Positions 1 to 61,170 of a stretch of DNA of 61,170 nt are shown in pieces. The DNA lies in IMG/VR virus record IMGVR_UViG_3300025131_008672, positions 1 through 61,170 of that record; one strand, written 5' to 3'. The notes under the pieces are model-generated. The model was not told the origin of the DNA. It searched no databases and was given only the letters and a program-made list of their open reading frames with translations. How positions within the stretch are numbered: position 1 is the stretch's first letter; every line of letters begins with the position of its first letter. This DNA is from a virus (lineage: Duplodnaviria > Caudoviricetes). A program made the translations under genes and the position numbers.

Positions 1-155
1 TAGACAGCCTCTATTAGGTCCCCCGAAGCGCCAACACCATATTCTACTTGTAGCCTCAGGCGAACAGCATGATAATCATCTTCATTCATTTCGGAGAGAA
101 CGTTCGAAAGTTCTTCCTTAATAATTTTTCTTAGTCTTTGTTTAGTGATTTTCAT
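1..155 (-). CDS. Small protein with MKITKQRLRKIIKEEL N-terminus (3' end runs off window); possible virion internal protein
   Basis: Not in ORF track; read manually. ATG at 155 preceded by TAAGGAATATATT; translates MKITKQRLRKIIKEELSNVLSEMNEDDYHAVRLRLQVEYGVGASGDLIEAV with no stop before position 1. Confidence 0.75.
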   Translation of the reverse strand, partial: MKITKQRLRKIIKEELSNVLSEMNEDDYHAVRLRLQVEYGVGASGDLIEAV

Positions 156-165
156 AATATATTCC

Positions 166-306
166 TTAAAGCAGTGAGCCTACGATCATTCCTGCGACAA
201 GCGCACCAGCACTGTTAAGCGCCAAAAGAACATAAACCTCGCGGGATCCCTGCAGTAACAAAAGCTGCTTTGCTAAGACTACCGTCTCTAATAATAACTG
301 TTTCAT
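166..306 (-). CDS. 46-aa hydrophobic small protein
   Basis: Read manually: GAGGAATAAAAC-ATG at 306; MKQLLLETVVLAKQLLLLQGSREVYVLLALNSAGALVAGMIVGSLL-TAA; fills the gap between primase and the next gene; C-terminal hydrophobic stretch. Confidence 0.7.
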   Translation of the reverse strand: MKQLLLETVVLAKQLLLLQGSREVYVLLALNSAGALVAGMIVGSLL

Positions 307-317
307 GTTTTATTCCT

Positions 318-1253
318 CTATACCGACATTGCAAGCGCCAACAATAAATAGTTGTCTGGAGTTATAAGGGTCGCATTTTTCAGGCATTTCTGAAATTGTT
401 CCTTGTTCATTGAGCCAACATCTTCGTTATCGCCTATATCAACCTTCCAAACTTCAATATCAAAATCTAGTAAAGTCTTGATAATCTCCAACTCTTTCTT
501 CTTGGCGTCTGGATCCAAAGCAACATATACACCAGCATCCTCTTTAATAATTTTACGAAGCAAAACAGAGTGTGCATTTAAAGTAGAACCGAGGATAGGG
601 ACCGCATTGCGCCCAGCAATAATCGCATCAAAAATGCCTTCGACCAAAATAATATCCGAAGTCCAATCAACAAACAAATCGTTAAATATAATGTTTTTAC
701 TTGCTGGAGGGTTCTTGTATTTTGGATACTGGACCTTATCATAAGATCTGGAAATGAAATAGTTCAGATCACCTTCGTCATCAAATGACGGAATAATGAT
801 TCTAGCCTCATATTCTCCTCCGCTGCAATAGCCCATCTTCCACCAGACTATATCTTGCTTGCTGATGCCTCTCTTGCGCAGGTAATTGCGTGCAGCGAAG
901 CCGGTAGGTGGCACCTCCTTATTTGCCAAGGAGACAAACCCTTCGGGCATCTCAAGTATTTGTTTTTCTTCTATTTTTTCGACAAACAAATCTTCGAGTT
1001 TATCAAAATTAATCTCAGATGTAAGCTCACGCCACTGGGATTTGTGATGGTGGGTCCCAAAGCGCCGGACAACTCGATACAAGTTCTTGCCGCGCGTGTC
1101 GCAGACCCAGCACTTATAATAACCTTTATCTAGATTTACAGAAAACTTACGTTTATGATGATCACAATAGGGGCACTTAAAAAGAAATTCATTGTTGGCC
1201 CGATAGGCGTTCCCCAACACACTAGTGAGTATCTTTAGCTTCTTCTCTTTCAT
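318..1253 (-). CDS. DNA primase (Zn-binding domain + TOPRIM)
   Basis: CPYC...CWVC zinc motif, YLRKRGI, IIIPSFD, PKYKNP, TOPRIM motifs LVEGIFD and LDPD. Confidence 0.9.
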   Translation of the reverse strand: MKEKKLKILTSVLGNAYRANNEFLFKCPYCDHHKRKFSVNLDKGYYKCWVCDTRGKNLYRVVRRFGTHHHKSQWRELTSEINFDKLEDLFVEKIEEKQILEMPEGFVSLANKEVPPTGFAARNYLRKRGISKQDIVWWKMGYCSGGEYEARIIIPSFDDEGDLNYFISRSYDKVQYPKYKNPPASKNIIFNDLFVDWTSDIILVEGIFDAIIAGRNAVPILGSTLNAHSVLLRKIIKEDAGVYVALDPDAKKKELEIIKTLLDFDIEVWKVDIGDNEDVGSMNKEQFQKCLKNATLITPDNYLLLALAMSV

Positions 1254-1755
1254 TTAGCCAGCCTGCCCTTGCTATAACATAACTATCTGACCGGTCAGCA
1301 TAGCCGGCCTTTGGATTTCCATGTCTAGTATATTGTACCTCAAATCCGGGTACGCTGTCAACAACAAACTGCATCGAAACAGCTTTTGCTTTTTGGCCGC
1401 GAGGGACTTTAATCCCGCATGCTTTACGCGCCGAGGTAGCAGCCAGATAGAGGGGCTCCTTCCCAAACATATTATAGCATATCCATGAGACGATGCCATT
1501 AATTTTTGAAAGTAGCGATAGGGTCTGTGCCGACGAAAAACCCGAACGAAATGATTGAAGCGACTGCTCAATATATACCTGTTCTATCTCATATATATCG
1601 TCTAGGGTTTGTAAGTGCGAGTTGATAATGCGTACTTTTTTAAAAAAATTCTTTTCTTTGCGTAGATCGATATGGTCGCACGCAAGAATATTGCCTTCAT
1701 AATCCAGTATGGTATAGCCCGTAATGCTCGTTGATATGTCTAATCCTAAAATCAT
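1222..1755 (-). CDS. RuvC-like Holliday junction resolvase
   Basis: N-terminal ILGLDISTSITG, central YIEQ, C-terminal DRSDSYVIA acidic triad of RNase H fold resolvases; adjacent to primase. Confidence 0.8.
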   Translation of the reverse strand: MILGLDISTSITGYTILDYEGNILACDHIDLRKEKNFFKKVRIINSHLQTLDDIYEIEQVYIEQSLQSFRSGFSSAQTLSLLSKINGIVSWICYNMFGKEPLYLAATSARKACGIKVPRGQKAKAVSMQFVVDSVPGFEVQYTRHGNPKAGYADRSDSYVIARAGWLNEREEAKDTH

Positions 1756-1970
1756 TCTCTTCTTATTCCAAAATCTATTCTGTACCAGGCGCGCTCATGT
1801 AAATAATATAATATCATTTTTGTAATCAACTCTAGAGACCCTATCGCCATTCCTACCTTGGGGTCTCCCGAGACGATCCATCCCAGCATTATAGTATCTA
1901 AAGTTCCGACGGCGCGCCATGTTACTGTTTTTAAGATATGGCGCATGCGATTGATGCTTGGTTTTGTCAT
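1752..1970 (-). CDS. DUF2061-family small membrane protein
   Basis: RHILKTVTWRAVGTLDT...KMILYYLHERAW signature of DUF2061. Confidence 0.85.
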   Translation of the reverse strand: MTKPSINRMRHILKTVTWRAVGTLDTIMLGWIVSGDPKVGMAIGSLELITKMILYYLHERAWYRIDFGIRRE

Positions 1971-2152
1971 GGCATATAATCCTTAATCTTTGGGAGCGTA
2001 TTCTCTTCTATTTTAATACGGAAAGATACTGTTACTTTTTTATCTTTCTCATAATAAACCAAAACATTTTTGTTTCGTTCTACGTACCCAACATTATTAA
2101 AAGCATCGCGAAGAGATCGAAAGATTTGAAGAATAACATCTTCTCTTGTCAT
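1967..2152 (-). CDS. Hypothetical protein, 61 aa
   Basis: ATGA overlap with the downstream gene; tight packing. Confidence 0.6.
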   Translation of the reverse strand: MTREDVILQIFRSLRDAFNNVGYVERNKNVLVYYEKDKKVTVSFRIKIEENTLPKIKDYMP

Positions 2153-2154
2153 TG

Positions 2155-2340
2155 TTATATTTTTTCATTCATCGCCCATTTAGCTGATTGGGCGAACACA
2201 TATTCGTATTCGTCGGTGCCAGCCAGAGCAGTTTCCGCTCTGCGGAGAGCTGTTTGAAGAGTGTCCACGAGAGCGCGGAGATCTGCTGTTTGTGATTCTA
2301 GGTTTTTAATTCTTCGACGAGTTTGCTTATCAATTTCCAT
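2155..2340 (-). CDS. Hypothetical coiled-coil protein (start revised to MEIDKQ)
   Basis: GAGGAAAT-ATG at 2340 directly after the stop of the upstream gene; heptad-like IKNLESQTADLRALVDTLQTALRRAE. Confidence 0.65.
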   Translation of the reverse strand: MEIDKQTRRRIKNLESQTADLRALVDTLQTALRRAETALAGTDEYEYVFAQSAKWAMNEKI

Positions 2341-2347
2341 ATTTCCT

Positions 2348-3610
2348 CTATATATCGGTTTTGATCTTAAAAGTAAAACTACGATTTGCAGTTTTTTTAA
2401 CGGGCATCGCCAATTTAGCAATACCAATTAAATTTCTTTCATCGTCATAAACACCAACTCTAGAAATATACGTGGTCTTTTCAAAAGACCCAGTGGGGTC
2501 ATTATACGAGGAACTGACTACATTTTTAATCCTAATATTCTGATTTTCCATGTAGACAGTTGAACTCGTGGTAGCGTAACTCCCTGTGGAGTACTGACGG
2601 AAGGTGGGATTATTAGATTGATTGAGATCACCCTTGGGCGCCATGGCAAACATCGTAAGAGTTTGGGTAGTGCTGGTACCGCTCATGTCTAAAATCCACG
2701 TGGATTTTGGTGCGTGAATAGTGCCCGAGATCGATTGAGCAAAATATACCCATCTGGGGTTGTCGCCGGCGACCGTAGGTGGCCGGCCGGTCTGTAAATA
2801 TCCGTCCGTGTCCGATAGAGACCCCAAACGATAGGACGCGGTTAAAATTAAAAACCCCTCGCCATAGAGAACCAAGCCGATCGGGGAGCCTGTGCGAGAC
2901 CCTGTAGTTTCATACAGGACCCCATCCCTATTGGTATCTTGGGCTCTGCCAATCACAGAACCAGTATAGTAATATCGCAGATCTACAGTTCCTTTTTTAA
3001 TGGCAGAGCCATAAAATATAGTGGGAATACTCACTAAGCCCACCGCAACAGTATCTAAGTTGCGACTCACAGGGCCATCGGGGCCATAGGTAAAATTAGG
3101 ATTCAAATATTCATAACTATTAATAGTATTTTTAAGGCTTAAAAGATGAGACACCCATGCACGTTCGGCGACAGGAGTACTACTATATCGGGGAGTGGAG
3201 GCCCAATAATACTCTTTAGAGATTGAGGCCGTTAAAGGATATTCACCGAAGATTACGTCTCCATAATTCAGGGTGTTAAAACTAGCACCAGCAGTCGTGC
3301 GCATTCCGATTCTTGACCCATTTTTAACCACCCACGGATAAATTAATCCTTTATCTGGCGTCGTGGTGCCCTCTGGGCCAGATGGGCCTATTAATCGAAT
3401 CGAGGAGGCCGAATAGTGGCGATCTATATTGAGTTCGTATAAAGAAACATGACCTGCATTTGTTAGGCGAATTGGGTTAGAGTAAGCGCCGGAAAGATTT
3501 GGGGTATTATTATAAAAAACCGAACTGCTATAGATTATAAATTTAGCACTCGGATATGTTTTTAAAGTATTGATGTAGACATCATTACTGTTAAATTTGT
3601 AATAAGGCAT
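2348..3610 (-). CDS. Virion structural protein, baseplate/tail-fibre-attachment-like (paralog A)
   Basis: C-terminal YISRVGVYDDERNLIGIAKLAMPVKK...FTFKIKTDI resembles the C-terminal half of the P2 gpH N-terminal/DUF3751 domain; paralogous to 3629-4732 (shared IKKGT/VKKGS, GLVLY/GLLYY, SNNPT/SGNPT); end of tail operon. Confidence 0.65.
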   Translation of the reverse strand: MPYYKFNSNDVYINTLKTYPSAKFIIYSSSVFYNNTPNLSGAYSNPIRLTNAGHVSLYELNIDRHYSASSIRLIGPSGPEGTTTPDKGLIYPWVVKNGSRIGMRTTAGASFNTLNYGDVIFGEYPLTASISKEYYWASTPRYSSTPVAERAWVSHLLSLKNTINSYEYLNPNFTYGPDGPVSRNLDTVAVGLVSIPTIFYGSAIKKGTVDLRYYYTGSVIGRAQDTNRDGVLYETTGSRTGSPIGLVLYGEGFLILTASYRLGSLSDTDGYLQTGRPPTVAGDNPRWVYFAQSISGTIHAPKSTWILDMSGTSTTQTLTMFAMAPKGDLNQSNNPTFRQYSTGSYATTSSTVYMENQNIRIKNVVSSSYNDPTGSFEKTTYISRVGVYDDERNLIGIAKLAMPVKKTANRSFTFKIKTDI

Positions 3611-3628
3611 AGCATGACCACTTAACCA

Positions 3629-4732
3629 TTAATAATCTAAACGCACCCGTAACGTAAATTCTGTAGTGGGATCTTTTTTCAAGGGTTCGGACAACTTGGC
3701 CACAGCCAACATTTCATTATCTGCCGAATATAGGCCCACCGTTGTAGCATAGGTAACTGGTAAATCTTGTGCATTGTTCTTAACCACAAGCTTGCTGCTA
3801 CTCAAATATGTTGGGTTTCCTGAATAGTTAAAGTCGGTATTATTGATCCGACAGAAATACACCGAAGAGTTGAGTTCGGTCGTATTATTAAACGAAACAT
3901 TATACATCCGATGACGCAGGGCGTCGCAGTTAGCGTCAATTGTAGAGCCGGTTAAAACCGCTACCACACCATAATTTGCCGCGGAGGATCCGTCCTTCAA
4001 TTGGACTGCGCCTCCTACCAAAGGACCAAACACAGAAGCCGTAATAACTGCAATACCGGCCTGATAATAAAGGAGGCCGACCTTAGGAGTGCTTCCACTC
4101 AGGGGATCACCGGAGTTCGGTGCTGAATTTCCGCTTCCGGACGCGCGCAAAATACCATACTCGCCGGCCGGAGAATTAACTTTATAACTGGTGGAGCCAC
4201 TGCCATCTGTAATTAGGATGCGTTGCGTGAAACCTCCATCTGGGTATGTCTGTCCCACCCCAAGAGTGAGAGAGAAACTTCCCTTTTTAACTTCGTCTTT
4301 GGAAAGGAGGCGTGCAAAGTTAATGAAATAAGCTTCATCTATTTTATTGCCTCCCGTGAAATCCCCATCATCGTCAAAACGCCTGATCGCATTAGTCTCA
4401 TCAAACCCTACCAGAATCTGTGCCATCTGATTATAAATATTAATCTTCTTCGGCTGCATAGAATAATCAGCAGCAGAAGATTGTGATAAACTAGATTCGG
4501 CTGAGTACCCTGCTGTTAGATCAAAAATATGATTGGCGGACGAACTAAGGAAGGGGTAATCATATACCGACTCAAACATTCCATGACTATACGTCTTAAT
4601 ATTATACTCGGTGCCCGCCTTATTGGTGTACGTCCCTGATATAATCGTTCCTGTTATTGGAATTGCCTCGTGCAGCAAGTTTCTTGTTACAACCGAGTCT
4701 TTGTCATCAAATGTTTTAAACGAAGTAGCCAT
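3629..4732 (-). CDS. Virion structural protein, baseplate/tail-fibre-attachment-like (paralog B)
   Basis: C-terminal YATTVGLYSADNEMLAVAKLSEPLKK...FTLRVRLDY; paralog of 2348-3610. Confidence 0.65.
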   Translation of the reverse strand: MATSFKTFDDKDSVVTRNLLHEAIPITGTIISGTYTNKAGTEYNIKTYSHGMFESVYDYPFLSSSANHIFDLTAGYSAESSLSQSSAADYSMQPKKINIYNQMAQILVGFDETNAIRRFDDDGDFTGGNKIDEAYFINFARLLSKDEVKKGSFSLTLGVGQTYPDGGFTQRILITDGSGSTSYKVNSPAGEYGILRASGSGNSAPNSGDPLSGSTPKVGLLYYQAGIAVITASVFGPLVGGAVQLKDGSSAANYGVVAVLTGSTIDANCDALRHRMYNVSFNNTTELNSSVYFCRINNTDFNYSGNPTYLSSSKLVVKNNAQDLPVTYATTVGLYSADNEMLAVAKLSEPLKKDPTTEFTLRVRLDY

Positions 4733-4747
4733 CTTTTAATCCTTATC

Positions 4748-5695
4748 CTAAACTTTCTTCACAAATCTAATCGGAACATCTAGCGTATACCCTGTACTAA
4801 CCCCAGAAATCCTTATCGTAGAGTCAATAAATCGATAGGACGCTGCAGCGATCGTTTTAGAGCCCTGGCCCGTTATAGTTGTAGTACCCAGAGATCCTAG
4901 CTGTGTGAATAAATATGTACTTGTTTTGAGATCCAAACTAGATGCGATCTTAAACGACACCTTTGTGCCGCGGGGGCCTTGAATCTGAGATGCATCCCCT
5001 TCAGCGATGCGCGTGACCACGTCTGAATCGTCGTTGAGGGTAAATATATAGGTAGCTATGTTATCATCATCAATAGCCGTGGGCGTGAAACTTAAAGAAC
5101 TATTAGTATTAGCATTCGTAGTTGGAGAAGCAACAAAGCCCAAACGATTATCTATTTGCAAAAAGTATTGAGTTTCAAGTAAGTCTTGACTAATAATACT
5201 GTTGGACGACAATTCAAGTGTATCTAGGCCTTGATCGGCCCGAATAAGCTTGGAACCTTGTTGAGGAATATCACCGTTAAGCTGTCCATTTATCAGAGTA
5301 TTTGTCCCCGAGCCCTTAAGATCATTAACGGTAGTCTCATCTGCGAGCACTAAATAGTTATTGAATTGAGAATTAAGCGTGGAACTGTCTTCATTAAAGA
5401 GTTTAATGACCGGAAGATATAAGAGGTCGTTCCGGGCAATTGAAAGAAGTCGCGACTTCATGCTGGACATATTATTGGTAAACGCCTCCAAAACTGGGGT
5501 TTGAAGTATGTTAAGATCGTAGTACGCCGATCCACTCGTATTATTTTTGTCGTAGAGGCCGTAGTCGATTTCGTCATCTGCCAAAGCAAACTTTGAAACC
5601 TTAAAGCTCCCATTCCCCTCCGCTAGCCGCTTTCGGCCCAAGTCGGTTAAAACAGCGTCCAAAATAATGTCGCCAGAATTATCTAGAAATCCCAT
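4748..5695 (-). CDS. Virion structural protein
   Basis: N-terminal DAVLTDLGRKRLAEG...FALADDEIDY resembles the N-terminal half of the gpH/DUF3751 domain; similar start in 11405-12421; GAGGA SD. Confidence 0.6.
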   Translation of the reverse strand: MGFLDNSGDIILDAVLTDLGRKRLAEGNGSFKVSKFALADDEIDYGLYDKNNTSGSAYYDLNILQTPVLEAFTNNMSSMKSRLLSIARNDLLYLPVIKLFNEDSSTLNSQFNNYLVLADETTVNDLKGSGTNTLINGQLNGDIPQQGSKLIRADQGLDTLELSSNSIISQDLLETQYFLQIDNRLGFVASPTTNANTNSSLSFTPTAIDDDNIATYIFTLNDDSDVVTRIAEGDASQIQGPRGTKVSFKIASSLDLKTSTYLFTQLGSLGTTTITGQGSKTIAAASYRFIDSTIRISGVSTGYTLDVPIRFVKKV

Positions 5696-5710
5696 AGTAT
5701 CGTCCTCTTC

Positions 5711-5722
5711 ATATAAATAGTC
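5711..5722 (-). promoter_or_regulatory. Candidate late-promoter element (ACTATTTATAT on the coding strand)
   Basis: In a 46-nt intergenic gap just upstream of the SD of 4748-5695; CTATTTA recurs in the gap upstream of phoH; its reverse complement contains TATAAATA. Confidence 0.4.
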
Positions 5723-5741
5723 TTAAATATCATTATTCGCT

Positions 5742-8465
5742 TCATTTTACTATCCCTGAATTCTTAAACGTGATATTCAAATCAAGTTTTCTTCCTGTTT
5801 GTTTGCTCACCAAGCGCAATTTAAACTTTTTCTCCCACAAACTGTCCTGAAGATGTGAGGCACCTAATGGAACCACTGGTTTGAGGCCCAATTCAGGGCT
5901 TTGCATCGGTCCACCTTGGATGAGAGGGTCATAAGCTTTTTGCCACCCGGCTGGTTCTATAAGTATAAACCTTCTTGCGTTAGTTGTTAACGTTTGTTTT
6001 ACAGGATCTATACTAAATACTTTCTGTCTCAAAAATATCTGTCCGTTATTGTCTATCATTTCAATTTCGATGATAGTTGAAGGATTAGAAATATTCCCAT
6101 GTACATCGATTGCCCGGGCGCAATAATAATATTTTTTATTCGGTACTATGGTATCTATGTGAGAAGCGGGCGTCCCATACGTGGGGTTTAAATCAGGTGA
6201 TAAAATATGCTTATCAGTGAAAGCCGCATAGCTCTCCGGCGGAGTGTCCACCCGAAAAAGTTGATATGCGTCTACAGGGTCATCTGATTCAAACCGTATT
6301 TTTTTGCCTTGCTCCTGAATTTGATCAAAAGTAAGCGCCACCCCTTCTTGGGCCAAATATTCCTTTTCAAAAAAGTTACGATCAGTGCTTTGTATTACCA
6401 CCGGCTTTAAGGATTGGCGCCCGGTACCGGCATTTAATAAAACTTGAAGGCGATTGTTAACACCCCGATGTGGATAAAAAGAAACATCTGGAGCGACAGG
6501 GGGACTGTCTACAATCATTGCATCAATCCCATTAGGCATCAGATATGGAAGCAGTACAAGACGTATATTATAAGAATTGTGCACTTTAATAAATTTTATT
6601 CTAGCCTCTATTGGCGTTGTAGGCGTATCCTTTGATTTATCTTCATACGAATATTCATTACCAAATATAGCCACTACTTGGTTAATTTCATAGCGATATT
6701 TCTTTTCATATTTAACTTGTGAATCACAAAAAGTCAAAGGCAAATGAGCGTTTTTATAGTCAAACTTGTTAGAGAAATAAAATGTTTGGAGGAGGGACCC
6801 GCGGGAATCCTCATCAGTTAATTCATATTTGTTTACAACATACATTAAAGTCTCGGTGTGCGACCATTTATTATCTAACACTTCCATGTAGGTGCGGCAG
6901 AAGCTCTCTATTTTTTCCTCTATTTCTACCTGTGCATTTTCAATGTGACCTCCTTTGGCCACCAGCTTGCGTGCCCCATTGAAACCAGTGCGCCGATAAT
7001 CTTTTAGAAAACGATAAGGAGGATTAATGTAACTCGCGTCGGTTGCGGCGGGAGGAAGGGCTGGAGTACTATAATTGTTAATACATTTAAGAGCTTCTTC
7101 TAAAGAGTTGGGCACTAACTCAACGCTGCCGGGACGACGGGAGGCGGCATAGTCGCTAAAAGCCTCTTTTAAGTCTACCAAAACAGGAACAGTCACCGTT
7201 GTAGTTTGATAGTTATGATTCGGTTTCTTCACGCCTTGCGCTTCGCGCTGGGTGAAGCGAAAGGTTGCAGGTCCGGGCGGTTGGGCACTCCCCAATCCTA
7301 ACATCGTATTAATAGCAGCAACTTGAAGAATATCAATAAAATCCTTTGTATCCTTATCGTTGGCAAGCCGCTTAAGCAGGGAGTTACCGAGGCCACCCTT
7401 TATACTGCCCCCAACAGCGTCGGGGTCCGGCGGGATCACAAGTTTCATGCAAAACGGAACCATCTCCCCTTCTACATAGCCCTCGTTCAGTAGCCCCTCA
7501 TCAGTATGCAACACTACAAAATTAGTATTATTGGCCTCCATTGAGCCACCAATTGCCGGTGATGGCGGCTTAACCAGCGCAGCGGCCCATAATTGATATG
7601 TTTCCCCAATATTTCTTTCTGTTATAGTGGTGAGCGTACTTATAAAATAGGGAAGAGAGCCGCCCAATGTTAAATCGGTCTGATGGAACTCGGCCAACAA
7701 AAGGCTTCCGGTATTGCGTAACTCCGACTGAAGGATGTACATGTTTGGAAGCGAGTTTTCCGAAATGGCGGGGGGGCTGATAACGCTCTCATAGTTTGGA
7801 GACGTATCAGCATAATAATTATATTCCGATATTATGTCAAGAGAACTCCCCGCAGCATTTCGTAAGTTTTTATCCCCGGGAACTCCATAAACAAAGGAAG
7901 TATAATCTTTAACGGCGCCATGGCCTGACGCTGTTACCTCTATCTCGTTGATGAGCCCATCGTACCACTCGCCGGCCTTTTCAAACCTTCCATGAATATA
8001 TTGATAAAGATTTCGCGCCATGATCGGAGGAGGCTGGGGTGTTGGCCAAGCCAAGAATCCTGCGGATGCATTGCTTTTATTTTCAAACGCATTCCACGCT
8101 CCCTCATCACCAGCAATATTAAGAACAGGAGAGTATTGTTCGGCGCGGGGGGCCTTCCTAATCTCTCCTTCATTGAGAATTCGTAGGACAATATTCTCTG
8201 TTTGAAGATGAAGTCTCCCGAGGTTGCGCGAACTATGGTCCCAGGCGTTGCCAGGATTACTATAGGACCACATCATCTTACCGCGGGAGCCCTCATAAAC
8301 GGTATTATAATTACCCAACACGCCGCGGAGTCGATCGACGCAATTGCCCCAACTATGTCGTACCATGGGGTGGAATCCATCAAGATTATTAAGACGCTCT
8401 AGCGGACCAATGAGATTATTATCAACAAGACGCATTTGATACTTATAAGATTTGTCTTGAGTCAT
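5742..8465 (-). CDS. Large putative structural protein, 907 aa, with C-terminal FN3/Ig-like beta-sandwich
   Basis: YQLFRV...DTIVPNKKYYYCARAIDVHGNISNPS resembles FN3 terminal strands; lies in tail operon. Confidence 0.5.
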   Translation of the reverse strand: MTQDKSYKYQMRLVDNNLIGPLERLNNLDGFHPMVRHSWGNCVDRLRGVLGNYNTVYEGSRGKMMWSYSNPGNAWDHSSRNLGRLHLQTENIVLRILNEGEIRKAPRAEQYSPVLNIAGDEGAWNAFENKSNASAGFLAWPTPQPPPIMARNLYQYIHGRFEKAGEWYDGLINEIEVTASGHGAVKDYTSFVYGVPGDKNLRNAAGSSLDIISEYNYYADTSPNYESVISPPAISENSLPNMYILQSELRNTGSLLLAEFHQTDLTLGGSLPYFISTLTTITERNIGETYQLWAAALVKPPSPAIGGSMEANNTNFVVLHTDEGLLNEGYVEGEMVPFCMKLVIPPDPDAVGGSIKGGLGNSLLKRLANDKDTKDFIDILQVAAINTMLGLGSAQPPGPATFRFTQREAQGVKKPNHNYQTTTVTVPVLVDLKEAFSDYAASRRPGSVELVPNSLEEALKCINNYSTPALPPAATDASYINPPYRFLKDYRRTGFNGARKLVAKGGHIENAQVEIEEKIESFCRTYMEVLDNKWSHTETLMYVVNKYELTDEDSRGSLLQTFYFSNKFDYKNAHLPLTFCDSQVKYEKKYRYEINQVVAIFGNEYSYEDKSKDTPTTPIEARIKFIKVHNSYNIRLVLLPYLMPNGIDAMIVDSPPVAPDVSFYPHRGVNNRLQVLLNAGTGRQSLKPVVIQSTDRNFFEKEYLAQEGVALTFDQIQEQGKKIRFESDDPVDAYQLFRVDTPPESYAAFTDKHILSPDLNPTYGTPASHIDTIVPNKKYYYCARAIDVHGNISNPSTIIEIEMIDNNGQIFLRQKVFSIDPVKQTLTTNARRFILIEPAGWQKAYDPLIQGGPMQSPELGLKPVVPLGASHLQDSLWEKKFKLRLVSKQTGRKLDLNITFKNSGIVK

Positions 8466-8468
8466 CTT

Positions 8469-11405
8469 TTAATATCCTCCCAAGGGGCCTAGGGGGATCG
8501 GAGGCAGCACTGTCGGAGGCGCTGTGCCGGTCGTTGTTGATGTTGTCGAAGCGGGCGGTGACGGAGGCTGTCTTGATGAAGCGGCGGCCGGAGAAGTGAC
8601 CAGGGCTACGCGTTTACTATAAGACATTTTGACGGCATCAATCGAGCTAACTTTCATAAGACCTATTATATATCTGTGTGTGGCCCTCATCACCTCTTTA
8701 TAAGTAGCGCGTTTGGGTGCAAGGCGAGGAGCGCCTAGGCCGAAGAGTGTCCCGAGCGGCTGCATATCAAACATGCTCTGTAGATTAAGCGTTTGTTTTA
8801 CCTTAACAAGCCTACACACCAAAAATTGTTGTTTAAGTTGGACTTTTTGATATTTTTGAGGAGTGAGCATTACCCAATTGGGCTTTATCACTCCGAGATC
8901 ATCATCATATGATTCTAGATATTCTACCCTTACTAATGAATCAAAATTAAGTACATTAGAGAGTTCCCCTATTTGGGTATTAAGGAGCGGATTGGCATTG
9001 AAGGCCGCTGCGGCTAGCGACCCTTGGATAGTTTTAGTATTAGTAGGGATGGTTTTCCGACTAAAAGAGGCTATTTGTTTATTAAACAATTGGAGCGCTA
9101 ACGGCGATTTATATGCCATTTTGGCCTTGGACCGAGGATTTTTTACAATCGAATCAGAAGAACCCGAAAGAGCGGCGCGAGATGATGCATCATCCAGCAA
9201 GAACCCGGCGCCTACCGATATATAAGAGTCCGAATCTGTACTCTCGGATAGTTTTTTATCTCCCGGGAAGAGAATCTCTCGTAAGCTAGCCTGGAGAGGC
9301 TGAATATAGACTCCGGCTGTTGCAAGACTCTCGCGTATGTTATCAATATCGGACTTTTGATCTTGAGGTTGTAGCTGCATTTGTGGCTTAAGTTTCGCAT
9401 TTATGACTCCGCTAAATTTTGTAGTGTCAACCTGTAAGCCTGCGGTCTTAAGTCCTTTTTTAGGAATCCCGGTTTTGACCACGGCCGGGGAAAGGTAACC
9501 GTATATGTTAATCCCCGGGGCATTGGGGTTGGGAACGGCATACTTGTCTACTTCTTGCGAAACTCTGTCGCGCATATCTTCATAGCTCACGGAGGGCAGC
9601 ACAAGCGATGTTGGGGACATAAAATCTCCCATGTAATCAAACCCCACTTCTTTGCGTCCTTTAAGGTTGTATCGCTGCCTAAAAGTGAACTGTTCCAATA
9701 AGACGGAAGTTTTCCGCCTATTGGCTATTCGCGAATAGATACGAGCCGATCCACCACTTCCAGCAGTTCCCACTACCAACAAGTTAGAAATCGCACTGGC
9801 AAAGTTTTCTACTACCTGTGGAACCAGTAGTCGTTGGGATTCCTCCGGGTTTAATTTTGTCCCCAGAGCCAGGAGATTTTTTTGCCAACTCTCCACGGGA
9901 AATACTTCAAAGGGTTCTTTACCAAAAATAAAATTAACTGACATGAGGTACGAGGCTATCAGCGCGCGCAGCTTATCATCTGCATCCGTCCCCTTGGTGC
10001 TGTTTGTGGTATCGACAGCAATAGCACCAGAAGCTGTCCTGGATGATTCATTCTCCCGATACTGTTTAGCCACAAGAGAAAGATTTTTTTGGATATCTTT
10101 TAAGACTATTGGGGTTAAATCATTAACAAGTACCTCGACTCGATATTCAACAGTCCCCGAATCAAAAGCACGAGCCTTTTTATCGTCAAAGACTACACTT
10201 AACACGTTTTGATCATTAAGGCCTGGGAGGTCTAAGAGCCGCACTCGGCCGCGGGCGCGAGACATTTTCCCGAACGGACTGGGCTGCTGAAGGGATGCAA
10301 AATACTCAAAATCATTTTCAACGGGGGGCGCCGAATTTAAAGCGTGGCCAGGTGTAAGGTCGTTTCCTACAGAATCTACCTTGATTACCTTGCGATAAAG
10401 CTTTATGTCCTCTACTACTACAGAACTCAAGAGGGCATCTAAATTCTTGATGAGGCCGCCGAACTTTGCCTTCTGTAGAACATAACGCTTTAGGTCAAAG
10501 GAAAATAGCCCATGAATGCTTCCGTCGATATTTCTGGATAGTGTAACAGGGGAAAAATAGGGTTTTTTATCCGCCGGGAGCGGTGTATTATCAAAGTCTA
10601 GCGTTCGAGCCGTATTTAAAATACGCAAATCTTTAACTTTAAGGTTAGTGATTGGTGTGGCCGCCAGTACTGGATGCTGAGTGTCCGGGGTGTGATATGT
10701 GCCCGCCATGATTGCTTTGTTTTGAATATGGGTATCGCCAGGCCAGATATCTCCTGGCTCACCAAAAATAGTGGCGCCCGTATTAATTGTATAAAGATTG
10801 GTGGAAATGGCCGTCATCTCATTTTCCATCACCACTTCTTTAATAATATTTCCCACAAAACACCTATTTTTATAGGTCCGATATGATGCTACAAGTAAAT
10901 ATAGATTTACCACATCGCGATCACCGAGACCCAAAATTTCATCATCTTGCGTGTGGGCTGCCGTTATGAGGCCCGACAAGACAGAACCTCCTTTGGTGTC
11001 TTTTAGAGTGGTGGTCTGAGTATAAGTATTATTGTAGATAAATGCAGATTGTTCTTTATTTAAAGCTGCCTTCGTCTTAAAGTCTTTGCGAGTTAGGGAA
11101 AAATAATGATTTTGAGTTCGGGAGGTATTAGTTTTTGTACCCAAAATTAAATCTTTAAGGCGCGAATCGTCAGAAACTCCCTGCGCATTATATAAAAGAT
11201 CGCGTATATTGGTGACGTCTTGTGTAAGATAAACAAGATTTCCAAACTCCAAAGCCGTATCGAGAGGAGGAAGCTCATCTATTTCATTGGAGATATTGAG
11301 GGACACTACTAGTTCATTTTCCACGTTTAAGGATATACTAATACCTTCCACATTAACAAAAGGAACATCCGAACTGTATTCATAAACATAGGGGGAAACA
11401 GTCAT
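8469..11405 (-). CDS. Large putative structural protein, 978 aa, Pro/Thr-rich C-tail
   Basis: Long ORF with TAATG coupling to upstream gene; tail operon context; no recognisable catalytic motif. Confidence 0.5.
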   Translation of the reverse strand: MTVSPYVYEYSSDVPFVNVEGISISLNVENELVVSLNISNEIDELPPLDTALEFGNLVYLTQDVTNIRDLLYNAQGVSDDSRLKDLILGTKTNTSRTQNHYFSLTRKDFKTKAALNKEQSAFIYNNTYTQTTTLKDTKGGSVLSGLITAAHTQDDEILGLGDRDVVNLYLLVASYRTYKNRCFVGNIIKEVVMENEMTAISTNLYTINTGATIFGEPGDIWPGDTHIQNKAIMAGTYHTPDTQHPVLAATPITNLKVKDLRILNTARTLDFDNTPLPADKKPYFSPVTLSRNIDGSIHGLFSFDLKRYVLQKAKFGGLIKNLDALLSSVVVEDIKLYRKVIKVDSVGNDLTPGHALNSAPPVENDFEYFASLQQPSPFGKMSRARGRVRLLDLPGLNDQNVLSVVFDDKKARAFDSGTVEYRVEVLVNDLTPIVLKDIQKNLSLVAKQYRENESSRTASGAIAVDTTNSTKGTDADDKLRALIASYLMSVNFIFGKEPFEVFPVESWQKNLLALGTKLNPEESQRLLVPQVVENFASAISNLLVVGTAGSGGSARIYSRIANRRKTSVLLEQFTFRQRYNLKGRKEVGFDYMGDFMSPTSLVLPSVSYEDMRDRVSQEVDKYAVPNPNAPGINIYGYLSPAVVKTGIPKKGLKTAGLQVDTTKFSGVINAKLKPQMQLQPQDQKSDIDNIRESLATAGVYIQPLQASLREILFPGDKKLSESTDSDSYISVGAGFLLDDASSRAALSGSSDSIVKNPRSKAKMAYKSPLALQLFNKQIASFSRKTIPTNTKTIQGSLAAAAFNANPLLNTQIGELSNVLNFDSLVRVEYLESYDDDLGVIKPNWVMLTPQKYQKVQLKQQFLVCRLVKVKQTLNLQSMFDMQPLGTLFGLGAPRLAPKRATYKEVMRATHRYIIGLMKVSSIDAVKMSYSKRVALVTSPAAASSRQPPSPPASTTSTTTGTAPPTVLPPIPLGPLGGY

Positions 11406-12421
11406 TAACAGGGCTCCTCGTCCTCGGATTCATAAATGTCCCGTGTAATAGGCTCTCGGACAGCGTTGGTCGCGACTTGGTGATGCGAGATATTGTGCTC
11501 TGCAAATATAAAATCTGGAATCTCCTCGTCTACAAATATATCCATATAATAACTCACATTCCCCGGAATATTTAACTCATTTTCAATAGGCCGGACTTGC
11601 CCAAAATTAGGATCCGTAGTCGGTGCATAAGCGAGTTGAACATATTTTCCGTCGGAGCCCGAATGGTACACCTCAATATCAAAATTTTCTTTTTCAAAAT
11701 CTGTGTTATGTTCGAGTATCTCTAGTAATATGTAGTTTTGTTCAATGCCGAGGGCCAAACTTGTTGCGGGAATTCCAAACACCTCTACCTGATCATCGTT
11801 TGATTCTAATTCCAGATCGTATACCCCGAAGTCTTCAGTTTCATTGTCGGGTTGAGCGTCAGGATCGACGGGGATTTCAAATTCACCCTCTCCCCAATCC
11901 ATAAAAAACATTTTATAATTCATATCAATATTAATTTGAGGAATATTTTCTATAAACCCCCCATCATCTAAATATGAAAGCGAAGAAGAGATTTGGGGGG
12001 TAGAAAGTAGTTGCACCGACCAAGCCGCATCATAAGGGGTATCCAATGAAGAGCGCCCCAAAGCATGTGCATTTATCTTTCCCTTATTTTCAAAAACTTC
12101 TACCTTACTAAAAACATCCACCTTATCAGCCGGATCAGAGTTAGAGCCGAGGAGGCCCGTAATCTGCTGAACAAATGAATTTACGCGAGTTTCTGCGCCG
12201 GTTCGGGTGGGAGACACTTTTATGCTTGGAGTTGAGCTTTGAATACGTCCCTCTATCATATTCTGATTTTCGGTGCTGCCAGCGGCTGACGCGTCATACA
12301 AGATGTCATCATCAAAAAAACAATAATAAGATGGCTTAAGACGACCCAAGGACAAAAGATATTTGCCATATTCAGTCAGCTGAAAGTCGAGAACTTCTTC
12401 TTTTTTATTAAAAAACGACAT
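11405..12421 (-). CDS. Virion structural protein, acidic, N-terminus paralogous to 4748-5695
   Basis: DFQLTEYGKYLLSLG...YCFFDDDILYD aligns with DAVLTDLGRKRLAEG...FALADDEIDYG. Confidence 0.55.
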   Translation of the reverse strand: MSFFNKKEEVLDFQLTEYGKYLLSLGRLKPSYYCFFDDDILYDASAAGSTENQNMIEGRIQSSTPSIKVSPTRTGAETRVNSFVQQITGLLGSNSDPADKVDVFSKVEVFENKGKINAHALGRSSLDTPYDAAWSVQLLSTPQISSSLSYLDDGGFIENIPQINIDMNYKMFFMDWGEGEFEIPVDPDAQPDNETEDFGVYDLELESNDDQVEVFGIPATSLALGIEQNYILLEILEHNTDFEKENFDIEVYHSGSDGKYVQLAYAPTTDPNFGQVRPIENELNIPGNVSYYMDIFVDEEIPDFIFAEHNISHHQVATNAVREPITRDIYESEDEEPC

Positions 12422-15400
12422 TACCTAGAGCTTCCTTCGGGTGGGTCGAGGGGGGCCGGGCCGCCGCGGCGTCGCCTACGGGATGGGCGTCGTCGTCGTC
12501 GCGGCCGCTCATCATCAGTGGGGCGCGTTGAGCGGCGCAAGCCTTCGGAGCCTTCCTGCACCTCCGGCGGGCCGCGGCGATTTGACGCATTAGGATTGGA
12601 CGGGATTGCTGCGGCGATGGTTGGCGGAGGACGGCCATCTAGATCGCCTTCATCATTCTCGGAAATTTCAAATTGCATATCTGCGGATGTCCATTGTGCT
12701 GTGGCATCAATCTTAGCTAGTTCAACTATTGAGAAATAGTCATAAGGCCAGTTATAGGTATAAGGGCCGCGCAGCTCCGGGACTATAGCACTAGTATCAT
12801 CAGTTACTAACGATCTTCTATATTTATTATACTCTCTTTGGGCTTTCTTTTTAACTTTGAACACGAGCCATTCAATGGTATCGCCTTCGGTGGCCATTAA
12901 GTTGAGAAGCTCCCGGTCTTCAACAACGACTTCTTGTTCGTCGATGAGTTCTTCGACGTCGGGAGGCAGATTTTGCCACATATCTGCTATATCCTGTTGG
13001 GTAATGTCGGCAGAGAATTCAAATACATATGTCAACACAGGATTAACTGTCTTATGTCGCGTGAAATCAAATTTAGGCGGAAATACATATTTGTCCACCG
13101 CAGCCTCTAGATTCCGATACATCAAAGTATTACGCATACGCCTGTTAACCTTAAAGAACTGTCTCTTATTCTTCTTAATTTTATAGGGCACCACCACGAT
13201 TGCCTCTTCAAGCTTGTTCTCTTTCTTAACGTCCCCAACTCGGAAAGAGATGCCCTTTTGAAACCCAACCACGTCGGCAAGAGAATTGATGATTCCTCCG
13301 TCATCTGTAATTTCAGCAAAAACCCCAGCTGTTGATGAAGTAATAACCGATCCATATTGGTGCCACATTCCGCGGGTTACTAACGACCCCGCTGAAGTTT
13401 GGGTACCTTCGAGACAGACGGAGGCTGGTGGCGAATCATAGGATGCGTTAGCAAAATTTAAAATGGGAGTTTCAAATTTGGATTGAATAAGCCAATAATT
13501 CTGTTGTGTATTGGTGCCGCGCGGGACCTCGCTAACCTTTTCGGTTAGATTAAAGCTGCTATCAAGTTGCATGCGAGGATCATTGAGGCGCCCCGCGGTA
13601 CGATCAGCAGGGATTATTGAGTCGAGGCCGGGAAGCGGGATAGCCAGGGAAGCACTTTGATTAATATAGGTGACCTCTCGCTGATATCGAATGCGTAAGT
13701 TGGCCAAAACCTCATCTACCGTTGGCACCCCATCATAAGATGCCGTATAAATAAGTTCCGCTATTGCTTCCCCGCTATAGTATGGAGGCAAGACGTGTGA
13801 GAACGTCGGGTAGACCTGTTTCTTGTAGGAGACGCCAAACTGGGCATATGTCGCTAGAGGAAACCCAAAAGCACTAGCCCTGCTATACATATCCCACTTC
13901 GAAGAATCCCTCGCATTCGCAGCGCTGCGGAAGAGCCGCAATGTGCTCCTATAAACCGATCCGCTCTTCACAGACTTAAACTGATCTTCACGATTAGACC
14001 GGATGCTGGTTATTCCATTGAGGAAAAAGTTTGAACTCTCACATAAGAAATTATCGATAGCATACCGATACCCTCCTTCTGGATCTTTTAGCTTAACTAT
14101 AATTTCCTCTCTTCGGCGCTTGGTCACATAATGCTCGGCGAACTGGATATTAGCGATTGTGGCGAACGTCGACGACCCGGAATCCATGGACTGCCCCGGT
14201 AAGGTGGCCGCAGTATCGAAGACTGCAGTATCAAAAAGCCGCGGTGCTGCGCGGAGGTAGGTATTAAACCCGGCGGAGGAAGCCCCCATTCCTAGTGTAG
14301 CTTGGGTATTTCCTATCTTCCGCAAATTATTATAATTAAAGAAAGTAGAAGGATCCCGGATAGCATCAAAAGGCACTTTAGCAATATGATACCCGTTGCT
14401 ATCGACTGATCCGGTCCCCATATCAAGTAGCCATTTATACCACAGAGTACCCTCGGGGTACCCGTTGGCAAAAGCAGTGTTGGACTGGCCTTCCCTTGGA
14501 AGGGCTCGGAAATTTACTGAGGACGTATTAAGAAGCACACAACTTCCCACCGCAATCCCTGATTTTATCGTGTTGAACAAAATCCCCGGGGACATCATGG
14601 GCTCCAACGCAATTCGGAACGCGTCGGCGCCGGAGTCCACGTCGGTGGCGCCTCGTAAAAATGAGCCTCCATACGACTGGGAAAATAATGTCGCTAGTTC
14701 TAGAGTTCGTTCGGCAGGATAAAAGCCCTTATAGGGAAGAAACTTGATAAGGCCGCTTGCCTTTAGCTTGATACGATCTCTGGTAATTTTTAAATCGCCG
14801 GCGCGCGTATCATTTAGATCTTCATCTATTGCAGCAAAATACTTCATAAAGTCTGTGTTGCTGTAAGTTCGGAAGAAGGTGCGCTGTGCGCTGGAAGCTG
14901 GAGATGCACCGGTGATTTCATACAAATTATTAATTTTGTCGGTAAGAAAGTCTCCATTATGTGTAGTATAATAGGTTTGTAGATGTTCACTTATTCGGAA
15001 CTCCGGAATAATTGAATGATCTTTGCCCACTAAACGAATTTGATCAGCCCATGTGGAATAATTTTGATATGGGTTTTTACCTGATTGTTCTGCGGCCTGC
15101 CACCGTACATCTCCAGCCAACACTTCAAAGCTATATCCACTTATTGACGTCCGTCCCGTAGGCAGACGCCACGCATATGTGGGCGCTGCCACTTGTGTAC
15201 CAATCTGCGCGGGGAGTTTCGAAGAACATCCATTGGTATCATATGAGGCAGAGAATCTAGAGTAGGAGTTCATCAGTTCCCCGGCGCCGTCGGTCGGTCT
15301 TACCGAAGATGTCGTAGTAAAATTAAGGTGAGCGTCAAGAGGCCAGATACTAGAGGTGGTGATAGTCTGCCCCATGGTTCCCACACGGCCTCCAAGCGCT

Positions 15401-18400
15401 GATCGCTTTGCCCGGCTGTCATTCCAGATATTATCAATAGTATATGCAGTGCGGCCGCGTACGGTGTTCCGGTACATGTTGCGTGCCGAAGGATACATAG
15501 TTTCACTATATTCAACAACTGTACTTAAGTCGCTCTCAACCACAAAGTCCCTAACTGTGTCAAAAACCATAGGCTTGTCGAGATCAATTTTGAGACCCAA
15601 CCGATTATTAAGCCCCTCACTATTGAAATATTCTAAATTATTCCCGTAGGGAACCCGAAGGGTGATATTATTATCGAAGCGCGTCATACTGGCGAAGGGA
15701 GCGGGAGGTGGTGTTGTATTGTCCTCCAAATAAAATTGCACAGTACCACAACGACTATTAATGGGGGGCTCATAATAGAGGGCTGCTGTGTTAGGACGCG
15801 TTGGAGAAGTAAACCCTATTACTTTATTATTTATAATGTCAGGAATGGCATGTGGTGGCCGCACCTGACCCAAAATATTTTGCTGACGCAGTCCCCGAGC
15901 CACCGGGGAGTCCCCCGCTCTTATCTGTTTCCATGTGGGATAACCATAAGGACCATTGCGATTCAATAGAAGCGCATTTAAATAATCATTAGTATTTGTC
16001 AGAGTGGGCGCGTCCCAATAATGGTCTGAATTAATATAGTTGCTCGAATATGCTGGGCTCGTATTGTCGTTTAGCGCAATCTGTGAGATTGTGGTATTTG
16101 TTCCGGTGCCACTATCAGGAATGCCTGTGGAGGTCTCGCCCGAACGATTGACAATAGAGGTATCTGTATCTCCCAAATCACTGGAGAACCTGAACCAAGT
16201 CAACAGTTCATCTAACAAAGGGGTCACGCCGGCCATATTTACCCTGCCACCATTATTGTAAAGCATTTTTACTTCATTAGCACTCAATTCGCGACCCCAA
16301 ATAGCTGCGTTAGCCATTTGACCATCGAAGCCGCGGTTCGCATCGTCGTTATTTCCCAGGACACAAGTATCTGTGGCAATAATCACAGGATCGGTGACAA
16401 CAGATGTGGATGTATTCTGGACGCCCTGGAGATAAATGCGCATTGTGCCACCGGACCCCCCAGCATATGTAAAAACTGCATGCGTCCACCTATTGAAAGG
16501 AACAGTGCCGACGCCCGAATTGAGTGTCGTGTTGCCCAAGGCCGTCACGATCTTGAAATTGACCCTCGTCGTACTTAGGTAAGCCATTCGACGATCGGAG
16601 GCATCACCAAATTCACAAAGACGCGAATCGGCGGATCCATAAGAAAGGGGATAAATCCACATTGAAACAGAAAAGGCTTTGGCAGCCGCTCCCGAACCAC
16701 CAATCAAATCATTCCAAGTATTGGCTGGCCCGATGTCCAACCTCGAGTTGGTGCCATTAAACGTCATGACATCCAAGGGTAGAGTGGGGTCAGCAAAGCC
16801 CAAGGTCCGACCGTGAACATTCACATCATCGAGAATCTGCGATCGCAGCCCAACGAAATCACCCTCACCATAGGCCACCGATGCAGTCACTAGTTGGTAA
16901 AGGGCTGACGCGGTCACCGAAGCAGGGGAGTCTAGAGTTAGAATAGACCGACCAGCAGCCATCGACGAAGAAATCCATGCATATTGGCCTTCAGACTGGG
17001 GGATGGCGTGCTGGACAAACAGATTGTCATAAATCGAGGCCGTTATATTGGCATGGGTAGCCTCTGTGGGCCTTCTCTTGCGGTTTCGATTGGTTTTGTG
17101 CCACGATGGAACTGTCACATAAGTTAGCTCCGGCACAGAACCATAGGCGGCGTCTGAGCCAAAGGGGCCGCAGTGCAAACTGGCGCGCTGATCGAGGCCG
17201 CGATTCTTATTAATCTGATCCACCACCGTGATTGTCCGGGCAGCAACCGGATCAACAGAGGCTGAGCCCGACAGTCCGTAATCGATAATTGAGAGATTAT
17301 GGTATGGGGCTGCATTATAAACTGAAAGTTCTTCGTGTGCTGGGTTCATATACCCCAACGACATGACTTCATAACCACTCCCAGCATAACGGTTAACAAT
17401 AATAGTCTGATTAGAATCCGATCCTGTACGCTGGGGTATAAGGTAGTCTAGGTTGCCTCCACAGTTCGCGGTGCCATGGCCATAGGATGCCGTGGTTTGG
17501 CCTCCACGAATATTAAAGTTCGTGGTGGCGTCGTTCGCAAAAGCTCTAGCGCTGGATGACAACCTCAAGACACTAATAACAGCCTTCGGAGAGTCCGGGG
17601 CAGTCGCCTCGGCCCACCGGAGGGTGCCTCCGAAATTACCATCATTCTTCCAAGGTATGTGGTCCTGGCCCACGTTTGGAGGACGGTACCACGCTGCCAA
17701 TTGGTATCCCCCGGAGACGGCAGCAATGGCAGCATCGGTAACTAGAGTGCCCGTTAAACTAGCCGCTCCTTGGTGTGTCCAGTCGAGAGGAAGATTACGG
17801 AAGCTACAGTTAGTCCGAGTACCGGTGGACCCAGTCCTCGTCGTTGTAGCATATAAGGCGTCCCTAAAAGTGTCGCTAGAAATTAACTTTTGGGGCCCAT
17901 AGGAGGCACTCATGTGTTTGGTTGACCAAAATGATATTTCTGCGATTGAGGCGGAGTGGAATGATTCGGCATATATCCACGCGCCGTCCCACGGCATAAA
18001 GATGGCGCCGACCTGATCATCACTAGAGCCGCTCATGGCTGCCATGACCGTGGACACGTAGGATCCTTGTCGGTAATAGGATGCGGAGCGCACCGTCCCA
18101 TTAACATAAATGTTATGATTGCTGGCAAAGAAATCAGTTGTCTTCACTTGACTTCCTAGATCGCATACACCAAATAAAATATGATACCAGCCCGGACCGG
18201 TAAAAATATCATTTGCTGATTCCCAATATGTATTTTCTGGGTTGGTACCAGCACCACGCATTATCTCGATACACAAGGTTGGGCGCGTCGATCCGGATTT
18301 TAAGAAGAGGCGTCTAGGAGTAAAGTTCATCCCTCCGTCATAACCACCCCAGGAGACTATAACGCGCTCTTCTCCGTCACCAGAATAGCCGGCTGCATCC

Positions 18401-21400
18401 CACGCGGGCCCGGCAAGCTGACACGTGTTTTTAGAGGCAGAAAGCCAAACTCCCATCGTAAAGGCCTTAGCTTGGAGCATGGCGGGGGTCGCAGATATCG
18501 CCGATTCATCAAAGATATACGTATTATTGTTGGCTAAGCCATCATTTTTCATATAAAGAGTGCTTTTAAGATTATAGGTGCTTGTTTCAGTATCGGCAGC
18601 CGGAAGATAAAGAGGGAAACGTCCACGAGTAGCCAGTGTTTCGGGATAAAGAGCAAAGTTAAATGACTGATCATTAAAGAATGGATCATTCTTCATGCGC
18701 GAATTCGAATTGACAACTTGATAGTTCTTCTCATAGTTACCAATAACTGTGGATCCAGTCCGCATTCGAATGTTACGAATATTTACCGGCCGCTTAGTTG
18801 TTTCATCTCGGAACCTAAATGCCGTGGGAAGGGAAGTGTCCTCACTCCCATGAGGAGCATTGGGGGGAAGGATTGCTAGAGACTTGGGTGCGACGCCCAC
18901 AACATTCTGGGTTCCTCCATTATCAAAATTAATACGGAACCCTTCCCCGCGAGTTTTATTACTGTCGGTTCCCTTATTAAGCGCTGTGTGGCGATAATAG
19001 CGCCCCCCTACATATTTTTCAGGAAACGGACCCTGCATAGGGATGTCAGTATCGATCACAAAATCATTATGTAGATTAGTGAGAAGGACGCCAGAGGCGT
19101 AATTGGCCACAACTTCAGCATTGTAGCCGCCAACAACAGAAGAACTATACAAACTAAATGGCGCATGGCGTGGTCCGGAGATCGACCCAGCAGTCGCGCT
19201 TCCCGATAAATCAAAACCCAAACGTTGCTTAAAGGGAGGATAAAAAACATCTGGACTCTCGATTAGTTGTTCTACAGTGCTTCCCGAGGAAACCAATATA
19301 TTTTTTAAGGCAGCTGACCCGGCGATCGAACCTCCCCAAGCCGCGGCCGCGCGGAAAACATAATTAACTACTGAATTGTGGTGACGAGCCACACCACCGG
19401 GGGCGGTTGCGCCCTCTATAGAGAACTTAGCAGGACTCAAGGTGCGGCGGTCGAAGGTTTTTTTGACCGACGCAAAGGCCGTCGCGCGGTTTGAAGCGGG
19501 TGTGCGCTCTTCCATATAGCGGTGCCAGTATATATTTTTTTGTTCAGGCGGATCGCCCCATACAGTAGCGGGGACAGGAGCGTGGAAAAGGGCCCACGGG
19601 CGTATTTGTGATGTATTAGATGATCCAATTTGACGCTTGGTAAAAGCTGTATTTGTGAAAAAGGCACTTCCTTGTGGATACTCGTCTGGAGAACCTTGCG
19701 CAGAACTGTCTCCACCCATAAAACCCTGAAGGGTTCCCGTGATATCGGTAGCTCCGTTTTTCTCTAAGAATGGAAACTTTCTCTGATACTTAGGCCGCTC
19801 TAGAATATGATTTTCTATAACGGTGCGCACGTTTTCTGCCACATCTGCCGAAGCAGGGACAAGTTGACGCAACATCACAGAAAGAGAGGCATCTAGCCAT
19901 TTATAAAACTCATAAAACTTATCAAAATCCAGTTCTTTATTCTGAACTTTTTCAAAAAACTTCTGACGCATAAAGTTGAGGTCTTTATATTCTGGGCGCC
20001 ACTGGTTAACGGGGTCACCAATGAGATTATGAAAGTCTCGTAACCCACCGAAATAATTAACCATTTCTTCCGAAATTACCTGATACATGCTTTTTTCAAA
20101 AGCAAAGAAATAGTTGGTAGGACGGCTGTTGGGTCCGAAGACATTCTGATCTAGGGCTCCCAGGACCGTTACCATATCGTGGGAATATAGATTTTCAGGT
20201 AAATTTAGTTTGGAAGAAACTATAAAATCTTTATCGATAGGAGTTGTAGAGGAAACTGCAAAGTTGCTCCCACTGGCGGTATACTGTCGATTTAAAATAG
20301 TACTAAGTGCATCGAAACTTGAATTAATTCGATTACGATAGGCTGACCCCGAACTTAAATCTGCAACCTGAAATTGGCCCTGCGCATTCGAGCCCGTATT
20401 TGTAAGGAACTCCCAATTAAATACGAGGGTATCAAATTTAGTCACATCTCCATAGGATGAACTGGGCTTAAAGGGATACGCATAATAATGAGGATGGAGG
20501 GCGCCGTAACTCTCTGTGTCAAGAGCGTGAGCACCTAGAGCCGAATCCTGTAAATAATCGAGCCAGAATCGGCAGGCATTTACTTTAACATCGGATGTTT
20601 GAAGAACGCTGCCCGTAAAATTCACACGATGGGCGCCTACGTACACACGACGCGAACTTGTCATAAAGGTAACTGGTACACTATCCACCGTCTTTGCTGC
20701 AGTAAACGTGTTGACTATTTCCCCGGCGTCGGCCTCAACACCATGAAGCTCTATTGTATAGCTCCCCGTAGTGCGCAGAGGATCCAAATCCGCGCCCTCG
20801 ACAAACGCGGAAAGAGGATATTTTTCTGGTTTAATCCTTACGGCGAGATTCCAGCGACTATTGTCATAAACCTCTTCAAATAAGGGAGAAGTTAAATAAG
20901 GAACTTTACCGTTGGTGGAGCTGGTTAGAACAAAACGAACACTAGTGGAGTTTATCTCGTCACGAACTGCATAAACTTGAAAATTAACACGATCGGTGGA
21001 GGGCCACGTAGGATTCGTTCCGGGGTTGCGTTTTCCTACCCCGTGTATCCCGAAAAGAGAAGAACTAATAGTATCAGTGTTAACATAAGCTACACTTGCC
21101 TGATCGCTCTTCAGAGGAAAAAGTATTTCGCTTTCTAGCGTTATCGCGTGGCCGTCGAGGAGTGCCGCACTTGATGTAATAAACCCAACCGAAGCTGTAT
21201 TGGTCGTATCAACAGCGTTACACACCACGCCGGCCTTGTTGGCACCTGTATTAAAGTCTACAAAGCGATCTGCCACCACGATATTGCGGCGATCGTTGCG
21301 GAGTTCGAACTCCACATTATTGGCATACATATTGAATTTAATAAGCTCATCATCAACGCCGAAACATCTAATAAGATTGCGAAAACTTTTCTCCGTTCCC

Positions 21401-23193
21401 TTGGACTTATAAATATAAGAAAGATTATTATAGATATTCTTGTAAATAACATTCTTTATCTCATGCAGAGACTTTTCATATATACGTTTTTCACTACGAT
21501 CGGCCAGCTTTTCTATAACATCAGCCTCGATAAAGAGATCTGGAGCAACAAACCCATGAGATTGCAGAAGATGTTCCGCAAAAGGCAGCGGCTTATCGCT
21601 CCCACTTACATATGATATTTCTTTAAGACGACTTAGGTCACTGATTTGCATATGCAGCGTATCAAAATAGCTGCCCAGTATTTGAGTCAGCTTCTTCAGT
21701 TCGCCGGTTCCGTCGGCGTCGTCATCAATAACCCAGGACGGCATCGTATGGTAAATGGCGGCATTATTATTAACATCATAGTTAGAACCACTTAATTGCA
21801 GCCCATCAAGGAGGCTCACAACCGAAGGATGCTTGGGATATATAATGGGATCCTTAAATTCTTTAATGGCCGCGTTTGACAACACGATGGCAGATCCAGT
21901 GTTTCGAGAGTTTGAAGTATAACCAGTCCACGAACCATTAGAAAAGCGACCAGAAAAATCTAGTACCGTACTATCCGTAGTGCTATTTCCTGTGATGCCT
22001 TCGTTGAACTTAAAATAAACACCCAAATCTAAATTGGCACTTACTTCGGTCTGGATGAAGGGTGCGGGATCCGTATTAACGCCGCCGCCCACTTGAGTAA
22101 ACCAGTGACGCCCAATCTGTTGAGAGGTGCGTTGAGTCTTCCAGAAACGAAATTCATCTAAAGAAGCAGATAATTTGCCGGCATAGGCAGGCGTCGTCAG
22201 CTTACGCGGGGCTGTTACGAGGGCACCGAGTGTGGCGCGGAGATCATAACCCGATATATCGCTTAATGATCCCATTCCGCTAGCGGAGAGCTGTGTTTCT
22301 CTACGGAACTGCCCATCCATATAAAAGCGCGTAGTAACGTTTGTGTCTTGCTTCAGTGTGACCGCATAATGATGCCAGTTTCCATCAGCAACAGAGCCCG
22401 TAGTCGTGACGGAGGTGGGAGCGATGCTTGCCTCTGAGAAGCCGGTAGATCCAGAATATAGGGTGAGCAAGAAGGGCTGGGCGCCCAAAGGGAGACCGTC
22501 GCGTCGAGCGGCGCCTGTTAATTCCAATCGAAGACGTGCATAATTTGTAGCAGAAGAGGTTACTCCATTCCATATATCCAGAATAACTTCTTTCTCGGTG
22601 TTGGCAACGTTAAAAGCATCCTTCTTTAGCCAAAATTCGACCGATGCGCCTTCACTATTAACATTGAGGGCCAAGTTCGATCCTCGGTTCTTCGAGGGTT
22701 CATAATAATTGGATCCAGTGAACTGGGTCCGTGTAGGAGTGGCGCCGAGGGGGTTTCCCGAAGGGCCCCCTTTGACCGCAACATATTCTGGAAGCGATGA
22801 AGCTCCATAACCATTAGGGTATGTAGTGGGCGTCCCCCACCCATCAGCCGAAAAAATAATATAGCCATTAGTGCGGGGATATTTAGTGTCAAAAATATGA
22901 AGATCTATGTAGCTAGATTCATTCTCCCATTCTAGACGCTCTTGTAACGACCCATCATAGGGATAAGTCTGGTAAATGCGCTTGATAGCCTGGGTATAAT
23001 ATTCTTCCGCACTTCCGTAGCGCGCAAAATTAGCCGGCTTAGATAGATCGATTTGAGGAAGGTAGCGCTCCTCTTTGATAATATCTTGTTCATGATAGCC
23101 TACAGACTCAACCTGATCTGCGATCTCCGCGGCCGATTTATTCGAGAGGGCTTGAGTATCTGCTCCTATCTCAAAGTATTTCTTAAGACTCAT
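12421..23193 (-). CDS. Giant baseplate wedge-like protein (gp7/gpI-like) with multiple LamG/concanavalin-like domains, 3590 aa
   Basis: IYKSKGTEKSFRNLIRCFG resembles the KGT motif of P2 gpI/T4 gp7-type wedge proteins; LamG signatures SVEFWLK...WHHYAVT...LDEFRFW (about 22650-22130) and FSVSMWIYP...WTHAVFTY...FDGQMANAAIWGRELSANEV (about 16770-16190); follows gp25 and gp6 genes. Confidence 0.7.
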   Translation of the reverse strand: MSLKKYFEIGADTQALSNKSAAEIADQVESVGYHEQDIIKEERYLPQIDLSKPANFARYGSAEEYYTQAIKRIYQTYPYDGSLQERLEWENESSYIDLHIFDTKYPRTNGYIIFSADGWGTPTTYPNGYGASSLPEYVAVKGGPSGNPLGATPTRTQFTGSNYYEPSKNRGSNLALNVNSEGASVEFWLKKDAFNVANTEKEVILDIWNGVTSSATNYARLRLELTGAARRDGLPLGAQPFLLTLYSGSTGFSEASIAPTSVTTTGSVADGNWHHYAVTLKQDTNVTTRFYMDGQFRRETQLSASGMGSLSDISGYDLRATLGALVTAPRKLTTPAYAGKLSASLDEFRFWKTQRTSQQIGRHWFTQVGGGVNTDPAPFIQTEVSANLDLGVYFKFNEGITGNSTTDSTVLDFSGRFSNGSWTGYTSNSRNTGSAIVLSNAAIKEFKDPIIYPKHPSVVSLLDGLQLSGSNYDVNNNAAIYHTMPSWVIDDDADGTGELKKLTQILGSYFDTLHMQISDLSRLKEISYVSGSDKPLPFAEHLLQSHGFVAPDLFIEADVIEKLADRSEKRIYEKSLHEIKNVIYKNIYNNLSYIYKSKGTEKSFRNLIRCFGVDDELIKFNMYANNVEFELRNDRRNIVVADRFVDFNTGANKAGVVCNAVDTTNTASVGFITSSAALLDGHAITLESEILFPLKSDQASVAYVNTDTISSSLFGIHGVGKRNPGTNPTWPSTDRVNFQVYAVRDEINSTSVRFVLTSSTNGKVPYLTSPLFEEVYDNSRWNLAVRIKPEKYPLSAFVEGADLDPLRTTGSYTIELHGVEADAGEIVNTFTAAKTVDSVPVTFMTSSRRVYVGAHRVNFTGSVLQTSDVKVNACRFWLDYLQDSALGAHALDTESYGALHPHYYAYPFKPSSSYGDVTKFDTLVFNWEFLTNTGSNAQGQFQVADLSSGSAYRNRINSSFDALSTILNRQYTASGSNFAVSSTTPIDKDFIVSSKLNLPENLYSHDMVTVLGALDQNVFGPNSRPTNYFFAFEKSMYQVISEEMVNYFGGLRDFHNLIGDPVNQWRPEYKDLNFMRQKFFEKVQNKELDFDKFYEFYKWLDASLSVMLRQLVPASADVAENVRTVIENHILERPKYQRKFPFLEKNGATDITGTLQGFMGGDSSAQGSPDEYPQGSAFFTNTAFTKRQIGSSNTSQIRPWALFHAPVPATVWGDPPEQKNIYWHRYMEERTPASNRATAFASVKKTFDRRTLSPAKFSIEGATAPGGVARHHNSVVNYVFRAAAAWGGSIAGSAALKNILVSSGSTVEQLIESPDVFYPPFKQRLGFDLSGSATAGSISGPRHAPFSLYSSSVVGGYNAEVVANYASGVLLTNLHNDFVIDTDIPMQGPFPEKYVGGRYYRHTALNKGTDSNKTRGEGFRINFDNGGTQNVVGVAPKSLAILPPNAPHGSEDTSLPTAFRFRDETTKRPVNIRNIRMRTGSTVIGNYEKNYQVVNSNSRMKNDPFFNDQSFNFALYPETLATRGRFPLYLPAADTETSTYNLKSTLYMKNDGLANNNTYIFDESAISATPAMLQAKAFTMGVWLSASKNTCQLAGPAWDAAGYSGDGEERVIVSWGGYDGGMNFTPRRLFLKSGSTRPTLCIEIMRGAGTNPENTYWESANDIFTGPGWYHILFGVCDLGSQVKTTDFFASNHNIYVNGTVRSASYYRQGSYVSTVMAAMSGSSDDQVGAIFMPWDGAWIYAESFHSASIAEISFWSTKHMSASYGPQKLISSDTFRDALYATTTRTGSTGTRTNCSFRNLPLDWTHQGAASLTGTLVTDAAIAAVSGGYQLAAWYRPPNVGQDHIPWKNDGNFGGTLRWAEATAPDSPKAVISVLRLSSSARAFANDATTNFNIRGGQTTASYGHGTANCGGNLDYLIPQRTGSDSNQTIIVNRYAGSGYEVMSLGYMNPAHEELSVYNAAPYHNLSIIDYGLSGSASVDPVAARTITVVDQINKNRGLDQRASLHCGPFGSDAAYGSVPELTYVTVPSWHKTNRNRKRRPTEATHANITASIYDNLFVQHAIPQSEGQYAWISSSMAAGRSILTLDSPASVTASALYQLVTASVAYGEGDFVGLRSQILDDVNVHGRTLGFADPTLPLDVMTFNGTNSRLDIGPANTWNDLIGGSGAAAKAFSVSMWIYPLSYGSADSRLCEFGDASDRRMAYLSTTRVNFKIVTALGNTTLNSGVGTVPFNRWTHAVFTYAGGSGGTMRIYLQGVQNTSTSVVTDPVIIATDTCVLGNNDDANRGFDGQMANAAIWGRELSANEVKMLYNNGGRVNMAGVTPLLDELLTWFRFSSDLGDTDTSIVNRSGETSTGIPDSGTGTNTTISQIALNDNTSPAYSSNYINSDHYWDAPTLTNTNDYLNALLLNRNGPYGYPTWKQIRAGDSPVARGLRQQNILGQVRPPHAIPDIINNKVIGFTSPTRPNTAALYYEPPINSRCGTVQFYLEDNTTPPPAPFASMTRFDNNITLRVPYGNNLEYFNSEGLNNRLGLKIDLDKPMVFDTVRDFVVESDLSTVVEYSETMYPSARNMYRNTVRGRTAYTIDNIWNDSRAKRSALGGRVGTMGQTITTSSIWPLDAHLNFTTTSSVRPTDGAGELMNSYSRFSASYDTNGCSSKLPAQIGTQVAAPTYAWRLPTGRTSISGYSFEVLAGDVRWQAAEQSGKNPYQNYSTWADQIRLVGKDHSIIPEFRISEHLQTYYTTHNGDFLTDKINNLYEITGASPASSAQRTFFRTYSNTDFMKYFAAIDEDLNDTRAGDLKITRDRIKLKASGLIKFLPYKGFYPAERTLELATLFSQSYGGSFLRGATDVDSGADAFRIALEPMMSPGILFNTIKSGIAVGSCVLLNTSSVNFRALPREGQSNTAFANGYPEGTLWYKWLLDMGTGSVDSNGYHIAKVPFDAIRDPSTFFNYNNLRKIGNTQATLGMGASSAGFNTYLRAAPRLFDTAVFDTAATLPGQSMDSGSSTFATIANIQFAEHYVTKRRREEIIVKLKDPEGGYRYAIDNFLCESSNFFLNGITSIRSNREDQFKSVKSGSVYRSTLRLFRSAANARDSSKWDMYSRASAFGFPLATYAQFGVSYKKQVYPTFSHVLPPYYSGEAIAELIYTASYDGVPTVDEVLANLRIRYQREVTYINQSASLAIPLPGLDSIIPADRTAGRLNDPRMQLDSSFNLTEKVSEVPRGTNTQQNYWLIQSKFETPILNFANASYDSPPASVCLEGTQTSAGSLVTRGMWHQYGSVITSSTAGVFAEITDDGGIINSLADVVGFQKGISFRVGDVKKENKLEEAIVVVPYKIKKNKRQFFKVNRRMRNTLMYRNLEAAVDKYVFPPKFDFTRHKTVNPVLTYVFEFSADITQQDIADMWQNLPPDVEELIDEQEVVVEDRELLNLMATEGDTIEWLVFKVKKKAQREYNKYRRSLVTDDTSAIVPELRGPYTYNWPYDYFSIVELAKIDATAQWTSADMQFEISENDEGDLDGRPPPTIAAAIPSNPNASNRRGPPEVQEGSEGLRRSTRPTDDERPRRRRRPSRRRRRGGPAPLDPPEGSSR

Positions 23194-23203
23194 AGCATCC
23201 TAA

Positions 23204-24703
23204 TTATTCTTCAACTCTAAATTTGAAGGTTTGTGGCTGTTCTTGCCAGTCTCCTATACTATCATTATAGTAGGATAATCCAACGGCATACATGTAGCCT
23301 GACTCCAAAAGGGCCATGTCCAGATCAAAATAGTTACCGTCCTTGTCATAGGACAAATAGGTACTATAGCGAGATCCCGTTCCATATGGTATAGCGTTAT
23401 AGTTATCTGTTACTCTACGGATATTATAGGAAGCACTCGGTATAATTTGAGTTGGACTATTCGTCGTAGAAACAACGTATAATGTGGGGCTCCAATTTTT
23501 ATCTCTTACGAAAAAGCGGAATCGAGCTTTATCTTGCCGTGAATATTTCTTCTTAAGGTTGGTGCAGCTTGTGACTCGATTAAAAGTGGGGGCAGCCTCA
23601 TATGTGGGCATCGCTTGAGGATAAAAGGAGCCCGTAAAATATTGGAGGGATGAGCCGCTATGCCAGACATCGTAAACCTTCTGTAGGGGTGTGGCTGCCG
23701 AAGTAAGCGCTACCTGGCATGTGTAAATACCTGTGCTAACATTGCTCGCTGTGGCATTAATTATGCCATTCTGTATTAGAAGTTTTGCGTCTGTTGGTGT
23801 AGTGGCGGACCCAGAATAAAAAGATACACGAATACTCCCCGTACCAACGTTGGGAATATTAACAAGACGTCCACGAATATAATTGTAAAGGTAAAGACGA
23901 TTTAAATTATCTTCTGCTGGGGCTAACGAACTAGAATAGAAAAAGTTTTCTCTATCATCTGAAAGGCGCGAATCCCAGCGAGCTTCCAGAACGGGACGCT
24001 TAAAGAAGAATTCAGTAGAGCGTGCGAAGAACATCTTCGTATAATAAGACTGTGTGGCGCCTACCGTATTTTGAATAACACTTCCGCTATCAGTTCCAAG
24101 AGAACTGGAGAAGTATGCTTCTTGGCTTGCGGTAAGTCGAATTCCTACCCCGTAATTCGTTTGCGTCCCATTAATCCACCGCTCCACCAGGTTTGTAACA
24201 TTTAATTCGATGTTTTCAAATCCTTGTGGGAAATTAATATTATAGTTGTTCACCGTTCTATAGTCGCCCCCTACGGTGGTCCAGGAGGACGTACTGTTGG
24301 GTTTAATCCAATTAGCGCTTCCCAAATCTTGGTAGTTGGCCAGGTCCAGGCCGGTACCTTCGCTCCATGGGCGAGAAACCGGCGCCACAATAAGATTAAA
24401 ATTTTGAGGCAATGTATAGGGAGTCCGAGCATTATGCATCTTAAGAAAAAAGGAAACACTTCCACTGGCCCCCAATCGGCCGGCGGTGCGGTCTGCGGAA
24501 ATCTGTGTCACAGGAAAGTCGATCAGAATACGAGATAACTCCTGCGATTGTCCGTTGGAGCCTGAATCTTGCCCATATATAGAAAATACTTCTAGCGCGT
24601 CCGCATACCCCATATTAGAACCAGTACCGCGGGTCGTCAGATTGCTTTCAAATGCGCTCGCAATTGTAGTATCAGCGCTAGCAGTATAACGAAGAATAGC
24701 CAT
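23204..24703 (-). CDS. DNRLRE-domain-like structural protein, 499 aa
   Basis: DTTI...SRILIDF...WSEGTG...LNVTNLVERWINGTQTNYGVGI...RPVLE follows the DNRLRE domain pattern; sits between gp6-like and giant wedge genes. Confidence 0.55.
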   Translation of the reverse strand: MAILRYTASADTTIASAFESNLTTRGTGSNMGYADALEVFSIYGQDSGSNGQSQELSRILIDFPVTQISADRTAGRLGASGSVSFFLKMHNARTPYTLPQNFNLIVAPVSRPWSEGTGLDLANYQDLGSANWIKPNSTSSWTTVGGDYRTVNNYNINFPQGFENIELNVTNLVERWINGTQTNYGVGIRLTASQEAYFSSSLGTDSGSVIQNTVGATQSYYTKMFFARSTEFFFKRPVLEARWDSRLSDDRENFFYSSSLAPAEDNLNRLYLYNYIRGRLVNIPNVGTGSIRVSFYSGSATTPTDAKLLIQNGIINATASNVSTGIYTCQVALTSAATPLQKVYDVWHSGSSLQYFTGSFYPQAMPTYEAAPTFNRVTSCTNLKKKYSRQDKARFRFFVRDKNWSPTLYVVSTTNSPTQIIPSASYNIRRVTDNYNAIPYGTGSRYSTYLSYDKDGNYFDLDMALLESGYMYAVGLSYYNDSIGDWQEQPQTFKFRVEE

Positions 24704-26505
24704 TAGCGGATAGAACCTTTAATGTCAACATTAGGAAACTTAAGTTCAAAAATCATATTTTTCTCGGCAATAATGCGCATCCCATCAGCAGATAAATTTT
24801 TGACAAAATCATAACTTACATCTGAATAGGAGGCGCCCATTTGTCGCACCACACGCAAATCTCGTACATCAATTATTCCGTCTACTTTTTGGAGGATTTT
24901 ATGAAAGGCTGTTATATGAATACTTTCGCCAATAGAGTATTGGTGTCTCAACAAAAAATCGGACAAGGCCTTGTTTGCCTTATTAATAACCGTAAATCTA
25001 TTACTGCCAGGATCTATACTTATACTATATCTCAGTCCAAAGTTTACTATAGCACCATCTAAAATATCTACATTATCATTAATCATTCTATATTGTGCAA
25101 GCCACGTTTTTAAATTATTTTTGAGAGTAACGTTTGCCGCCACGAGCTTACCGCTTGTGCTCTCTGAGACTACATAAATGTTGAGGTTTCGCTTGAGTTC
25201 ATCAAAATCCCTGACAACCGTGGCGCGCTTAATGGCTCCAAATTTGGCCGGGAGTCCATAGCACAGGGCTTCATAATCTTGTGCAGTTACTGCGCGATTT
25301 TGGGTAGCGAAGAAGCCAAATACTCGCTGTTTAATTTCGTCCGCGGAAGGAAGCGATACATCTCCCACGAAAGGCGCCTCATTGGTTACCTCTAAGGAGC
25401 CCATCACAGTCGTCCGAGAGCCGGCATCTAGAGCTCCCTGATTTGGAAATTTAAATATCGGCTTACTCAAATTAATTATTGAGTTGACGCCTGCATTAGC
25501 ATCGCGCGTAGTGTTCACTCGATACCCAATTCGTAGTAGAGTATTAGCCGGAGCAATTCCAAATTTATCACTACTAATAAGCTTCGTAGGATCAAAACCA
25601 GTATCTGTGGTATAATTTCGCCCGGTAAGATCTAAAACCAAATTCGAAGGATCCAGAACAGCTTCGGAGAGAAGCTCTGAGTCCGATCCATAACCAAATT
25701 GCAAATATGTTCGATCTCCTTGGTGCTCCACCACAAAGCGCCGAGATACCGGATATGCCTTCATTATATTCTTAACAGTATTGTTAGTCGCGGTATCACT
25801 ATTGCGTACGGCTTTATAGATAGTATTCTGTGATAAATTGTCTACCTCATAATATTCGTGCCCCTCACTATCAGTCACGGTGGTCACTTCTGCAATATTA
25901 GCGGTTTCCAAATCAACTCGCAAAAAACGCTGAAAGGATCCCACCGTCGTCTCCTGAAAGCCGGCGCGGCCAGAGACAGCGCGACCTTGGGCGCGGACTA
26001 CATATGTGGTAGGTGCACCACCAAGACCTGCAGCAATCGTCCCGGCTACCACTTGATTGGTCGTTTGCGCGAAGTCCACATCATCAACTAAGGTATAAGA
26101 GCCCCCGTCCACAGAAGAAAATGTTGAGCCGGCGCGCAGAACGGGGGCGTATGCAAGATCCGGCCCTAAAGCGCTCCCATCTGCGGGAAGTTCAATATAA
26201 AAAGTCAAAGCACCATAAGAAGAAGGGCTGGCATCTATTTTAAACCCCATCTGTCGGGCTAAACGTACTACATTTGTATATTCAATAGCACTATCTAAAA
26301 AGCTTTCATTAGTTTGATAATCAAGATAAAATGAAAGGATATCGCCGATATAGGCTACTGTATCCAACATTAGAGAACCAAAAGATGCTTCATTAAAATC
26401 CCGATAAGTGTTGGGATAATAACGTTTAGCATAATTCTCTAGATCTTTGCGAATTGAATCAAAATCGCGGCTTGTATAATCAATAGGTATTAATTTTTTA
26501 CTCAT
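24703..26505 (-). CDS. Baseplate wedge protein (T4 gp6 / baseplate J-like)
   Basis: IDYTSRDFDSIR, YIGDILSFYLD, ESFLDSA, FGYG, QNRAVTAQDYE signatures. Confidence 0.9.
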   Translation of the reverse strand: MSKKLIPIDYTSRDFDSIRKDLENYAKRYYPNTYRDFNEASFGSLMLDTVAYIGDILSFYLDYQTNESFLDSAIEYTNVVRLARQMGFKIDASPSSYGALTFYIELPADGSALGPDLAYAPVLRAGSTFSSVDGGSYTLVDDVDFAQTTNQVVAGTIAAGLGGAPTTYVVRAQGRAVSGRAGFQETTVGSFQRFLRVDLETANIAEVTTVTDSEGHEYYEVDNLSQNTIYKAVRNSDTATNNTVKNIMKAYPVSRRFVVEHQGDRTYLQFGYGSDSELLSEAVLDPSNLVLDLTGRNYTTDTGFDPTKLISSDKFGIAPANTLLRIGYRVNTTRDANAGVNSIINLSKPIFKFPNQGALDAGSRTTVMGSLEVTNEAPFVGDVSLPSADEIKQRVFGFFATQNRAVTAQDYEALCYGLPAKFGAIKRATVVRDFDELKRNLNIYVVSESTSGKLVAANVTLKNNLKTWLAQYRMINDNVDILDGAIVNFGLRYSISIDPGSNRFTVINKANKALSDFLLRHQYSIGESIHITAFHKILQKVDGIIDVRDLRVVRQMGASYSDVSYDFVKNLSADGMRIIAEKNMIFELKFPNVDIKGSIR

Positions 26506-26522
26506 CCTCTTTTCTCACTTAT

Positions 26523-26915
26523 CTAAATTTTCTTACTTAAATCCAATATAACAGACATATGCAGCGGCTTTATAGTAAACTTAACTTTCATAGTCAGATC
26601 ATAGGGGAAGAAGTCAGGATTATTCTCTGGAATCCCATAGTCGATATCTGTTACGGAAAGATAGGGCAAATAAGTTGCTACTTGGGACAAAATTTTATCC
26701 GTTAGCCTTGAATATGTAACAGAATCTTGCTGTTCAAATAAAAATGTCTTAAGCCCTACTCCAAAATGGGGATCCATAATCCTTTCCCCGGGGACCGTAA
26801 GTATCAACATTTTTAAATTCTGTTTGGCCACTTCGGCAAAGGTGGTATTCAAGTGGTAGGCCCCAAATGTTGGGCTCATCACCAGAGGGAGAGATACTGA
26901 TAATCCAGTACTCAT
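26523..26915 (-). CDS. Baseplate wedge protein gp25/GPW-like (sheath initiator)
   Basis: KQNLKMLILTVPGERIMDPHFGVGL...LFE...YLPY, the classic gp25 motif; directly upstream of gp6. Confidence 0.9.
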   Translation of the reverse strand: MSTGLSVSLPLVMSPTFGAYHLNTTFAEVAKQNLKMLILTVPGERIMDPHFGVGLKTFLFEQQDSVTYSRLTDKILSQVATYLPYLSVTDIDYGIPENNPDFFPYDLTMKVKFTIKPLHMSVILDLSKKI

Positions 26916-26918
26916 TGC

Positions 26919-28571
26919 TTAATCCTCGTCTTCTTCTGATCCAGGCTCATTGTCATCGCAGTCATCCTCCGCCGTAACGTCTATAACATCTTGGGTTGTA
27001 CCCATTTCATCCGGCGGTATTTTAATTAGTCCCAATAATAAATAAATTATCCCTAATGGCGACGGCGGGATCATTAACATTCCCGAGATTGTCCCGGTAA
27101 AATCTACCCCCATTTCAGTAATACGCGGATGGAAATTTTCCGGCGGGGGTTCGCCGGTGGCGGGATTCGGCAGCTGCTTCATGGCCAAATCCAGTACACA
27201 TAGGATAAGTTTAAGGAGATCGTTGCCGGAGAGACCCACAAAAGCCTCCTTTTCTTCTTCGGTGATCAACATTTCTTTGCGCGCTGTATTAATCCCTGCG
27301 GCGGCAACTCCCAGCGGCGTCTCTAATTGGTTAAAAGCAAAACCAGTACCCGTTTTAATAAGCTTGGCGATCGCAACATGAGGGTCTATCAGCTCGACTA
27401 TCCCCTTAAGAATATTAATGGGCGTCATAATAAGCATCTTCAAAATAAAATCTTTGGCGGCGCCAGACAGGTTTCGATCATCTGGTATCGCACCAGTATT
27501 GTTGGCCGGTACGGTGCTCGGAGGGCCGGCCGTTGACGGCTCCGCTTTCCATCCGTCAGCATTACGAATCGTAGAGATTAATATTTCTGATGTTAGTTGG
27601 TTAGTGGTGGCAAATGCATCCCCAATATTTTGAAAATGTTTGGCGGTTAAAAAGAAATTTTGTACTAGAGGAAGGCTAGTAATTACTTCTTTATTAAAGG
27701 TAGTAGAAAAATAGGTTTTATAGTCCTTTTTTTCAATGATTTGCTCACGCTCGGTAGGAGTTAGGGCTTCTAATATAAAATCCGTTACCCCCTCTTCTAA
27801 TTCCGCTTCTTCCGTGAGATCTTCTATTTCTTCGAGAGCCTCTTCATCCGTAGGTCCAGGGGGATATGCAAATTCAATTAAATATTCTAGCGCAGCAAGG
27901 CCTGCTCGCACATTATCTAAAATCCATCGGTAGATTGTGTTATCGGTGCGCAAAACACTTCGATCCGGCGTGGTAGCCTTCAGCGACGTTCCATAGAGTT
28001 TATTATGAAGAGATACAATCTTTACGACTATACTATACGGAACAAATGCTATTCCACTATCTTCGTGTATAACAAAAAGATCGGGAGTATGATTGTCGTT
28101 ATATTTAAGGTCAGGCCGGGAGCCGCGGTTATATGAGAGAAAATCAGTTTTACTCCATGAATCAAGCTCGGTCCGAGGTCGATAAGTAGAGGTCCCCCAC
28201 TCCTCCGACGTCAAACCAACATTCCGGGCCCAATTTAATACTCTATTGGACTCCTTAAGACGCCAGAACCACGTAGAGCGTAGATTAACTCCAACCTCGA
28301 AGTTAACGTCTCCAATATCAGCAACCTTGCCGTCCAAAACCTGATCTGGGTCGCCAGATTCCGCTCCCGATAACTTCAGACGTTTCTTCAGGGCCCTGGG
28401 ATTATCGCCGACGACATTTTCACGGTAATCCATTGTGTCTACACCGGGGTCAGTGTCGCCATAAAGGACCAGATTATAAGCCTGCCATCGAGAACTCAGA
28501 CCCTGTGCGTCGGCAATAGGCTCCCAGTGAGGCGAGTCGTACAGAGGTAACAAAGTGCTTACGTCAACCAT
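26919..28571 (-). CDS. Hypothetical protein, 550 aa, with hydrophobic segment and acidic C-tail
   Basis: Long ORF, TAATG coupling; ISGMLMIPPSPLGIIYLLLGLI hydrophobic stretch; baseplate context. Confidence 0.5.
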   Translation of the reverse strand: MVDVSTLLPLYDSPHWEPIADAQGLSSRWQAYNLVLYGDTDPGVDTMDYRENVVGDNPRALKKRLKLSGAESGDPDQVLDGKVADIGDVNFEVGVNLRSTWFWRLKESNRVLNWARNVGLTSEEWGTSTYRPRTELDSWSKTDFLSYNRGSRPDLKYNDNHTPDLFVIHEDSGIAFVPYSIVVKIVSLHNKLYGTSLKATTPDRSVLRTDNTIYRWILDNVRAGLAALEYLIEFAYPPGPTDEEALEEIEDLTEEAELEEGVTDFILEALTPTEREQIIEKKDYKTYFSTTFNKEVITSLPLVQNFFLTAKHFQNIGDAFATTNQLTSEILISTIRNADGWKAEPSTAGPPSTVPANNTGAIPDDRNLSGAAKDFILKMLIMTPINILKGIVELIDPHVAIAKLIKTGTGFAFNQLETPLGVAAAGINTARKEMLITEEEKEAFVGLSGNDLLKLILCVLDLAMKQLPNPATGEPPPENFHPRITEMGVDFTGTISGMLMIPPSPLGIIYLLLGLIKIPPDEMGTTQDVIDVTAEDDCDDNEPGSEEDED

Positions 28572-31500
28572 TAGACTCCCACCCCTGGAACTCCAGCGGG
28601 GGCGCCTGGGCCCTCTGCGGGCGGGTCGTCAAATCCGCCCGGACCAGGACCCGAGGACACCGAGGCCACAATATCGCCATCTCGCAACGCATCAATAAGT
28701 CCCTTCGGCTCGTCTCCTGATGTAATTGAACCAGCTAACTGGAATATCTTGACAGCGCGAGGATCTTCTCCACCGTAGTAATACCACAACTTTATACGTG
28801 CGCGCGGGCGACTAAGTACTCCCTCCGTTTGGCGTCTGCGCGTGAAAAACACCTCATACACACCTTCTTCTTCCCCAAAAATAGATTTAGCACGTGACGT
28901 AACAAAATTACGCCCATCTTCGGGCACCGTATAGGTCGGGATACTAGCCAAAAATGCTTCATTTAGAGAAACCGGGTCGTTGTCCGGAAGAGCGAAGCGC
29001 AATATATTATTAATGGCCGTTCCACCAATAATTAATCTATCCTCTAACATATAGTCTATAATGTCCTCAAAAGTGGCGGTGCCGGTGGCGGAAGCTTGAC
29101 GAGCATTCGCGGCCGCGTTCTCTTCTTCGGATACAGGGGGGGTGGCTGGATATGAGTGGTTCGCAAAAAGAGTATTATTAGGAAAGGCGATTCTATTATC
29201 TCCATAAGTAATGCCCCCCTGATTTGATACCAGGTCGCGGCTAATCTTGCGATTGAAGTAGGCGACCAGATCTTCCCGCATGGTTATCGTTCCCGATGCT
29301 TCCAAAGTATCGAGGAATCGCGTAATTGAAAGCCTAATTTGACTCTTAATATATTTGAACACAAAGCCCTCTTTGTCCCGCATTATCTCCCCCACCTTAA
29401 ATGCAGAGAGAACAAAAATATTTTTAACGACGACCTCGGCCACATGAGTTTGGAACAACAAGAGATACAGTCCATATTTAATAATATCCCGAACGATCAC
29501 GCGGAGGGGCATCCCTTCTCGATTTCTGCTACACGCGGCCTCCACATATTCTTCACGCATTTGTTGAAAAATTCCTTTAATATCTAATAGGTCGCCAGAT
29601 TGATGCGGAGGACAATCAGGATTCGGGAACAGGCTTAAAGATTGCAGTGTCCCCGCGTCGAATATTCCATTACGAACTACATAATCAAACATCCCATCTA
29701 CCAGAAGGGCATACACAATAGGAAAATGTTTGCTCTCCACCTCGCGCTTCTGGGATGCCGACAAACCAAGAGAAGCTTTGTCTCCAGACCCGGTGGGGCG
29801 TGGGGATGGGTTCCTGCTGGGGTCTGCCTCAAATAAAGCGTACTTAAACTTGTCTACAAATGGTTTCAAATAAACATTCTGTTCATTTAATGTTGGTGTT
29901 TCAAAGGCCTGTTCTGTGGCACTTGAACTAATATATGTAGAAAAAGATTCCTCGGGAATTAGGTCCCCTGACGAATGAAAATTCATAATTAAATTAGGAG
30001 TCTCTGGTAGCTCGCGCGGGTATATCAATTCTAGATAGCTGCGGCTCGTTTCAAGTTCCGAAGGCGAAAAAGATTCTATCGCTTCATTAACATACTGTAC
30101 ATATTGAATTTCAAGTGCGTCGGGGCCCAAAAATGTTAAAGCACAATTATTCTCTTCTTCATAATCTCTTTTGATCATCACATATATGCCGGCGTTCAGA
30201 AGTTCTGGCCCATAGATAGCAAAATATGCTTTAATTGCGTCTAGTAGAACGGGAGTTAGTTTCTTTAAGGGTATTGTATGAGTGGCCTGCGATGCAAAAC
30301 GTAACTCCTTAAAGGCTTGAGGGGATATAGTTTCAAAATTGGGTATTGTAATATTGGGATTGTCCGCATATTCCCCAAAACCATAACTCGATCCTTGGCC
30401 AACACTAATCATCAACACGCGATATATCAGTGATGCTATAAATTGTTCTGTTCGGGTACAACTGGCTGGGCCGACTGGGATACCCGTAATGGGGTCGACT
30501 TGGCCGACGCCGCTAACTTCGGCTCCTGAAACCATCGAAGGAGGCCGAACACCAAAACTATATGGCGCCAGAAATGGAAAGCTAAAATTCAAATGAATGG
30601 GCTGGAACTGTGTTAGGTCGGCTTCCATGGCTTGGAACTCGCCCTCTTCGGGGGGAGGGTCCCCCACGCTGGAGCCAAAATGTAAGGGAATCGCAACACG
30701 CCCGTTGGCATAGGTCGTCTCGCCTATATTAATATAATTGATAAACTCTCTCAAATAGTTTACATTAAATCGATAGGAAGCAAAAGGTGTTAAGCCCCCG
30801 CCGCCGGGGCCTCCAGCTACAATATCTTCGGGCTTCATGCTTTCCAGTTGATCCCGGACACCTTCAATACTATCTAAAAATTCCGGATCTGATAAAACAC
30901 CAGCAATGACGTTAGTAATATTTGCTGCAAATTCGGCAGCCGACGCAACATCAAATCCAGCAATGGTGGATAAATCTATCTCACACTGTTCAAGATCCAG
31001 GGAAGCGATCGTGTCGAGAACCTTTACAATATTCTCCAAAAATCTAGGATCCAATTCGCCAAGACTACTTGTGTCAACTTCGGCATCGACTAAATTAGAA
31101 AAAATATTGGAGCCGCCGGTACCAGTCACCATACGTGGCTCCAATAATATATTTTTAACGGAGCCCACAGATTCGTTAAACTGTGTTGCAACAGTGTGAG
31201 TCAACGTCGAAAAGACTTCCGGAATTGCCACCGTGATAGTGGGGTCATTAAGAAAATTATCGCGGTCCGGACAATCCAGATTAATCTCAGGCATTTGAAG
31301 CTGGAGTCCATTCTCGAAAATATCAACCAACTCTATCATATCTCCTGTAAGAGGATCTCGGGGCGCCAAACATATATCTATGCGTTCTTTGTTTAGCACA
31401 TATACCTCATTGGCAATTTCATTACAGAGTTCGGTAACGTCCACATATTGAGATACTTGTGCTATGAATGCCGTCATGGACGACCAACTTACAAGCTCAT

Positions 31501-33430
31501 GACGAATGTAAGGGTGAGGATATTCTTCATTAAACTCAATCATTTTATCCATCAAAGGACCAGACATATTAGAGCGCTCGCTAGCCTGAAACAAGATACA
31601 TATCTCGGTTGATGTAAGAATTCCAGAAAGGGCCCTTAAATAAATGGACAACTCTTCAGGAGTGATTGCTCGGGTGTTCGCAATCTGATCCAGGGGGGAA
31701 CCTGGCCCCCCAAGCAGCCCGGGGTTGATGGGGTTTATCATCGCCACAATATCTTGCGCGCCTTCATCTTGGGCACGTGGATTTGTAAATGGACACTCAA
31801 ACTTCAGAATCTCGGCCAACTTTTTAATTATTTCTATAGCAGCTTGCTGGAGTGTGTCGACAACGATTTGTAAAATTTCTTTCCAGATCTCTGGACCAAT
31901 CGAAAAAAGTTGAAACTGATCTGGATCAATCTTGGGCTTAGAAATCGAAGTGCGGGGGAGTGTTGGGGGGTAATAGAGCGACGATTTAATTTCAGATAAG
32001 GATTTCTGGACTGCTTGTGTTACTCGGCTGATGGAGATATTAAGCCCCATCATTAAACACATCACAGCTTCTTTAGCGAGTTCTTCAATCCCCAGTTCTC
32101 TAAACAATCGGTCAATTACAGGATTTTTTTCAACAAACGCAAAGGGGCCGTTCTGTAAGATATTGTCTAGCTTCTTGGAAATATCCACGGCGGCATCCAA
32201 AGCCTTCTCCACATTTGCCGCTTGCACGGCAGCAAAAACCTCCGGATTGTCCGCCACCCTTATCTTAAGAGACCGTAGTTCAGCTGAGTTAAAAGCAGTT
32301 TTAAATCCTTTTTCGAGTGCCTCGGTGTTGGTTATATCGATAAGCTCAAATTCTTTGGCCGCCTCCATAAAAAGATTTTCTGCTTCTTTGAAGAGGTTGG
32401 GGGGAGGAGTGTCGAAGATGCTACCCATCTGCCCCAAAGAACCAGTCACTTCGGGGTGAGTCAAAAATTCCATAAATGAAAAACCACTATTAGAACCCAT
32501 CCCCAATGGGCCGCTGGTATTCACAGCTTCAAGCATCAGCTCATAATTTTTGAGAACAGCAAGCGTGAGGGGATCGCGTAGTTTGTTGTTATATTTCATT
32601 TGAGAAATATAACCTATAGTCATTGGTCGCGATCCGAGAGAGTCTTCAACAAGAAGATAATCCATGCGCACAATTGCAAGACGATCGGGGGCGCCCTCTC
32701 GGGATTGCGTCCCAAACGAAATAGTGATGGTGTCGGCCTCACTAAAAGCATAGGAAGGTTTTCCCACATTTAGTTGCCTGGACAACATAGTTATAGCCTT
32801 ATTGAGAACGGCGTTTGTGCTTAATTGCAAAATATTAAAATCTACATTAATATTAAGTTGACCCTCAAAGCCCTGCATTTGTTGATTATAGGTCTTGAGG
32901 CCGTCGTTCAAAGATTTATTTGTTTTCCCCAAATGCGCTACATCAAATGTACTTGCTGACGACATTCCGGTATTGCCTTGTTGGGTATTAAAAAATGTTA
33001 ATGTTTCTTCATATGAAGGCATTTTTTCGGCAGCTATTAGCTGCTGCCGTTTTTTCTGTACCGGGTATAAAACAGTACAAATCATAAGCCATTTAGCGGG
33101 GTAGGCGCCCATACTGCCCACTCCCTCTACGTTCGTACGCTTCGTTAGATCTTCGATGAGCTCTTCAGCAACAGTGATATCTGCATTAGTCATTAATGCA
33201 AAAGCTGTTTCATCATACAAGTAAGCATAAAATTCAGGGAAAAAATACGTTACAAACCGGCGTACAGCACGTTTTTTAATATACTGCATGTCGGCCGACG
33301 TAAAATCACCTGGTTCCGTATTGTCCGGATCGTCAAGCTTATTTTTTTTAATACGTAATTTTACTCGGTACAGCTCTGATTTGGCTTCATAAAAAGGAAT
33401 ATTAAATATTTCGCCCTTGTATCGTTTCAT
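28571..33430 (-). CDS. Large acidic, probably helical hypothetical protein, 1619 aa (putative virion protein)
   Basis: Long ORF, AGGA SD; located between spike-like gene and gp25. Confidence 0.5.
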   Translation of the reverse strand: MKRYKGEIFNIPFYEAKSELYRVKLRIKKNKLDDPDNTEPGDFTSADMQYIKKRAVRRFVTYFFPEFYAYLYDETAFALMTNADITVAEELIEDLTKRTNVEGVGSMGAYPAKWLMICTVLYPVQKKRQQLIAAEKMPSYEETLTFFNTQQGNTGMSSASTFDVAHLGKTNKSLNDGLKTYNQQMQGFEGQLNINVDFNILQLSTNAVLNKAITMLSRQLNVGKPSYAFSEADTITISFGTQSREGAPDRLAIVRMDYLLVEDSLGSRPMTIGYISQMKYNNKLRDPLTLAVLKNYELMLEAVNTSGPLGMGSNSGFSFMEFLTHPEVTGSLGQMGSIFDTPPPNLFKEAENLFMEAAKEFELIDITNTEALEKGFKTAFNSAELRSLKIRVADNPEVFAAVQAANVEKALDAAVDISKKLDNILQNGPFAFVEKNPVIDRLFRELGIEELAKEAVMCLMMGLNISISRVTQAVQKSLSEIKSSLYYPPTLPRTSISKPKIDPDQFQLFSIGPEIWKEILQIVVDTLQQAAIEIIKKLAEILKFECPFTNPRAQDEGAQDIVAMINPINPGLLGGPGSPLDQIANTRAITPEELSIYLRALSGILTSTEICILFQASERSNMSGPLMDKMIEFNEEYPHPYIRHELVSWSSMTAFIAQVSQYVDVTELCNEIANEVYVLNKERIDICLAPRDPLTGDMIELVDIFENGLQLQMPEINLDCPDRDNFLNDPTITVAIPEVFSTLTHTVATQFNESVGSVKNILLEPRMVTGTGGSNIFSNLVDAEVDTSSLGELDPRFLENIVKVLDTIASLDLEQCEIDLSTIAGFDVASAAEFAANITNVIAGVLSDPEFLDSIEGVRDQLESMKPEDIVAGGPGGGGLTPFASYRFNVNYLREFINYINIGETTYANGRVAIPLHFGSSVGDPPPEEGEFQAMEADLTQFQPIHLNFSFPFLAPYSFGVRPPSMVSGAEVSGVGQVDPITGIPVGPASCTRTEQFIASLIYRVLMISVGQGSSYGFGEYADNPNITIPNFETISPQAFKELRFASQATHTIPLKKLTPVLLDAIKAYFAIYGPELLNAGIYVMIKRDYEEENNCALTFLGPDALEIQYVQYVNEAIESFSPSELETSRSYLELIYPRELPETPNLIMNFHSSGDLIPEESFSTYISSSATEQAFETPTLNEQNVYLKPFVDKFKYALFEADPSRNPSPRPTGSGDKASLGLSASQKREVESKHFPIVYALLVDGMFDYVVRNGIFDAGTLQSLSLFPNPDCPPHQSGDLLDIKGIFQQMREEYVEAACSRNREGMPLRVIVRDIIKYGLYLLLFQTHVAEVVVKNIFVLSAFKVGEIMRDKEGFVFKYIKSQIRLSITRFLDTLEASGTITMREDLVAYFNRKISRDLVSNQGGITYGDNRIAFPNNTLFANHSYPATPPVSEEENAAANARQASATGTATFEDIIDYMLEDRLIIGGTAINNILRFALPDNDPVSLNEAFLASIPTYTVPEDGRNFVTSRAKSIFGEEEGVYEVFFTRRRQTEGVLSRPRARIKLWYYYGGEDPRAVKIFQLAGSITSGDEPKGLIDALRDGDIVASVSSGPGPGGFDDPPAEGPGAPAGVPGVGV

Positions 33431-33466
33431 AATGTTTCCTAGTTTACCCTCTTAAACAACCTTATC

Positions 33467-34465
33467 TTAATTGGTGTGGTTGTACTTACTTAAAATAAAT
33501 AAACTTTGTCCCCCGCCCCCGATGTCGACCGTTTCGGCCCCCCCCGGTGCTTCTAGATAATTTTGCTGAACTCCTACTAAAGATGTACCGTGAGTTTCCA
33601 GTTGGACTTCAACATTAGTAATCTTATTAATCAATACTTCTACTCCCTTTGGCACCAATTCATCCAAGCTGGGTGAAGTAGGAATTCCAAAAAAGGGAGA
33701 ATAGTGTTTATGAGTTAAAAGTGTTTGAGTGAGTTCTCTATCATATGTAACAAAATTTTTAAACAGCCCGCGGAGGGTATGGATAGACGCCACGATTTCT
33801 TTTAGGCACTCATTAAGATTGTTTCCTTTAACAAGTGGTTGTAGGGCGCCCGGTCGGTCATCGTTCATGGCTATCAGATTAATCCCGAATAACGACTTAT
33901 CCAGATCAGTGAGGTCCCCTCCTTGAGAATTCTTACGATCTGTTTTCGTAACAAGTTTAATGTTCTCTCTTGCGATAAAACGTAAAGTATCAGCTTTCAT
34001 GGCCACCGTACTTCGCGGGCTTTTCAAAGTTGTGTTTCCGACGGTGCCTGCAGCAAGTCCAAAATGATAATCGGGATTAGATCTTTGAGAAAGATATATC
34101 CGGGCTGCGTCTAATTTAAAATTCGGATCCACCAAATTAAGTTTGCCGGCGCCATCTTGTTTAGCTGCCAGGTTGCCCAAACGGCCCGCTACAATATCGA
34201 TCGCCGCGCAATGACTATTGCGCTGACCTCCAAAGCCAGATAAAATATTATTAGGGCGGTCAAGGCCCAATACTATGAAAGAGTTCCCTTTGCTTCTTAC
34301 GTCCTCTACGTTTGTAGTAATATAATCGGGCACATCGAAATCTGAGCGCGAGCCATCGCCGAATCCAAAAAAGTGTGCCTTGCCTACCGCATCGAGCCCA
34401 TCATAAAAAGCACGAGTGGTGGGTGGCAGTTTGCTAAGATTAATTGCGCGTGTAGTTTTTCCCAT
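33467..34465 (-). CDS. Putative baseplate central spike (gp5 C-terminal/gpV-like)
   Basis: Short beta-strand repeats (ARIYLSQ, STVAMKADTLRFIARENIKLVT) followed by an HxH motif (THKH) as in iron-binding spike tips; baseplate context. Confidence 0.45.
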   Translation of the reverse strand: MGKTTRAINLSKLPPTTRAFYDGLDAVGKAHFFGFGDGSRSDFDVPDYITTNVEDVRSKGNSFIVLGLDRPNNILSGFGGQRNSHCAAIDIVAGRLGNLAAKQDGAGKLNLVDPNFKLDAARIYLSQRSNPDYHFGLAAGTVGNTTLKSPRSTVAMKADTLRFIARENIKLVTKTDRKNSQGGDLTDLDKSLFGINLIAMNDDRPGALQPLVKGNNLNECLKEIVASIHTLRGLFKNFVTYDRELTQTLLTHKHYSPFFGIPTSPSLDELVPKGVEVLINKITNVEVQLETHGTSLVGVQQNYLEAPGGAETVDIGGGGQSLFILSKYNHTN

Positions 34466-34492
34466 TTGTTATTTCCTAAACTCCTTCTAGGT

Positions 34493-36157
34493 CTATGTCC
34501 AGGCCATCTCGCGGTCGTACCGGGCCCTGGCCTTGTCGGTGGAACGGAAAGTGTCTCCCGGGCTGACACCCGTGGCTGCGAAAACATGATCTCTGTGGTG
34601 GTTTCTAATCTCCTTGTTAAGGTACGGCGCCTTGAGGGTGGTCTTGGGGGGGCCCGTTTTGCCGGGATTTGTCGGGCCAACGCCCCAGTGCCAGAACTCG
34701 CGGAACAGCCGGCGCATCCCCGCATCATATAAACCCTGATAAATTGGGCCATGGGCTAAAACATCGGCTTTTATTTGGCCTTGGTTTAAATCGACGGCCT
34801 GTCCTTCTGTATGAAAACCATTACACGGGTGAGCTACGGAGGATTCACCTGGGAACAGGGCTCGGCCATGATAGTCCTTCTTCGTACTGTAGGTACCTTC
34901 CCCTTTGAGTGCCTTCTCCTTACCTGTGCCCCACGTCGCAGGGTCGTATCGCCAATGCTTGGATTTTTTTTTCCTCCCCCATTTGCAGCCCGGGCCGGGG
35001 CAACTGTACAGTTGCCTCCCCCTCGAATCGAACTTGCCGGGGCGGATCACTTTAGTTGCTGGGCCCGGGACCCCTTTTACTAAATAAGCTTTTCGTTGGC
35101 CCGCAAACGTTCGGCCACTATCGCCGAAGGGCTTAAATTTAAAATTAGCATATTGACCGCCATTCTTGCGTATATTTTTAGCAGCTTGGCGCAGTCGATT
35201 AATCAGATCCTGATGTACATTTCTCATTGCGGGAAGATACTCATCGCCGGGGAACTTTGCAACCTTTACGGAGCCCTTCTGGCTCAGGAGGCCCCATTTT
35301 TTGCCGATATGATGTTCTTTATCGCGAGTCAAACATTCTGCTTCCGTGACTGGTACAAGTCGGCCCTTATAATCCCGGACTTCCTGTTCCGGGTCATAAT
35401 TGTTGGGATCATAAGTTATAAGAGTCTCACCACCCACCGGCATCCCGGCGGAATTCCCAGATGGGCTACCATAATTTCCGCTTCCTGCGGCAAGTCCGCC
35501 GCCGCCGGACCCTCCCCCCACCCGTTTAGAAAAGGGCTCATCCTGAATTTGAATTCCTTCTTTGAGGATTCGAGTAATACGAGGGTTATACAGATTTTCA
35601 GCATTTTCATAAGTTACAACCACGAGAGTCCCGTTAGCTATGGCACCCATGCCGCCAGGTATGTCGGCCTGAACTTCGGGAAGCGACAGTGTAACGGGAT
35701 CCTTGATGTTTCCAAAGCCGGGGACTGGGCGAGGGTCAAGCTCAGGGATGAACACCTTATATATGTATCTTAAGCTCATTTCTTTCTGCGTCATGCTCAC
35801 GAAGTCCCCGGCGGCTTCGGTCGCGGCTTCTTGGGCGCCCTCTTGCTCATGGGCCGCACCGGCCGCGCGGTAGCGGTTGAGGTGATCATTCGCTGTAAGA
35901 TTATCCGTATATTGCTCCATGCGGGCGCCGATGTTTGTGGGACCAGGGGCGGTGCTGTCATAAGAGGCTACCACAATTCCATTATAACTATTGCGATGGC
36001 CGAGAGCATTAGGAGCATAGGCATCTTGAGTTGTGCGGCGAAGGGAGCGGAGATTAGTAGTACGTCGCGGATCGCCTGTCGTACCTCGATCACTGGAGTC
36101 ACCTACGTTGTTTAGGGTTCCCTGGTTTAAGTTTGCTAGTGTTAACGGATTAGCCAC
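34493..36157 (-). CDS. Baseplate-associated peptidoglycan peptidase, M15 (Hedgehog/DD-peptidase) family
   Basis: GRTFAGQ...GFHTEGQAVDL...REFWHW match the M15 R-x-x-x-Q, H-x6-D and E-x-W-H motifs; N-terminal YKVFIPE...GTLVVVTY resembles a gp5 OB-fold; Gly-rich linker. Confidence 0.7.
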   Translation of the reverse strand: MANPLTLANLNQGTLNNVGDSSDRGTTGDPRRTTNLRSLRRTTQDAYAPNALGHRNSYNGIVVASYDSTAPGPTNIGARMEQYTDNLTANDHLNRYRAAGAAHEQEGAQEAATEAAGDFVSMTQKEMSLRYIYKVFIPELDPRPVPGFGNIKDPVTLSLPEVQADIPGGMGAIANGTLVVVTYENAENLYNPRITRILKEGIQIQDEPFSKRVGGGSGGGGLAAGSGNYGSPSGNSAGMPVGGETLITYDPNNYDPEQEVRDYKGRLVPVTEAECLTRDKEHHIGKKWGLLSQKGSVKVAKFPGDEYLPAMRNVHQDLINRLRQAAKNIRKNGGQYANFKFKPFGDSGRTFAGQRKAYLVKGVPGPATKVIRPGKFDSRGRQLYSCPGPGCKWGRKKKSKHWRYDPATWGTGKEKALKGEGTYSTKKDYHGRALFPGESSVAHPCNGFHTEGQAVDLNQGQIKADVLAHGPIYQGLYDAGMRRLFREFWHWGVGPTNPGKTGPPKTTLKAPYLNKEIRNHHRDHVFAATGVSPGDTFRSTDKARARYDREMAWT

Positions 36158-36470
36158 TGTTCGTATCCTCCTCTGATCCTTCGTTTAAAAGATCGAATAA
36201 TTGTTCTTTATCATCAGATGTTAGGCCGAATTGGTGAGATGTTTGTTTTTGAAGGAGAGCCGCTAGCTTAACCAACTGTTCGTTGGATCGTTGTAGATTC
36301 TCTATATACTTCGCGGCGATGGGTCCCAATTCGCGTCGCGAAGAATCTGATAACTTCATATCATTAAGTGCATCCATTAGCAACGACTTTGCCATCGCCC
36401 GGTCCTCGCGGATATTGGTGGTCGTTTCTTCTATATACTCATCTAAATTTAGATTTCGCCGTTTTCCCAT
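36150..36470 (-). CDS. Hypothetical helical protein, 106 aa
   Basis: AAGGAAAA-ATG; overlaps sigma stop and peptidase start. Confidence 0.65.
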   Translation of the reverse strand: MGKRRNLNLDEYIEETTTNIREDRAMAKSLLMDALNDMKLSDSSRRELGPIAAKYIENLQRSNEQLVKLAALLQKQTSHQFGLTSDDKEQLFDLLNEGSEEDTNSG

Positions 36471-37147
36471 TTTTCCTTAAAAGCCCTATATCGTTTTCTC
36501 AATTTATTAAGGTTATTTACAACCTGTTTTGTATTAAGGCCGGTGATCTCCCTCAAGTATAAATAAATAGCTTTTTTATTAAAAATTTCGATTGTATCCG
36601 CCGAGTCCAACAAAATACGAACCGCCATAAGAACCTTTTTCTCATTTTCTTTAAGCATAAAAGCATCCCAAGTATGGATCTCCTTGTCCAAAGAGTTCCA
36701 AAACTCCATCTCTGATCGCTGCTGCAGATAGGTTGCTTCTCGCGAGACCAGGTTTTCATCAAGCTCGTTTAAGATATCCTCCATAAATATCTCTGTTTGG
36801 TTCCTTTTTTGGGTTCTTTTAACCTTATGAATGAACCAATTCTTTGTAACAACCGAAAAATAGGAAAAAGCTTTCGATCCCTTCGAAGGATCATATTTAT
36901 TTAAAATTGTAGTAAGCCACACTTTGCAGTCTGATTTTAAATAATCTATATTAGGAAGAGTTGTAAAACGATACGTATATATAATTTTATCAACCATCTG
37001 GTCAAAAGCCGGCTGAATATATTCAATATATAACTTGGATCTTAGCTCCCTATCGTCAGTGTTTGCGTATTTTACTATTGCATCTTCATGAACTTGTGTA
37101 AAATAATAATTTTTAGTTGACTTCTTGCGCTTCTTCGTCCGCGACAT
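36449..37147 (-). CDS. Phage sigma factor, T4 gp55-like (late transcription)
   Basis: NYYFT N-terminus and KYDPSKGSKAFSYFSVVTKN region-2-like motif typical of gp55-family sigma factors; immediately upstream of structural genes. Confidence 0.7.
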   Translation of the reverse strand: MSRTKKRKKSTKNYYFTQVHEDAIVKYANTDDRELRSKLYIEYIQPAFDQMVDKIIYTYRFTTLPNIDYLKSDCKVWLTTILNKYDPSKGSKAFSYFSVVTKNWFIHKVKRTQKRNQTEIFMEDILNELDENLVSREATYLQQRSEMEFWNSLDKEIHTWDAFMLKENEKKVLMAVRILLDSADTIEIFNKKAIYLYLREITGLNTKQVVNNLNKLRKRYRAFKEKWENGEI

Positions 37148-37439
37148 TAAGCTCCTCCTCTAATTCTGTGTCTAAAGTATATTGAAATATGTCCCGAAAT
37201 TCTTCTACCTCTAAATTTACTTCTCTAATGCGCTGCAAGAGTTCTTGGATAATGGGCTCCCCACGAAAACTATCCATACTATAAAGAGAGCTCACAAAAA
37301 CTCGAAATGCCTTTGTGGTTAAAAAAAGATCTGCTAATGCACCAGATATAAAATAAAATTTCTTGAGTAACTTTAGTGCATACCACAATAAAAAGATATT
37401 AAGAACGAAAGAAAGTACTAATAGACTATAGGTTAACAT
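37113..37439 (-). CDS. Hypothetical protein with N-terminal transmembrane helix
   Basis: MLTYSLLVLSFVLNIFLLWYAL hydrophobic start; TAATG coupling. Confidence 0.65.
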   Translation of the reverse strand: MLTYSLLVLSFVLNIFLLWYALKLLKKFYFISGALADLFLTTKAFRVFVSSLYSMDSFRGEPIIQELLQRIREVNLEVEEFRDIFQYTLDTELEEELNVADEEAQEVN

Positions 37440-37687
37440 TATCGCTCCTTATCTAGATCACTACGATGTTGTTTAAGGTCTTCACGCGCGTCTTGGATGA
37501 ACTCTTCCGTAACGGTGCCCACACGCGTCGTCGGTTTAGAACGGCGCGACGTAGTAAAAGTAGTTAACGACTTAACAAGAGTTCCCTCGTTCTCGCAGTG
37601 AGGACATGGCGGTGCTTTTTCTTCAGAGAGATGAAAAAGTACACTGAGGGCGTCGCACGAAGTGCATCGATATTCGTATCGAGGCAC
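37439..37687 (-). CDS. FmdB-family zinc ribbon protein
   Basis: MPRYEYRCTSC...CPHC signature. Confidence 0.8.
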   Translation of the reverse strand: MPRYEYRCTSCDALSVLFHLSEEKAPPCPHCENEGTLVKSLTTFTTSRRSKPTTRVGTVTEEFIQDAREDLKQHRSDLDKER

Positions 37688-37688
37688 C

Positions 37689-37880
37689 CTACCGTTTCTC
37701 TAGGGCCGTCAATCGCGTATCAATATCATTGAGATGTTTTTCTAATTCCCGCGCCTGCGTGCGTAGTGCGCCGCGTAAGACCTCTTCTACAAGATCACGG
37801 ACCGCGCCGCGGCCCATACTCTGCCCTCCGGGGGCGCTGCTCCCTTTAGTTTTCTTCTGTGTCTTTCGTGTGGTTGCCAT
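37689..37880 (-). CDS. Hypothetical basic/coiled-coil protein, 63 aa
   Basis: GGAGGA SD; tight packing. Confidence 0.65.
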   Translation of the reverse strand: MATTRKTQKKTKGSSAPGGQSMGRGAVRDLVEEVLRGALRTQARELEKHLNDIDTRLTALEKR

Positions 37881-37881
37881 C

Positions 37882-38103
37882 TTAATTTTCCTCCATGGTT
37901 AGATGTTCTTCATTGTCTTCTAGTGTGACTCCTTCGAGTGAAACCACCGGAGGATTTGTCACCACCAGCACTGACTGGCTGGCATCTTCAGGGTCAACCT
38001 GAAAATTCATCTCCTGTAGAACTGGCACTATATCGCTCTGTTCCATTAGAGATTTTTGAAGCGCCATCATCAGGGCGCCAACTGCTTGGTTAGATAATTT
38101 CAT
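37882..38103 (-). CDS. Hypothetical protein (start revised to MKLSNQAV)
   Basis: TAAGGAGAAAAAAA-ATG at 38103. Confidence 0.7.
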   Translation of the reverse strand: MKLSNQAVGALMMALQKSLMEQSDIVPVLQEMNFQVDPEDASQSVLVVTNPPVVSLEGVTLEDNEEHLTMEEN

Positions 38104-38113
38104 TTTTTTCTCC

Positions 38114-38959
38114 TTATTCTTCTGAGACTGCTCTTCCTTTAAGAAGTTCCCAGTCTTTCTCGGGCCTAACTTCAAGATTTTTTTCCCACACTCCTTGCAG
38201 AACTGTAGGATTTAGTTCGTTCATTCTAGCAAAATATAGTAATGCATTTAAGTCTTTAGGAAAACATGAGCCCCCGAAACCTTTGAGGCCGTCTGGGCCC
38301 GGAGTCGAAAGATGCGTTGGGCCGATCCGTTGATCATATAAAGCATACTCTACCACCTTATCATAATCCACCCCGATTGGCTCACAAATCTGTTTAAACT
38401 CATTCGCAAAACTTACCTTGGTCGCCAAAAAACAATTAATGAAATATTTTACTGATTCGGCTGTGTTGGATCCTGTTTTCACGATAGGGGTTTTCTGAAA
38501 TACTTTACGGAACATATTTTTAATGATGGTGGTGGCGGGACGAGGGCCTCCAATAATAATCCTATTTTGATTTTTAAAATCATCAATATAATTGGCTTCC
38601 GTGAGAAATTCTGGATTAAAAACAATGTCAACATTGGCGCACTCCTCATTAAGTCGCGCGGTCGTACCCGGTACCACTGTTGATTTAATGACCACGATAT
38701 TTCCTAAATCAAAGGAATTAATGGCGCGTACAGCCCCCTCCAAAATCGATAAATCGCAAGATCCATCTCGTTTCATCGGCGTAGGAAGACATGTGAAAAC
38801 AATATGGGCTTTCGCACAGACATCCTCTAGAGATGAACATGTAGATACATTGGCTTTAAACTTATCATACGTTTCAATAGTAAAATGATTCTTCATACCT
38901 TCACGAATAGCTGTTCCCACAAACCCTTGACCGATTATGCCAATTACTTCTTTAGTCAT
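38114..38959 (-). CDS. UDP-glucose/GDP-mannose dehydrogenase family protein, short form (start revised to MTKEVIG)
   Basis: GIIGQGFVG Rossmann motif, CLPTP, IKSTVVPGT, FNPEFL, KYFINCFLATKVSFANE, GFGGSCFPKD; GGAGG SD; lacks the C-terminal domain. Confidence 0.9.
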   Translation of the reverse strand: MTKEVIGIIGQGFVGTAIREGMKNHFTIETYDKFKANVSTCSSLEDVCAKAHIVFTCLPTPMKRDGSCDLSILEGAVRAINSFDLGNIVVIKSTVVPGTTARLNEECANVDIVFNPEFLTEANYIDDFKNQNRIIIGGPRPATTIIKNMFRKVFQKTPIVKTGSNTAESVKYFINCFLATKVSFANEFKQICEPIGVDYDKVVEYALYDQRIGPTHLSTPGPDGLKGFGGSCFPKDLNALLYFARMNELNPTVLQGVWEKNLEVRPEKDWELLKGRAVSEE

Positions 38960-39836
38960 GGTGACCTCCTTCAATATTAAAACACCGGTGAATTCCGACC
39001 GGAATATCAATTGCAGCATCCCACCCATACTTTGACAATGACTCTGTATTAGCACGGGTTGTCGCCACCTCTCCGGGGCGTTCGGCCACATAATCAAACT
39101 CTACATCATGATATACTTGAACTATCTCTCTTACTTCATTAAGAGAAATGTTCTCTCCCGTTCCTACATCAAAAACAGCCCCATCAAAGCGGTCATTATA
39201 TTCCATACAATGAATATTCGCAGCTACTACGTCACTAACGTGAATCATATCACGTCGCTGTTCGCCATCGCCTGTAATAAACGGAGTGTCGCCCTCCAAA
39301 ATGGCGCGGCGCCAATTCGCGACTGCTGTAGCGTACGGTCCGTCAGCGCGCTGGTCTTCTGAATACACGTTGAAATATCTTAAACATACCGTATCTAGCC
39401 CATATACCTCGGAATATATGCCGCACTCTTTCTCGGTAATTAGCTTTTGTAGTGCATAGGGGTTTGTCGGACCATCACCGTTCCCCATCACCGACGATGA
39501 CGAAGAATAAATTACTCTTTTAACCGACTTACATTTGCGAGCGAAATTTAAAAGAACCGAGCCGGCCATTACATTGTTGTACATGGTCTCCACAGGACTT
39601 TCTAAACACAAGCCTATCCGTGGCCAACAAGCTAAATGAAAAACATACTCGGGCTCAAAGTTAATATAATGGGGATGAAATGAGCCGTCAGTTCCTTCCG
39701 CCAAAGATGTGATAACATCATGAGAAACGATATCCTTTAAATCTATTCCCATCACTTCATGACCTTGAGCAATCAATTCGCCGTAAAGGCGAGAGCCAAT
39801 ATATCCTTTATGTCCTGTTACTAAGCATTTAGCCAT
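38952..39836 (-). CDS. NAD-dependent nucleotide-sugar epimerase/dehydratase
   Basis: LVTGHKGYIG, SSSS, YALQK, LRYFNVY, GDGEQRRDMIHVSD. Confidence 0.9.
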   Translation of the reverse strand: MAKCLVTGHKGYIGSRLYGELIAQGHEVMGIDLKDIVSHDVITSLAEGTDGSFHPHYINFEPEYVFHLACWPRIGLCLESPVETMYNNVMAGSVLLNFARKCKSVKRVIYSSSSSVMGNGDGPTNPYALQKLITEKECGIYSEVYGLDTVCLRYFNVYSEDQRADGPYATAVANWRRAILEGDTPFITGDGEQRRDMIHVSDVVAANIHCMEYNDRFDGAVFDVGTGENISLNEVREIVQVYHDVEFDYVAERPGEVATTRANTESLSKYGWDAAIDIPVGIHRCFNIEGGHHD

Positions 39837-39848
39837 ATTATTACCTCC

Positions 39849-40553
39849 TTATTTCTTTTTAATAATACAAATATTGTTTTTGCGGCCGCCGTCATCGAGA
39901 ATGGTCCAATCCTGAATATTTTCTACCAGGTAGGCACATTCTGTCGGGGTCAGCGTCTTCGATAACCACTGCTTGGCGCGGTCCAGGACAGTAAACGCCT
40001 CTTCCAGAGTGTGTTCTTGAACATGGCGCGCCTTCATTAATCCTTTAGAATCCAGTTTATCCAAATTAACGTTAGTCTCCTCCCAATTATGGCCGCGACG
40101 AGACGCGGTGGAAAGATCCTCGACGATATAGAATCCCCCAGAATTTAAAAAGGGAAAAAGCGTCCCCAAACTAATCTGAATTGCGTCGGGCATATGGGCG
40201 CCGTCGTCAATAATATAATCATATCCAGTCAGACATGCTTCACCGCACCGCAAAAGGTCTTCGCGATGTAACTGATTGCCCCGAATAACATGAATGTCTA
40301 GTCCCTCTAACTCCGAAAGAGTAACCTCCTGGTCGGGCAGAAAAAAGGGATCCATACAATAAATCTCCCCTTGAGTAAAATATTCTTTCCACATCTTAGA
40401 CGAGCCACCTACTTTACCGGCTCCTATCTCTAATAAGCTTATGGGCTTCTCTTTTATTTCCTCAAATAGGGGGCCATAAACACGCTCGGTAAAAGTGTGA
40501 GTTGTCGCTTTGTCGGTACCATATTTGCGCCCTAATTTGGTTAACTCATGCAT
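39849..40553 (-). CDS. Class I SAM-dependent O-methyltransferase (MycE/NovP-like sugar MTase group)
   Basis: GTDK...HTF, LLEIGAG, MWKEYF, YIIDDGAH, GGFYIVED. Confidence 0.8.
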   Translation of the reverse strand: MHELTKLGRKYGTDKATTHTFTERVYGPLFEEIKEKPISLLEIGAGKVGGSSKMWKEYFTQGEIYCMDPFFLPDQEVTLSELEGLDIHVIRGNQLHREDLLRCGEACLTGYDYIIDDGAHMPDAIQISLGTLFPFLNSGGFYIVEDLSTASRRGHNWEETNVNLDKLDSKGLMKARHVQEHTLEEAFTVLDRAKQWLSKTLTPTECAYLVENIQDWTILDDGGRKNNICIIKKK

Positions 40554-41550
40554 TTTCTACCTGCTCTGCAATCCAAGCATATGTCTTTTCCATTCCACAC
40601 CGTAGAGCCTGTTGATAATCCCATCCCAGCTTCTCACGAATAAGAGTATTGTCGGAATTACGCCCTCGTACGCCCACCGGGGTTGGGAATCCATATTTGG
40701 CTTTGAAGCGTTCTCCATCAATATTATCAATTGTAAGACTCTTTCCGGAAATGTCAATTGCCATCTCAGCAAACTTATTGATGGCGATCATCTCTTCGGA
40801 TCCGATGTTCACGGGGCCCTCAAATGTAGGGTGGTCCATAAGGCGCCTGGTGGCCTCTATACACTCATCAATGTAGAGGAAGGACCTAGTTTGTAGGCCA
40901 TCCCCCCAAACTTCAATCTCGGCGCCCTCACGAGCTCTCGCGACCTTTCTACAGAAGGCGGCAGGAGCCTTCTCGCGGCCGCCGTCCCACGTGCCCAGAG
41001 GGCCAAAAATATTATGATAACGAGCTACCCGTATCGTAAGGCCATAATTGCGAGCAAAAGCAAACCATAAACGCTCACTGAATAATTTCTCCCATCCGTA
41101 TTCAGAATCCGGCTGGGCCGGATAGGCTGAATTTTCCGTACAGTTGGGATTGTCGGGATCCATTTGGTTGTGTTCCGGATACATGCACGCCGAAGAAGAG
41201 TAAAAGATTCGATTAACCTTCTTTTTAACACACTGTTCGGCAATATTGAGATTAATCATTGCCGAATTGTGCATGATGTCAGCATCATTCTCGCCGGTAA
41301 ATACGAATCCCGCGCCGCCCATATCTGCCGCAAATTGGTATATCTCATCGAGATCCTCGGTTACCACGCGATCGCACACTACCGGATTGCGCAAGTCGCC
41401 CTGTACAAATTCGTCTATCACCGTGGTGATGTCAAAAAACTCATGATATTTAAGATCGACAGCACGTACCCAATGACCTTCTTCTTTTAACCTTTTTGCC
41501 ATAGCGCCGCCAATAAATCCTCCAGCGCCACAGACTAATATTCTCTTCAT
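40546..41550 (-). CDS. GDP-mannose 3,5-epimerase-like enzyme
   Basis: GAGGFIG, FAADMGGAGF, YSSSACMYP, EYGWEKLFSE, GTWDGGREKAPAAFCRK, GVRGRNSDN are GME-specific motifs. Confidence 0.9.
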   Translation of the reverse strand: MKRILVCGAGGFIGGAMAKRLKEEGHWVRAVDLKYHEFFDITTVIDEFVQGDLRNPVVCDRVVTEDLDEIYQFAADMGGAGFVFTGENDADIMHNSAMINLNIAEQCVKKKVNRIFYSSSACMYPEHNQMDPDNPNCTENSAYPAQPDSEYGWEKLFSERLWFAFARNYGLTIRVARYHNIFGPLGTWDGGREKAPAAFCRKVARAREGAEIEVWGDGLQTRSFLYIDECIEATRRLMDHPTFEGPVNIGSEEMIAINKFAEMAIDISGKSLTIDNIDGERFKAKYGFPTPVGVRGRNSDNTLIREKLGWDYQQALRCGMEKTYAWIAEQVENA

Positions 41551-41551
41551 C

Positions 41552-42178
41552 TTAATCCTTCATAATAAATAAACTAGCGGGTTTGGAATGCTTACCGTCG
41601 CTCGTTTTACGTTCCACCCATTCGTACGTAACATCTAGGGTATCTAAAAAATTCTCCAGGTATTTTCTGCTCCACTCTGCGTATATACAGTTGTCGTGCT
41701 TATGAACAAAGTTAACACAATCATGACCCGCCAAAAAGTCCCGGAAAAAAGACACGATAAGGAGCTTATTCGTTACGCGCAACATTTCCTGGAGCAACAG
41801 GCGCGGGTCTTCCTTTTGATGATTTAAAACATCCAAACAGAGTATGCAGTCAAACTCTTCGTCTGCAAAATTTCCAAGATCGCGAAGGTCGCGATCGACT
41901 ACAGGAATATTTTTAAGTTCGCAGAATTTAATCAACTTGGGGGTTATTTCGGTCCCCAGATATCTGGCATCCGACGGATACCCACGATTATCTAGAACCT
42001 CTTTCATGCTTCCTGTACCGCAGCCTATGTCCAATACTGATTTCAGGCCCAGCTCTACAATCAGTGCACCCAACTCCTCTTTCCAGGGTTCCGGAGTGCC
42101 GCACCACCTTTGAAAATCTTTAAAGTTGCACGACTCTTGCCAAAAACGCAAGTGGGCATTTGTCTCGTTATCTGTCAT
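41552..42178 (-). CDS. Class I SAM-dependent methyltransferase
   Basis: VLDIGCGTG, FDCILCLDVLNH, EMLRV. Confidence 0.85.
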   Translation of the reverse strand: MTDNETNAHLRFWQESCNFKDFQRWCGTPEPWKEELGALIVELGLKSVLDIGCGTGSMKEVLDNRGYPSDARYLGTEITPKLIKFCELKNIPVVDRDLRDLGNFADEEFDCILCLDVLNHQKEDPRLLLQEMLRVTNKLLIVSFFRDFLAGHDCVNFVHKHDNCIYAEWSRKYLENFLDTLDVTYEWVERKTSDGKHSKPASLFIMKD

Positions 42179-42953
42179 CCGGAGTGTCCTTTACTAGATA
42201 ACATACAGGAGGTACTTCCAACTTATGGCGACTGGCCAGGTGCCTGCTTACATAAATTTGTAGAACCTCCTGTTGTCTTTCCGAAAGCATTTCGAAATCA
42301 GGACCATTCTGATCGTAATAATCAAGAGCCCACTCTAATTCTTCATATGTTGCCCCAATTTGCTCCTCATCAGACCTGTCATCCTCCCAGAGGCCGTCGG
42401 TAGGAGTGGCACTGATTATCTCTCCACTAATTCCCAAATGGTTCGCTAATTGCCTCACCTCACTCTTTAAAAGATCAGCGATGGGGCTGACATCCACTCC
42501 GCCATCTCCATATTTGGTAAAGAACCCAATTCCATAATCTTCTATTTTATTACCCGTACCTCCCACTAATAAATTATGAGTGTTCGCTATAGAATACAAA
42601 AGAGTCATTCGTAATCTAGAACGCGTGTTTACGAGGGCAAGATCAGAAAACTCTACATCTAAAGATTGGAACGTTTCATAAAGCTGGCTAAGGTCTATGG
42701 TCATAGAGGTTACATTCTCAAAGTTGTTTTTCAGCCACTGTATGTGCTTTTCAGCGCGGCTTACATGAGAGGGGGGTTGGTGAATAGGAAGAGCGACCAC
42801 CACTAGTTTGAGTCCCGTTAAAGCGCACAATGTTGACGTTACTGCCGAATCAATTCCCCCCGATACCCCAACAACGTAGCCCTCGGCGGACGCTGCCAAG
42901 GCCCGGTTCCGAAGCCACGCTATAATTGTAATACTCCCCCTTATATAGTCCAT
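42168..42953 (-). CDS. nadE: NH3-dependent NAD+ synthetase
   Basis: GVSGGIDSAV, NTRSRLRM, GTGNKIE, GFFTKYGDGGVD, PTDGLW...DEEQIGATYEELE. Confidence 0.93.
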   Translation of the reverse strand: MDYIRGSITIIAWLRNRALAASAEGYVVGVSGGIDSAVTSTLCALTGLKLVVVALPIHQPPSHVSRAEKHIQWLKNNFENVTSMTIDLSQLYETFQSLDVEFSDLALVNTRSRLRMTLLYSIANTHNLLVGGTGNKIEDYGIGFFTKYGDGGVDVSPIADLLKSEVRQLANHLGISGEIISATPTDGLWEDDRSDEEQIGATYEELEWALDYYDQNGPDFEMLSERQQEVLQIYVSRHLASRHKLEVPPVCYLVKDTPDDR

Positions 42954-42957
42954 CTCT

Positions 42958-43797
42958 TTAGTCCCATCTAAACCAGCCAGATAGTGGTATCTGACTTAAG
43001 TTCTTGTTTTTGGCACCCTTCCAGGGGCGCCATGGTCCATATACTCCCACCTTCTTGGCGTCACTTAAAGCCGCGGCCCACCAGGATAGTGTACCATGTT
43101 CAAACAAAATATTGTTGAAACTTCTGATAAAATTAAAATCTTCGCCTACGGTGCGTCGCGTAACCTGTGGATTATATGGAGCAAATCCCTCTACAAGCTC
43201 ATTAAAATATTTAACAGAATCTTCGATGGGGACGCGGTCATCGGGGAGAGTGTTTACATGAAATTTCATCGCTTGCAGCTCTTCCGGTGTCACAAGCTCC
43301 CATGTAGGCATATCGGTTACAATATGAAATTCACTAAACTCAAACTGATCAATAGCTCTTTTATAGCTGTCTACGCGCGGCTTCGAATAAAACTCATTTT
43401 TCATAAAGAGGCGGTCACCCGTACGCATATGTAAAACCAAGGCAGAATCTTCCCGGACAACTGGAAGAGGAAACCAAGACTTAATCTTTTCTATATGATT
43501 TATATAAAATCTATAATCTTCAAAATATCCATTAAGATGGAAGTGGGCCCCTTTATAAATAGGGTCAAACATTTTTGTATAATTAGCATCTGAAACAGAT
43601 TGAAGCATGGTGGGCAGTCGGCCGGGCCAAAATTCAATACCCAGTGCCTCTAGGTCGGGGATTCCGTAATAATCAGGCGTGGGGGGAACCGCGTACGCGG
43701 TGGCGTCGTGATATTCAGCCAGCAAACGCGCTGCGCAGTACTGAAAAAGGTTATTCCCAAAGCCGTTCGTAAATTGTGTAGTAACCTGTGCTGTCAT
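42958..43797 (-). CDS. GT11-like (alpha-1,2-fucosyltransferase-like) glycosyltransferase
   Basis: GFGNNLFQY, GYFED, LHMRTGD, GTLSWWAAAL. Confidence 0.8.
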   Translation of the reverse strand: MTAQVTTQFTNGFGNNLFQYCAARLLAEYHDATAYAVPPTPDYYGIPDLEALGIEFWPGRLPTMLQSVSDANYTKMFDPIYKGAHFHLNGYFEDYRFYINHIEKIKSWFPLPVVREDSALVLHMRTGDRLFMKNEFYSKPRVDSYKRAIDQFEFSEFHIVTDMPTWELVTPEELQAMKFHVNTLPDDRVPIEDSVKYFNELVEGFAPYNPQVTRRTVGEDFNFIRSFNNILFEHGTLSWWAAALSDAKKVGVYGPWRPWKGAKNKNLSQIPLSGWFRWD

Positions 43798-44501
43798 GTG
43801 TCCACTTTTTCAAACTCATAGCCAAAAGCTTCAATGTCTGCCTGTGAGCGCTCGCGGACGATTTCGACAAGATCGGGGGTATAATGAGAAGTATAGTGAG
43901 GCTCTGGGGTGCGAGTCTTACCCTGATGGTATCCAACGTGATTCTGGTGTGGTAATTCTAACTCTCCCACCCCTATCTTATCACAGACAAATTGAAAGTC
44001 TTTTTGGATATTTTCTACTCGGCCCACAAAGTCGACCATTAAAGCACCACTCTGATCGCTAATGTGTTCAATTTGATTTCGCATGTGCCACTTATCGTGC
44101 TGATATCCACTAATAGGCATCTCATAAGCGGCCCCGATCTGGCGCACAAAGTCCTCAAAACTAATTTCTCCGTCTTGTCCCTGCCAACCACGATCGGCCC
44201 AGCCAGTTCGCTGTCCGGTGCGCGTAAGCCAATGCCAGTTAGAAACATAGCGGTCCCACGGATTACGCACGAAACAAAACTTAAAAGTATTATTCCAAGC
44301 ATGAGATCCAACGACATGGCGCATAATCTGGGCGCGTGAAATCTTAAAATCAAACATGGCAAAGAGCGGAAGCGGAAGAATCGGATTTTTTATCATACTT
44401 GTCTTCTCGGTAATAAGTCCGCTCTCTTGATAGGGCTCAAAAGCTGTCATCATACTAGTTCCAGCAGCCTTAGGAACATGGATAAAGATACCTTTATACA
44501 T
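43794..44501 (-). CDS. Sulfotransferase (Sulfotransfer_2 family)
   Basis: 5'-PSB FIHVPKAAGTS, 3'-PB FVRNPWDRYVS, DFVGRVENIQKDF, DIEAFGYEF. Confidence 0.9.
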   Translation of the reverse strand: MYKGIFIHVPKAAGTSMMTAFEPYQESGLITEKTSMIKNPILPLPLFAMFDFKISRAQIMRHVVGSHAWNNTFKFCFVRNPWDRYVSNWHWLTRTGQRTGWADRGWQGQDGEISFEDFVRQIGAAYEMPISGYQHDKWHMRNQIEHISDQSGALMVDFVGRVENIQKDFQFVCDKIGVGELELPHQNHVGYHQGKTRTPEPHYTSHYTPDLVEIVRERSQADIEAFGYEFEKVDT

Positions 44502-45198
44502 TTTCTCTCCTCAAAAATAGTAAATCGCCGGAGTTGCCGGGGCTCGACAGTTGTGGCACAGGACTGAAACCTTTAATATCAAAATAAGTGGTGGTTTCCT
44601 CTCGCGTCATGGAACCTTCATACATCATCTCCCCATATTCAATCCAAACAAGACGAATGCGGCGAAGATCTGCACCCATCCCGTCGAGGACATTCTTCTC
44701 GGCGCCTTGTACATCTATCCACGCCAAATCAATTTCTTTGGGGCCCCCTTTCATGCGGAGCCACGAATCAAATCGTTGAGTGGAGACTTCAATCGTTTCC
44801 TCTTTATTAAGGTGATATCCTTTTTTCAACGACGAAGACCCCGAATTACTTAATTCTTCTTCGTTATAAAGGGCACGATCGATCCAGTCGTATTTCTCTG
44901 GGGGTGCACCACCATCTGTCGCTTGATAGCTTTGATAGAAGCTCGCTGTTCCGTCGACGTCCGAAAGGGCCACTTCATATAAAAAAGCGCGCGGATCCTG
45001 AACATACCGCCGGAATGTCTTAATACACCGCGGATCAGGCTCAAAACAGTGTAGTTCCACCCCGGGAAAGGTTTCGAGAAAGCGAAGAGAATCTTCTCCG
45101 AAATGTGCACCGATTTCCACAATAACTGGATTATCCTTGCCTACAATCCGCTTGAACACGTCAAACTTGGGCCCATAATGTTTCATTACGCTCTGCAT
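44494..45198 (-). CDS. FkbM-family methyltransferase
   Basis: VEIGAHFG, FEPDP, SGSSSL, WIDVQGAE. Confidence 0.9.
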   Translation of the reverse strand: MQSVMKHYGPKFDVFKRIVGKDNPVIVEIGAHFGEDSLRFLETFPGVELHCFEPDPRCIKTFRRYVQDPRAFLYEVALSDVDGTASFYQSYQATDGGAPPEKYDWIDRALYNEEELSNSGSSSLKKGYHLNKEETIEVSTQRFDSWLRMKGGPKEIDLAWIDVQGAEKNVLDGMGADLRRIRLVWIEYGEMMYEGSMTREETTTYFDIKGFSPVPQLSSPGNSGDLLFLRRENV

Positions 45199-46085
45199 TA
45201 GTGCGTCTCGGGCTCACGTAAGCTAGTAATGGTGGATAAAATACTATCATAATTTTGGTCCACCCAAGCCATTTTGTGAGCCTTGGTTCCCCTCCGCTTC
45301 ACAAACTCCAATATAGGAGCCGACAAAGGGGCCGCGATGGCGTCTAAAATCGCATTCGAAAGGCCCACTTCCTCTAACTTCTTTTGTATCCATGGTATCT
45401 TCGGGAAAGCCTCAAGACCATCCAGATATAAATTCAACACATTTTCACTCACGTCAAAAAGGTGATAAAACTCTTCCTTCACAAAAAAACTGTCCTGATA
45501 GGAGCAAACCACTCGATATCCCTTGCGCAAGAAAACTTCATTCATGGTGGTTAAGCTTTGTTGGATATTGTTCTGGGCTATCTTGGGCGGGACGCGGGGG
45601 TGCAAAGGGTGGAGCATCTGACCGCCTTCAATGCATACTACACTGGGAAGGTTTTTTTCAAAGGTCTCAAAAACTTCAACGTCTAGGCCGTCGATATCGA
45701 CAGAACAGAAGTCAATATGGCGATCGTGAGGAATTATAGGAGGACTTACGACGTCATCAAATAAGCTATCACTTGTATTAATGAATTTATTTAAACAAAT
45801 TACGCGGTCATGGTTTCCATAGGTGCGGCATAGTTCCTGATATTTGCCATCGTGTGGCTCGATTTGAACGGAGTACCATCCTTCGTCTATAAGATTTTTG
45901 GTGTTGGAATTATAGAGACCATCCCATGCACCAAATTCCACACACACCCCTTCCTTTATCCCCATTCGACGGAAGATCTCGCGAATTAAGTGATCATTCT
46001 GGTTGTAATCATAGGGCGTACGGCTGTTTTGAACTGTGCCGTGCCACTTATCATGGTAGCCAATAAAATCTAATAAATTTTCCAT
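45198..46085 (-). CDS. FkbM-like methyltransferase
   Basis: VEFGAWDG..NSNT, SVDIDGLD, PSVVCIE. Confidence 0.75.
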   Translation of the reverse strand: MENLLDFIGYHDKWHGTVQNSRTPYDYNQNDHLIREIFRRMGIKEGVCVEFGAWDGLYNSNTKNLIDEGWYSVQIEPHDGKYQELCRTYGNHDRVICLNKFINTSDSLFDDVVSPPIIPHDRHIDFCSVDIDGLDVEVFETFEKNLPSVVCIEGGQMLHPLHPRVPPKIAQNNIQQSLTTMNEVFLRKGYRVVCSYQDSFFVKEEFYHLFDVSENVLNLYLDGLEAFPKIPWIQKKLEEVGLSNAILDAIAAPLSAPILEFVKRRGTKAHKMAWVDQNYDSILSTITSLREPETH

Positions 46086-46089
46086 GTCC

Positions 46090-47250
46090 TTACGGGCGCC
46101 TTACTTCGTATAAGAACAGGTCACCATAAAGGGCCTGAACAGTTTCAATCACTTCTTGTACATCGGATATCAACACCTCATATCCCCCATAGGCAAGACC
46201 TACAGCAAACTCCAGCTGCTGCGACTCCTCGATCATGGTTGATCCTTCTTTATATGTGACGGATTCAAACCACACAGCAATTTTTTCACTATACGCGGTT
46301 TTATCATGACGCCCAAAAGCCACCACAGCTCCTTCGGGGGCTGGGTTGTTCTTAATATAGTCCTTCAGCTGAAACTGCAGGTGTTTCTTGTTCATCTCAT
46401 CGGTGGCCACAGAGATGTCAGCAGCCACATTGATATCAGATGCAAATATTCCTAACGCCCGATTATCGCGCGGGAAGCATGGACCACCATAACCAAAACC
46501 ATAACGCGTGAGCTTCTTACCGACCCGGCTATCTGCGCCGATGGCATCAAGAACTACCTGTGGTGATCCGCCTGCTTTCTTAACAATGTCGCCAACCATG
46601 TTGGTATACGCAATCTTGGTCGTCAAAAAACAGTTAAGAGAAATCTTTGTGATCTCAGCCTCTGTGGGACTCATGCGGCACACGCGCGGATTATTGTCAG
46701 TCATGCGCTCGTAAAGCTCTTCGAGGAGGTTACCAACCATTGGGTTGGCCTCTCCGATCAATATCATGTCGGGATTTTCTTGGTCGCGGATAATCGTTCC
46801 TTGGGCAATGAATTCTGGGTTGTAAGTGACTGTCCAATTGTACTCCTCAAGTCTCTTCCCAAGTTCTTCACAATATCCCGGCATAGTTGTGCAGTTCATT
46901 ACTAAATGCTTGGTTTCGTTTTGGGGACCCCGTTGCATCAAGTTGTCCACCAGCCCTTCAATCTGTGAATGATCGTATCGGCCATTCACGAGAGAGGGGG
47001 TCGCCACAATCACAAACACGATATTGGAGTGGGCAAGAGCTTTATCCAAATCTGTAGTGGCTTCGAAGTTCTTGCTCGCGGCAAGTCGGTTATTTACTCG
47101 CGCCTCCGAACTATTAAAACTTTTGTCATTGATGCTTTTAACATATGACTCGTCGATGTCTACTCCCACCACACGATAGCCAGCGCGGTCTAAGCTTAAG
47201 CTAAAACACAGCCCTAATTTACCAATCCCTATAACACCAATATTATCCAT
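46090..47250 (-). CDS. UDP-glucose/GDP-mannose dehydrogenase family protein
   Basis: GVIGIGKLG, VATPS, YNPEFIAQG, KISLNCFLTTKI, GYGGPCFPRD. Confidence 0.9.
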   Translation of the reverse strand: MDNIGVIGIGKLGLCFSLSLDRAGYRVVGVDIDESYVKSINDKSFNSSEARVNNRLAASKNFEATTDLDKALAHSNIVFVIVATPSLVNGRYDHSQIEGLVDNLMQRGPQNETKHLVMNCTTMPGYCEELGKRLEEYNWTVTYNPEFIAQGTIIRDQENPDMILIGEANPMVGNLLEELYERMTDNNPRVCRMSPTEAEITKISLNCFLTTKIAYTNMVGDIVKKAGGSPQVVLDAIGADSRVGKKLTRYGFGYGGPCFPRDNRALGIFASDINVAADISVATDEMNKKHLQFQLKDYIKNNPAPEGAVVAFGRHDKTAYSEKIAVWFESVTYKEGSTMIEESQQLEFAVGLAYGGYEVLISDVQEVIETVQALYGDLFLYEVRRP

Positions 47251-48022
47251 TGTTTTTCTCCAAAATATAAAAAGGGGGCAACTGGTCCTGTATCTCTAGT
47301 AAATCCTCAAAGTGGGTATTTAAAAATTGCTGCTTTTCGTTATCTAGATGGTCAAGGTTGCTTTTCCTGGGTTTCCATTCAAGCTCGATAAGACGATGTA
47401 CGGCTTCCGCTAATGTGTTATCCCACTCCAAAAATTTTCCTAGTTGATGAATGGTAGCCGCTGACGTCATCGACTCATATTTTAAGAAACCTATATCACA
47501 AGGCCGGCGCTGAGACATTAACCAGGATCTAAAAAACACATGCAGCCCGTCGAACTGGGACCAGAGCCGAAAGAAATTCGGTGTGGGAGTACCTGCGTCG
47601 AATGGCGTACGCTCGAATTTTGCAATTAAAGAAGGGCAAATTCTCAAATGAGACATTCCCTTCGCGCGACGAGTTACTACATCCTGAAGTCCCTTCTGGC
47701 CGACGGCCATGAGGTTCCCGATGGGAAGTTCGGAGGCCGAGTGGATGGACGCGTGGAGGTCCGGGCTGCCGTCATCGGTGATTGCCGGAGCGGACTTACT
47801 CATCAGCGAAATAAATGTATAACGGGGATCCCCATATATCAGGAGTGGCTTATCCTCACTTCTCAGAGGAAAGAGAGAATGTTGTTGAAACTCATAAGGT
47901 GCATGGGTGGGCCCACGCGTGTCTATGGACACCCGCGCGGCTCCGAGGAGTCTTTGCAAAAAGCGAGTACCCGATGAAGTATAACTAAATAACCGGATAC
48001 TCTCTGTCTTCTTCTTATTCAT
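47243..48022 (-). CDS. Divergent sulfotransferase-like protein
   Basis: SYTSSGTRFLQRLL resembles the 5'-PSB loop; YGDPR...S and LKYESM resemble the 3'-PB and following motifs; degenerate. Confidence 0.5.
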   Translation of the reverse strand: MNKKKTESIRLFSYTSSGTRFLQRLLGAARVSIDTRGPTHAPYEFQQHSLFPLRSEDKPLLIYGDPRYTFISLMSKSAPAITDDGSPDLHASIHSASELPIGNLMAVGQKGLQDVVTRRAKGMSHLRICPSLIAKFERTPFDAGTPTPNFFRLWSQFDGLHVFFRSWLMSQRRPCDIGFLKYESMTSAATIHQLGKFLEWDNTLAEAVHRLIELEWKPRKSNLDHLDNEKQQFLNTHFEDLLEIQDQLPPFYILEKNNG

Positions 48023-48977
48023 CTATCAATTCTTCCATATAAGAGTACAATAATTTTGCACGATTTTCCCATGTATGCTTCTGGTGAAAATCATCGTGAG
48101 CTGTTTGAATGATCTTTTCAGACTCTTCCCAGTTATTTAAGTAGTAATAAAACTTCTCCAAGAAATCACTCAAATCATCCTTGAACTCTACACAGTTTAC
48201 ACCATCTTGAAGATCATTTTTATACTCTTCTTTAATTTCGCTACATAATAATAAAGTTTTGGACATCCCAATCTCATAATAGCGGCCAGTGACCTCTTCA
48301 AACGGTGCTGGTGTAGCTAGCCACATACGACACTGATGAATCTTGCGAGCGTACTCGTCATAACTGGGGATACGGGGGGCTATTGCGTCGGAACCATTTA
48401 AAAAGGTCGTAATATCTTTTTCTTCTTTGAGGAGATTTTGGAGACGCGAACGGATATTCACTGTTTTAAAAGCGCCCTCAACATACAACTTATTATCATG
48501 AAGGGCGCCGCTGAATCCTACGTCGTATACCTTTGGCTCTTGGCGGTCATAAAAGACCGCTGGGTCGGCTGCTTGAGGCAAAAGACGACATGAAATTCCT
48601 GTAGCTGCAGAGTACTGCTCTGTTAAGGGAACTGACGTCACAATCTGTGTGAACCTGTTCCGTTTGAGGAAGCCGAGCTTCTCCTCTAGGAGGTTTTGAG
48701 GCTTAAACAAATATCCCATCGATGGGATATCTGTTTGATCTAGACCCATGTTCTTAACGAAGGCCTCCTCCTTCAGAGCAAACCATCCCATTCCAAAATA
48801 AATGAGATCTGGCTTCTCCGGACAAAGACTTAAAGCGTCCGAAATAGACCCGAGGTTAGAATCGCCATAGTGATAGCACGTCGCCAATTGCGCAAACTGA
48901 TCAAACAAATAATTATAGTGTTGATAGGTTTGGCTTTTGGGGGAATGGGCGCCTGGGTCTATAAATAGAACTTTCAT
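48015..48977 (-). CDS. GT-B glycosyltransferase (CgeB / Glyco_trans_1_2-like)
   Basis: LPQAADP, YDVGFSG, RYYEIG, HTWENRA. Confidence 0.8.
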   Translation of the reverse strand: MKVLFIDPGAHSPKSQTYQHYNYLFDQFAQLATCYHYGDSNLGSISDALSLCPEKPDLIYFGMGWFALKEEAFVKNMGLDQTDIPSMGYLFKPQNLLEEKLGFLKRNRFTQIVTSVPLTEQYSAATGISCRLLPQAADPAVFYDRQEPKVYDVGFSGALHDNKLYVEGAFKTVNIRSRLQNLLKEEKDITTFLNGSDAIAPRIPSYDEYARKIHQCRMWLATPAPFEEVTGRYYEIGMSKTLLLCSEIKEEYKNDLQDGVNCVEFKDDLSDFLEKFYYYLNNWEESEKIIQTAHDDFHQKHTWENRAKLLYSYMEELIDE

Positions 48978-49010
48978 ACTATGGGCACACCTTGTGGTCC
49001 TGATCTCCCA

Positions 49011-49676
49011 TTATTGCCACCCAAAATATGCAAATTCTTTGGGAAACTTAGTACGCAAGTCTCTTTTAAGTTCATCAGTATAATATTCAGATTTCTTATC
49101 TCGGTTATAATTCCCCTCGTTAACGCGGATTTCGGTATTGACAATTTCTAGATGCGCGCAGACTTTATTGAGATCCTCTGTATAGGTAGCATACTGACCA
49201 ACGAAGTCAAACAGCGGCCGATCCTCTAAATGAGTAAGATAATATTGATCAATCAATTGATTATATTGGATTCTCTGTGTGAGGGTCTCTTTGCCTCCAA
49301 CATGGGTGGTAATAAAGTCTTCAAAACTAACATTAGTATCTAACGACCAGCGGCCGTTGAGTTGGCGATCGTAATTATATAATGAAATCAATAGATCATA
49401 TTTGTTGCGCACAAAAGTAAACTTATAATAATCATCCCAATTTTCTGCCACCTCTTTAAAATATTTAATCTTCTCATCTAGTGGGGCGCGCTTGTTGGAC
49501 AAGACTCCATCATCCAAGCCATTATTTTTTAGAAGTCTTACAATGGAGGACCCTCCTGTTTTGGCTACGTGCAAATAAAGAACTTTTTTTTCTTTAGAAA
49601 CAGTGAGAGGAGTCATTAGGTTAAGCCCACCTTCGTCCGGGGTGGTAAATCTTTTCATCAATTCTTCTTTGTTCAT
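49011..49676 (-). CDS. Sulfotransferase (Sulfotransfer_2 family)
   Basis: YLHVAKTGGSS, FTFVRNKYDLLIS, FDFVG, EFAYFGW. Confidence 0.85.
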   Translation of the reverse strand: MNKEELMKRFTTPDEGGLNLMTPLTVSKEKKVLYLHVAKTGGSSIVRLLKNNGLDDGVLSNKRAPLDEKIKYFKEVAENWDDYYKFTFVRNKYDLLISLYNYDRQLNGRWSLDTNVSFEDFITTHVGGKETLTQRIQYNQLIDQYYLTHLEDRPLFDFVGQYATYTEDLNKVCAHLEIVNTEIRVNEGNYNRDKKSEYYTDELKRDLRTKFPKEFAYFGWQ

Positions 49677-49680
49677 TAGC

Positions 49681-50577
49681 TTATTTCCTCATATTTTTAA
49701 CGCCCGGGGCATATTCTTGGATATGTCTTAAGGCGCCCTGGTCATGGTATCCTTCAACAACTGTTTTAAAGTCGTAAACAGTATATCCATAATGTATGAG
49801 AAAGAAAAGACTATTCAAGATATGGTCTCCCCACCTATACTTATAGATCCCTCCCGACTCGTTAAGGTCGTGATTCCACTGGATCCATTCAGGAGTTTTG
49901 AACAAACTAGTTTTAAACACATACGAGTCTGCGTACGTAAAGTTATGAAAATTTTTATCTGCTTCAGGATCGGTTAACAAATCTTGAATAAACTGGGCTT
50001 GGGGTGTAATATCGTGCCGGAGCAGGTAGGCCTTCAGGTAGTCCCATAAGCCGACCCGACAATCAAAGTTTCCTTGTGTAGGGGGCTTATCTTTAGTATA
50101 TGTAACCTTTAGGGCGCCGGCAGCTTTTTCCTGGTTCGCCATTACTTCAAAGAAATCGTAGGGAACTTCTTTAGTGAACCGAGCTTCATCATCAATAGTC
50201 ATGATATAGTCATATTTGTGCAACTCGGTGTTCGGGTACTTATAGAGGTTGTTAAAATAGTGACACATATGAAGATATCCTTTTCGTTGAATAGGAAAAC
50301 GATTGCGGACATACCATAACTCGTGTCGATTATAAAAAAGCTCATCCTCCTTCAAAAAGGGGGGTGTTTCATAGGGTATGGAACGAAAATGAATATTTGT
50401 GCTAATATTTGTCCAAATAAGTTGTCGATATTTCTCGGAATCGTAAATATCGTCAAAATAATGTACATACACAGGATAATCGTATCGATAATTCCATTTC
50501 TGCCATAGCGAATCCAAGCAAATAGGAAGACACTTGTTTCGTGACGATAGAATATTAATACATCCCTTGAGGCTCAT
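49681..50577 (-). CDS. GT15 (Kre2/Mnt1-like alpha-1,2-mannosyltransferase) family glycosyltransferase
   Basis: GYLHMCHYF, KYDYIMTIDDEARF...YDFFEVM and GGIYKYRWGD parallel the Kre2 motifs SYRHMCR, YDWYWRVEPD and GGFFYERWGD. Confidence 0.75.
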   Translation of the reverse strand: MSLKGCINILSSRNKCLPICLDSLWQKWNYRYDYPVYVHYFDDIYDSEKYRQLIWTNISTNIHFRSIPYETPPFLKEDELFYNRHELWYVRNRFPIQRKGYLHMCHYFNNLYKYPNTELHKYDYIMTIDDEARFTKEVPYDFFEVMANQEKAAGALKVTYTKDKPPTQGNFDCRVGLWDYLKAYLLRHDITPQAQFIQDLLTDPEADKNFHNFTYADSYVFKTSLFKTPEWIQWNHDLNESGGIYKYRWGDHILNSLFFLIHYGYTVYDFKTVVEGYHDQGALRHIQEYAPGVKNMRK

Positions 50578-51524
50578 TTCATAACCCCCAAACTATCAAG
50601 ATCATACTTGCTCACCCACTTAATATATTTTTCTAGGCCGCTGCGCAGAGAAAAGGCGTTTACGTGACCATAGTTCTTGATTTTGTCTACATTGCTCAAG
50701 AGCTTTTTCACCTCACCAGGGCGCGGGTCCATATGAACTATTGTAGAGCTTGATTTGGAAATGTCAATAATTTCTTGAGCAATAGCGTTAATAGTATGAT
50801 CTTGACCAAACCCGGTATTAACAATTTCACCAGATGGTATGTTCCGTGCAACCACATAGCCATTGACCGCATCCTCAATATATTGATAGTCGCGCGTCTG
50901 ATCCCCGTCGCCATAAACAATAAGAGGCTTTCCATCCAAGGCGCGGCGGACAAAGATGGCGATCACCGATCCATAACCGGAGGATTTCTGTCTAGGACCA
51001 AAAGTGTTAAAGTTACGAACTACGCGAACATCTGTGCGATACGTATGGTGGTAAGCAACACACAATGATTCGGCTGCTACCTTAGATGCTGCATAAGGAG
51101 ATTGAGGATTGACCGGAGAGCGTTCTGTGTGCTCTCCTGGGGATTCTCCATAAACCTCCGCCGAAGAAGCCATTGTCATGGACAGTTTACGATTTTGAGT
51201 GCACAAATCAAGGAGATTTTTGGTCCCCGTTAAATTAATTTTGAGTGTTTCGTCGGGGCGAATGATAGATTTTTCAACATGAATTTGTGCAGCTAAATGG
51301 AAAATATGGTCACAATCCCCGGTTAATTCTTTGAGACGATTGACATTTAAAATACTATCCTCCACAAAATAGAAATTTTTATTATTAAAGAGGCCTCGGA
51401 TATTATTAAGATTACCATTATAGAAATTGTCTAAGCAGACAACATCGTGGCCCTCTTTCACCAAACGCTCACATAAATGGGAGCCGATAAAACCAGCCCC
51501 TCCTGTTACAAGATATTTACTCAT
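50574..51524 (-). CDS. NAD-dependent nucleotide-sugar epimerase/dehydratase (start revised to MSKYLVTGG)
   Basis: VTGGAGFIGSHL, HLAAQIHV, SSAEVYG, YAASK, RNFNTFGPRQ, GDGDQTRD. Confidence 0.92.
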   Translation of the reverse strand: MSKYLVTGGAGFIGSHLCERLVKEGHDVVCLDNFYNGNLNNIRGLFNNKNFYFVEDSILNVNRLKELTGDCDHIFHLAAQIHVEKSIIRPDETLKINLTGTKNLLDLCTQNRKLSMTMASSAEVYGESPGEHTERSPVNPQSPYAASKVAAESLCVAYHHTYRTDVRVVRNFNTFGPRQKSSGYGSVIAIFVRRALDGKPLIVYGDGDQTRDYQYIEDAVNGYVVARNIPSGEIVNTGFGQDHTINAIAQEIIDISKSSSTIVHMDPRPGEVKKLLSNVDKIKNYGHVNAFSLRSGLEKYIKWVSKYDLDSLGVMK

Positions 51525-51553
51525 ACTTTTTCTCTTTTTCCTTTCCGGGCATC

Positions 51554-52261
51554 TCAATAACTCCAACAATGCTTATGAATCATCTGTGCCATTTCCACAG
51601 CTTGGGCATCCTTCATTTCACGTGTGAGACCATTATCCCCTTCAAATTCGCGGTGATGATATATCATAGCTTCTGGATTAAATTGATACTGGAATCCTTG
51701 ATGTGCAAGTCGAGCGATAAGCTCTTGACCACACCCACCATATCCCTCAAATCTTTCGGAGAACATCCCACATCCTAGCCAGTCTTTTCGATACATCGAA
51801 GTATTGTTCTCTACCAGGCGTTCGGTGATAGGGTGGAGTTTTCGGATGCCATATTTTAATAGCGTGTGCTTCATTTTAGGATGAAGCGAATCTTTGGGGT
51901 CATGGGAATTCCTATAGCCCCCAGTAAGGACGCCCCGTGTGGCTGATGCTTTGTGTGCGGCCACATATCCGGGCACCGGGAAGGAGTCGTCGTCCAAGAT
52001 GGCTATAATGGGCCGTGTGGTCTCTACAATCCCCATATTGCGTGCCTTTGCCAAACAATATTTCTCGTGTTCCAAGGTGTCGATCCATTTGATGGGGAAA
52101 GGCGCTTGATAAGAAGCTAACATTTCAACTGTATTGTCCGTTCCTCCGTCAATGGCGACAACCACTTCAAAATCCATATCAGTTTGTTTCTTAAAACAAT
52201 CTAAATTAAGCTTCAAAACGTCGCTTCGATTGTAAGTGGTGATAATAACCGAAAGAGACAC
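51554..52261 (-). CDS. GT2 family glycosyltransferase (probable GTG start at 52261)
   Basis: SVIITTYNR, IDGGTD, ARNMG, LDDD, FEGYG; TAGTG overlap with upstream gene. Confidence 0.88.
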   Translation of the reverse strand: MSLSVIITTYNRSDVLKLNLDCFKKQTDMDFEVVVAIDGGTDNTVEMLASYQAPFPIKWIDTLEHEKYCLAKARNMGIVETTRPIIAILDDDSFPVPGYVAAHKASATRGVLTGGYRNSHDPKDSLHPKMKHTLLKYGIRKLHPITERLVENNTSMYRKDWLGCGMFSERFEGYGGCGQELIARLAHQGFQYQFNPEAMIYHHREFEGDNGLTREMKDAQAVEMAQMIHKHCWSY

Positions 52262-52965
52262 TAGAAATACCTCTGGCAAAAGGGCGCTGCGTGGGGGAGT
52301 GATAATCTCTGTTCTATACTAACAGCATAGTGATCAGACTTTAAATGATAGATCAAAGAAGAGGCATCGGGGAATACAGCCGATATAGCTTGTTCAGGAA
52401 GCTCTTGCACCATGAACTGCTCTTCCTCTATAGTTTTGGAGAGCGCCGGGCTCTCACAGTGCTTCAAGTCCGTTGTTTCCTGCAGGCGCTCAATGTTGGC
52501 TATCCACTTGTGTAGAAACTGTTGGGCTTTTTCAACATTTATAGCGCCGAAAAAGGAACCAATGTGACGTGAGAATCCCGGTCGGGTTCGGCTACATGCC
52601 ACCACATCCGCGTCCTTATCGATAAGCTGCTCAAAAGGGGCCACAAAAATACAATCGGAATCTATCATCAAAGTGGGCAACCCTGTGGCCTCTAAACAAC
52701 CCAGCAAGTATTTGGTTTTAGAGTAGGTATTAGCTTTCCAGCCGCTATCGTGAATTTGCGACGACTTAAAGTCTGCCCCTGTAGTTACTACCTCAACTTT
52801 GGGGAAATAATTAAAGTATTCAACAGTTTCCGACTGAAGTCCTGTGTCATAAACGTAAATCTTTTCTACATTTGAAAGATTAATATGCTCAAACAGCGAG
52901 TTAAGAAACAGTTTTCCAAATTGTGCGTACCCTTCGTTAATGACTGTTAATAAATTATACCTCAT
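52261..52965 (-). CDS. GT-A glycosyltransferase (nucleotide-diphospho-sugar transferase-like)
   Basis: VYDTGL, KTKYL, LMIDSDCIF DxD motif, GSFF; cluster context. Confidence 0.65.
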   Translation of the reverse strand: MRYNLLTVINEGYAQFGKLFLNSLFEHINLSNVEKIYVYDTGLQSETVEYFNYFPKVEVVTTGADFKSSQIHDSGWKANTYSKTKYLLGCLEATGLPTLMIDSDCIFVAPFEQLIDKDADVVACSRTRPGFSRHIGSFFGAINVEKAQQFLHKWIANIERLQETTDLKHCESPALSKTIEEEQFMVQELPEQAISAVFPDASSLIYHLKSDHYAVSIEQRLSLPHAAPFCQRYF

Positions 52966-53807
52966 AGCAACAATCCCTCTAACTTTTTACATGCTACATC
53001 TCGCATTGTTCGGACTTCTTCAATTAATTCGTCTCCATTAAGATGAAACCACTCCTCGTGGGCCACTCCGATTACTTCTTTTTGGGAGAGAAACTTACAA
53101 TTAAGCATTTTCGCTTCAACTGCAACGCGAGGAGTAGGTTCTGGATGTCCTGTCTGGAATACAAGCCCCTTATACTCTGCTAGAATCCGCAAAAACTCAT
53201 GATGAGTAGGGGCTTTGATTAAATCAAAAGGAAGATTGGCTTTTTTACAGAACTCCACTGTTTGGGGCGTTTTTTTGATCGCATTAGGAGAATCAATAAC
53301 AGCAAATTTCTCCTTTTTGGGTATCGAATTAAGAGACTTTAATAAATCCAAATCGGCGTCGTTCCACATACTGCAGTTAATATTATCGATATTCTTTAGA
53401 CCCAAGTTGGCTTCAAAGATTTGGCGATGCATTTTGCTTAAGCACATAACACTTACGGCATTTTGATAAAAGGTAAAATTGCATTTATGTCCTTCATCGG
53501 GGGCAAGAAAATTGGGATAACCGATGGGATTACGATTTTTTAAAAATTTATAATCGTGTTCATATATTAAATATTTACAATATTTGGCTATCAGAGCTTT
53601 ACAGACATTTTTCAAGCCAACAAAATTACTGATAAACCAAGCTTTATCGGTATTATCCAAGACATATTGAGGAGTTACATTAAATGTATTTATTTTATCA
53701 AATAATTTATCTTTGCTTTCAAAATAATCTATAACTACCTGATCATGAAGCTCAGCCCCTCCGAGATGTTGGTGGGCAAAAAAATCTTGTAAGAAGATTA
53801 CCTTCAT
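52962..53807 (-). CDS. GT-B glycosyltransferase
   Basis: GGAEL, YEHDY, EPTPRVAVEAKMLNC (E-x7-E motif). Confidence 0.75.
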   Translation of the reverse strand: MKVIFLQDFFAHQHLGGAELHDQVVIDYFESKDKLFDKINTFNVTPQYVLDNTDKAWFISNFVGLKNVCKALIAKYCKYLIYEHDYKFLKNRNPIGYPNFLAPDEGHKCNFTFYQNAVSVMCLSKMHRQIFEANLGLKNIDNINCSMWNDADLDLLKSLNSIPKKEKFAVIDSPNAIKKTPQTVEFCKKANLPFDLIKAPTHHEFLRILAEYKGLVFQTGHPEPTPRVAVEAKMLNCKFLSQKEVIGVAHEEWFHLNGDELIEEVRTMRDVACKKLEGLLL

Positions 53808-53821
53808 AAGTTTGGAGCCCC

Positions 53822-55105
53822 CTAGAGTTCAGAAATTTCTTCGATCTTTTTTAACCACTCTACCACTTCAGTGTCGGGCTCTTTGTGCACATAAGAAACG
53901 AACCTCTCCAATAGTTCATCTTCTTTAAAATTAGCAACGATTTCTTTTTTAAGGGCCCTGGCTCGCTGTCGATGATGTTTTTGCCGCGTAATCGTCTCGC
54001 GGAGGGCACGTTTATAGGATGCCTCCCGCGCATAAGCCCACATGGTATTTTCTTCGATGACTCCAGGCCAAATAGCACTTTTTTGTACCGGGGCGATACT
54101 ATAATCCACCGGGACTACATAAGGCACCCTTTTGCCTTTTTTGTTGGTCTTACAAATGAAATCCAACTGGCCTCCCCATGTCACGGTAATAAGAGGTAAG
54201 CTATTATAGGCAGCCTCGAAAAGGGGCAATCCGAAACCTTCACCATGAGCAATATTAATTAAGCCTTGCATTGTGGGATGCTGATAGAGCCACGCCAATT
54301 GTCCTTCCGTTAATTCCCCATGGAGTAAATAAATCTTACATTGGCGATTCTCTACACCCCACTGTTTTTCCTCGTTCAACAAACTTTTAAGACGGGTAAT
54401 CGTTTTCTCGCGATCAAGGATGCTATCATTCATGGTATTTGTCTTTAAAACCAATCCTACATCAGGATCATCCTGAAACTCTTCGACGAACCAGCGAATG
54501 GTGTTATCAAGATTTTTCCGCGGGCCCCATTGTGACACAACCATAAAATTCTTTGACGTGGAGAATTCTACATCTATTGGCTGAGACTCTATCTCGCGAA
54601 CTGGATATCCCACCACTTCGACTGGAACCTTAACCGACCATCCCTTTACAGTCTCACCTGTTGCTTGATTGAGAGCATCATATTGTGTATTTTTAAACAC
54701 GTTTTGGGAATGTTCGGAGATAGTAATAATCTTATCTACTGTTTCGTTGGTCTTTTCAATCCATTTGGGAGAAATTTTATTACACTCAATACCCGCCGTA
54801 TAGCCAATATTGGATATAGCCATTTTTTCGAACTCTAAAGGAATGGTGACTTGTACCGAGATATCAAAACCTGGCTGCCCTTGAGTCTGCTGAAGATATG
54901 TTGCTGTTTTGGCAAGAAGGCCGTGAATCCAGGTAGTCTCCTCAGTAGTCTGGGCTACATGGCCTGTCCCTCCCCATCGAATATTGATGATATAAATATC
55001 GAATATATCTTCCCGCGATCTTAATGCGCGGAGAGCGAATCGTGTTTGCTCGCCATATCCCGAGCGGGAGAGCGCGGGCCCCTTCACTACAATTTTTGTT
55101 AACAC
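53822..55105 (-). CDS. GT4-like glycosyltransferase
   Basis: SGYG, PRKNL, GEGFGLPLFEAA, WGGQLDF. Confidence 0.88.
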   Translation of the reverse strand: MLTKIVVKGPALSRSGYGEQTRFALRALRSREDIFDIYIINIRWGGTGHVAQTTEETTWIHGLLAKTATYLQQTQGQPGFDISVQVTIPLEFEKMAISNIGYTAGIECNKISPKWIEKTNETVDKIITISEHSQNVFKNTQYDALNQATGETVKGWSVKVPVEVVGYPVREIESQPIDVEFSTSKNFMVVSQWGPRKNLDNTIRWFVEEFQDDPDVGLVLKTNTMNDSILDREKTITRLKSLLNEEKQWGVENRQCKIYLLHGELTEGQLAWLYQHPTMQGLINIAHGEGFGLPLFEAAYNSLPLITVTWGGQLDFICKTNKKGKRVPYVVPVDYSIAPVQKSAIWPGVIEENTMWAYAREASYKRALRETITRQKHHRQRARALKKEIVANFKEDELLERFVSYVHKEPDTEVVEWLKKIEEISEL

Positions 55106-56355
55106 TAAAACGTCCTCATTTCATACATATTATATTGCTCCCGAGTCTCCCAGGATCCCTTTTCTAACACTATTTTCTCAAAAAGAGCGTCCCATGTTTG
55201 AATAAACTCATCAAAATTAAAGTTACTCTCTGCCCACGTATGCGACGCGGCACCGAGTTCAGCGCGTTCTTCTGCGGGCATATTATACATCTTGTGCAAC
55301 GCAGCTAGGAAATCTTCTTTCGCAATACGATCTTCATAGATATAAGGAACTTCTTGCGAGCCAATAATTGCCCTGGATACTGGTTCAATACCAACCCCAA
55401 ACCAATTTGTACCGTCCGTTATTTGATCTTGAAGTCCTCCGGTCATCGTCGCAATCACCGGAGTTCCACAGGCCAAAGATTCTAGAGCCGATAGCCCGAA
55501 ACCCTCGGCGTCAGAAATATTAATAGTGACATCTGCCATATTATAAACCATAGCTAAGTCCTGAGGCAGCACCTTTTCTTGTGAAAAAAGAACCTGGCCG
55601 GCCGTGATACCGAGTTCGTGGACAATTACCTCTAGGTCTTGCCCATGAACATCTTTAATATCGGTGTGCATAATGAGGGCCGCTTTATCGTGGCCAACTT
55701 CATCAAGAAATTCCTTAAACCACCAGATTAGAGTACCTGATTGCTTACGCCGCGCATTGCGACTATTCCAAAAACATAAAAATTTGTCATTAATTTGCCT
55801 GTTTTTTCTGTGTTCTATAACCGTCTCCGCGCCTAGGGGCTTAAAGATCTCTGGATCCACCGCATGCGGGATATAGGAAGAATCCACCTCGGGGGTCACC
55901 GTCTGTAAAATATCATAGGTGAGTTTAGAAATACAGGCCACATGATCGTTGGAGAGGTAATAGGGTCGATTAAATCGGGGATAGGGGTAATTGTCCCATA
56001 CATGATAATATACCATAGGCACATGTGCCCTAATTTCATTTTCTATTCCCCACAGCCAGCCGTAGAAACGCGGGTCGGTCATAAACCATAAAATATCTGG
56101 TTTTTGTTGGTGAATCATCGCTCTCACCATGTCGGCGTTTCCATAGCCGTCGACGGGCCACACTACCCAGTCATGTCCCCACTCTTCTGTATGTTGGGGT
56201 TCATGCTTCTGGTGTTTGATTGCTCCGCCAAAGGAAACAAATTGATATTTTCCGGTGCGGAGCATTCCTTCAATAATGTATCGAGTTTGCCCCCCCACTC
56301 CAGACGGCGACAAAGGGTGATCACTAATAGTAAAAATCTTAATTTTTTTAGACAT
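55105..56355 (-). CDS. GT4-like glycosyltransferase
   Basis: SGVG, IPHAVD, RNARRKQ, YNMADV...EGFGLSALESLACGTPVI. Confidence 0.9.
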   Translation of the reverse strand: MSKKIKIFTISDHPLSPSGVGGQTRYIIEGMLRTGKYQFVSFGGAIKHQKHEPQHTEEWGHDWVVWPVDGYGNADMVRAMIHQQKPDILWFMTDPRFYGWLWGIENEIRAHVPMVYYHVWDNYPYPRFNRPYYLSNDHVACISKLTYDILQTVTPEVDSSYIPHAVDPEIFKPLGAETVIEHRKNRQINDKFLCFWNSRNARRKQSGTLIWWFKEFLDEVGHDKAALIMHTDIKDVHGQDLEVIVHELGITAGQVLFSQEKVLPQDLAMVYNMADVTINISDAEGFGLSALESLACGTPVIATMTGGLQDQITDGTNWFGVGIEPVSRAIIGSQEVPYIYEDRIAKEDFLAALHKMYNMPAEERAELGAASHTWAESNFNFDEFIQTWDALFEKIVLEKGSWETREQYNMYEMRTF

Positions 56356-56364
56356 ATGGGTTCC

Positions 56365-57144
56365 TTATGGACAGTGTTTAGTATTCAGCAACTTACAGGG
56401 ATAAGGCTTATGACACTTTAGACGGTTCTTAATACTAAATCTTTTAGTGATATTATAAATTGCTTGATAGAGAAGTTTAAGAGCATTTTCAGTTTTTCTT
56501 GGACCGGACGACACTTTAAATATTTCAACTCGATCTTTTTTGGCTGTTCTTTTTAACAATGCAAAATGGGTTTCTACGTTTTTTGGGTCAATTTTGTGTT
56601 TTTGACAAAAGAAATATTTGTATAGAGTTAACTGATACGTGATCAGCTTTTCTGCCTTCTTGCGAGAATCCCATCCCCAAGAACACGTTTTCCAATCAAA
56701 AAGATGATAAGTGTCGTCTACCTTAACAACGGCGTCAACAAAACCTTTAAAGAAGATATTAAAATTCTCGATTGGTACATAAAGCATCTCCTCTGAAGAG
56801 AATACTTCATAATCCCCGAAATAGGCTTGTAAAGCGTCGTCAACTTCATGGAGAATTGCCGGGCCCGCCGTTTTCATCTGTTCTATGTTTGTAGGGCTAA
56901 CTTCGATGTTTTTTTCTAAAAGCTCTTGAAGTCTCTTGGTAAAACCTAGCTGGAATACTTCTTTCTCGTCAATATTTTCCTTGAGGAGCTTCTTTTCACA
57001 CACATCATGAATAGCGCTCCCGAAGGCAGTATATTCGTTGCCCTCGAATGGAGCAACCCTCTCAACCCATGCTTTTTTGTGATAATGCGGGCATTTTGCC
57101 CAGTCTTTTAGTTCTGAATACGATATATGTTCACGTTTCGTCAT
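56365..57144 (-). CDS. PD-(D/E)XK nuclease, Cas4/RecB-like
   Basis: ISYS...CP, FGSAIH, GFVD...DWKT, QLTLY, C-terminal C-x5-C-x7-CP. Confidence 0.85.
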   Translation of the reverse strand: MTKREHISYSELKDWAKCPHYHKKAWVERVAPFEGNEYTAFGSAIHDVCEKKLLKENIDEKEVFQLGFTKRLQELLEKNIEVSPTNIEQMKTAGPAILHEVDDALQAYFGDYEVFSSEEMLYVPIENFNIFFKGFVDAVVKVDDTYHLFDWKTCSWGWDSRKKAEKLITYQLTLYKYFFCQKHKIDPKNVETHFALLKRTAKKDRVEIFKVSSGPRKTENALKLLYQAIYNITKRFSIKNRLKCHKPYPCKLLNTKHCP

Positions 57145-57748
57145 TTATTATTTTTTCAATCTTTCTATATAGCACTGGACTTATCTTACGTAATGCTGTG
57201 GCATCACCCAAGAAATATTTCTCAAACCCATTAGCAAAATATTCCCCCATGGATGTCGCCCCATAAGGAGAAATAAAAAGGCCCATCGTTAGATTTAACA
57301 AAAGAGGATATCCTACCACATTGGCTAAAAAAGAATCAAATTCTTTATTATATTCTGTATTAGCATAAGCTTCCTGGTTAAGGTGATAGCCTTCATTGTT
57401 CAATAAATAATAGAGTTTGTGGCGTTTTCCTAGAAACTCTTGATGTAAATCGTTAGTATATATTTCCATACCGTATGTGGCTTCCAGAGAGTGGGCCACC
57501 TCGTGGATAAAGTTCTCTACCATATCAAAGTTAGCGGGCTCGGCAGAAGTCATATAAATACCTCCATTTGCAAAGGTTGCATTTCGATCGGCGAGTTCTT
57601 CAAATTTCCCAATATAAACCACGTCAACTCCCGCCAATAATTGAGGAGGCAAGATTTCTTCAACTTCTTGGCAGAAAACACCAACGTCCACCCCCTCCTG
57701 GGTGGGATCGGTGACGAAAACAGGAACATTGTAAATATAATATTCCAT
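57131..57748 (-). CDS. Zincin-type metallopeptidase-like protein
   Basis: FIHEVAHSL (HExxH) and downstream YG...EYFANGFE third-ligand motif. Confidence 0.7.
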   Translation of the reverse strand: MEYYIYNVPVFVTDPTQEGVDVGVFCQEVEEILPPQLLAGVDVVYIGKFEELADRNATFANGGIYMTSAEPANFDMVENFIHEVAHSLEATYGMEIYTNDLHQEFLGKRHKLYYLLNNEGYHLNQEAYANTEYNKEFDSFLANVVGYPLLLNLTMGLFISPYGATSMGEYFANGFEKYFLGDATALRKISPVLYRKIEKIINDET

Positions 57749-57990
57749 TATTTTTCTTGGGATTCTGCGGCTTCCACATCGTCCAGGGCCTGCTTATATC
57801 CGCGCAGAAAATTTTCTTCTGCCACGGCTAACAAAAACTCTGGGAATTCGGCAGCAAAAACTTGAACAGCCATATCTACTGTTATGTCTTCGGGGCCCTC
57901 CAAACGTTCACCAATATAATCCACTACCAACTGTTTAAGGCCCGTACCGGGTTCAACAATATTTTCTAACTGGGTATTCTCTAATTCCAT
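57748..57990 (-). CDS. Hypothetical acidic protein (start revised to MELENTQ)
   Basis: ATG at 57990 just after the phoH stop; TAATG coupling downstream. Confidence 0.65.
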   Translation of the reverse strand: MELENTQLENIVEPGTGLKQLVVDYIGERLEGPEDITVDMAVQVFAAEFPEFLLAVAEENFLRGYKQALDDVEAAESQEK

Positions 57991-57997
57991 AATCTTC

Positions 57998-59314
57998 TCA
58001 CAAATTTTCTGCGGCGAAGGTTGCAACTTTCGAGCGTTCGCCCTTATGTAAAGTCACATGTGAAGCAAGCTCAAATTTCTTAAACTTTTCGACTGCGTGC
58101 GTCAGGCCGTTAGAGGTTGCATCAATATAAACATTATCAATTTGCTCGACATCACCAGTCAACACGATCTTTGTCCCTTCTCCCACTCTTGTTATTATAG
58201 TCTTTAATTCGTGAGTTGTCAAGTTTTGTGCTTCATCAATTATGATAAAAGCGTTTGAGATTGAGCGACCACGAATATAAGTCAATGCTTCTATCTCTAT
58301 TGTACCCTTTTGCATGTAAATGTCAAGGGTTACTTTGTCATTTCCCATTAAAAACTGTAAATTATCTTGGATGGGCATTAGCCAGGGTGTCATCTTCTCT
58401 TCTAGACTACCAGGGAGGAAGCCAATGTCCTTTCCTAGGGGCTGTACGGGCCGTGAGACGATTACGCGGGAGTATTCAGCGCTTGATTCGTCTATGGTCT
58501 GTGCTAGGCCTGCAGCGATGGCACAGATCGTCTTACCGCTGCCTGCTTTGCCGATGATAGTAACGATTTGAACTTGAGGATCCATTAAGGCGTCCATAAG
58601 AAATTGTTGTTCTTTATTGCGAGGCTTAATTCCCCAAATCTTTTTACTTTTAAGTAACTGTTGTAGGGGCATGGCTTTATTTATAAATTTCCCCAGCGCG
58701 GTCTTTTTCTCATTAGCGCTGGAAACTAACATAACATATTGATTGGGAAACAAACTAGAATCTTCTAGATATACACTTTGTTTTTCATAAAAGCGGTCTA
58801 CAAGTTGATCGTCGACAAGAACCGTTGTATATCCTTCAAATATACTTTCACTATTATCTACAACTTGATTGTTTTGAAAATCTTCAGATGTAAGACCCAC
58901 AGCATCAGCAATCACACGCATGTTGATATCGCGGGATACTAGTATTACTTTTCGAGAACTTTCTCGTTGGGCTTTTAAAGCAGTTGCTATAATTAAGTGA
59001 TCTGGTATTTTGATGTCTAAATCACACGGTAAATCTTCAGGCATGATGCCGGCCGCACTAATAGATTTAATAAGGCCCAGGCCCTTCCTAATGCGCACAC
59101 CCTTGTCTAGTGATCCTCCTGAACGTAACTCGTCCCAAATGCGAATAATTTTTCGAGCCTGTGCTCCGACGGCGTCCTGGCGTTTTTTGTGTTTATCAAT
59201 TTCCTCAAATACTTTTAGAGGCACATGAATATCATTGGTTTTAAAAGCATAAATACAGTCGGCATTTGTTAAATAAACGCTTGTGTCTAGCACATAGGTT
59301 TTTTTACGACTCAT
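57998..59314 (-). CDS. phoH: PhoH family protein with N-terminal PIN domain (PhoH2 type)
   Basis: YVLDTSV PIN start, SRDINMR, GKAGSGKT Walker A, GFLPG, RGRS, IIDEAQN, GDVEQID. Confidence 0.93.
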   Translation of the reverse strand: MSRKKTYVLDTSVYLTNADCIYAFKTNDIHVPLKVFEEIDKHKKRQDAVGAQARKIIRIWDELRSGGSLDKGVRIRKGLGLIKSISAAGIMPEDLPCDLDIKIPDHLIIATALKAQRESSRKVILVSRDINMRVIADAVGLTSEDFQNNQVVDNSESIFEGYTTVLVDDQLVDRFYEKQSVYLEDSSLFPNQYVMLVSSANEKKTALGKFINKAMPLQQLLKSKKIWGIKPRNKEQQFLMDALMDPQVQIVTIIGKAGSGKTICAIAAGLAQTIDESSAEYSRVIVSRPVQPLGKDIGFLPGSLEEKMTPWLMPIQDNLQFLMGNDKVTLDIYMQKGTIEIEALTYIRGRSISNAFIIIDEAQNLTTHELKTIITRVGEGTKIVLTGDVEQIDNVYIDATSNGLTHAVEKFKKFELASHVTLHKGERSKVATFAAENL

Positions 59315-59331
59315 AAGGCTCCTGACATTTT

Positions 59332-59342
59332 ACTAAATAGCT
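59332..59342 (-). promoter_or_regulatory. Candidate promoter element (GCTATTTAGT on the coding strand)
   Basis: In the 36-nt gap upstream of the AGGAG SD of phoH; same CTATTTA core as at 5714-5720. Confidence 0.35.
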
Positions 59343-59350
59343 CACATTCT

Positions 59351-59875
59351 TTAATAATTGTTCTTCTTCGTGACGTCGCCGGAGGCCAAGACCTCTACGC
59401 GGGATGGTTTAAGGTCTACTCCTTCAAACTCCTCAGTCGTCTGTGTTACCATCCCGGATGCGTCGACCAAATCAGAAGAACTTTGAATTTTTCCACCTCC
59501 GACGCCCCACAATAACTGAATGCCCAAGGCGTCGCAAATATCCATCTCGGGAGTATTATTGGTTTTACGATCTCCCCCATTAGCAAAATAGGTTGGTTTT
59601 ACGCGCTTCAGAGCGTCGCAGACGGTACCATCTTTATCATCGACGGCGACGGTTTCTCCCACCCCCGTAAATCCTCTCAATATTTCACACCTTTCTTTAA
59701 AAGGCATAAAAATATATCCTTTCTTCCTCATCAGCCATTCGTCCGAATTTACCACCACGATAACCTTTCCGTACAGCGCAGCTTCTTGAATCATCCGCAG
59801 ATGACCAATGTGCACAGGATCAAATCCTCCGGATACACAAATCGTAGCAGGGGGGGTGGGAGATGATTTAGGCAT
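59351..59875 (-). CDS. Cytidylyltransferase-like HIGH nucleotidyltransferase (TagD/RfaE/RibL-like; start revised to MPKSS)
   Basis: SGGFDPVHIGH, VNSD, ERCEIL, ANGGDR, QSSS; AGGAG SD before 59875. Confidence 0.85.
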   Translation of the reverse strand: MPKSSPTPPATICVSGGFDPVHIGHLRMIQEAALYGKVIVVVNSDEWLMRKKGYIFMPFKERCEILRGFTGVGETVAVDDKDGTVCDALKRVKPTYFANGGDRKTNNTPEMDICDALGIQLLWGVGGGKIQSSSDLVDASGMVTQTTEEFEGVDLKPSRVEVLASGDVTKKNNY

Positions 59876-60143
59876 TTTTTTCTCCTTCTTCTGGTAAGTA
59901 TACAATATTTCCTTCTTGTTTAAAAGATTTTATATCTCTTACATAGTCCTCGACCTCTTCAACCTCCCATGGCATAGGGATCATTCCATGATAAGACATT
60001 CCTACCTCTACATAATTAAGGCGCGACCATATTTTTTTAACAACTTGCAACTGATCGTCTCGCATGCGAGTAATGGCCCACAAACTTATCAAATTAAATA
60101 ATAAAGCAATGAAGGATATAAAAAGGGCTAATTCTATAGGCAT
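59868..60143 (-). CDS. Hypothetical protein with N-terminal transmembrane helix
   Basis: MPIELALFISFIALLFNLISLWAI; the TTG at 60158 is an alternative start. Confidence 0.6.
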   Translation of the reverse strand: MPIELALFISFIALLFNLISLWAITRMRDDQLQVVKKIWSRLNYVEVGMSYHGMIPMPWEVEEVEDYVRDIKSFKQEGNIVYLPEEGEKNA

Positions 60144-60171
60144 AATAATTCTTTCCAATTGTAAAAAATTT

Positions 60172-60402
60172 TCACTGTATAATAGAGGCTTCTTCCGGGG
60201 TTGCGCTACAGTAGATGACTATAACATAGAGGCCCTCCCATTTGAGGGGAATTTTAGCACGTGCAATATTGGCCTCTTTCTTGGTTCCCGCATCCACTAC
60301 AAGAGTGGGGCCCAGTCCTCCATTTTTGATTGTATAAAAATATTGTGATCCAAACTCAACTGCAGCCTTGAGCTTCAAGACATCTTCGCCTATTTCTCCC
60401 AC
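60172..60402 (-). CDS. Hypothetical protein, 76 aa
   Basis: AGGA SD with GTG start; tight packing. Confidence 0.55.
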   Translation of the reverse strand: MGEIGEDVLKLKAAVEFGSQYFYTIKNGGLGPTLVVDAGTKKEANIARAKIPLKWEGLYVIVIYCSATPEEASIIQ

Positions 60403-60596
60403 TTGTCCTTCTTTCTACGAGTTTTTTTGTGTAATTTTTCAAATAGAAGCTTTTTCCATACGGTACCCTGAACTTCTTCGGTGGGCATATTAAGAGAATA
60501 AAGGCCTGCTAAAATGAGACGTATTTCGCGATTAGACAAATAAACTGTCTTTAAAAAAGCCGGGATTTTCTTCTGATGGTTTTTTTCGTCGCTCAT
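60390..60596 (-). CDS. Hypothetical basic protein, 68 aa
   Basis: ATGA overlap with the upstream methyltransferase stop. Confidence 0.6.
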   Translation of the reverse strand: MSDEKNHQKKIPAFLKTVYLSNREIRLILAGLYSLNMPTEEVQGTVWKKLLFEKLHKKTRRKKDKWEK

Positions 60597-61170
60597 TCGC
60601 CTTTCCTCTCTTTTATAACTAGTTGGGCGCCGCGGCTATTCACCGGCAGTATTGGATTATAAGATTCTAGGTCTTCGTATTGTCTCGCTGCTTCGTAGAG
60701 AAAAATATTTGCTGTATGGGAGGTATTTAAGCAAAAACCCACCCCTGGCATTTTTATATAAAGTATTTCGGCCGCGGCCATTATTTCAGGGGGTACCCCG
60801 GACTCTTCATTACCCACCACCAAACACAAGTGGCGATCAAAATTGAAATGATGAGAAGATAAGGGTCTTGCTCTTTCATCCAATTCCGCAGCCACCACAT
60901 GAAGGTCTTCTTTTTTTGCATGCTCTAGGAAATCTCGCGGATGAGAAAATTGAACAATTTCGACATAATCAATAAGGGTCCCCGAGGCGGCGCTTATGCG
61001 GCGCCGCTCAGGAACGTGTCCAACCACATAAAGCCGTTCTGCGCCAAAGCAAGCAGCACTCCTAATAAGATACCCAAGGTTATCATCAACGCGGAAATTG
61101 ATAGCGCAGAGACTAATCGGATACTTCTTGGCAGTTTTAAGTTTGCTATCATAGCGCTGGCGACGAGTTT
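60593..61170 (-). CDS. SpoU/TrmH-family RNA 2'-O-methyltransferase (5' end outside window)
   Basis: Frame stays open to the window edge: ...AINFRVDDNLGYLIRSAACFG (motif 1), VVGNEESGV (motif 2), IKMPGVGFCLNTS (motif 3). Confidence 0.88.
   Translation of the reverse strand, partial: TRRQRYDSKLKTAKKYPISLCAINFRVDDNLGYLIRSAACFGAERLYVVGHVPERRRISAASGTLIDYVEIVQFSHPRDFLEHAKKEDLHVVAAELDERARPLSSHHFNFDRHLCLVVGNEESGVPPEIMAAAEILYIKMPGVGFCLNTSHTANIFLYEAARQYEDLESYNPILPVNSRGAQLVIKERKGE

Follow-up and report, generated by a model that had tools for sequence, protein, structure and literature searches.

Chlorovirus PBCV-1 glycosylates its own capsid in the cytoplasm with virus-encoded enzymes and at unusual acceptor sites; the capsid glycan is N-linked and the host is eukaryotic. 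In Gram-positive cocci, GtfA/GtfB, two adjacent GT-B proteins, carry out cytoplasmic O-glycosylation of serine-rich-repeat adhesins at Ser residues in S-A-S-like contexts, with variable extension afterwards, and the acceptor sites lie in long low-complexity repeats. General O-glycosylation in Bacteroidetes uses the sequon D-[S/T]-[A/I/L/V/M/T], and N-X-S/T is the N-linked sequon. Mycobacteriophage glycosyltransferases (GTs) are thought to decorate the phages' own structural proteins (Freeman et al. 2023, Cell Host Microbe, as cited in PMC12619734), and in the account given there capsid and tail-tube subunits carry the glycans at their C-termini, with particle shielding as the proposed role (PMC12619734). 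For the host recognition cluster and LPS-type GT islands of pelagimyophages and cyanomyophages, the role put forward in PMC7029224 is a change of the host O-chain that blocks co-infection.

Here we analyzed a window, meaning the whole 61,170-nucleotide stretch of phage DNA, in which all genes are coded on the minus strand. A sequence-only reading had claimed that the tripeptide [S/T]-[G/A/S]-S is selectively enriched in four of its tail or baseplate proteins. We assign a probability of about 0.5 to the interpretation that hydrophobic-[S/T]-[G/A/S]-S-hydrophobic is an O-glycosylation acceptor site (sequon) on tail proteins, the glycan itself being deduced. As described for mycobacteriophages, the GTs are phage-encoded; here, a conserved pair and a sugar island share the strand of the tail genes and lie 5-30 kb upstream of them. 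In contrast to that description, the putative acceptor sites are tripeptides scattered over baseplate, giant, fibre-like and sheath proteins, the sugar island is large and hypervariable, and the phages are uncultured marine myoviruses. The locus also resembles those described for pelagimyophages and cyanomyophages, marine T4-like phages that are likewise large and have a hypervariable island of GT and sugar-nucleotide genes beside the tail genes; however, what the island tracks here is a Ser motif on tail proteins of the phage itself, which suggests a virion target. The relevant features are as follows.

2348..3610, minus strand: 420-aa tail protein, 11 sites
3629..4732, minus strand: 367-aa tail protein, 7 sites
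12421..23193, minus strand: 3590-aa giant tail/baseplate protein, 51 sites
23204..24703, minus strand: 499-aa virion protein, directly downstream of the gp6-like wedge gene, 16 sites
24703..26505, minus strand: gp6-like baseplate wedge, 600 aa (PHROG baseplate wedge), 0 sites
36449..37147, minus strand: conserved 232-aa gene, the far-side marker of the island slot (synteny; 35 of 35 records)
37700..53807, minus strand: hypervariable sugar island of ~16 kb (Pfam matches and synteny)
53822..55105, minus strand: second conserved glycosyltransferase, 427 aa (weak Glycos_transf_1 match)
55105..56355, minus strand: GT4-type glycosyltransferase, 416 aa, first of the conserved pair (Glycos_transf_1, E 2e-13)
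59351..59905, minus strand: cytidylyltransferase-like gene outside the island (CTP_transf_like)

The regular expression [ST][GAS]S was run on 41 of the 43 window ORFs of at least 150 aa and scored against shuffled sequences; the ORFs at 35096-35773 (plus strand, antisense within another ORF) and 60593-61168 (5'-open) were excluded. This confirmed that the excess in the four tail proteins is real, with 16 sites in the 499-aa protein where shuffles average 2.9 (z 8.0), 11 against 2.5 in the 420-aa protein (z 5.5), 7 against 2.2 in the 367-aa protein (z 3.4, p 0.0045), 51 against 14.6 in the 3590-aa protein (z 10.1) and 85 against 21.8 when pooled (z 13.8). The by-eye counts of the sequence-only reading (16, 11, 7 and more than 45) and its expectation of about 3 for the 499-aa protein were reproduced. 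Its low neighbour counts held for the 600-aa protein (0 sites; 1.7 in shuffles) and for the 978-, 907-, 338- and 315-aa proteins (2, 2, 2 and 1 sites) but not for the 1619-aa protein, which has 6 (3.2 in shuffles) rather than 1-3. Selectivity for some tail/baseplate proteins was likewise borne out by the counts, although two small sugar-island enzymes (38952-39836 and 44494-45198) have 3 sites each against 0.4 (p 0.0035 and 0.0075), an excess that is marginal across 41 tests and counts against strict selectivity. The four proteins are Ser-rich (9.2-11.2%) and general S/T/G clustering occurs in the marine phage HTVC008M, as would be expected if the tripeptide were an artefact of local Ser/Gly/Thr-rich patches. 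However, that explanation is already largely refuted and hardly credible: shuffling within 10-, 20- and 40-residue windows left p <=0.001 for three of the four proteins and p 0.005-0.007 for the 367-aa protein, the 10-residue version giving 3.0 expected sites against 16 seen in the 499-aa protein, and the Ser-rich 315- and 978-aa neighbours show no enrichment.

The residue rules of the motif are strict. The middle residue of the enriched tripeptides is G, A or S ([ST]GS, 40 versus 6.7 by chance; [ST]AS, 24 versus 6.8; [ST]SS, 21 versus 8.6), and the four proteins show no enrichment of [ST]TS (7 versus 7.4), [ST]NS (4 versus 5.7) or [ST][GAS]T (23 versus 19.0), the last of which indicates that Ser is required at position 3. 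Other orders of the same residue classes further weaken the compositional explanation, since [GAS][ST]S reaches only 27 versus 22.1, and S[GAS][ST], at 56 versus 22.1, consists in large part of S[GAS]S instances that the motif also counts. A hydrophobic residue precedes the site in 44 of 85 cases (background, 31%; p 6e-5), in agreement with the earlier remark that sites often follow one, and another comes after it in 40 of 85 (p 0.0016); the corresponding figures in the remaining window ORFs are 9 and 8 of 27, and the hydrophobic flanks are limited to the enriched proteins. The codons vary, with the most frequent 9-mer seen twice, BLASTP detected no internal repeats in the 3590-aa protein, and the sites are dispersed rather than placed in a low-complexity Ser-rich repeat. 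Thus, the motif acts at the protein level and is not a DNA repeat, as had been proposed. It behaves as general sequons do, being short, above chance (85 versus 21.8) and Ser-only at position 3, whereas the three-residue acceptor motifs of other systems are not enriched in these proteins (Bacteroidetes-type D-[ST]-[AILVMT], 16 versus 18.0; N-linked N-X-[ST], 55 versus 54.9). An unbiased scan of pooled orthologue sets returned TGS, SGS, SSS, TAS and SAS as the top frequent tripeptides, in counts that are inflated by shared ancestry.

Judged from homologous sequences, the motif excess characterizes whole families: it extends to 269 homologues of the 499-aa protein, to 120 homologues of the 420-aa protein (mean, 10.5 sites versus 2.8 by chance) and to the 367-aa orthologues of motif-rich genomes (6-10 sites versus 2.2-2.5); the 367- and 420-aa proteins are the only paralogues among the four, related through C-terminal stretches of ~150-180 residues (E 8e-7). 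The extended tail sheaths of relatives also carry the excess, with 50 of 51 sites within residues 100-850, upstream of the C-terminal sheath domain Phage_sheath_1C. In near-complete relatives, the proteins that stand out are those of tail, baseplate and sheath and a few unidentified structural-region proteins, and no protein identified as capsid does so. The gp6-like wedge protein, which served as internal control and tree marker, has 0-4 sites in the 39 relatives examined. Clustered at 50% identity, one tail protein of this widespread, uncultured marine group forms more than 1,100 clusters.

In line with the sequence-only reading, motif density is kept in orthologues; some sites turn over, and a core of positions is conserved, including TGS at residue 373 of the 420-aa protein (40 of 40 aligned sequences) and TGS442, SSS257 and TGS27 in the 499-aa family (57, 54 and 48 of 70, respectively). 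Motif residues are also somewhat more conserved than other S/T at position 1 (0.83 versus 0.61, p 0.002) and position 3 (0.67 versus 0.51, p 0.047). The 499-aa protein is composed of several beta-sandwich domains (FN3/Ig/CBM-like; its matches are to beta-sandwich folds only), and in its confident AF2 model (pLDDT 90.5) coil holds 32 of 48 motif residues versus 250 of 499 residues overall, and 12 of 16 sites lie no more than two residues from a strand end versus 316 of 495 residues overall, a weak contrast for the surface turns that the sequence-only reading had proposed. That this structural setting is so little distinctive counts against the sequon interpretation. The AF2 model of the 420-aa protein is poor (pLDDT 63.5). 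In the 3590-aa protein, the longest stretch devoid of the motif spans 510 residues (2103-2613; chance about 0.02) and encloses the Laminin_G_3 domain (residues 2171-2309); the motif is not concentrated in LamG. The position-fixed sites, and the placement of most sites in loops and at strand ends, would fit a structural or physico-chemical surface feature unrelated to sugars, for example small polar turns with Ser where strands end, which would aid the folding, hydration or packing of beta-rich tail proteins. We consider this unlikely, as a turn preference explains poorly why neither Thr at position 3 (23 versus 19.0) nor residues other than G, A or S at position 2 are enriched. In addition, the excess is lacking in 28 structural proteins of T4 (38 versus 39.7), and the signature is absent from 16 tail proteins of cyanophage S-H34 (57 versus 41.9), neither of which has the GT module.

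In one clade of eight related records, the motif is nearly lost in all these tail proteins together. Same-fold orthologues in this clade have 0-2 sites (4 against 1.4 in one record, L100), and many of 12 conserved site positions are occupied there mainly by charged or polar residues (D/E/K). In seven loci with a poor 499-aa orthologue, the giant protein is not enriched either, with observed/expected counts of 2/6.2, 17/12.3, 18/13.2, 18/11.5, 9/9.5, 16/14.4 and 16/12.4. The 499-aa orthologue is enriched in 32 of the 39 loci examined (ratios of about 2.4-6), and the giant ORF, found downstream in 31 of these 32, is enriched 2-5-fold wherever listed. The fact that the unrelated 499-aa and giant proteins change together indicates a factor acting on all of them. 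The poor orthologues, along with the T4 proteins, also answer the concern that the motif density might be generic to the fold; as judged by these sequences, the fold does not need the motif.

Between the GT pair and the 232-aa gene lies a slot that measures 6.4-23 kb in 38 records (6 whole and 32 further), all motif-rich, and ~0.8 kb in 8 records (5 whole and 3 further), all motif-poor, with no discordant record among the 38 and the 8. In these records, the motif and the sugar island are present or absent together. On the gp6 tree, the eight records that lack the island and are poor in the motif group as a single clade (SH-aLRT 94), and thus the joint loss of island and motif counts as one event; the 499-aa family tree allows two to three changes, although that sequence is itself shaped by the trait. 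A single event is compatible with the Ser-turn explanation, under which island and motif would have been lost together merely through common descent, as after a host or habitat switch that also made surfaces more acidic. The overall composition of the poor clade is shifted (D/E, 7.1/6.9% versus 6.0/4.6%), and its [ST]GS remains about 2-fold enriched. This residual [ST]GS, the 4 sites of L100 and the excess that one record, G007, retains in its sheath (8/3.4) and 420-like protein (7/2.1) weigh against the sequon interpretation. Against the Ser-turn explanation, the same folds manage without the motif, and unrelated proteins (499-aa, giant, 420/367-aa and sheath) shift together. The joint presence and absence of motif and island, which the sequence-only reading had not seen, supports its putative recognition site and suggests that the tails of these phages may bear a sugar coat.

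Nine gene clusters were found in at least three motif-rich and in no motif-poor whole genomes; seven lie in the island, where those with Pfam annotation are sugar enzymes, and one is a cytidylyltransferase. By Pfam, the island of the window encodes two UDP-glucose dehydrogenase-like proteins, three epimerase/dehydratases, Methyltransf_11 and FkbM methyltransferases, an NAD_synthase-like protein, two Sulfotransfer_2 proteins and three GTs (Glyco_trans_1_2, GT15-like and GT2), together with several function-unassigned proteins and a GT-B-like protein of 281 aa that matches no Pfam family. The specificity and coordinated behaviour of the motif demand a partner without naming one, which leaves room for recognition by something other than a GT: another Ser modification (phosphorylation, acylation, or a group attached through phosphoglycerol or CMP), a chaperone that acts in assembly, or a polymer on the host surface that the motif would contact directly. 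The cytidylyltransferase-like gene tracks the motif (4 of 6 motif-rich and 0 of 5 motif-poor whole records), and methyl- and sulfotransferases are present in the island. Nevertheless, we judge such a partner quite improbable. The presence/absence analysis revealed no kinase or acyltransferase that tracks the motif, seven of the nine tracking clusters being island genes; the sulfotransferases are of the carbohydrate type and occur in the window's island only among six islands compared by BLAST; and host binding fits poorly with sites spread across sheath, baseplate and giant protein alike.

Island gene content differs between genomes. The only island cluster common to all six rich genomes is one merged cluster dominated by NAD-dependent epimerase/dehydratases, so the island points to no sequon-specific enzyme. 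As no island gene is universal, the conserved GT4 and GT pair (53.8-56.4 kb) would be the best candidate for site recognition. The GT4 gene is present in motif-rich and motif-poor relatives, and the pair stays intact in the motif-poor clade; the pair alone therefore cannot explain motif retention. The second GT always adjoins the GT4 gene at the island edge; PF00534 is present in many of its orthologues, and in many relatives it is fused to a GT2 domain, with PF00535 in the 650-690-aa forms. The GT4 enzyme may initiate or assemble a glycan linked to protein. The nearest solved relatives of GT4 are BshA and, second best, chlorovirus B736L (E 5e-7 over about 170 residues). This similarity to B736L is remote, and PBCV-1, where a virus likewise glycosylates a structural protein of its own with a self-made glycan, as proposed here, differs in its N-linkage, eukaryotic host and capsid target. 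Solved-structure searches with the GT pair gave BshA, B736L, sucrose-phosphate synthase-like and other GT4 proteins and no homology to GtfA/GtfB; unlike GtfB, the second GT looks catalytic, judging from PF00534 in its orthologues, and unlike the adhesin sites, those described here are dispersed in folded beta domains without internal repeats.

Among 50,697 phage records, the GT4 family is found in just seven: four of Flavobacterium phage immuto, Microcystis phage Mel-JY01, RM378 and one uncultured phage. Immuto and Mel-JY01, which are distant relatives in culture, have the same nuclease-GT-GT module plus an island. The motif is enriched in their tail proteins (115/41.0 and 70/20.6, respectively) with the same restriction to Ser at the third position, [ST]GS reaching 61/13.1 and 45/5.9 and the Thr version 31/33.7 and 14/13.0, whereas proteins outside the tail show no enrichment (5/5.5, 4/4.1 and 7/3.7). 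Because the signature and the GT module recur together across lineages that share only about 30% identity in gp6, these data also speak against the Ser-turn explanation. In favour of it, the tail proteins of HTVC008M, from which the window's GT4 family is absent at E<=1e-10, show a milder, less specific excess (97/56.0), indicating some baseline excess in marine phage tail proteins. Immuto DNA, as reported in bioRxiv 10.1101/2023.04.13.536721, contained only dA, dC, dT and fdPreQ1 by LC-MS, which argues against DNA glycosylation as the job of the island in immuto.

If the motif is an O-glycosylation acceptor site, the phage's own cytoplasmic GTs would attach a sugar to the motif Ser during infection, on the baseplate periphery, the giant protein and fibre-like proteins and, in relatives, on the tail sheath. 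The neighbouring hypervariable island would supply activated sugars, along with additional transferases to lengthen and decorate the glycan (in this phage, probably by uronic acid, methyl and sulfate groups), and phage strains would then bear differing glycan coats on the same protein sites. We infer the attachment, the Ser that carries the glycan, the enzyme and the purpose, which may be shielding, solubility or host recognition. Extending this, we tentatively put forward the joint claim, somewhat less than evenly likely, that abundant uncultured marine myoviruses and their Flavobacterium and Microcystis phage relatives run a general O-glycosylation system of their own, in which a hydrophobic-[S/T]-[G/A/S]-S sequon would direct strain-specific, island-encoded glycans to the entire outside of the tail, from the outer domains of the sheath to the baseplate periphery, the giant protein and the fibres. 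If true, the 'LPS-like' islands of large marine phages would be virion serotype islands rather than tools for altering the host surface. The interpretation of such islands presented in PMC7029224, modification of the host O-chain, counts against a virion target.

RM378, which has the GT pair with no adjacent island, shows enrichment in 2 of 65 ORFs (8/1.7 and 6/1.2). It is intermediate and counts against the sequon interpretation; immuto and Mel-JY01 agree with the link between motif and island.

The record to which the window belongs (61,170 bases; estimated completeness, 39%) carries all of its genes on the minus strand. They are transcribed in the order PIN-PhoH fusion, small metallopeptidase-like gene, and PD-(D/E)XK nuclease, then a pair of glycosyltransferases, some 16 kb of genes for sugar-nucleotide enzymes and further glycosyltransferases, and a tail/baseplate module with a gp6-like wedge. 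The features needed here are as follows.

57998-59314, minus strand: PIN domain fused to PhoH, 438 aa; identity 57-91% in 10 of 10 compared relatives
57131-57748, minus strand: 205-aa protein; zinc-metallopeptidase matches to Peptidase_M90 (24.8 bits) and ATLF (19.2 bits), both below the cut-offs
55105-56355, minus strand: GT4 glycosyltransferase, 416 aa
53822-55105, minus strand: second glycosyltransferase, 427 aa
37700-53807, minus strand: sugar island, or slot
36449-37147, minus strand: 232-aa gene, far flank of the island
24703-26505, minus strand: gp6-like wedge protein, 600 aa
23204-24703, minus strand: motif-rich 499-aa protein
12421-23193, minus strand: motif-rich 3,590-aa giant protein
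3629-4732, minus strand: motif-rich 367-aa protein
2348-3610, minus strand: motif-rich 420-aa protein

Of the 43 ORFs that reach 150 aa, 41 were scanned for the tripeptide [ST][GAS]S with a regular expression; one antisense ORF nested within another and the 5'-open last ORF were left out. The 499-, 420-, 367-, and 3,590-aa proteins contained 16, 11, 7, and 51 sites, against shuffle means of 2.9, 2.5, 2.2, and 14.6; pooled, there were 85 sites against 21.8 expected (z 13.8). The sequence-only reading had counted 16, 11, 7, and more than 45 sites by eye, with none in the gp6-like protein, and all of these counts were reproduced. It had also given 1 to 3 sites to each of five neighbors, which holds for the 978-, 907-, 338-, and 315-aa proteins (2, 2, 2, and 1) but not for the 1,619-aa protein, where we found 6 sites against 3.2, not a significant excess. 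Two small island enzymes had 3 sites each against 0.4, which is marginal given 41 tests. The observation is thus confirmed, and it is more general than was first seen.

The enrichment follows a strict residue rule. In the four proteins (here and below, x/y denotes observed sites over the shuffle expectation), [ST]GS (40/6.7), [ST]AS (24/6.8), and [ST]SS (21/8.6) were enriched; [ST][GAS]T (23/19.0) was not, nor were forms with T, N, D, V, or P as the middle residue. A hydrophobic residue preceded 44 and followed 40 of the 85 sites, against a background of 31%, and this bias was absent from 27 chance sites in other ORFs. The excess remained intact when shuffling was confined to windows of 10-40 residues; on this ground, and on the specificity of the residue rule, an artefact of composition or of local patches was rejected and is left with little probability. 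The codons used at the sites were varied, which excludes a codon artefact, BLASTP found no internal repeats in the giant protein, and the 367- and 420-aa proteins form the sole related pair, in agreement with the earlier claim that the motif is not a DNA repeat. The motif is also not a feature of LamG domains, because the LamG domain of the giant protein falls within its longest run without a site (residues 2103-2613). The known sequons D-S/T-aliphatic and N-X-S/T were not enriched here.

The signature extends far beyond the window. The 499-aa family, drawn largely from marine metagenomes, has more than 4,000 homologues in 90% clusters; clustering at 50% identity leaves 1,147 representatives. 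Its 120 close homologues averaged 14.5 sites against 3.3 and 149 distant representatives 12.5 against 3.6, and Thr as the third residue gave no excess in the homologues. For the 420-aa protein, 120 homologues averaged 10.5 sites against 2.8; 120 homologues of the neighboring glycosyltransferase showed no excess (0.44 against 0.48). An alignment of 70 sequences of the 499-aa family had 103 columns with a site in at least one sequence. Some of these sites are nearly fixed (TGS442 in 57/70, SSS257 in 54/70), others turn over, and conservation is moderately higher at motif residues than at other S/T residues. The suggestion that orthologues might hold motif density while positions shift was therefore borne out, apart from a conserved core of positions. 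In G001, a 91%-complete relative, the orthologues of the same four proteins stand out, as do proteins past the edge of the window. In G001 and three further motif-rich relatives, the tail sheaths are extended (959-1075 aa) and carried 11-14 sites against 4.4-4.9, with 50 of 51 sites at residues 100-850, upstream of the C-terminal Phage_sheath_1C domain. Sheaths of this phage group (L198:7973-11200, L214:931-3891, and L227:4146-7229) exceed T4 gp18 by some 300-400 aa, and this extension lies upstream of the conserved C-terminal sheath domain.

The 499-, 420-, and 367-aa proteins had no match in Pfam or PHROGs, and the giant protein, compared with Pfam alone of these two, matched only Laminin_G_3. 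The 499-aa protein gave no match by tblastn against cultured phages, and a profile search of PDB sequences was likewise empty. Foldseek returned only generic beta-sandwich matches (FN3/Ig/CBM type) for the 499-aa protein, whose AF2 model is confident, all-beta, and multi-domain (pLDDT 90.5). The 420-aa protein matched only unnamed viral clusters in the ESM Atlas, and its AF2 model is too poor for a structure search (pLDDT 63.5). In the 499-aa model, 32 of 48 motif residues lie in coil, against half of all residues, and their proximity to strand ends shows no clear excess over background; secondary-structure context is thus weak support for placing the motif in turns. Some orthologues keep the length and fold of the 499-aa protein yet contain only 0-2 sites. 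At the 12 positions where at least half of 38 motif-rich orthologues carry the motif, the motif-poor orthologues have, for example, TDA, EGQ, KSN, SDE, SEE, KAY, or IGT. The motif is dispensable for the fold of the 499-aa protein. A structural surface motif independent of sugars is, in our judgment, a possible but doubtful explanation.

Presence of the motif is coordinated between proteins and with the island. We examined the 39 of 77 loci that have the full upstream flank. Where the 499-aa orthologue was motif-poor (7 loci), the unrelated downstream giant was likewise unenriched (ratios 0.3-1.6); in the remaining 32, the orthologue was enriched (ratios about 2.4-6), as was the giant in the 31 for which it was listed (2-5-fold). 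Synteny was compared in 10 whole records and the window, that is, 6 motif-rich and 5 motif-poor genomes, all with the order PhoH, peptidase-like gene, PD-(D/E)XK nuclease, GT4, second glycosyltransferase, slot, small ORFs, 232-aa gene, and tail genes. In the six rich genomes, the window included, the slot is filled with 7-22 kb of sugar genes that vary greatly; in the five poor ones it is empty. Of 50 further long records, 35 had both flanking genes: the slot was 6.4-23 kb in 32, all enriched (orthologue ratios 2.4-5.6), and about 0.83 kb in 3, with sites at 0/0.8, 2/1.4, and 4/1.4, the last ambiguous. Nine gene clusters occurred in at least three rich and no poor whole genomes; seven are island clusters, and one is a cytidylyltransferase-like gene (59351-59905).

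In a gp6 tree, the eight records that lack the island group in a single clade (SH-aLRT 94), which branches from among the rich lineages, and they therefore represent one loss event, not eight. A tree of the 499-aa family permits two or three changes but is built from the trait-carrying protein itself. The conserved glycosyltransferase pair is intact in the poor clade, and GT4 was for this reason rejected as the determinant of the motif. The 281-aa GT-B-like gene beside the pair was also rejected as a universal determinant, being found, even by HMM, in no more than 4 of the 6 rich genomes, and jackhmmer found no universal island family other than a merged cluster dominated by epimerase/dehydratases. 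The poor clade retains some excess: the sheath (8/3.4) and the 420-like protein (7/2.1) of G007, one of its members, and [ST]GS about 2-fold overall. In the giant protein of G006 the motif is if anything depleted (3 against 7.9). Tail orthologues of the poor clade (G006-G010; L176-L194, L205-L212) have Asp/Glu at 7.1/6.9% against 6.0/4.6%, with lower Ser, Gly, and Ala. Speculatively, the additional Asp and Glu might make up for the charge lost along with an acidic glycan.

Among cultured phages, Flavobacterium phage vB_FspM_immuto and Microcystis phage Mel-JY01 have the closest gp6 (about 30% identity). A search of 50,697 phage records found the GT4 family in only 7: four of immuto, Mel-JY01, RM378, and one uncultured phage. 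In immuto the nuclease and two glycosyltransferases are followed by an island of about 8 kb; Mel-JY01 shares this module, and its island is smaller. Tail proteins of both carry the signature (immuto, 115/41.0, [ST]GS 61/13.1, Thr as third residue 31/33.7; Mel-JY01, 70/20.6, 45/5.9, and 14/13.0), and it is missing from their non-tail proteins (5/5.5, 4/4.1, and 7/3.7). Rhodothermus phage RM378, with the pair but no adjacent island, is intermediate (2 of 65 ORFs flagged; 367/420 homologue, 1/1.2); a UDP-galactopyranose mutase-like gene (L240:13985-15136) lies about 2 kb from that homologue. Among controls, none of 28 T4 structural proteins was enriched (38 against 39.7), 16 tail proteins of cyanophage S-H34 gave 57/41.9, and 12 of pelagiphage HTVC008M gave 97/56.0 with Thr as third residue also raised (94/75), a milder, unspecific S/T/G clustering. 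These figures put the baseline of marine phage tails at about 1-2-fold, against the 3-6-fold, Ser-specific state here. The immuto "tail spike" (L232:35287-38448, 1,053 aa, 16.7% Ser) has 60 sites, many at regular 5-9-residue spacing (e.g., residues 437-515), and this region looks periodic and fibrous, with a motif on each turn. The Mel-JY01 GT4 orthologue (L237:5442-6933) is annotated as two ORFs of 190 and 302 aa, which could reflect a split gene, a frameshift, or an error in sequencing.

Several tail proteins that are unrelated to one another thus have a strict tripeptide in common. Upkeep of the motif depends on something outside the tail proteins, and no gene block tracks it other than the sugar island by the two conserved glycosyltransferases. 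The simplest account would be O-glycosylation of the tail surface at the motif serines, with the island setting the glycan type. From the statistics, one coordinated loss, and the agreement of two distant lineages, we give this account a probability of about 0.5. The earlier proposal of a protein-level recognition site is plausible and is now tied to a concrete candidate system; recognition by another partner, or another modification, seems unlikely. DNA glycosylation as the job of the island is also unlikely, at least in immuto, whose DNA showed only dA, dC, dT, and fdPreQ1 (bioRxiv 10.1101/2023.04.13.536721). Comparable pelagimyophage islands have been read as modifying the host O-chain (PMC7029224), a reading that makes no prediction of a motif. 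Virion glycosylation by phage enzymes is described for mycobacteriophages, at the C-termini of capsid and tail-tube subunits (as cited in PMC12619734), whereas the candidate sites here lie in the baseplate periphery, the giant and fibre-like proteins, and the sheath of relatives. In the literature searched, this was the only such case, and neither a phage sequon nor glycosylation of a tail sheath or baseplate turned up.

As a mark of glycan attachment, if it is one, the motif would be the first described sequon for phage protein glycosylation. Tail-surface glycosylation would then be widespread in the ocean, and the hypervariable glycosyltransferase islands of large marine phages would be genes for a variable virus-particle coat rather than for modification of the host O-antigen. 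This would matter for host range, for how particles stick and decay in seawater, and for the recognition of phages by bacteria and grazers. The hypothesis is directly testable because the cultured phages vB_FspM_immuto and Mel-JY01 share the module and the signature.

Island gene content differs almost completely among related phages (window 37700-53807; same slot in L090-L231; 6.4-23 kb), and the hypervariable slot resembles an O-antigen or capsule serotype island. The window island encodes UDP-glucose dehydrogenase-like enzymes, epimerase/dehydratases, methyltransferases, and carbohydrate-type sulfotransferases, so that the glycan, if glycosylation is the right reading, would probably be acidic and decorated. 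The first UDP-glucose dehydrogenase-like ORF (38114-39097) has a TTG start, overlaps the epimerase ORF at 38952-39836 by 146 bases, and aligns with the N-terminal NAD-binding domain model over positions 62-180 alone, so that a truncation or a later start is possible. The 205-aa gene is conserved and adjoins the nuclease in all relatives. Many homologues of the second glycosyltransferase (P0302-P0381) are fused to a C-terminal GT2 domain (650-690 aa), and in four compared genomes the second glycosyltransferase adjoins the 281-aa GT-B-like gene or a longer version of that gene (530 aa).
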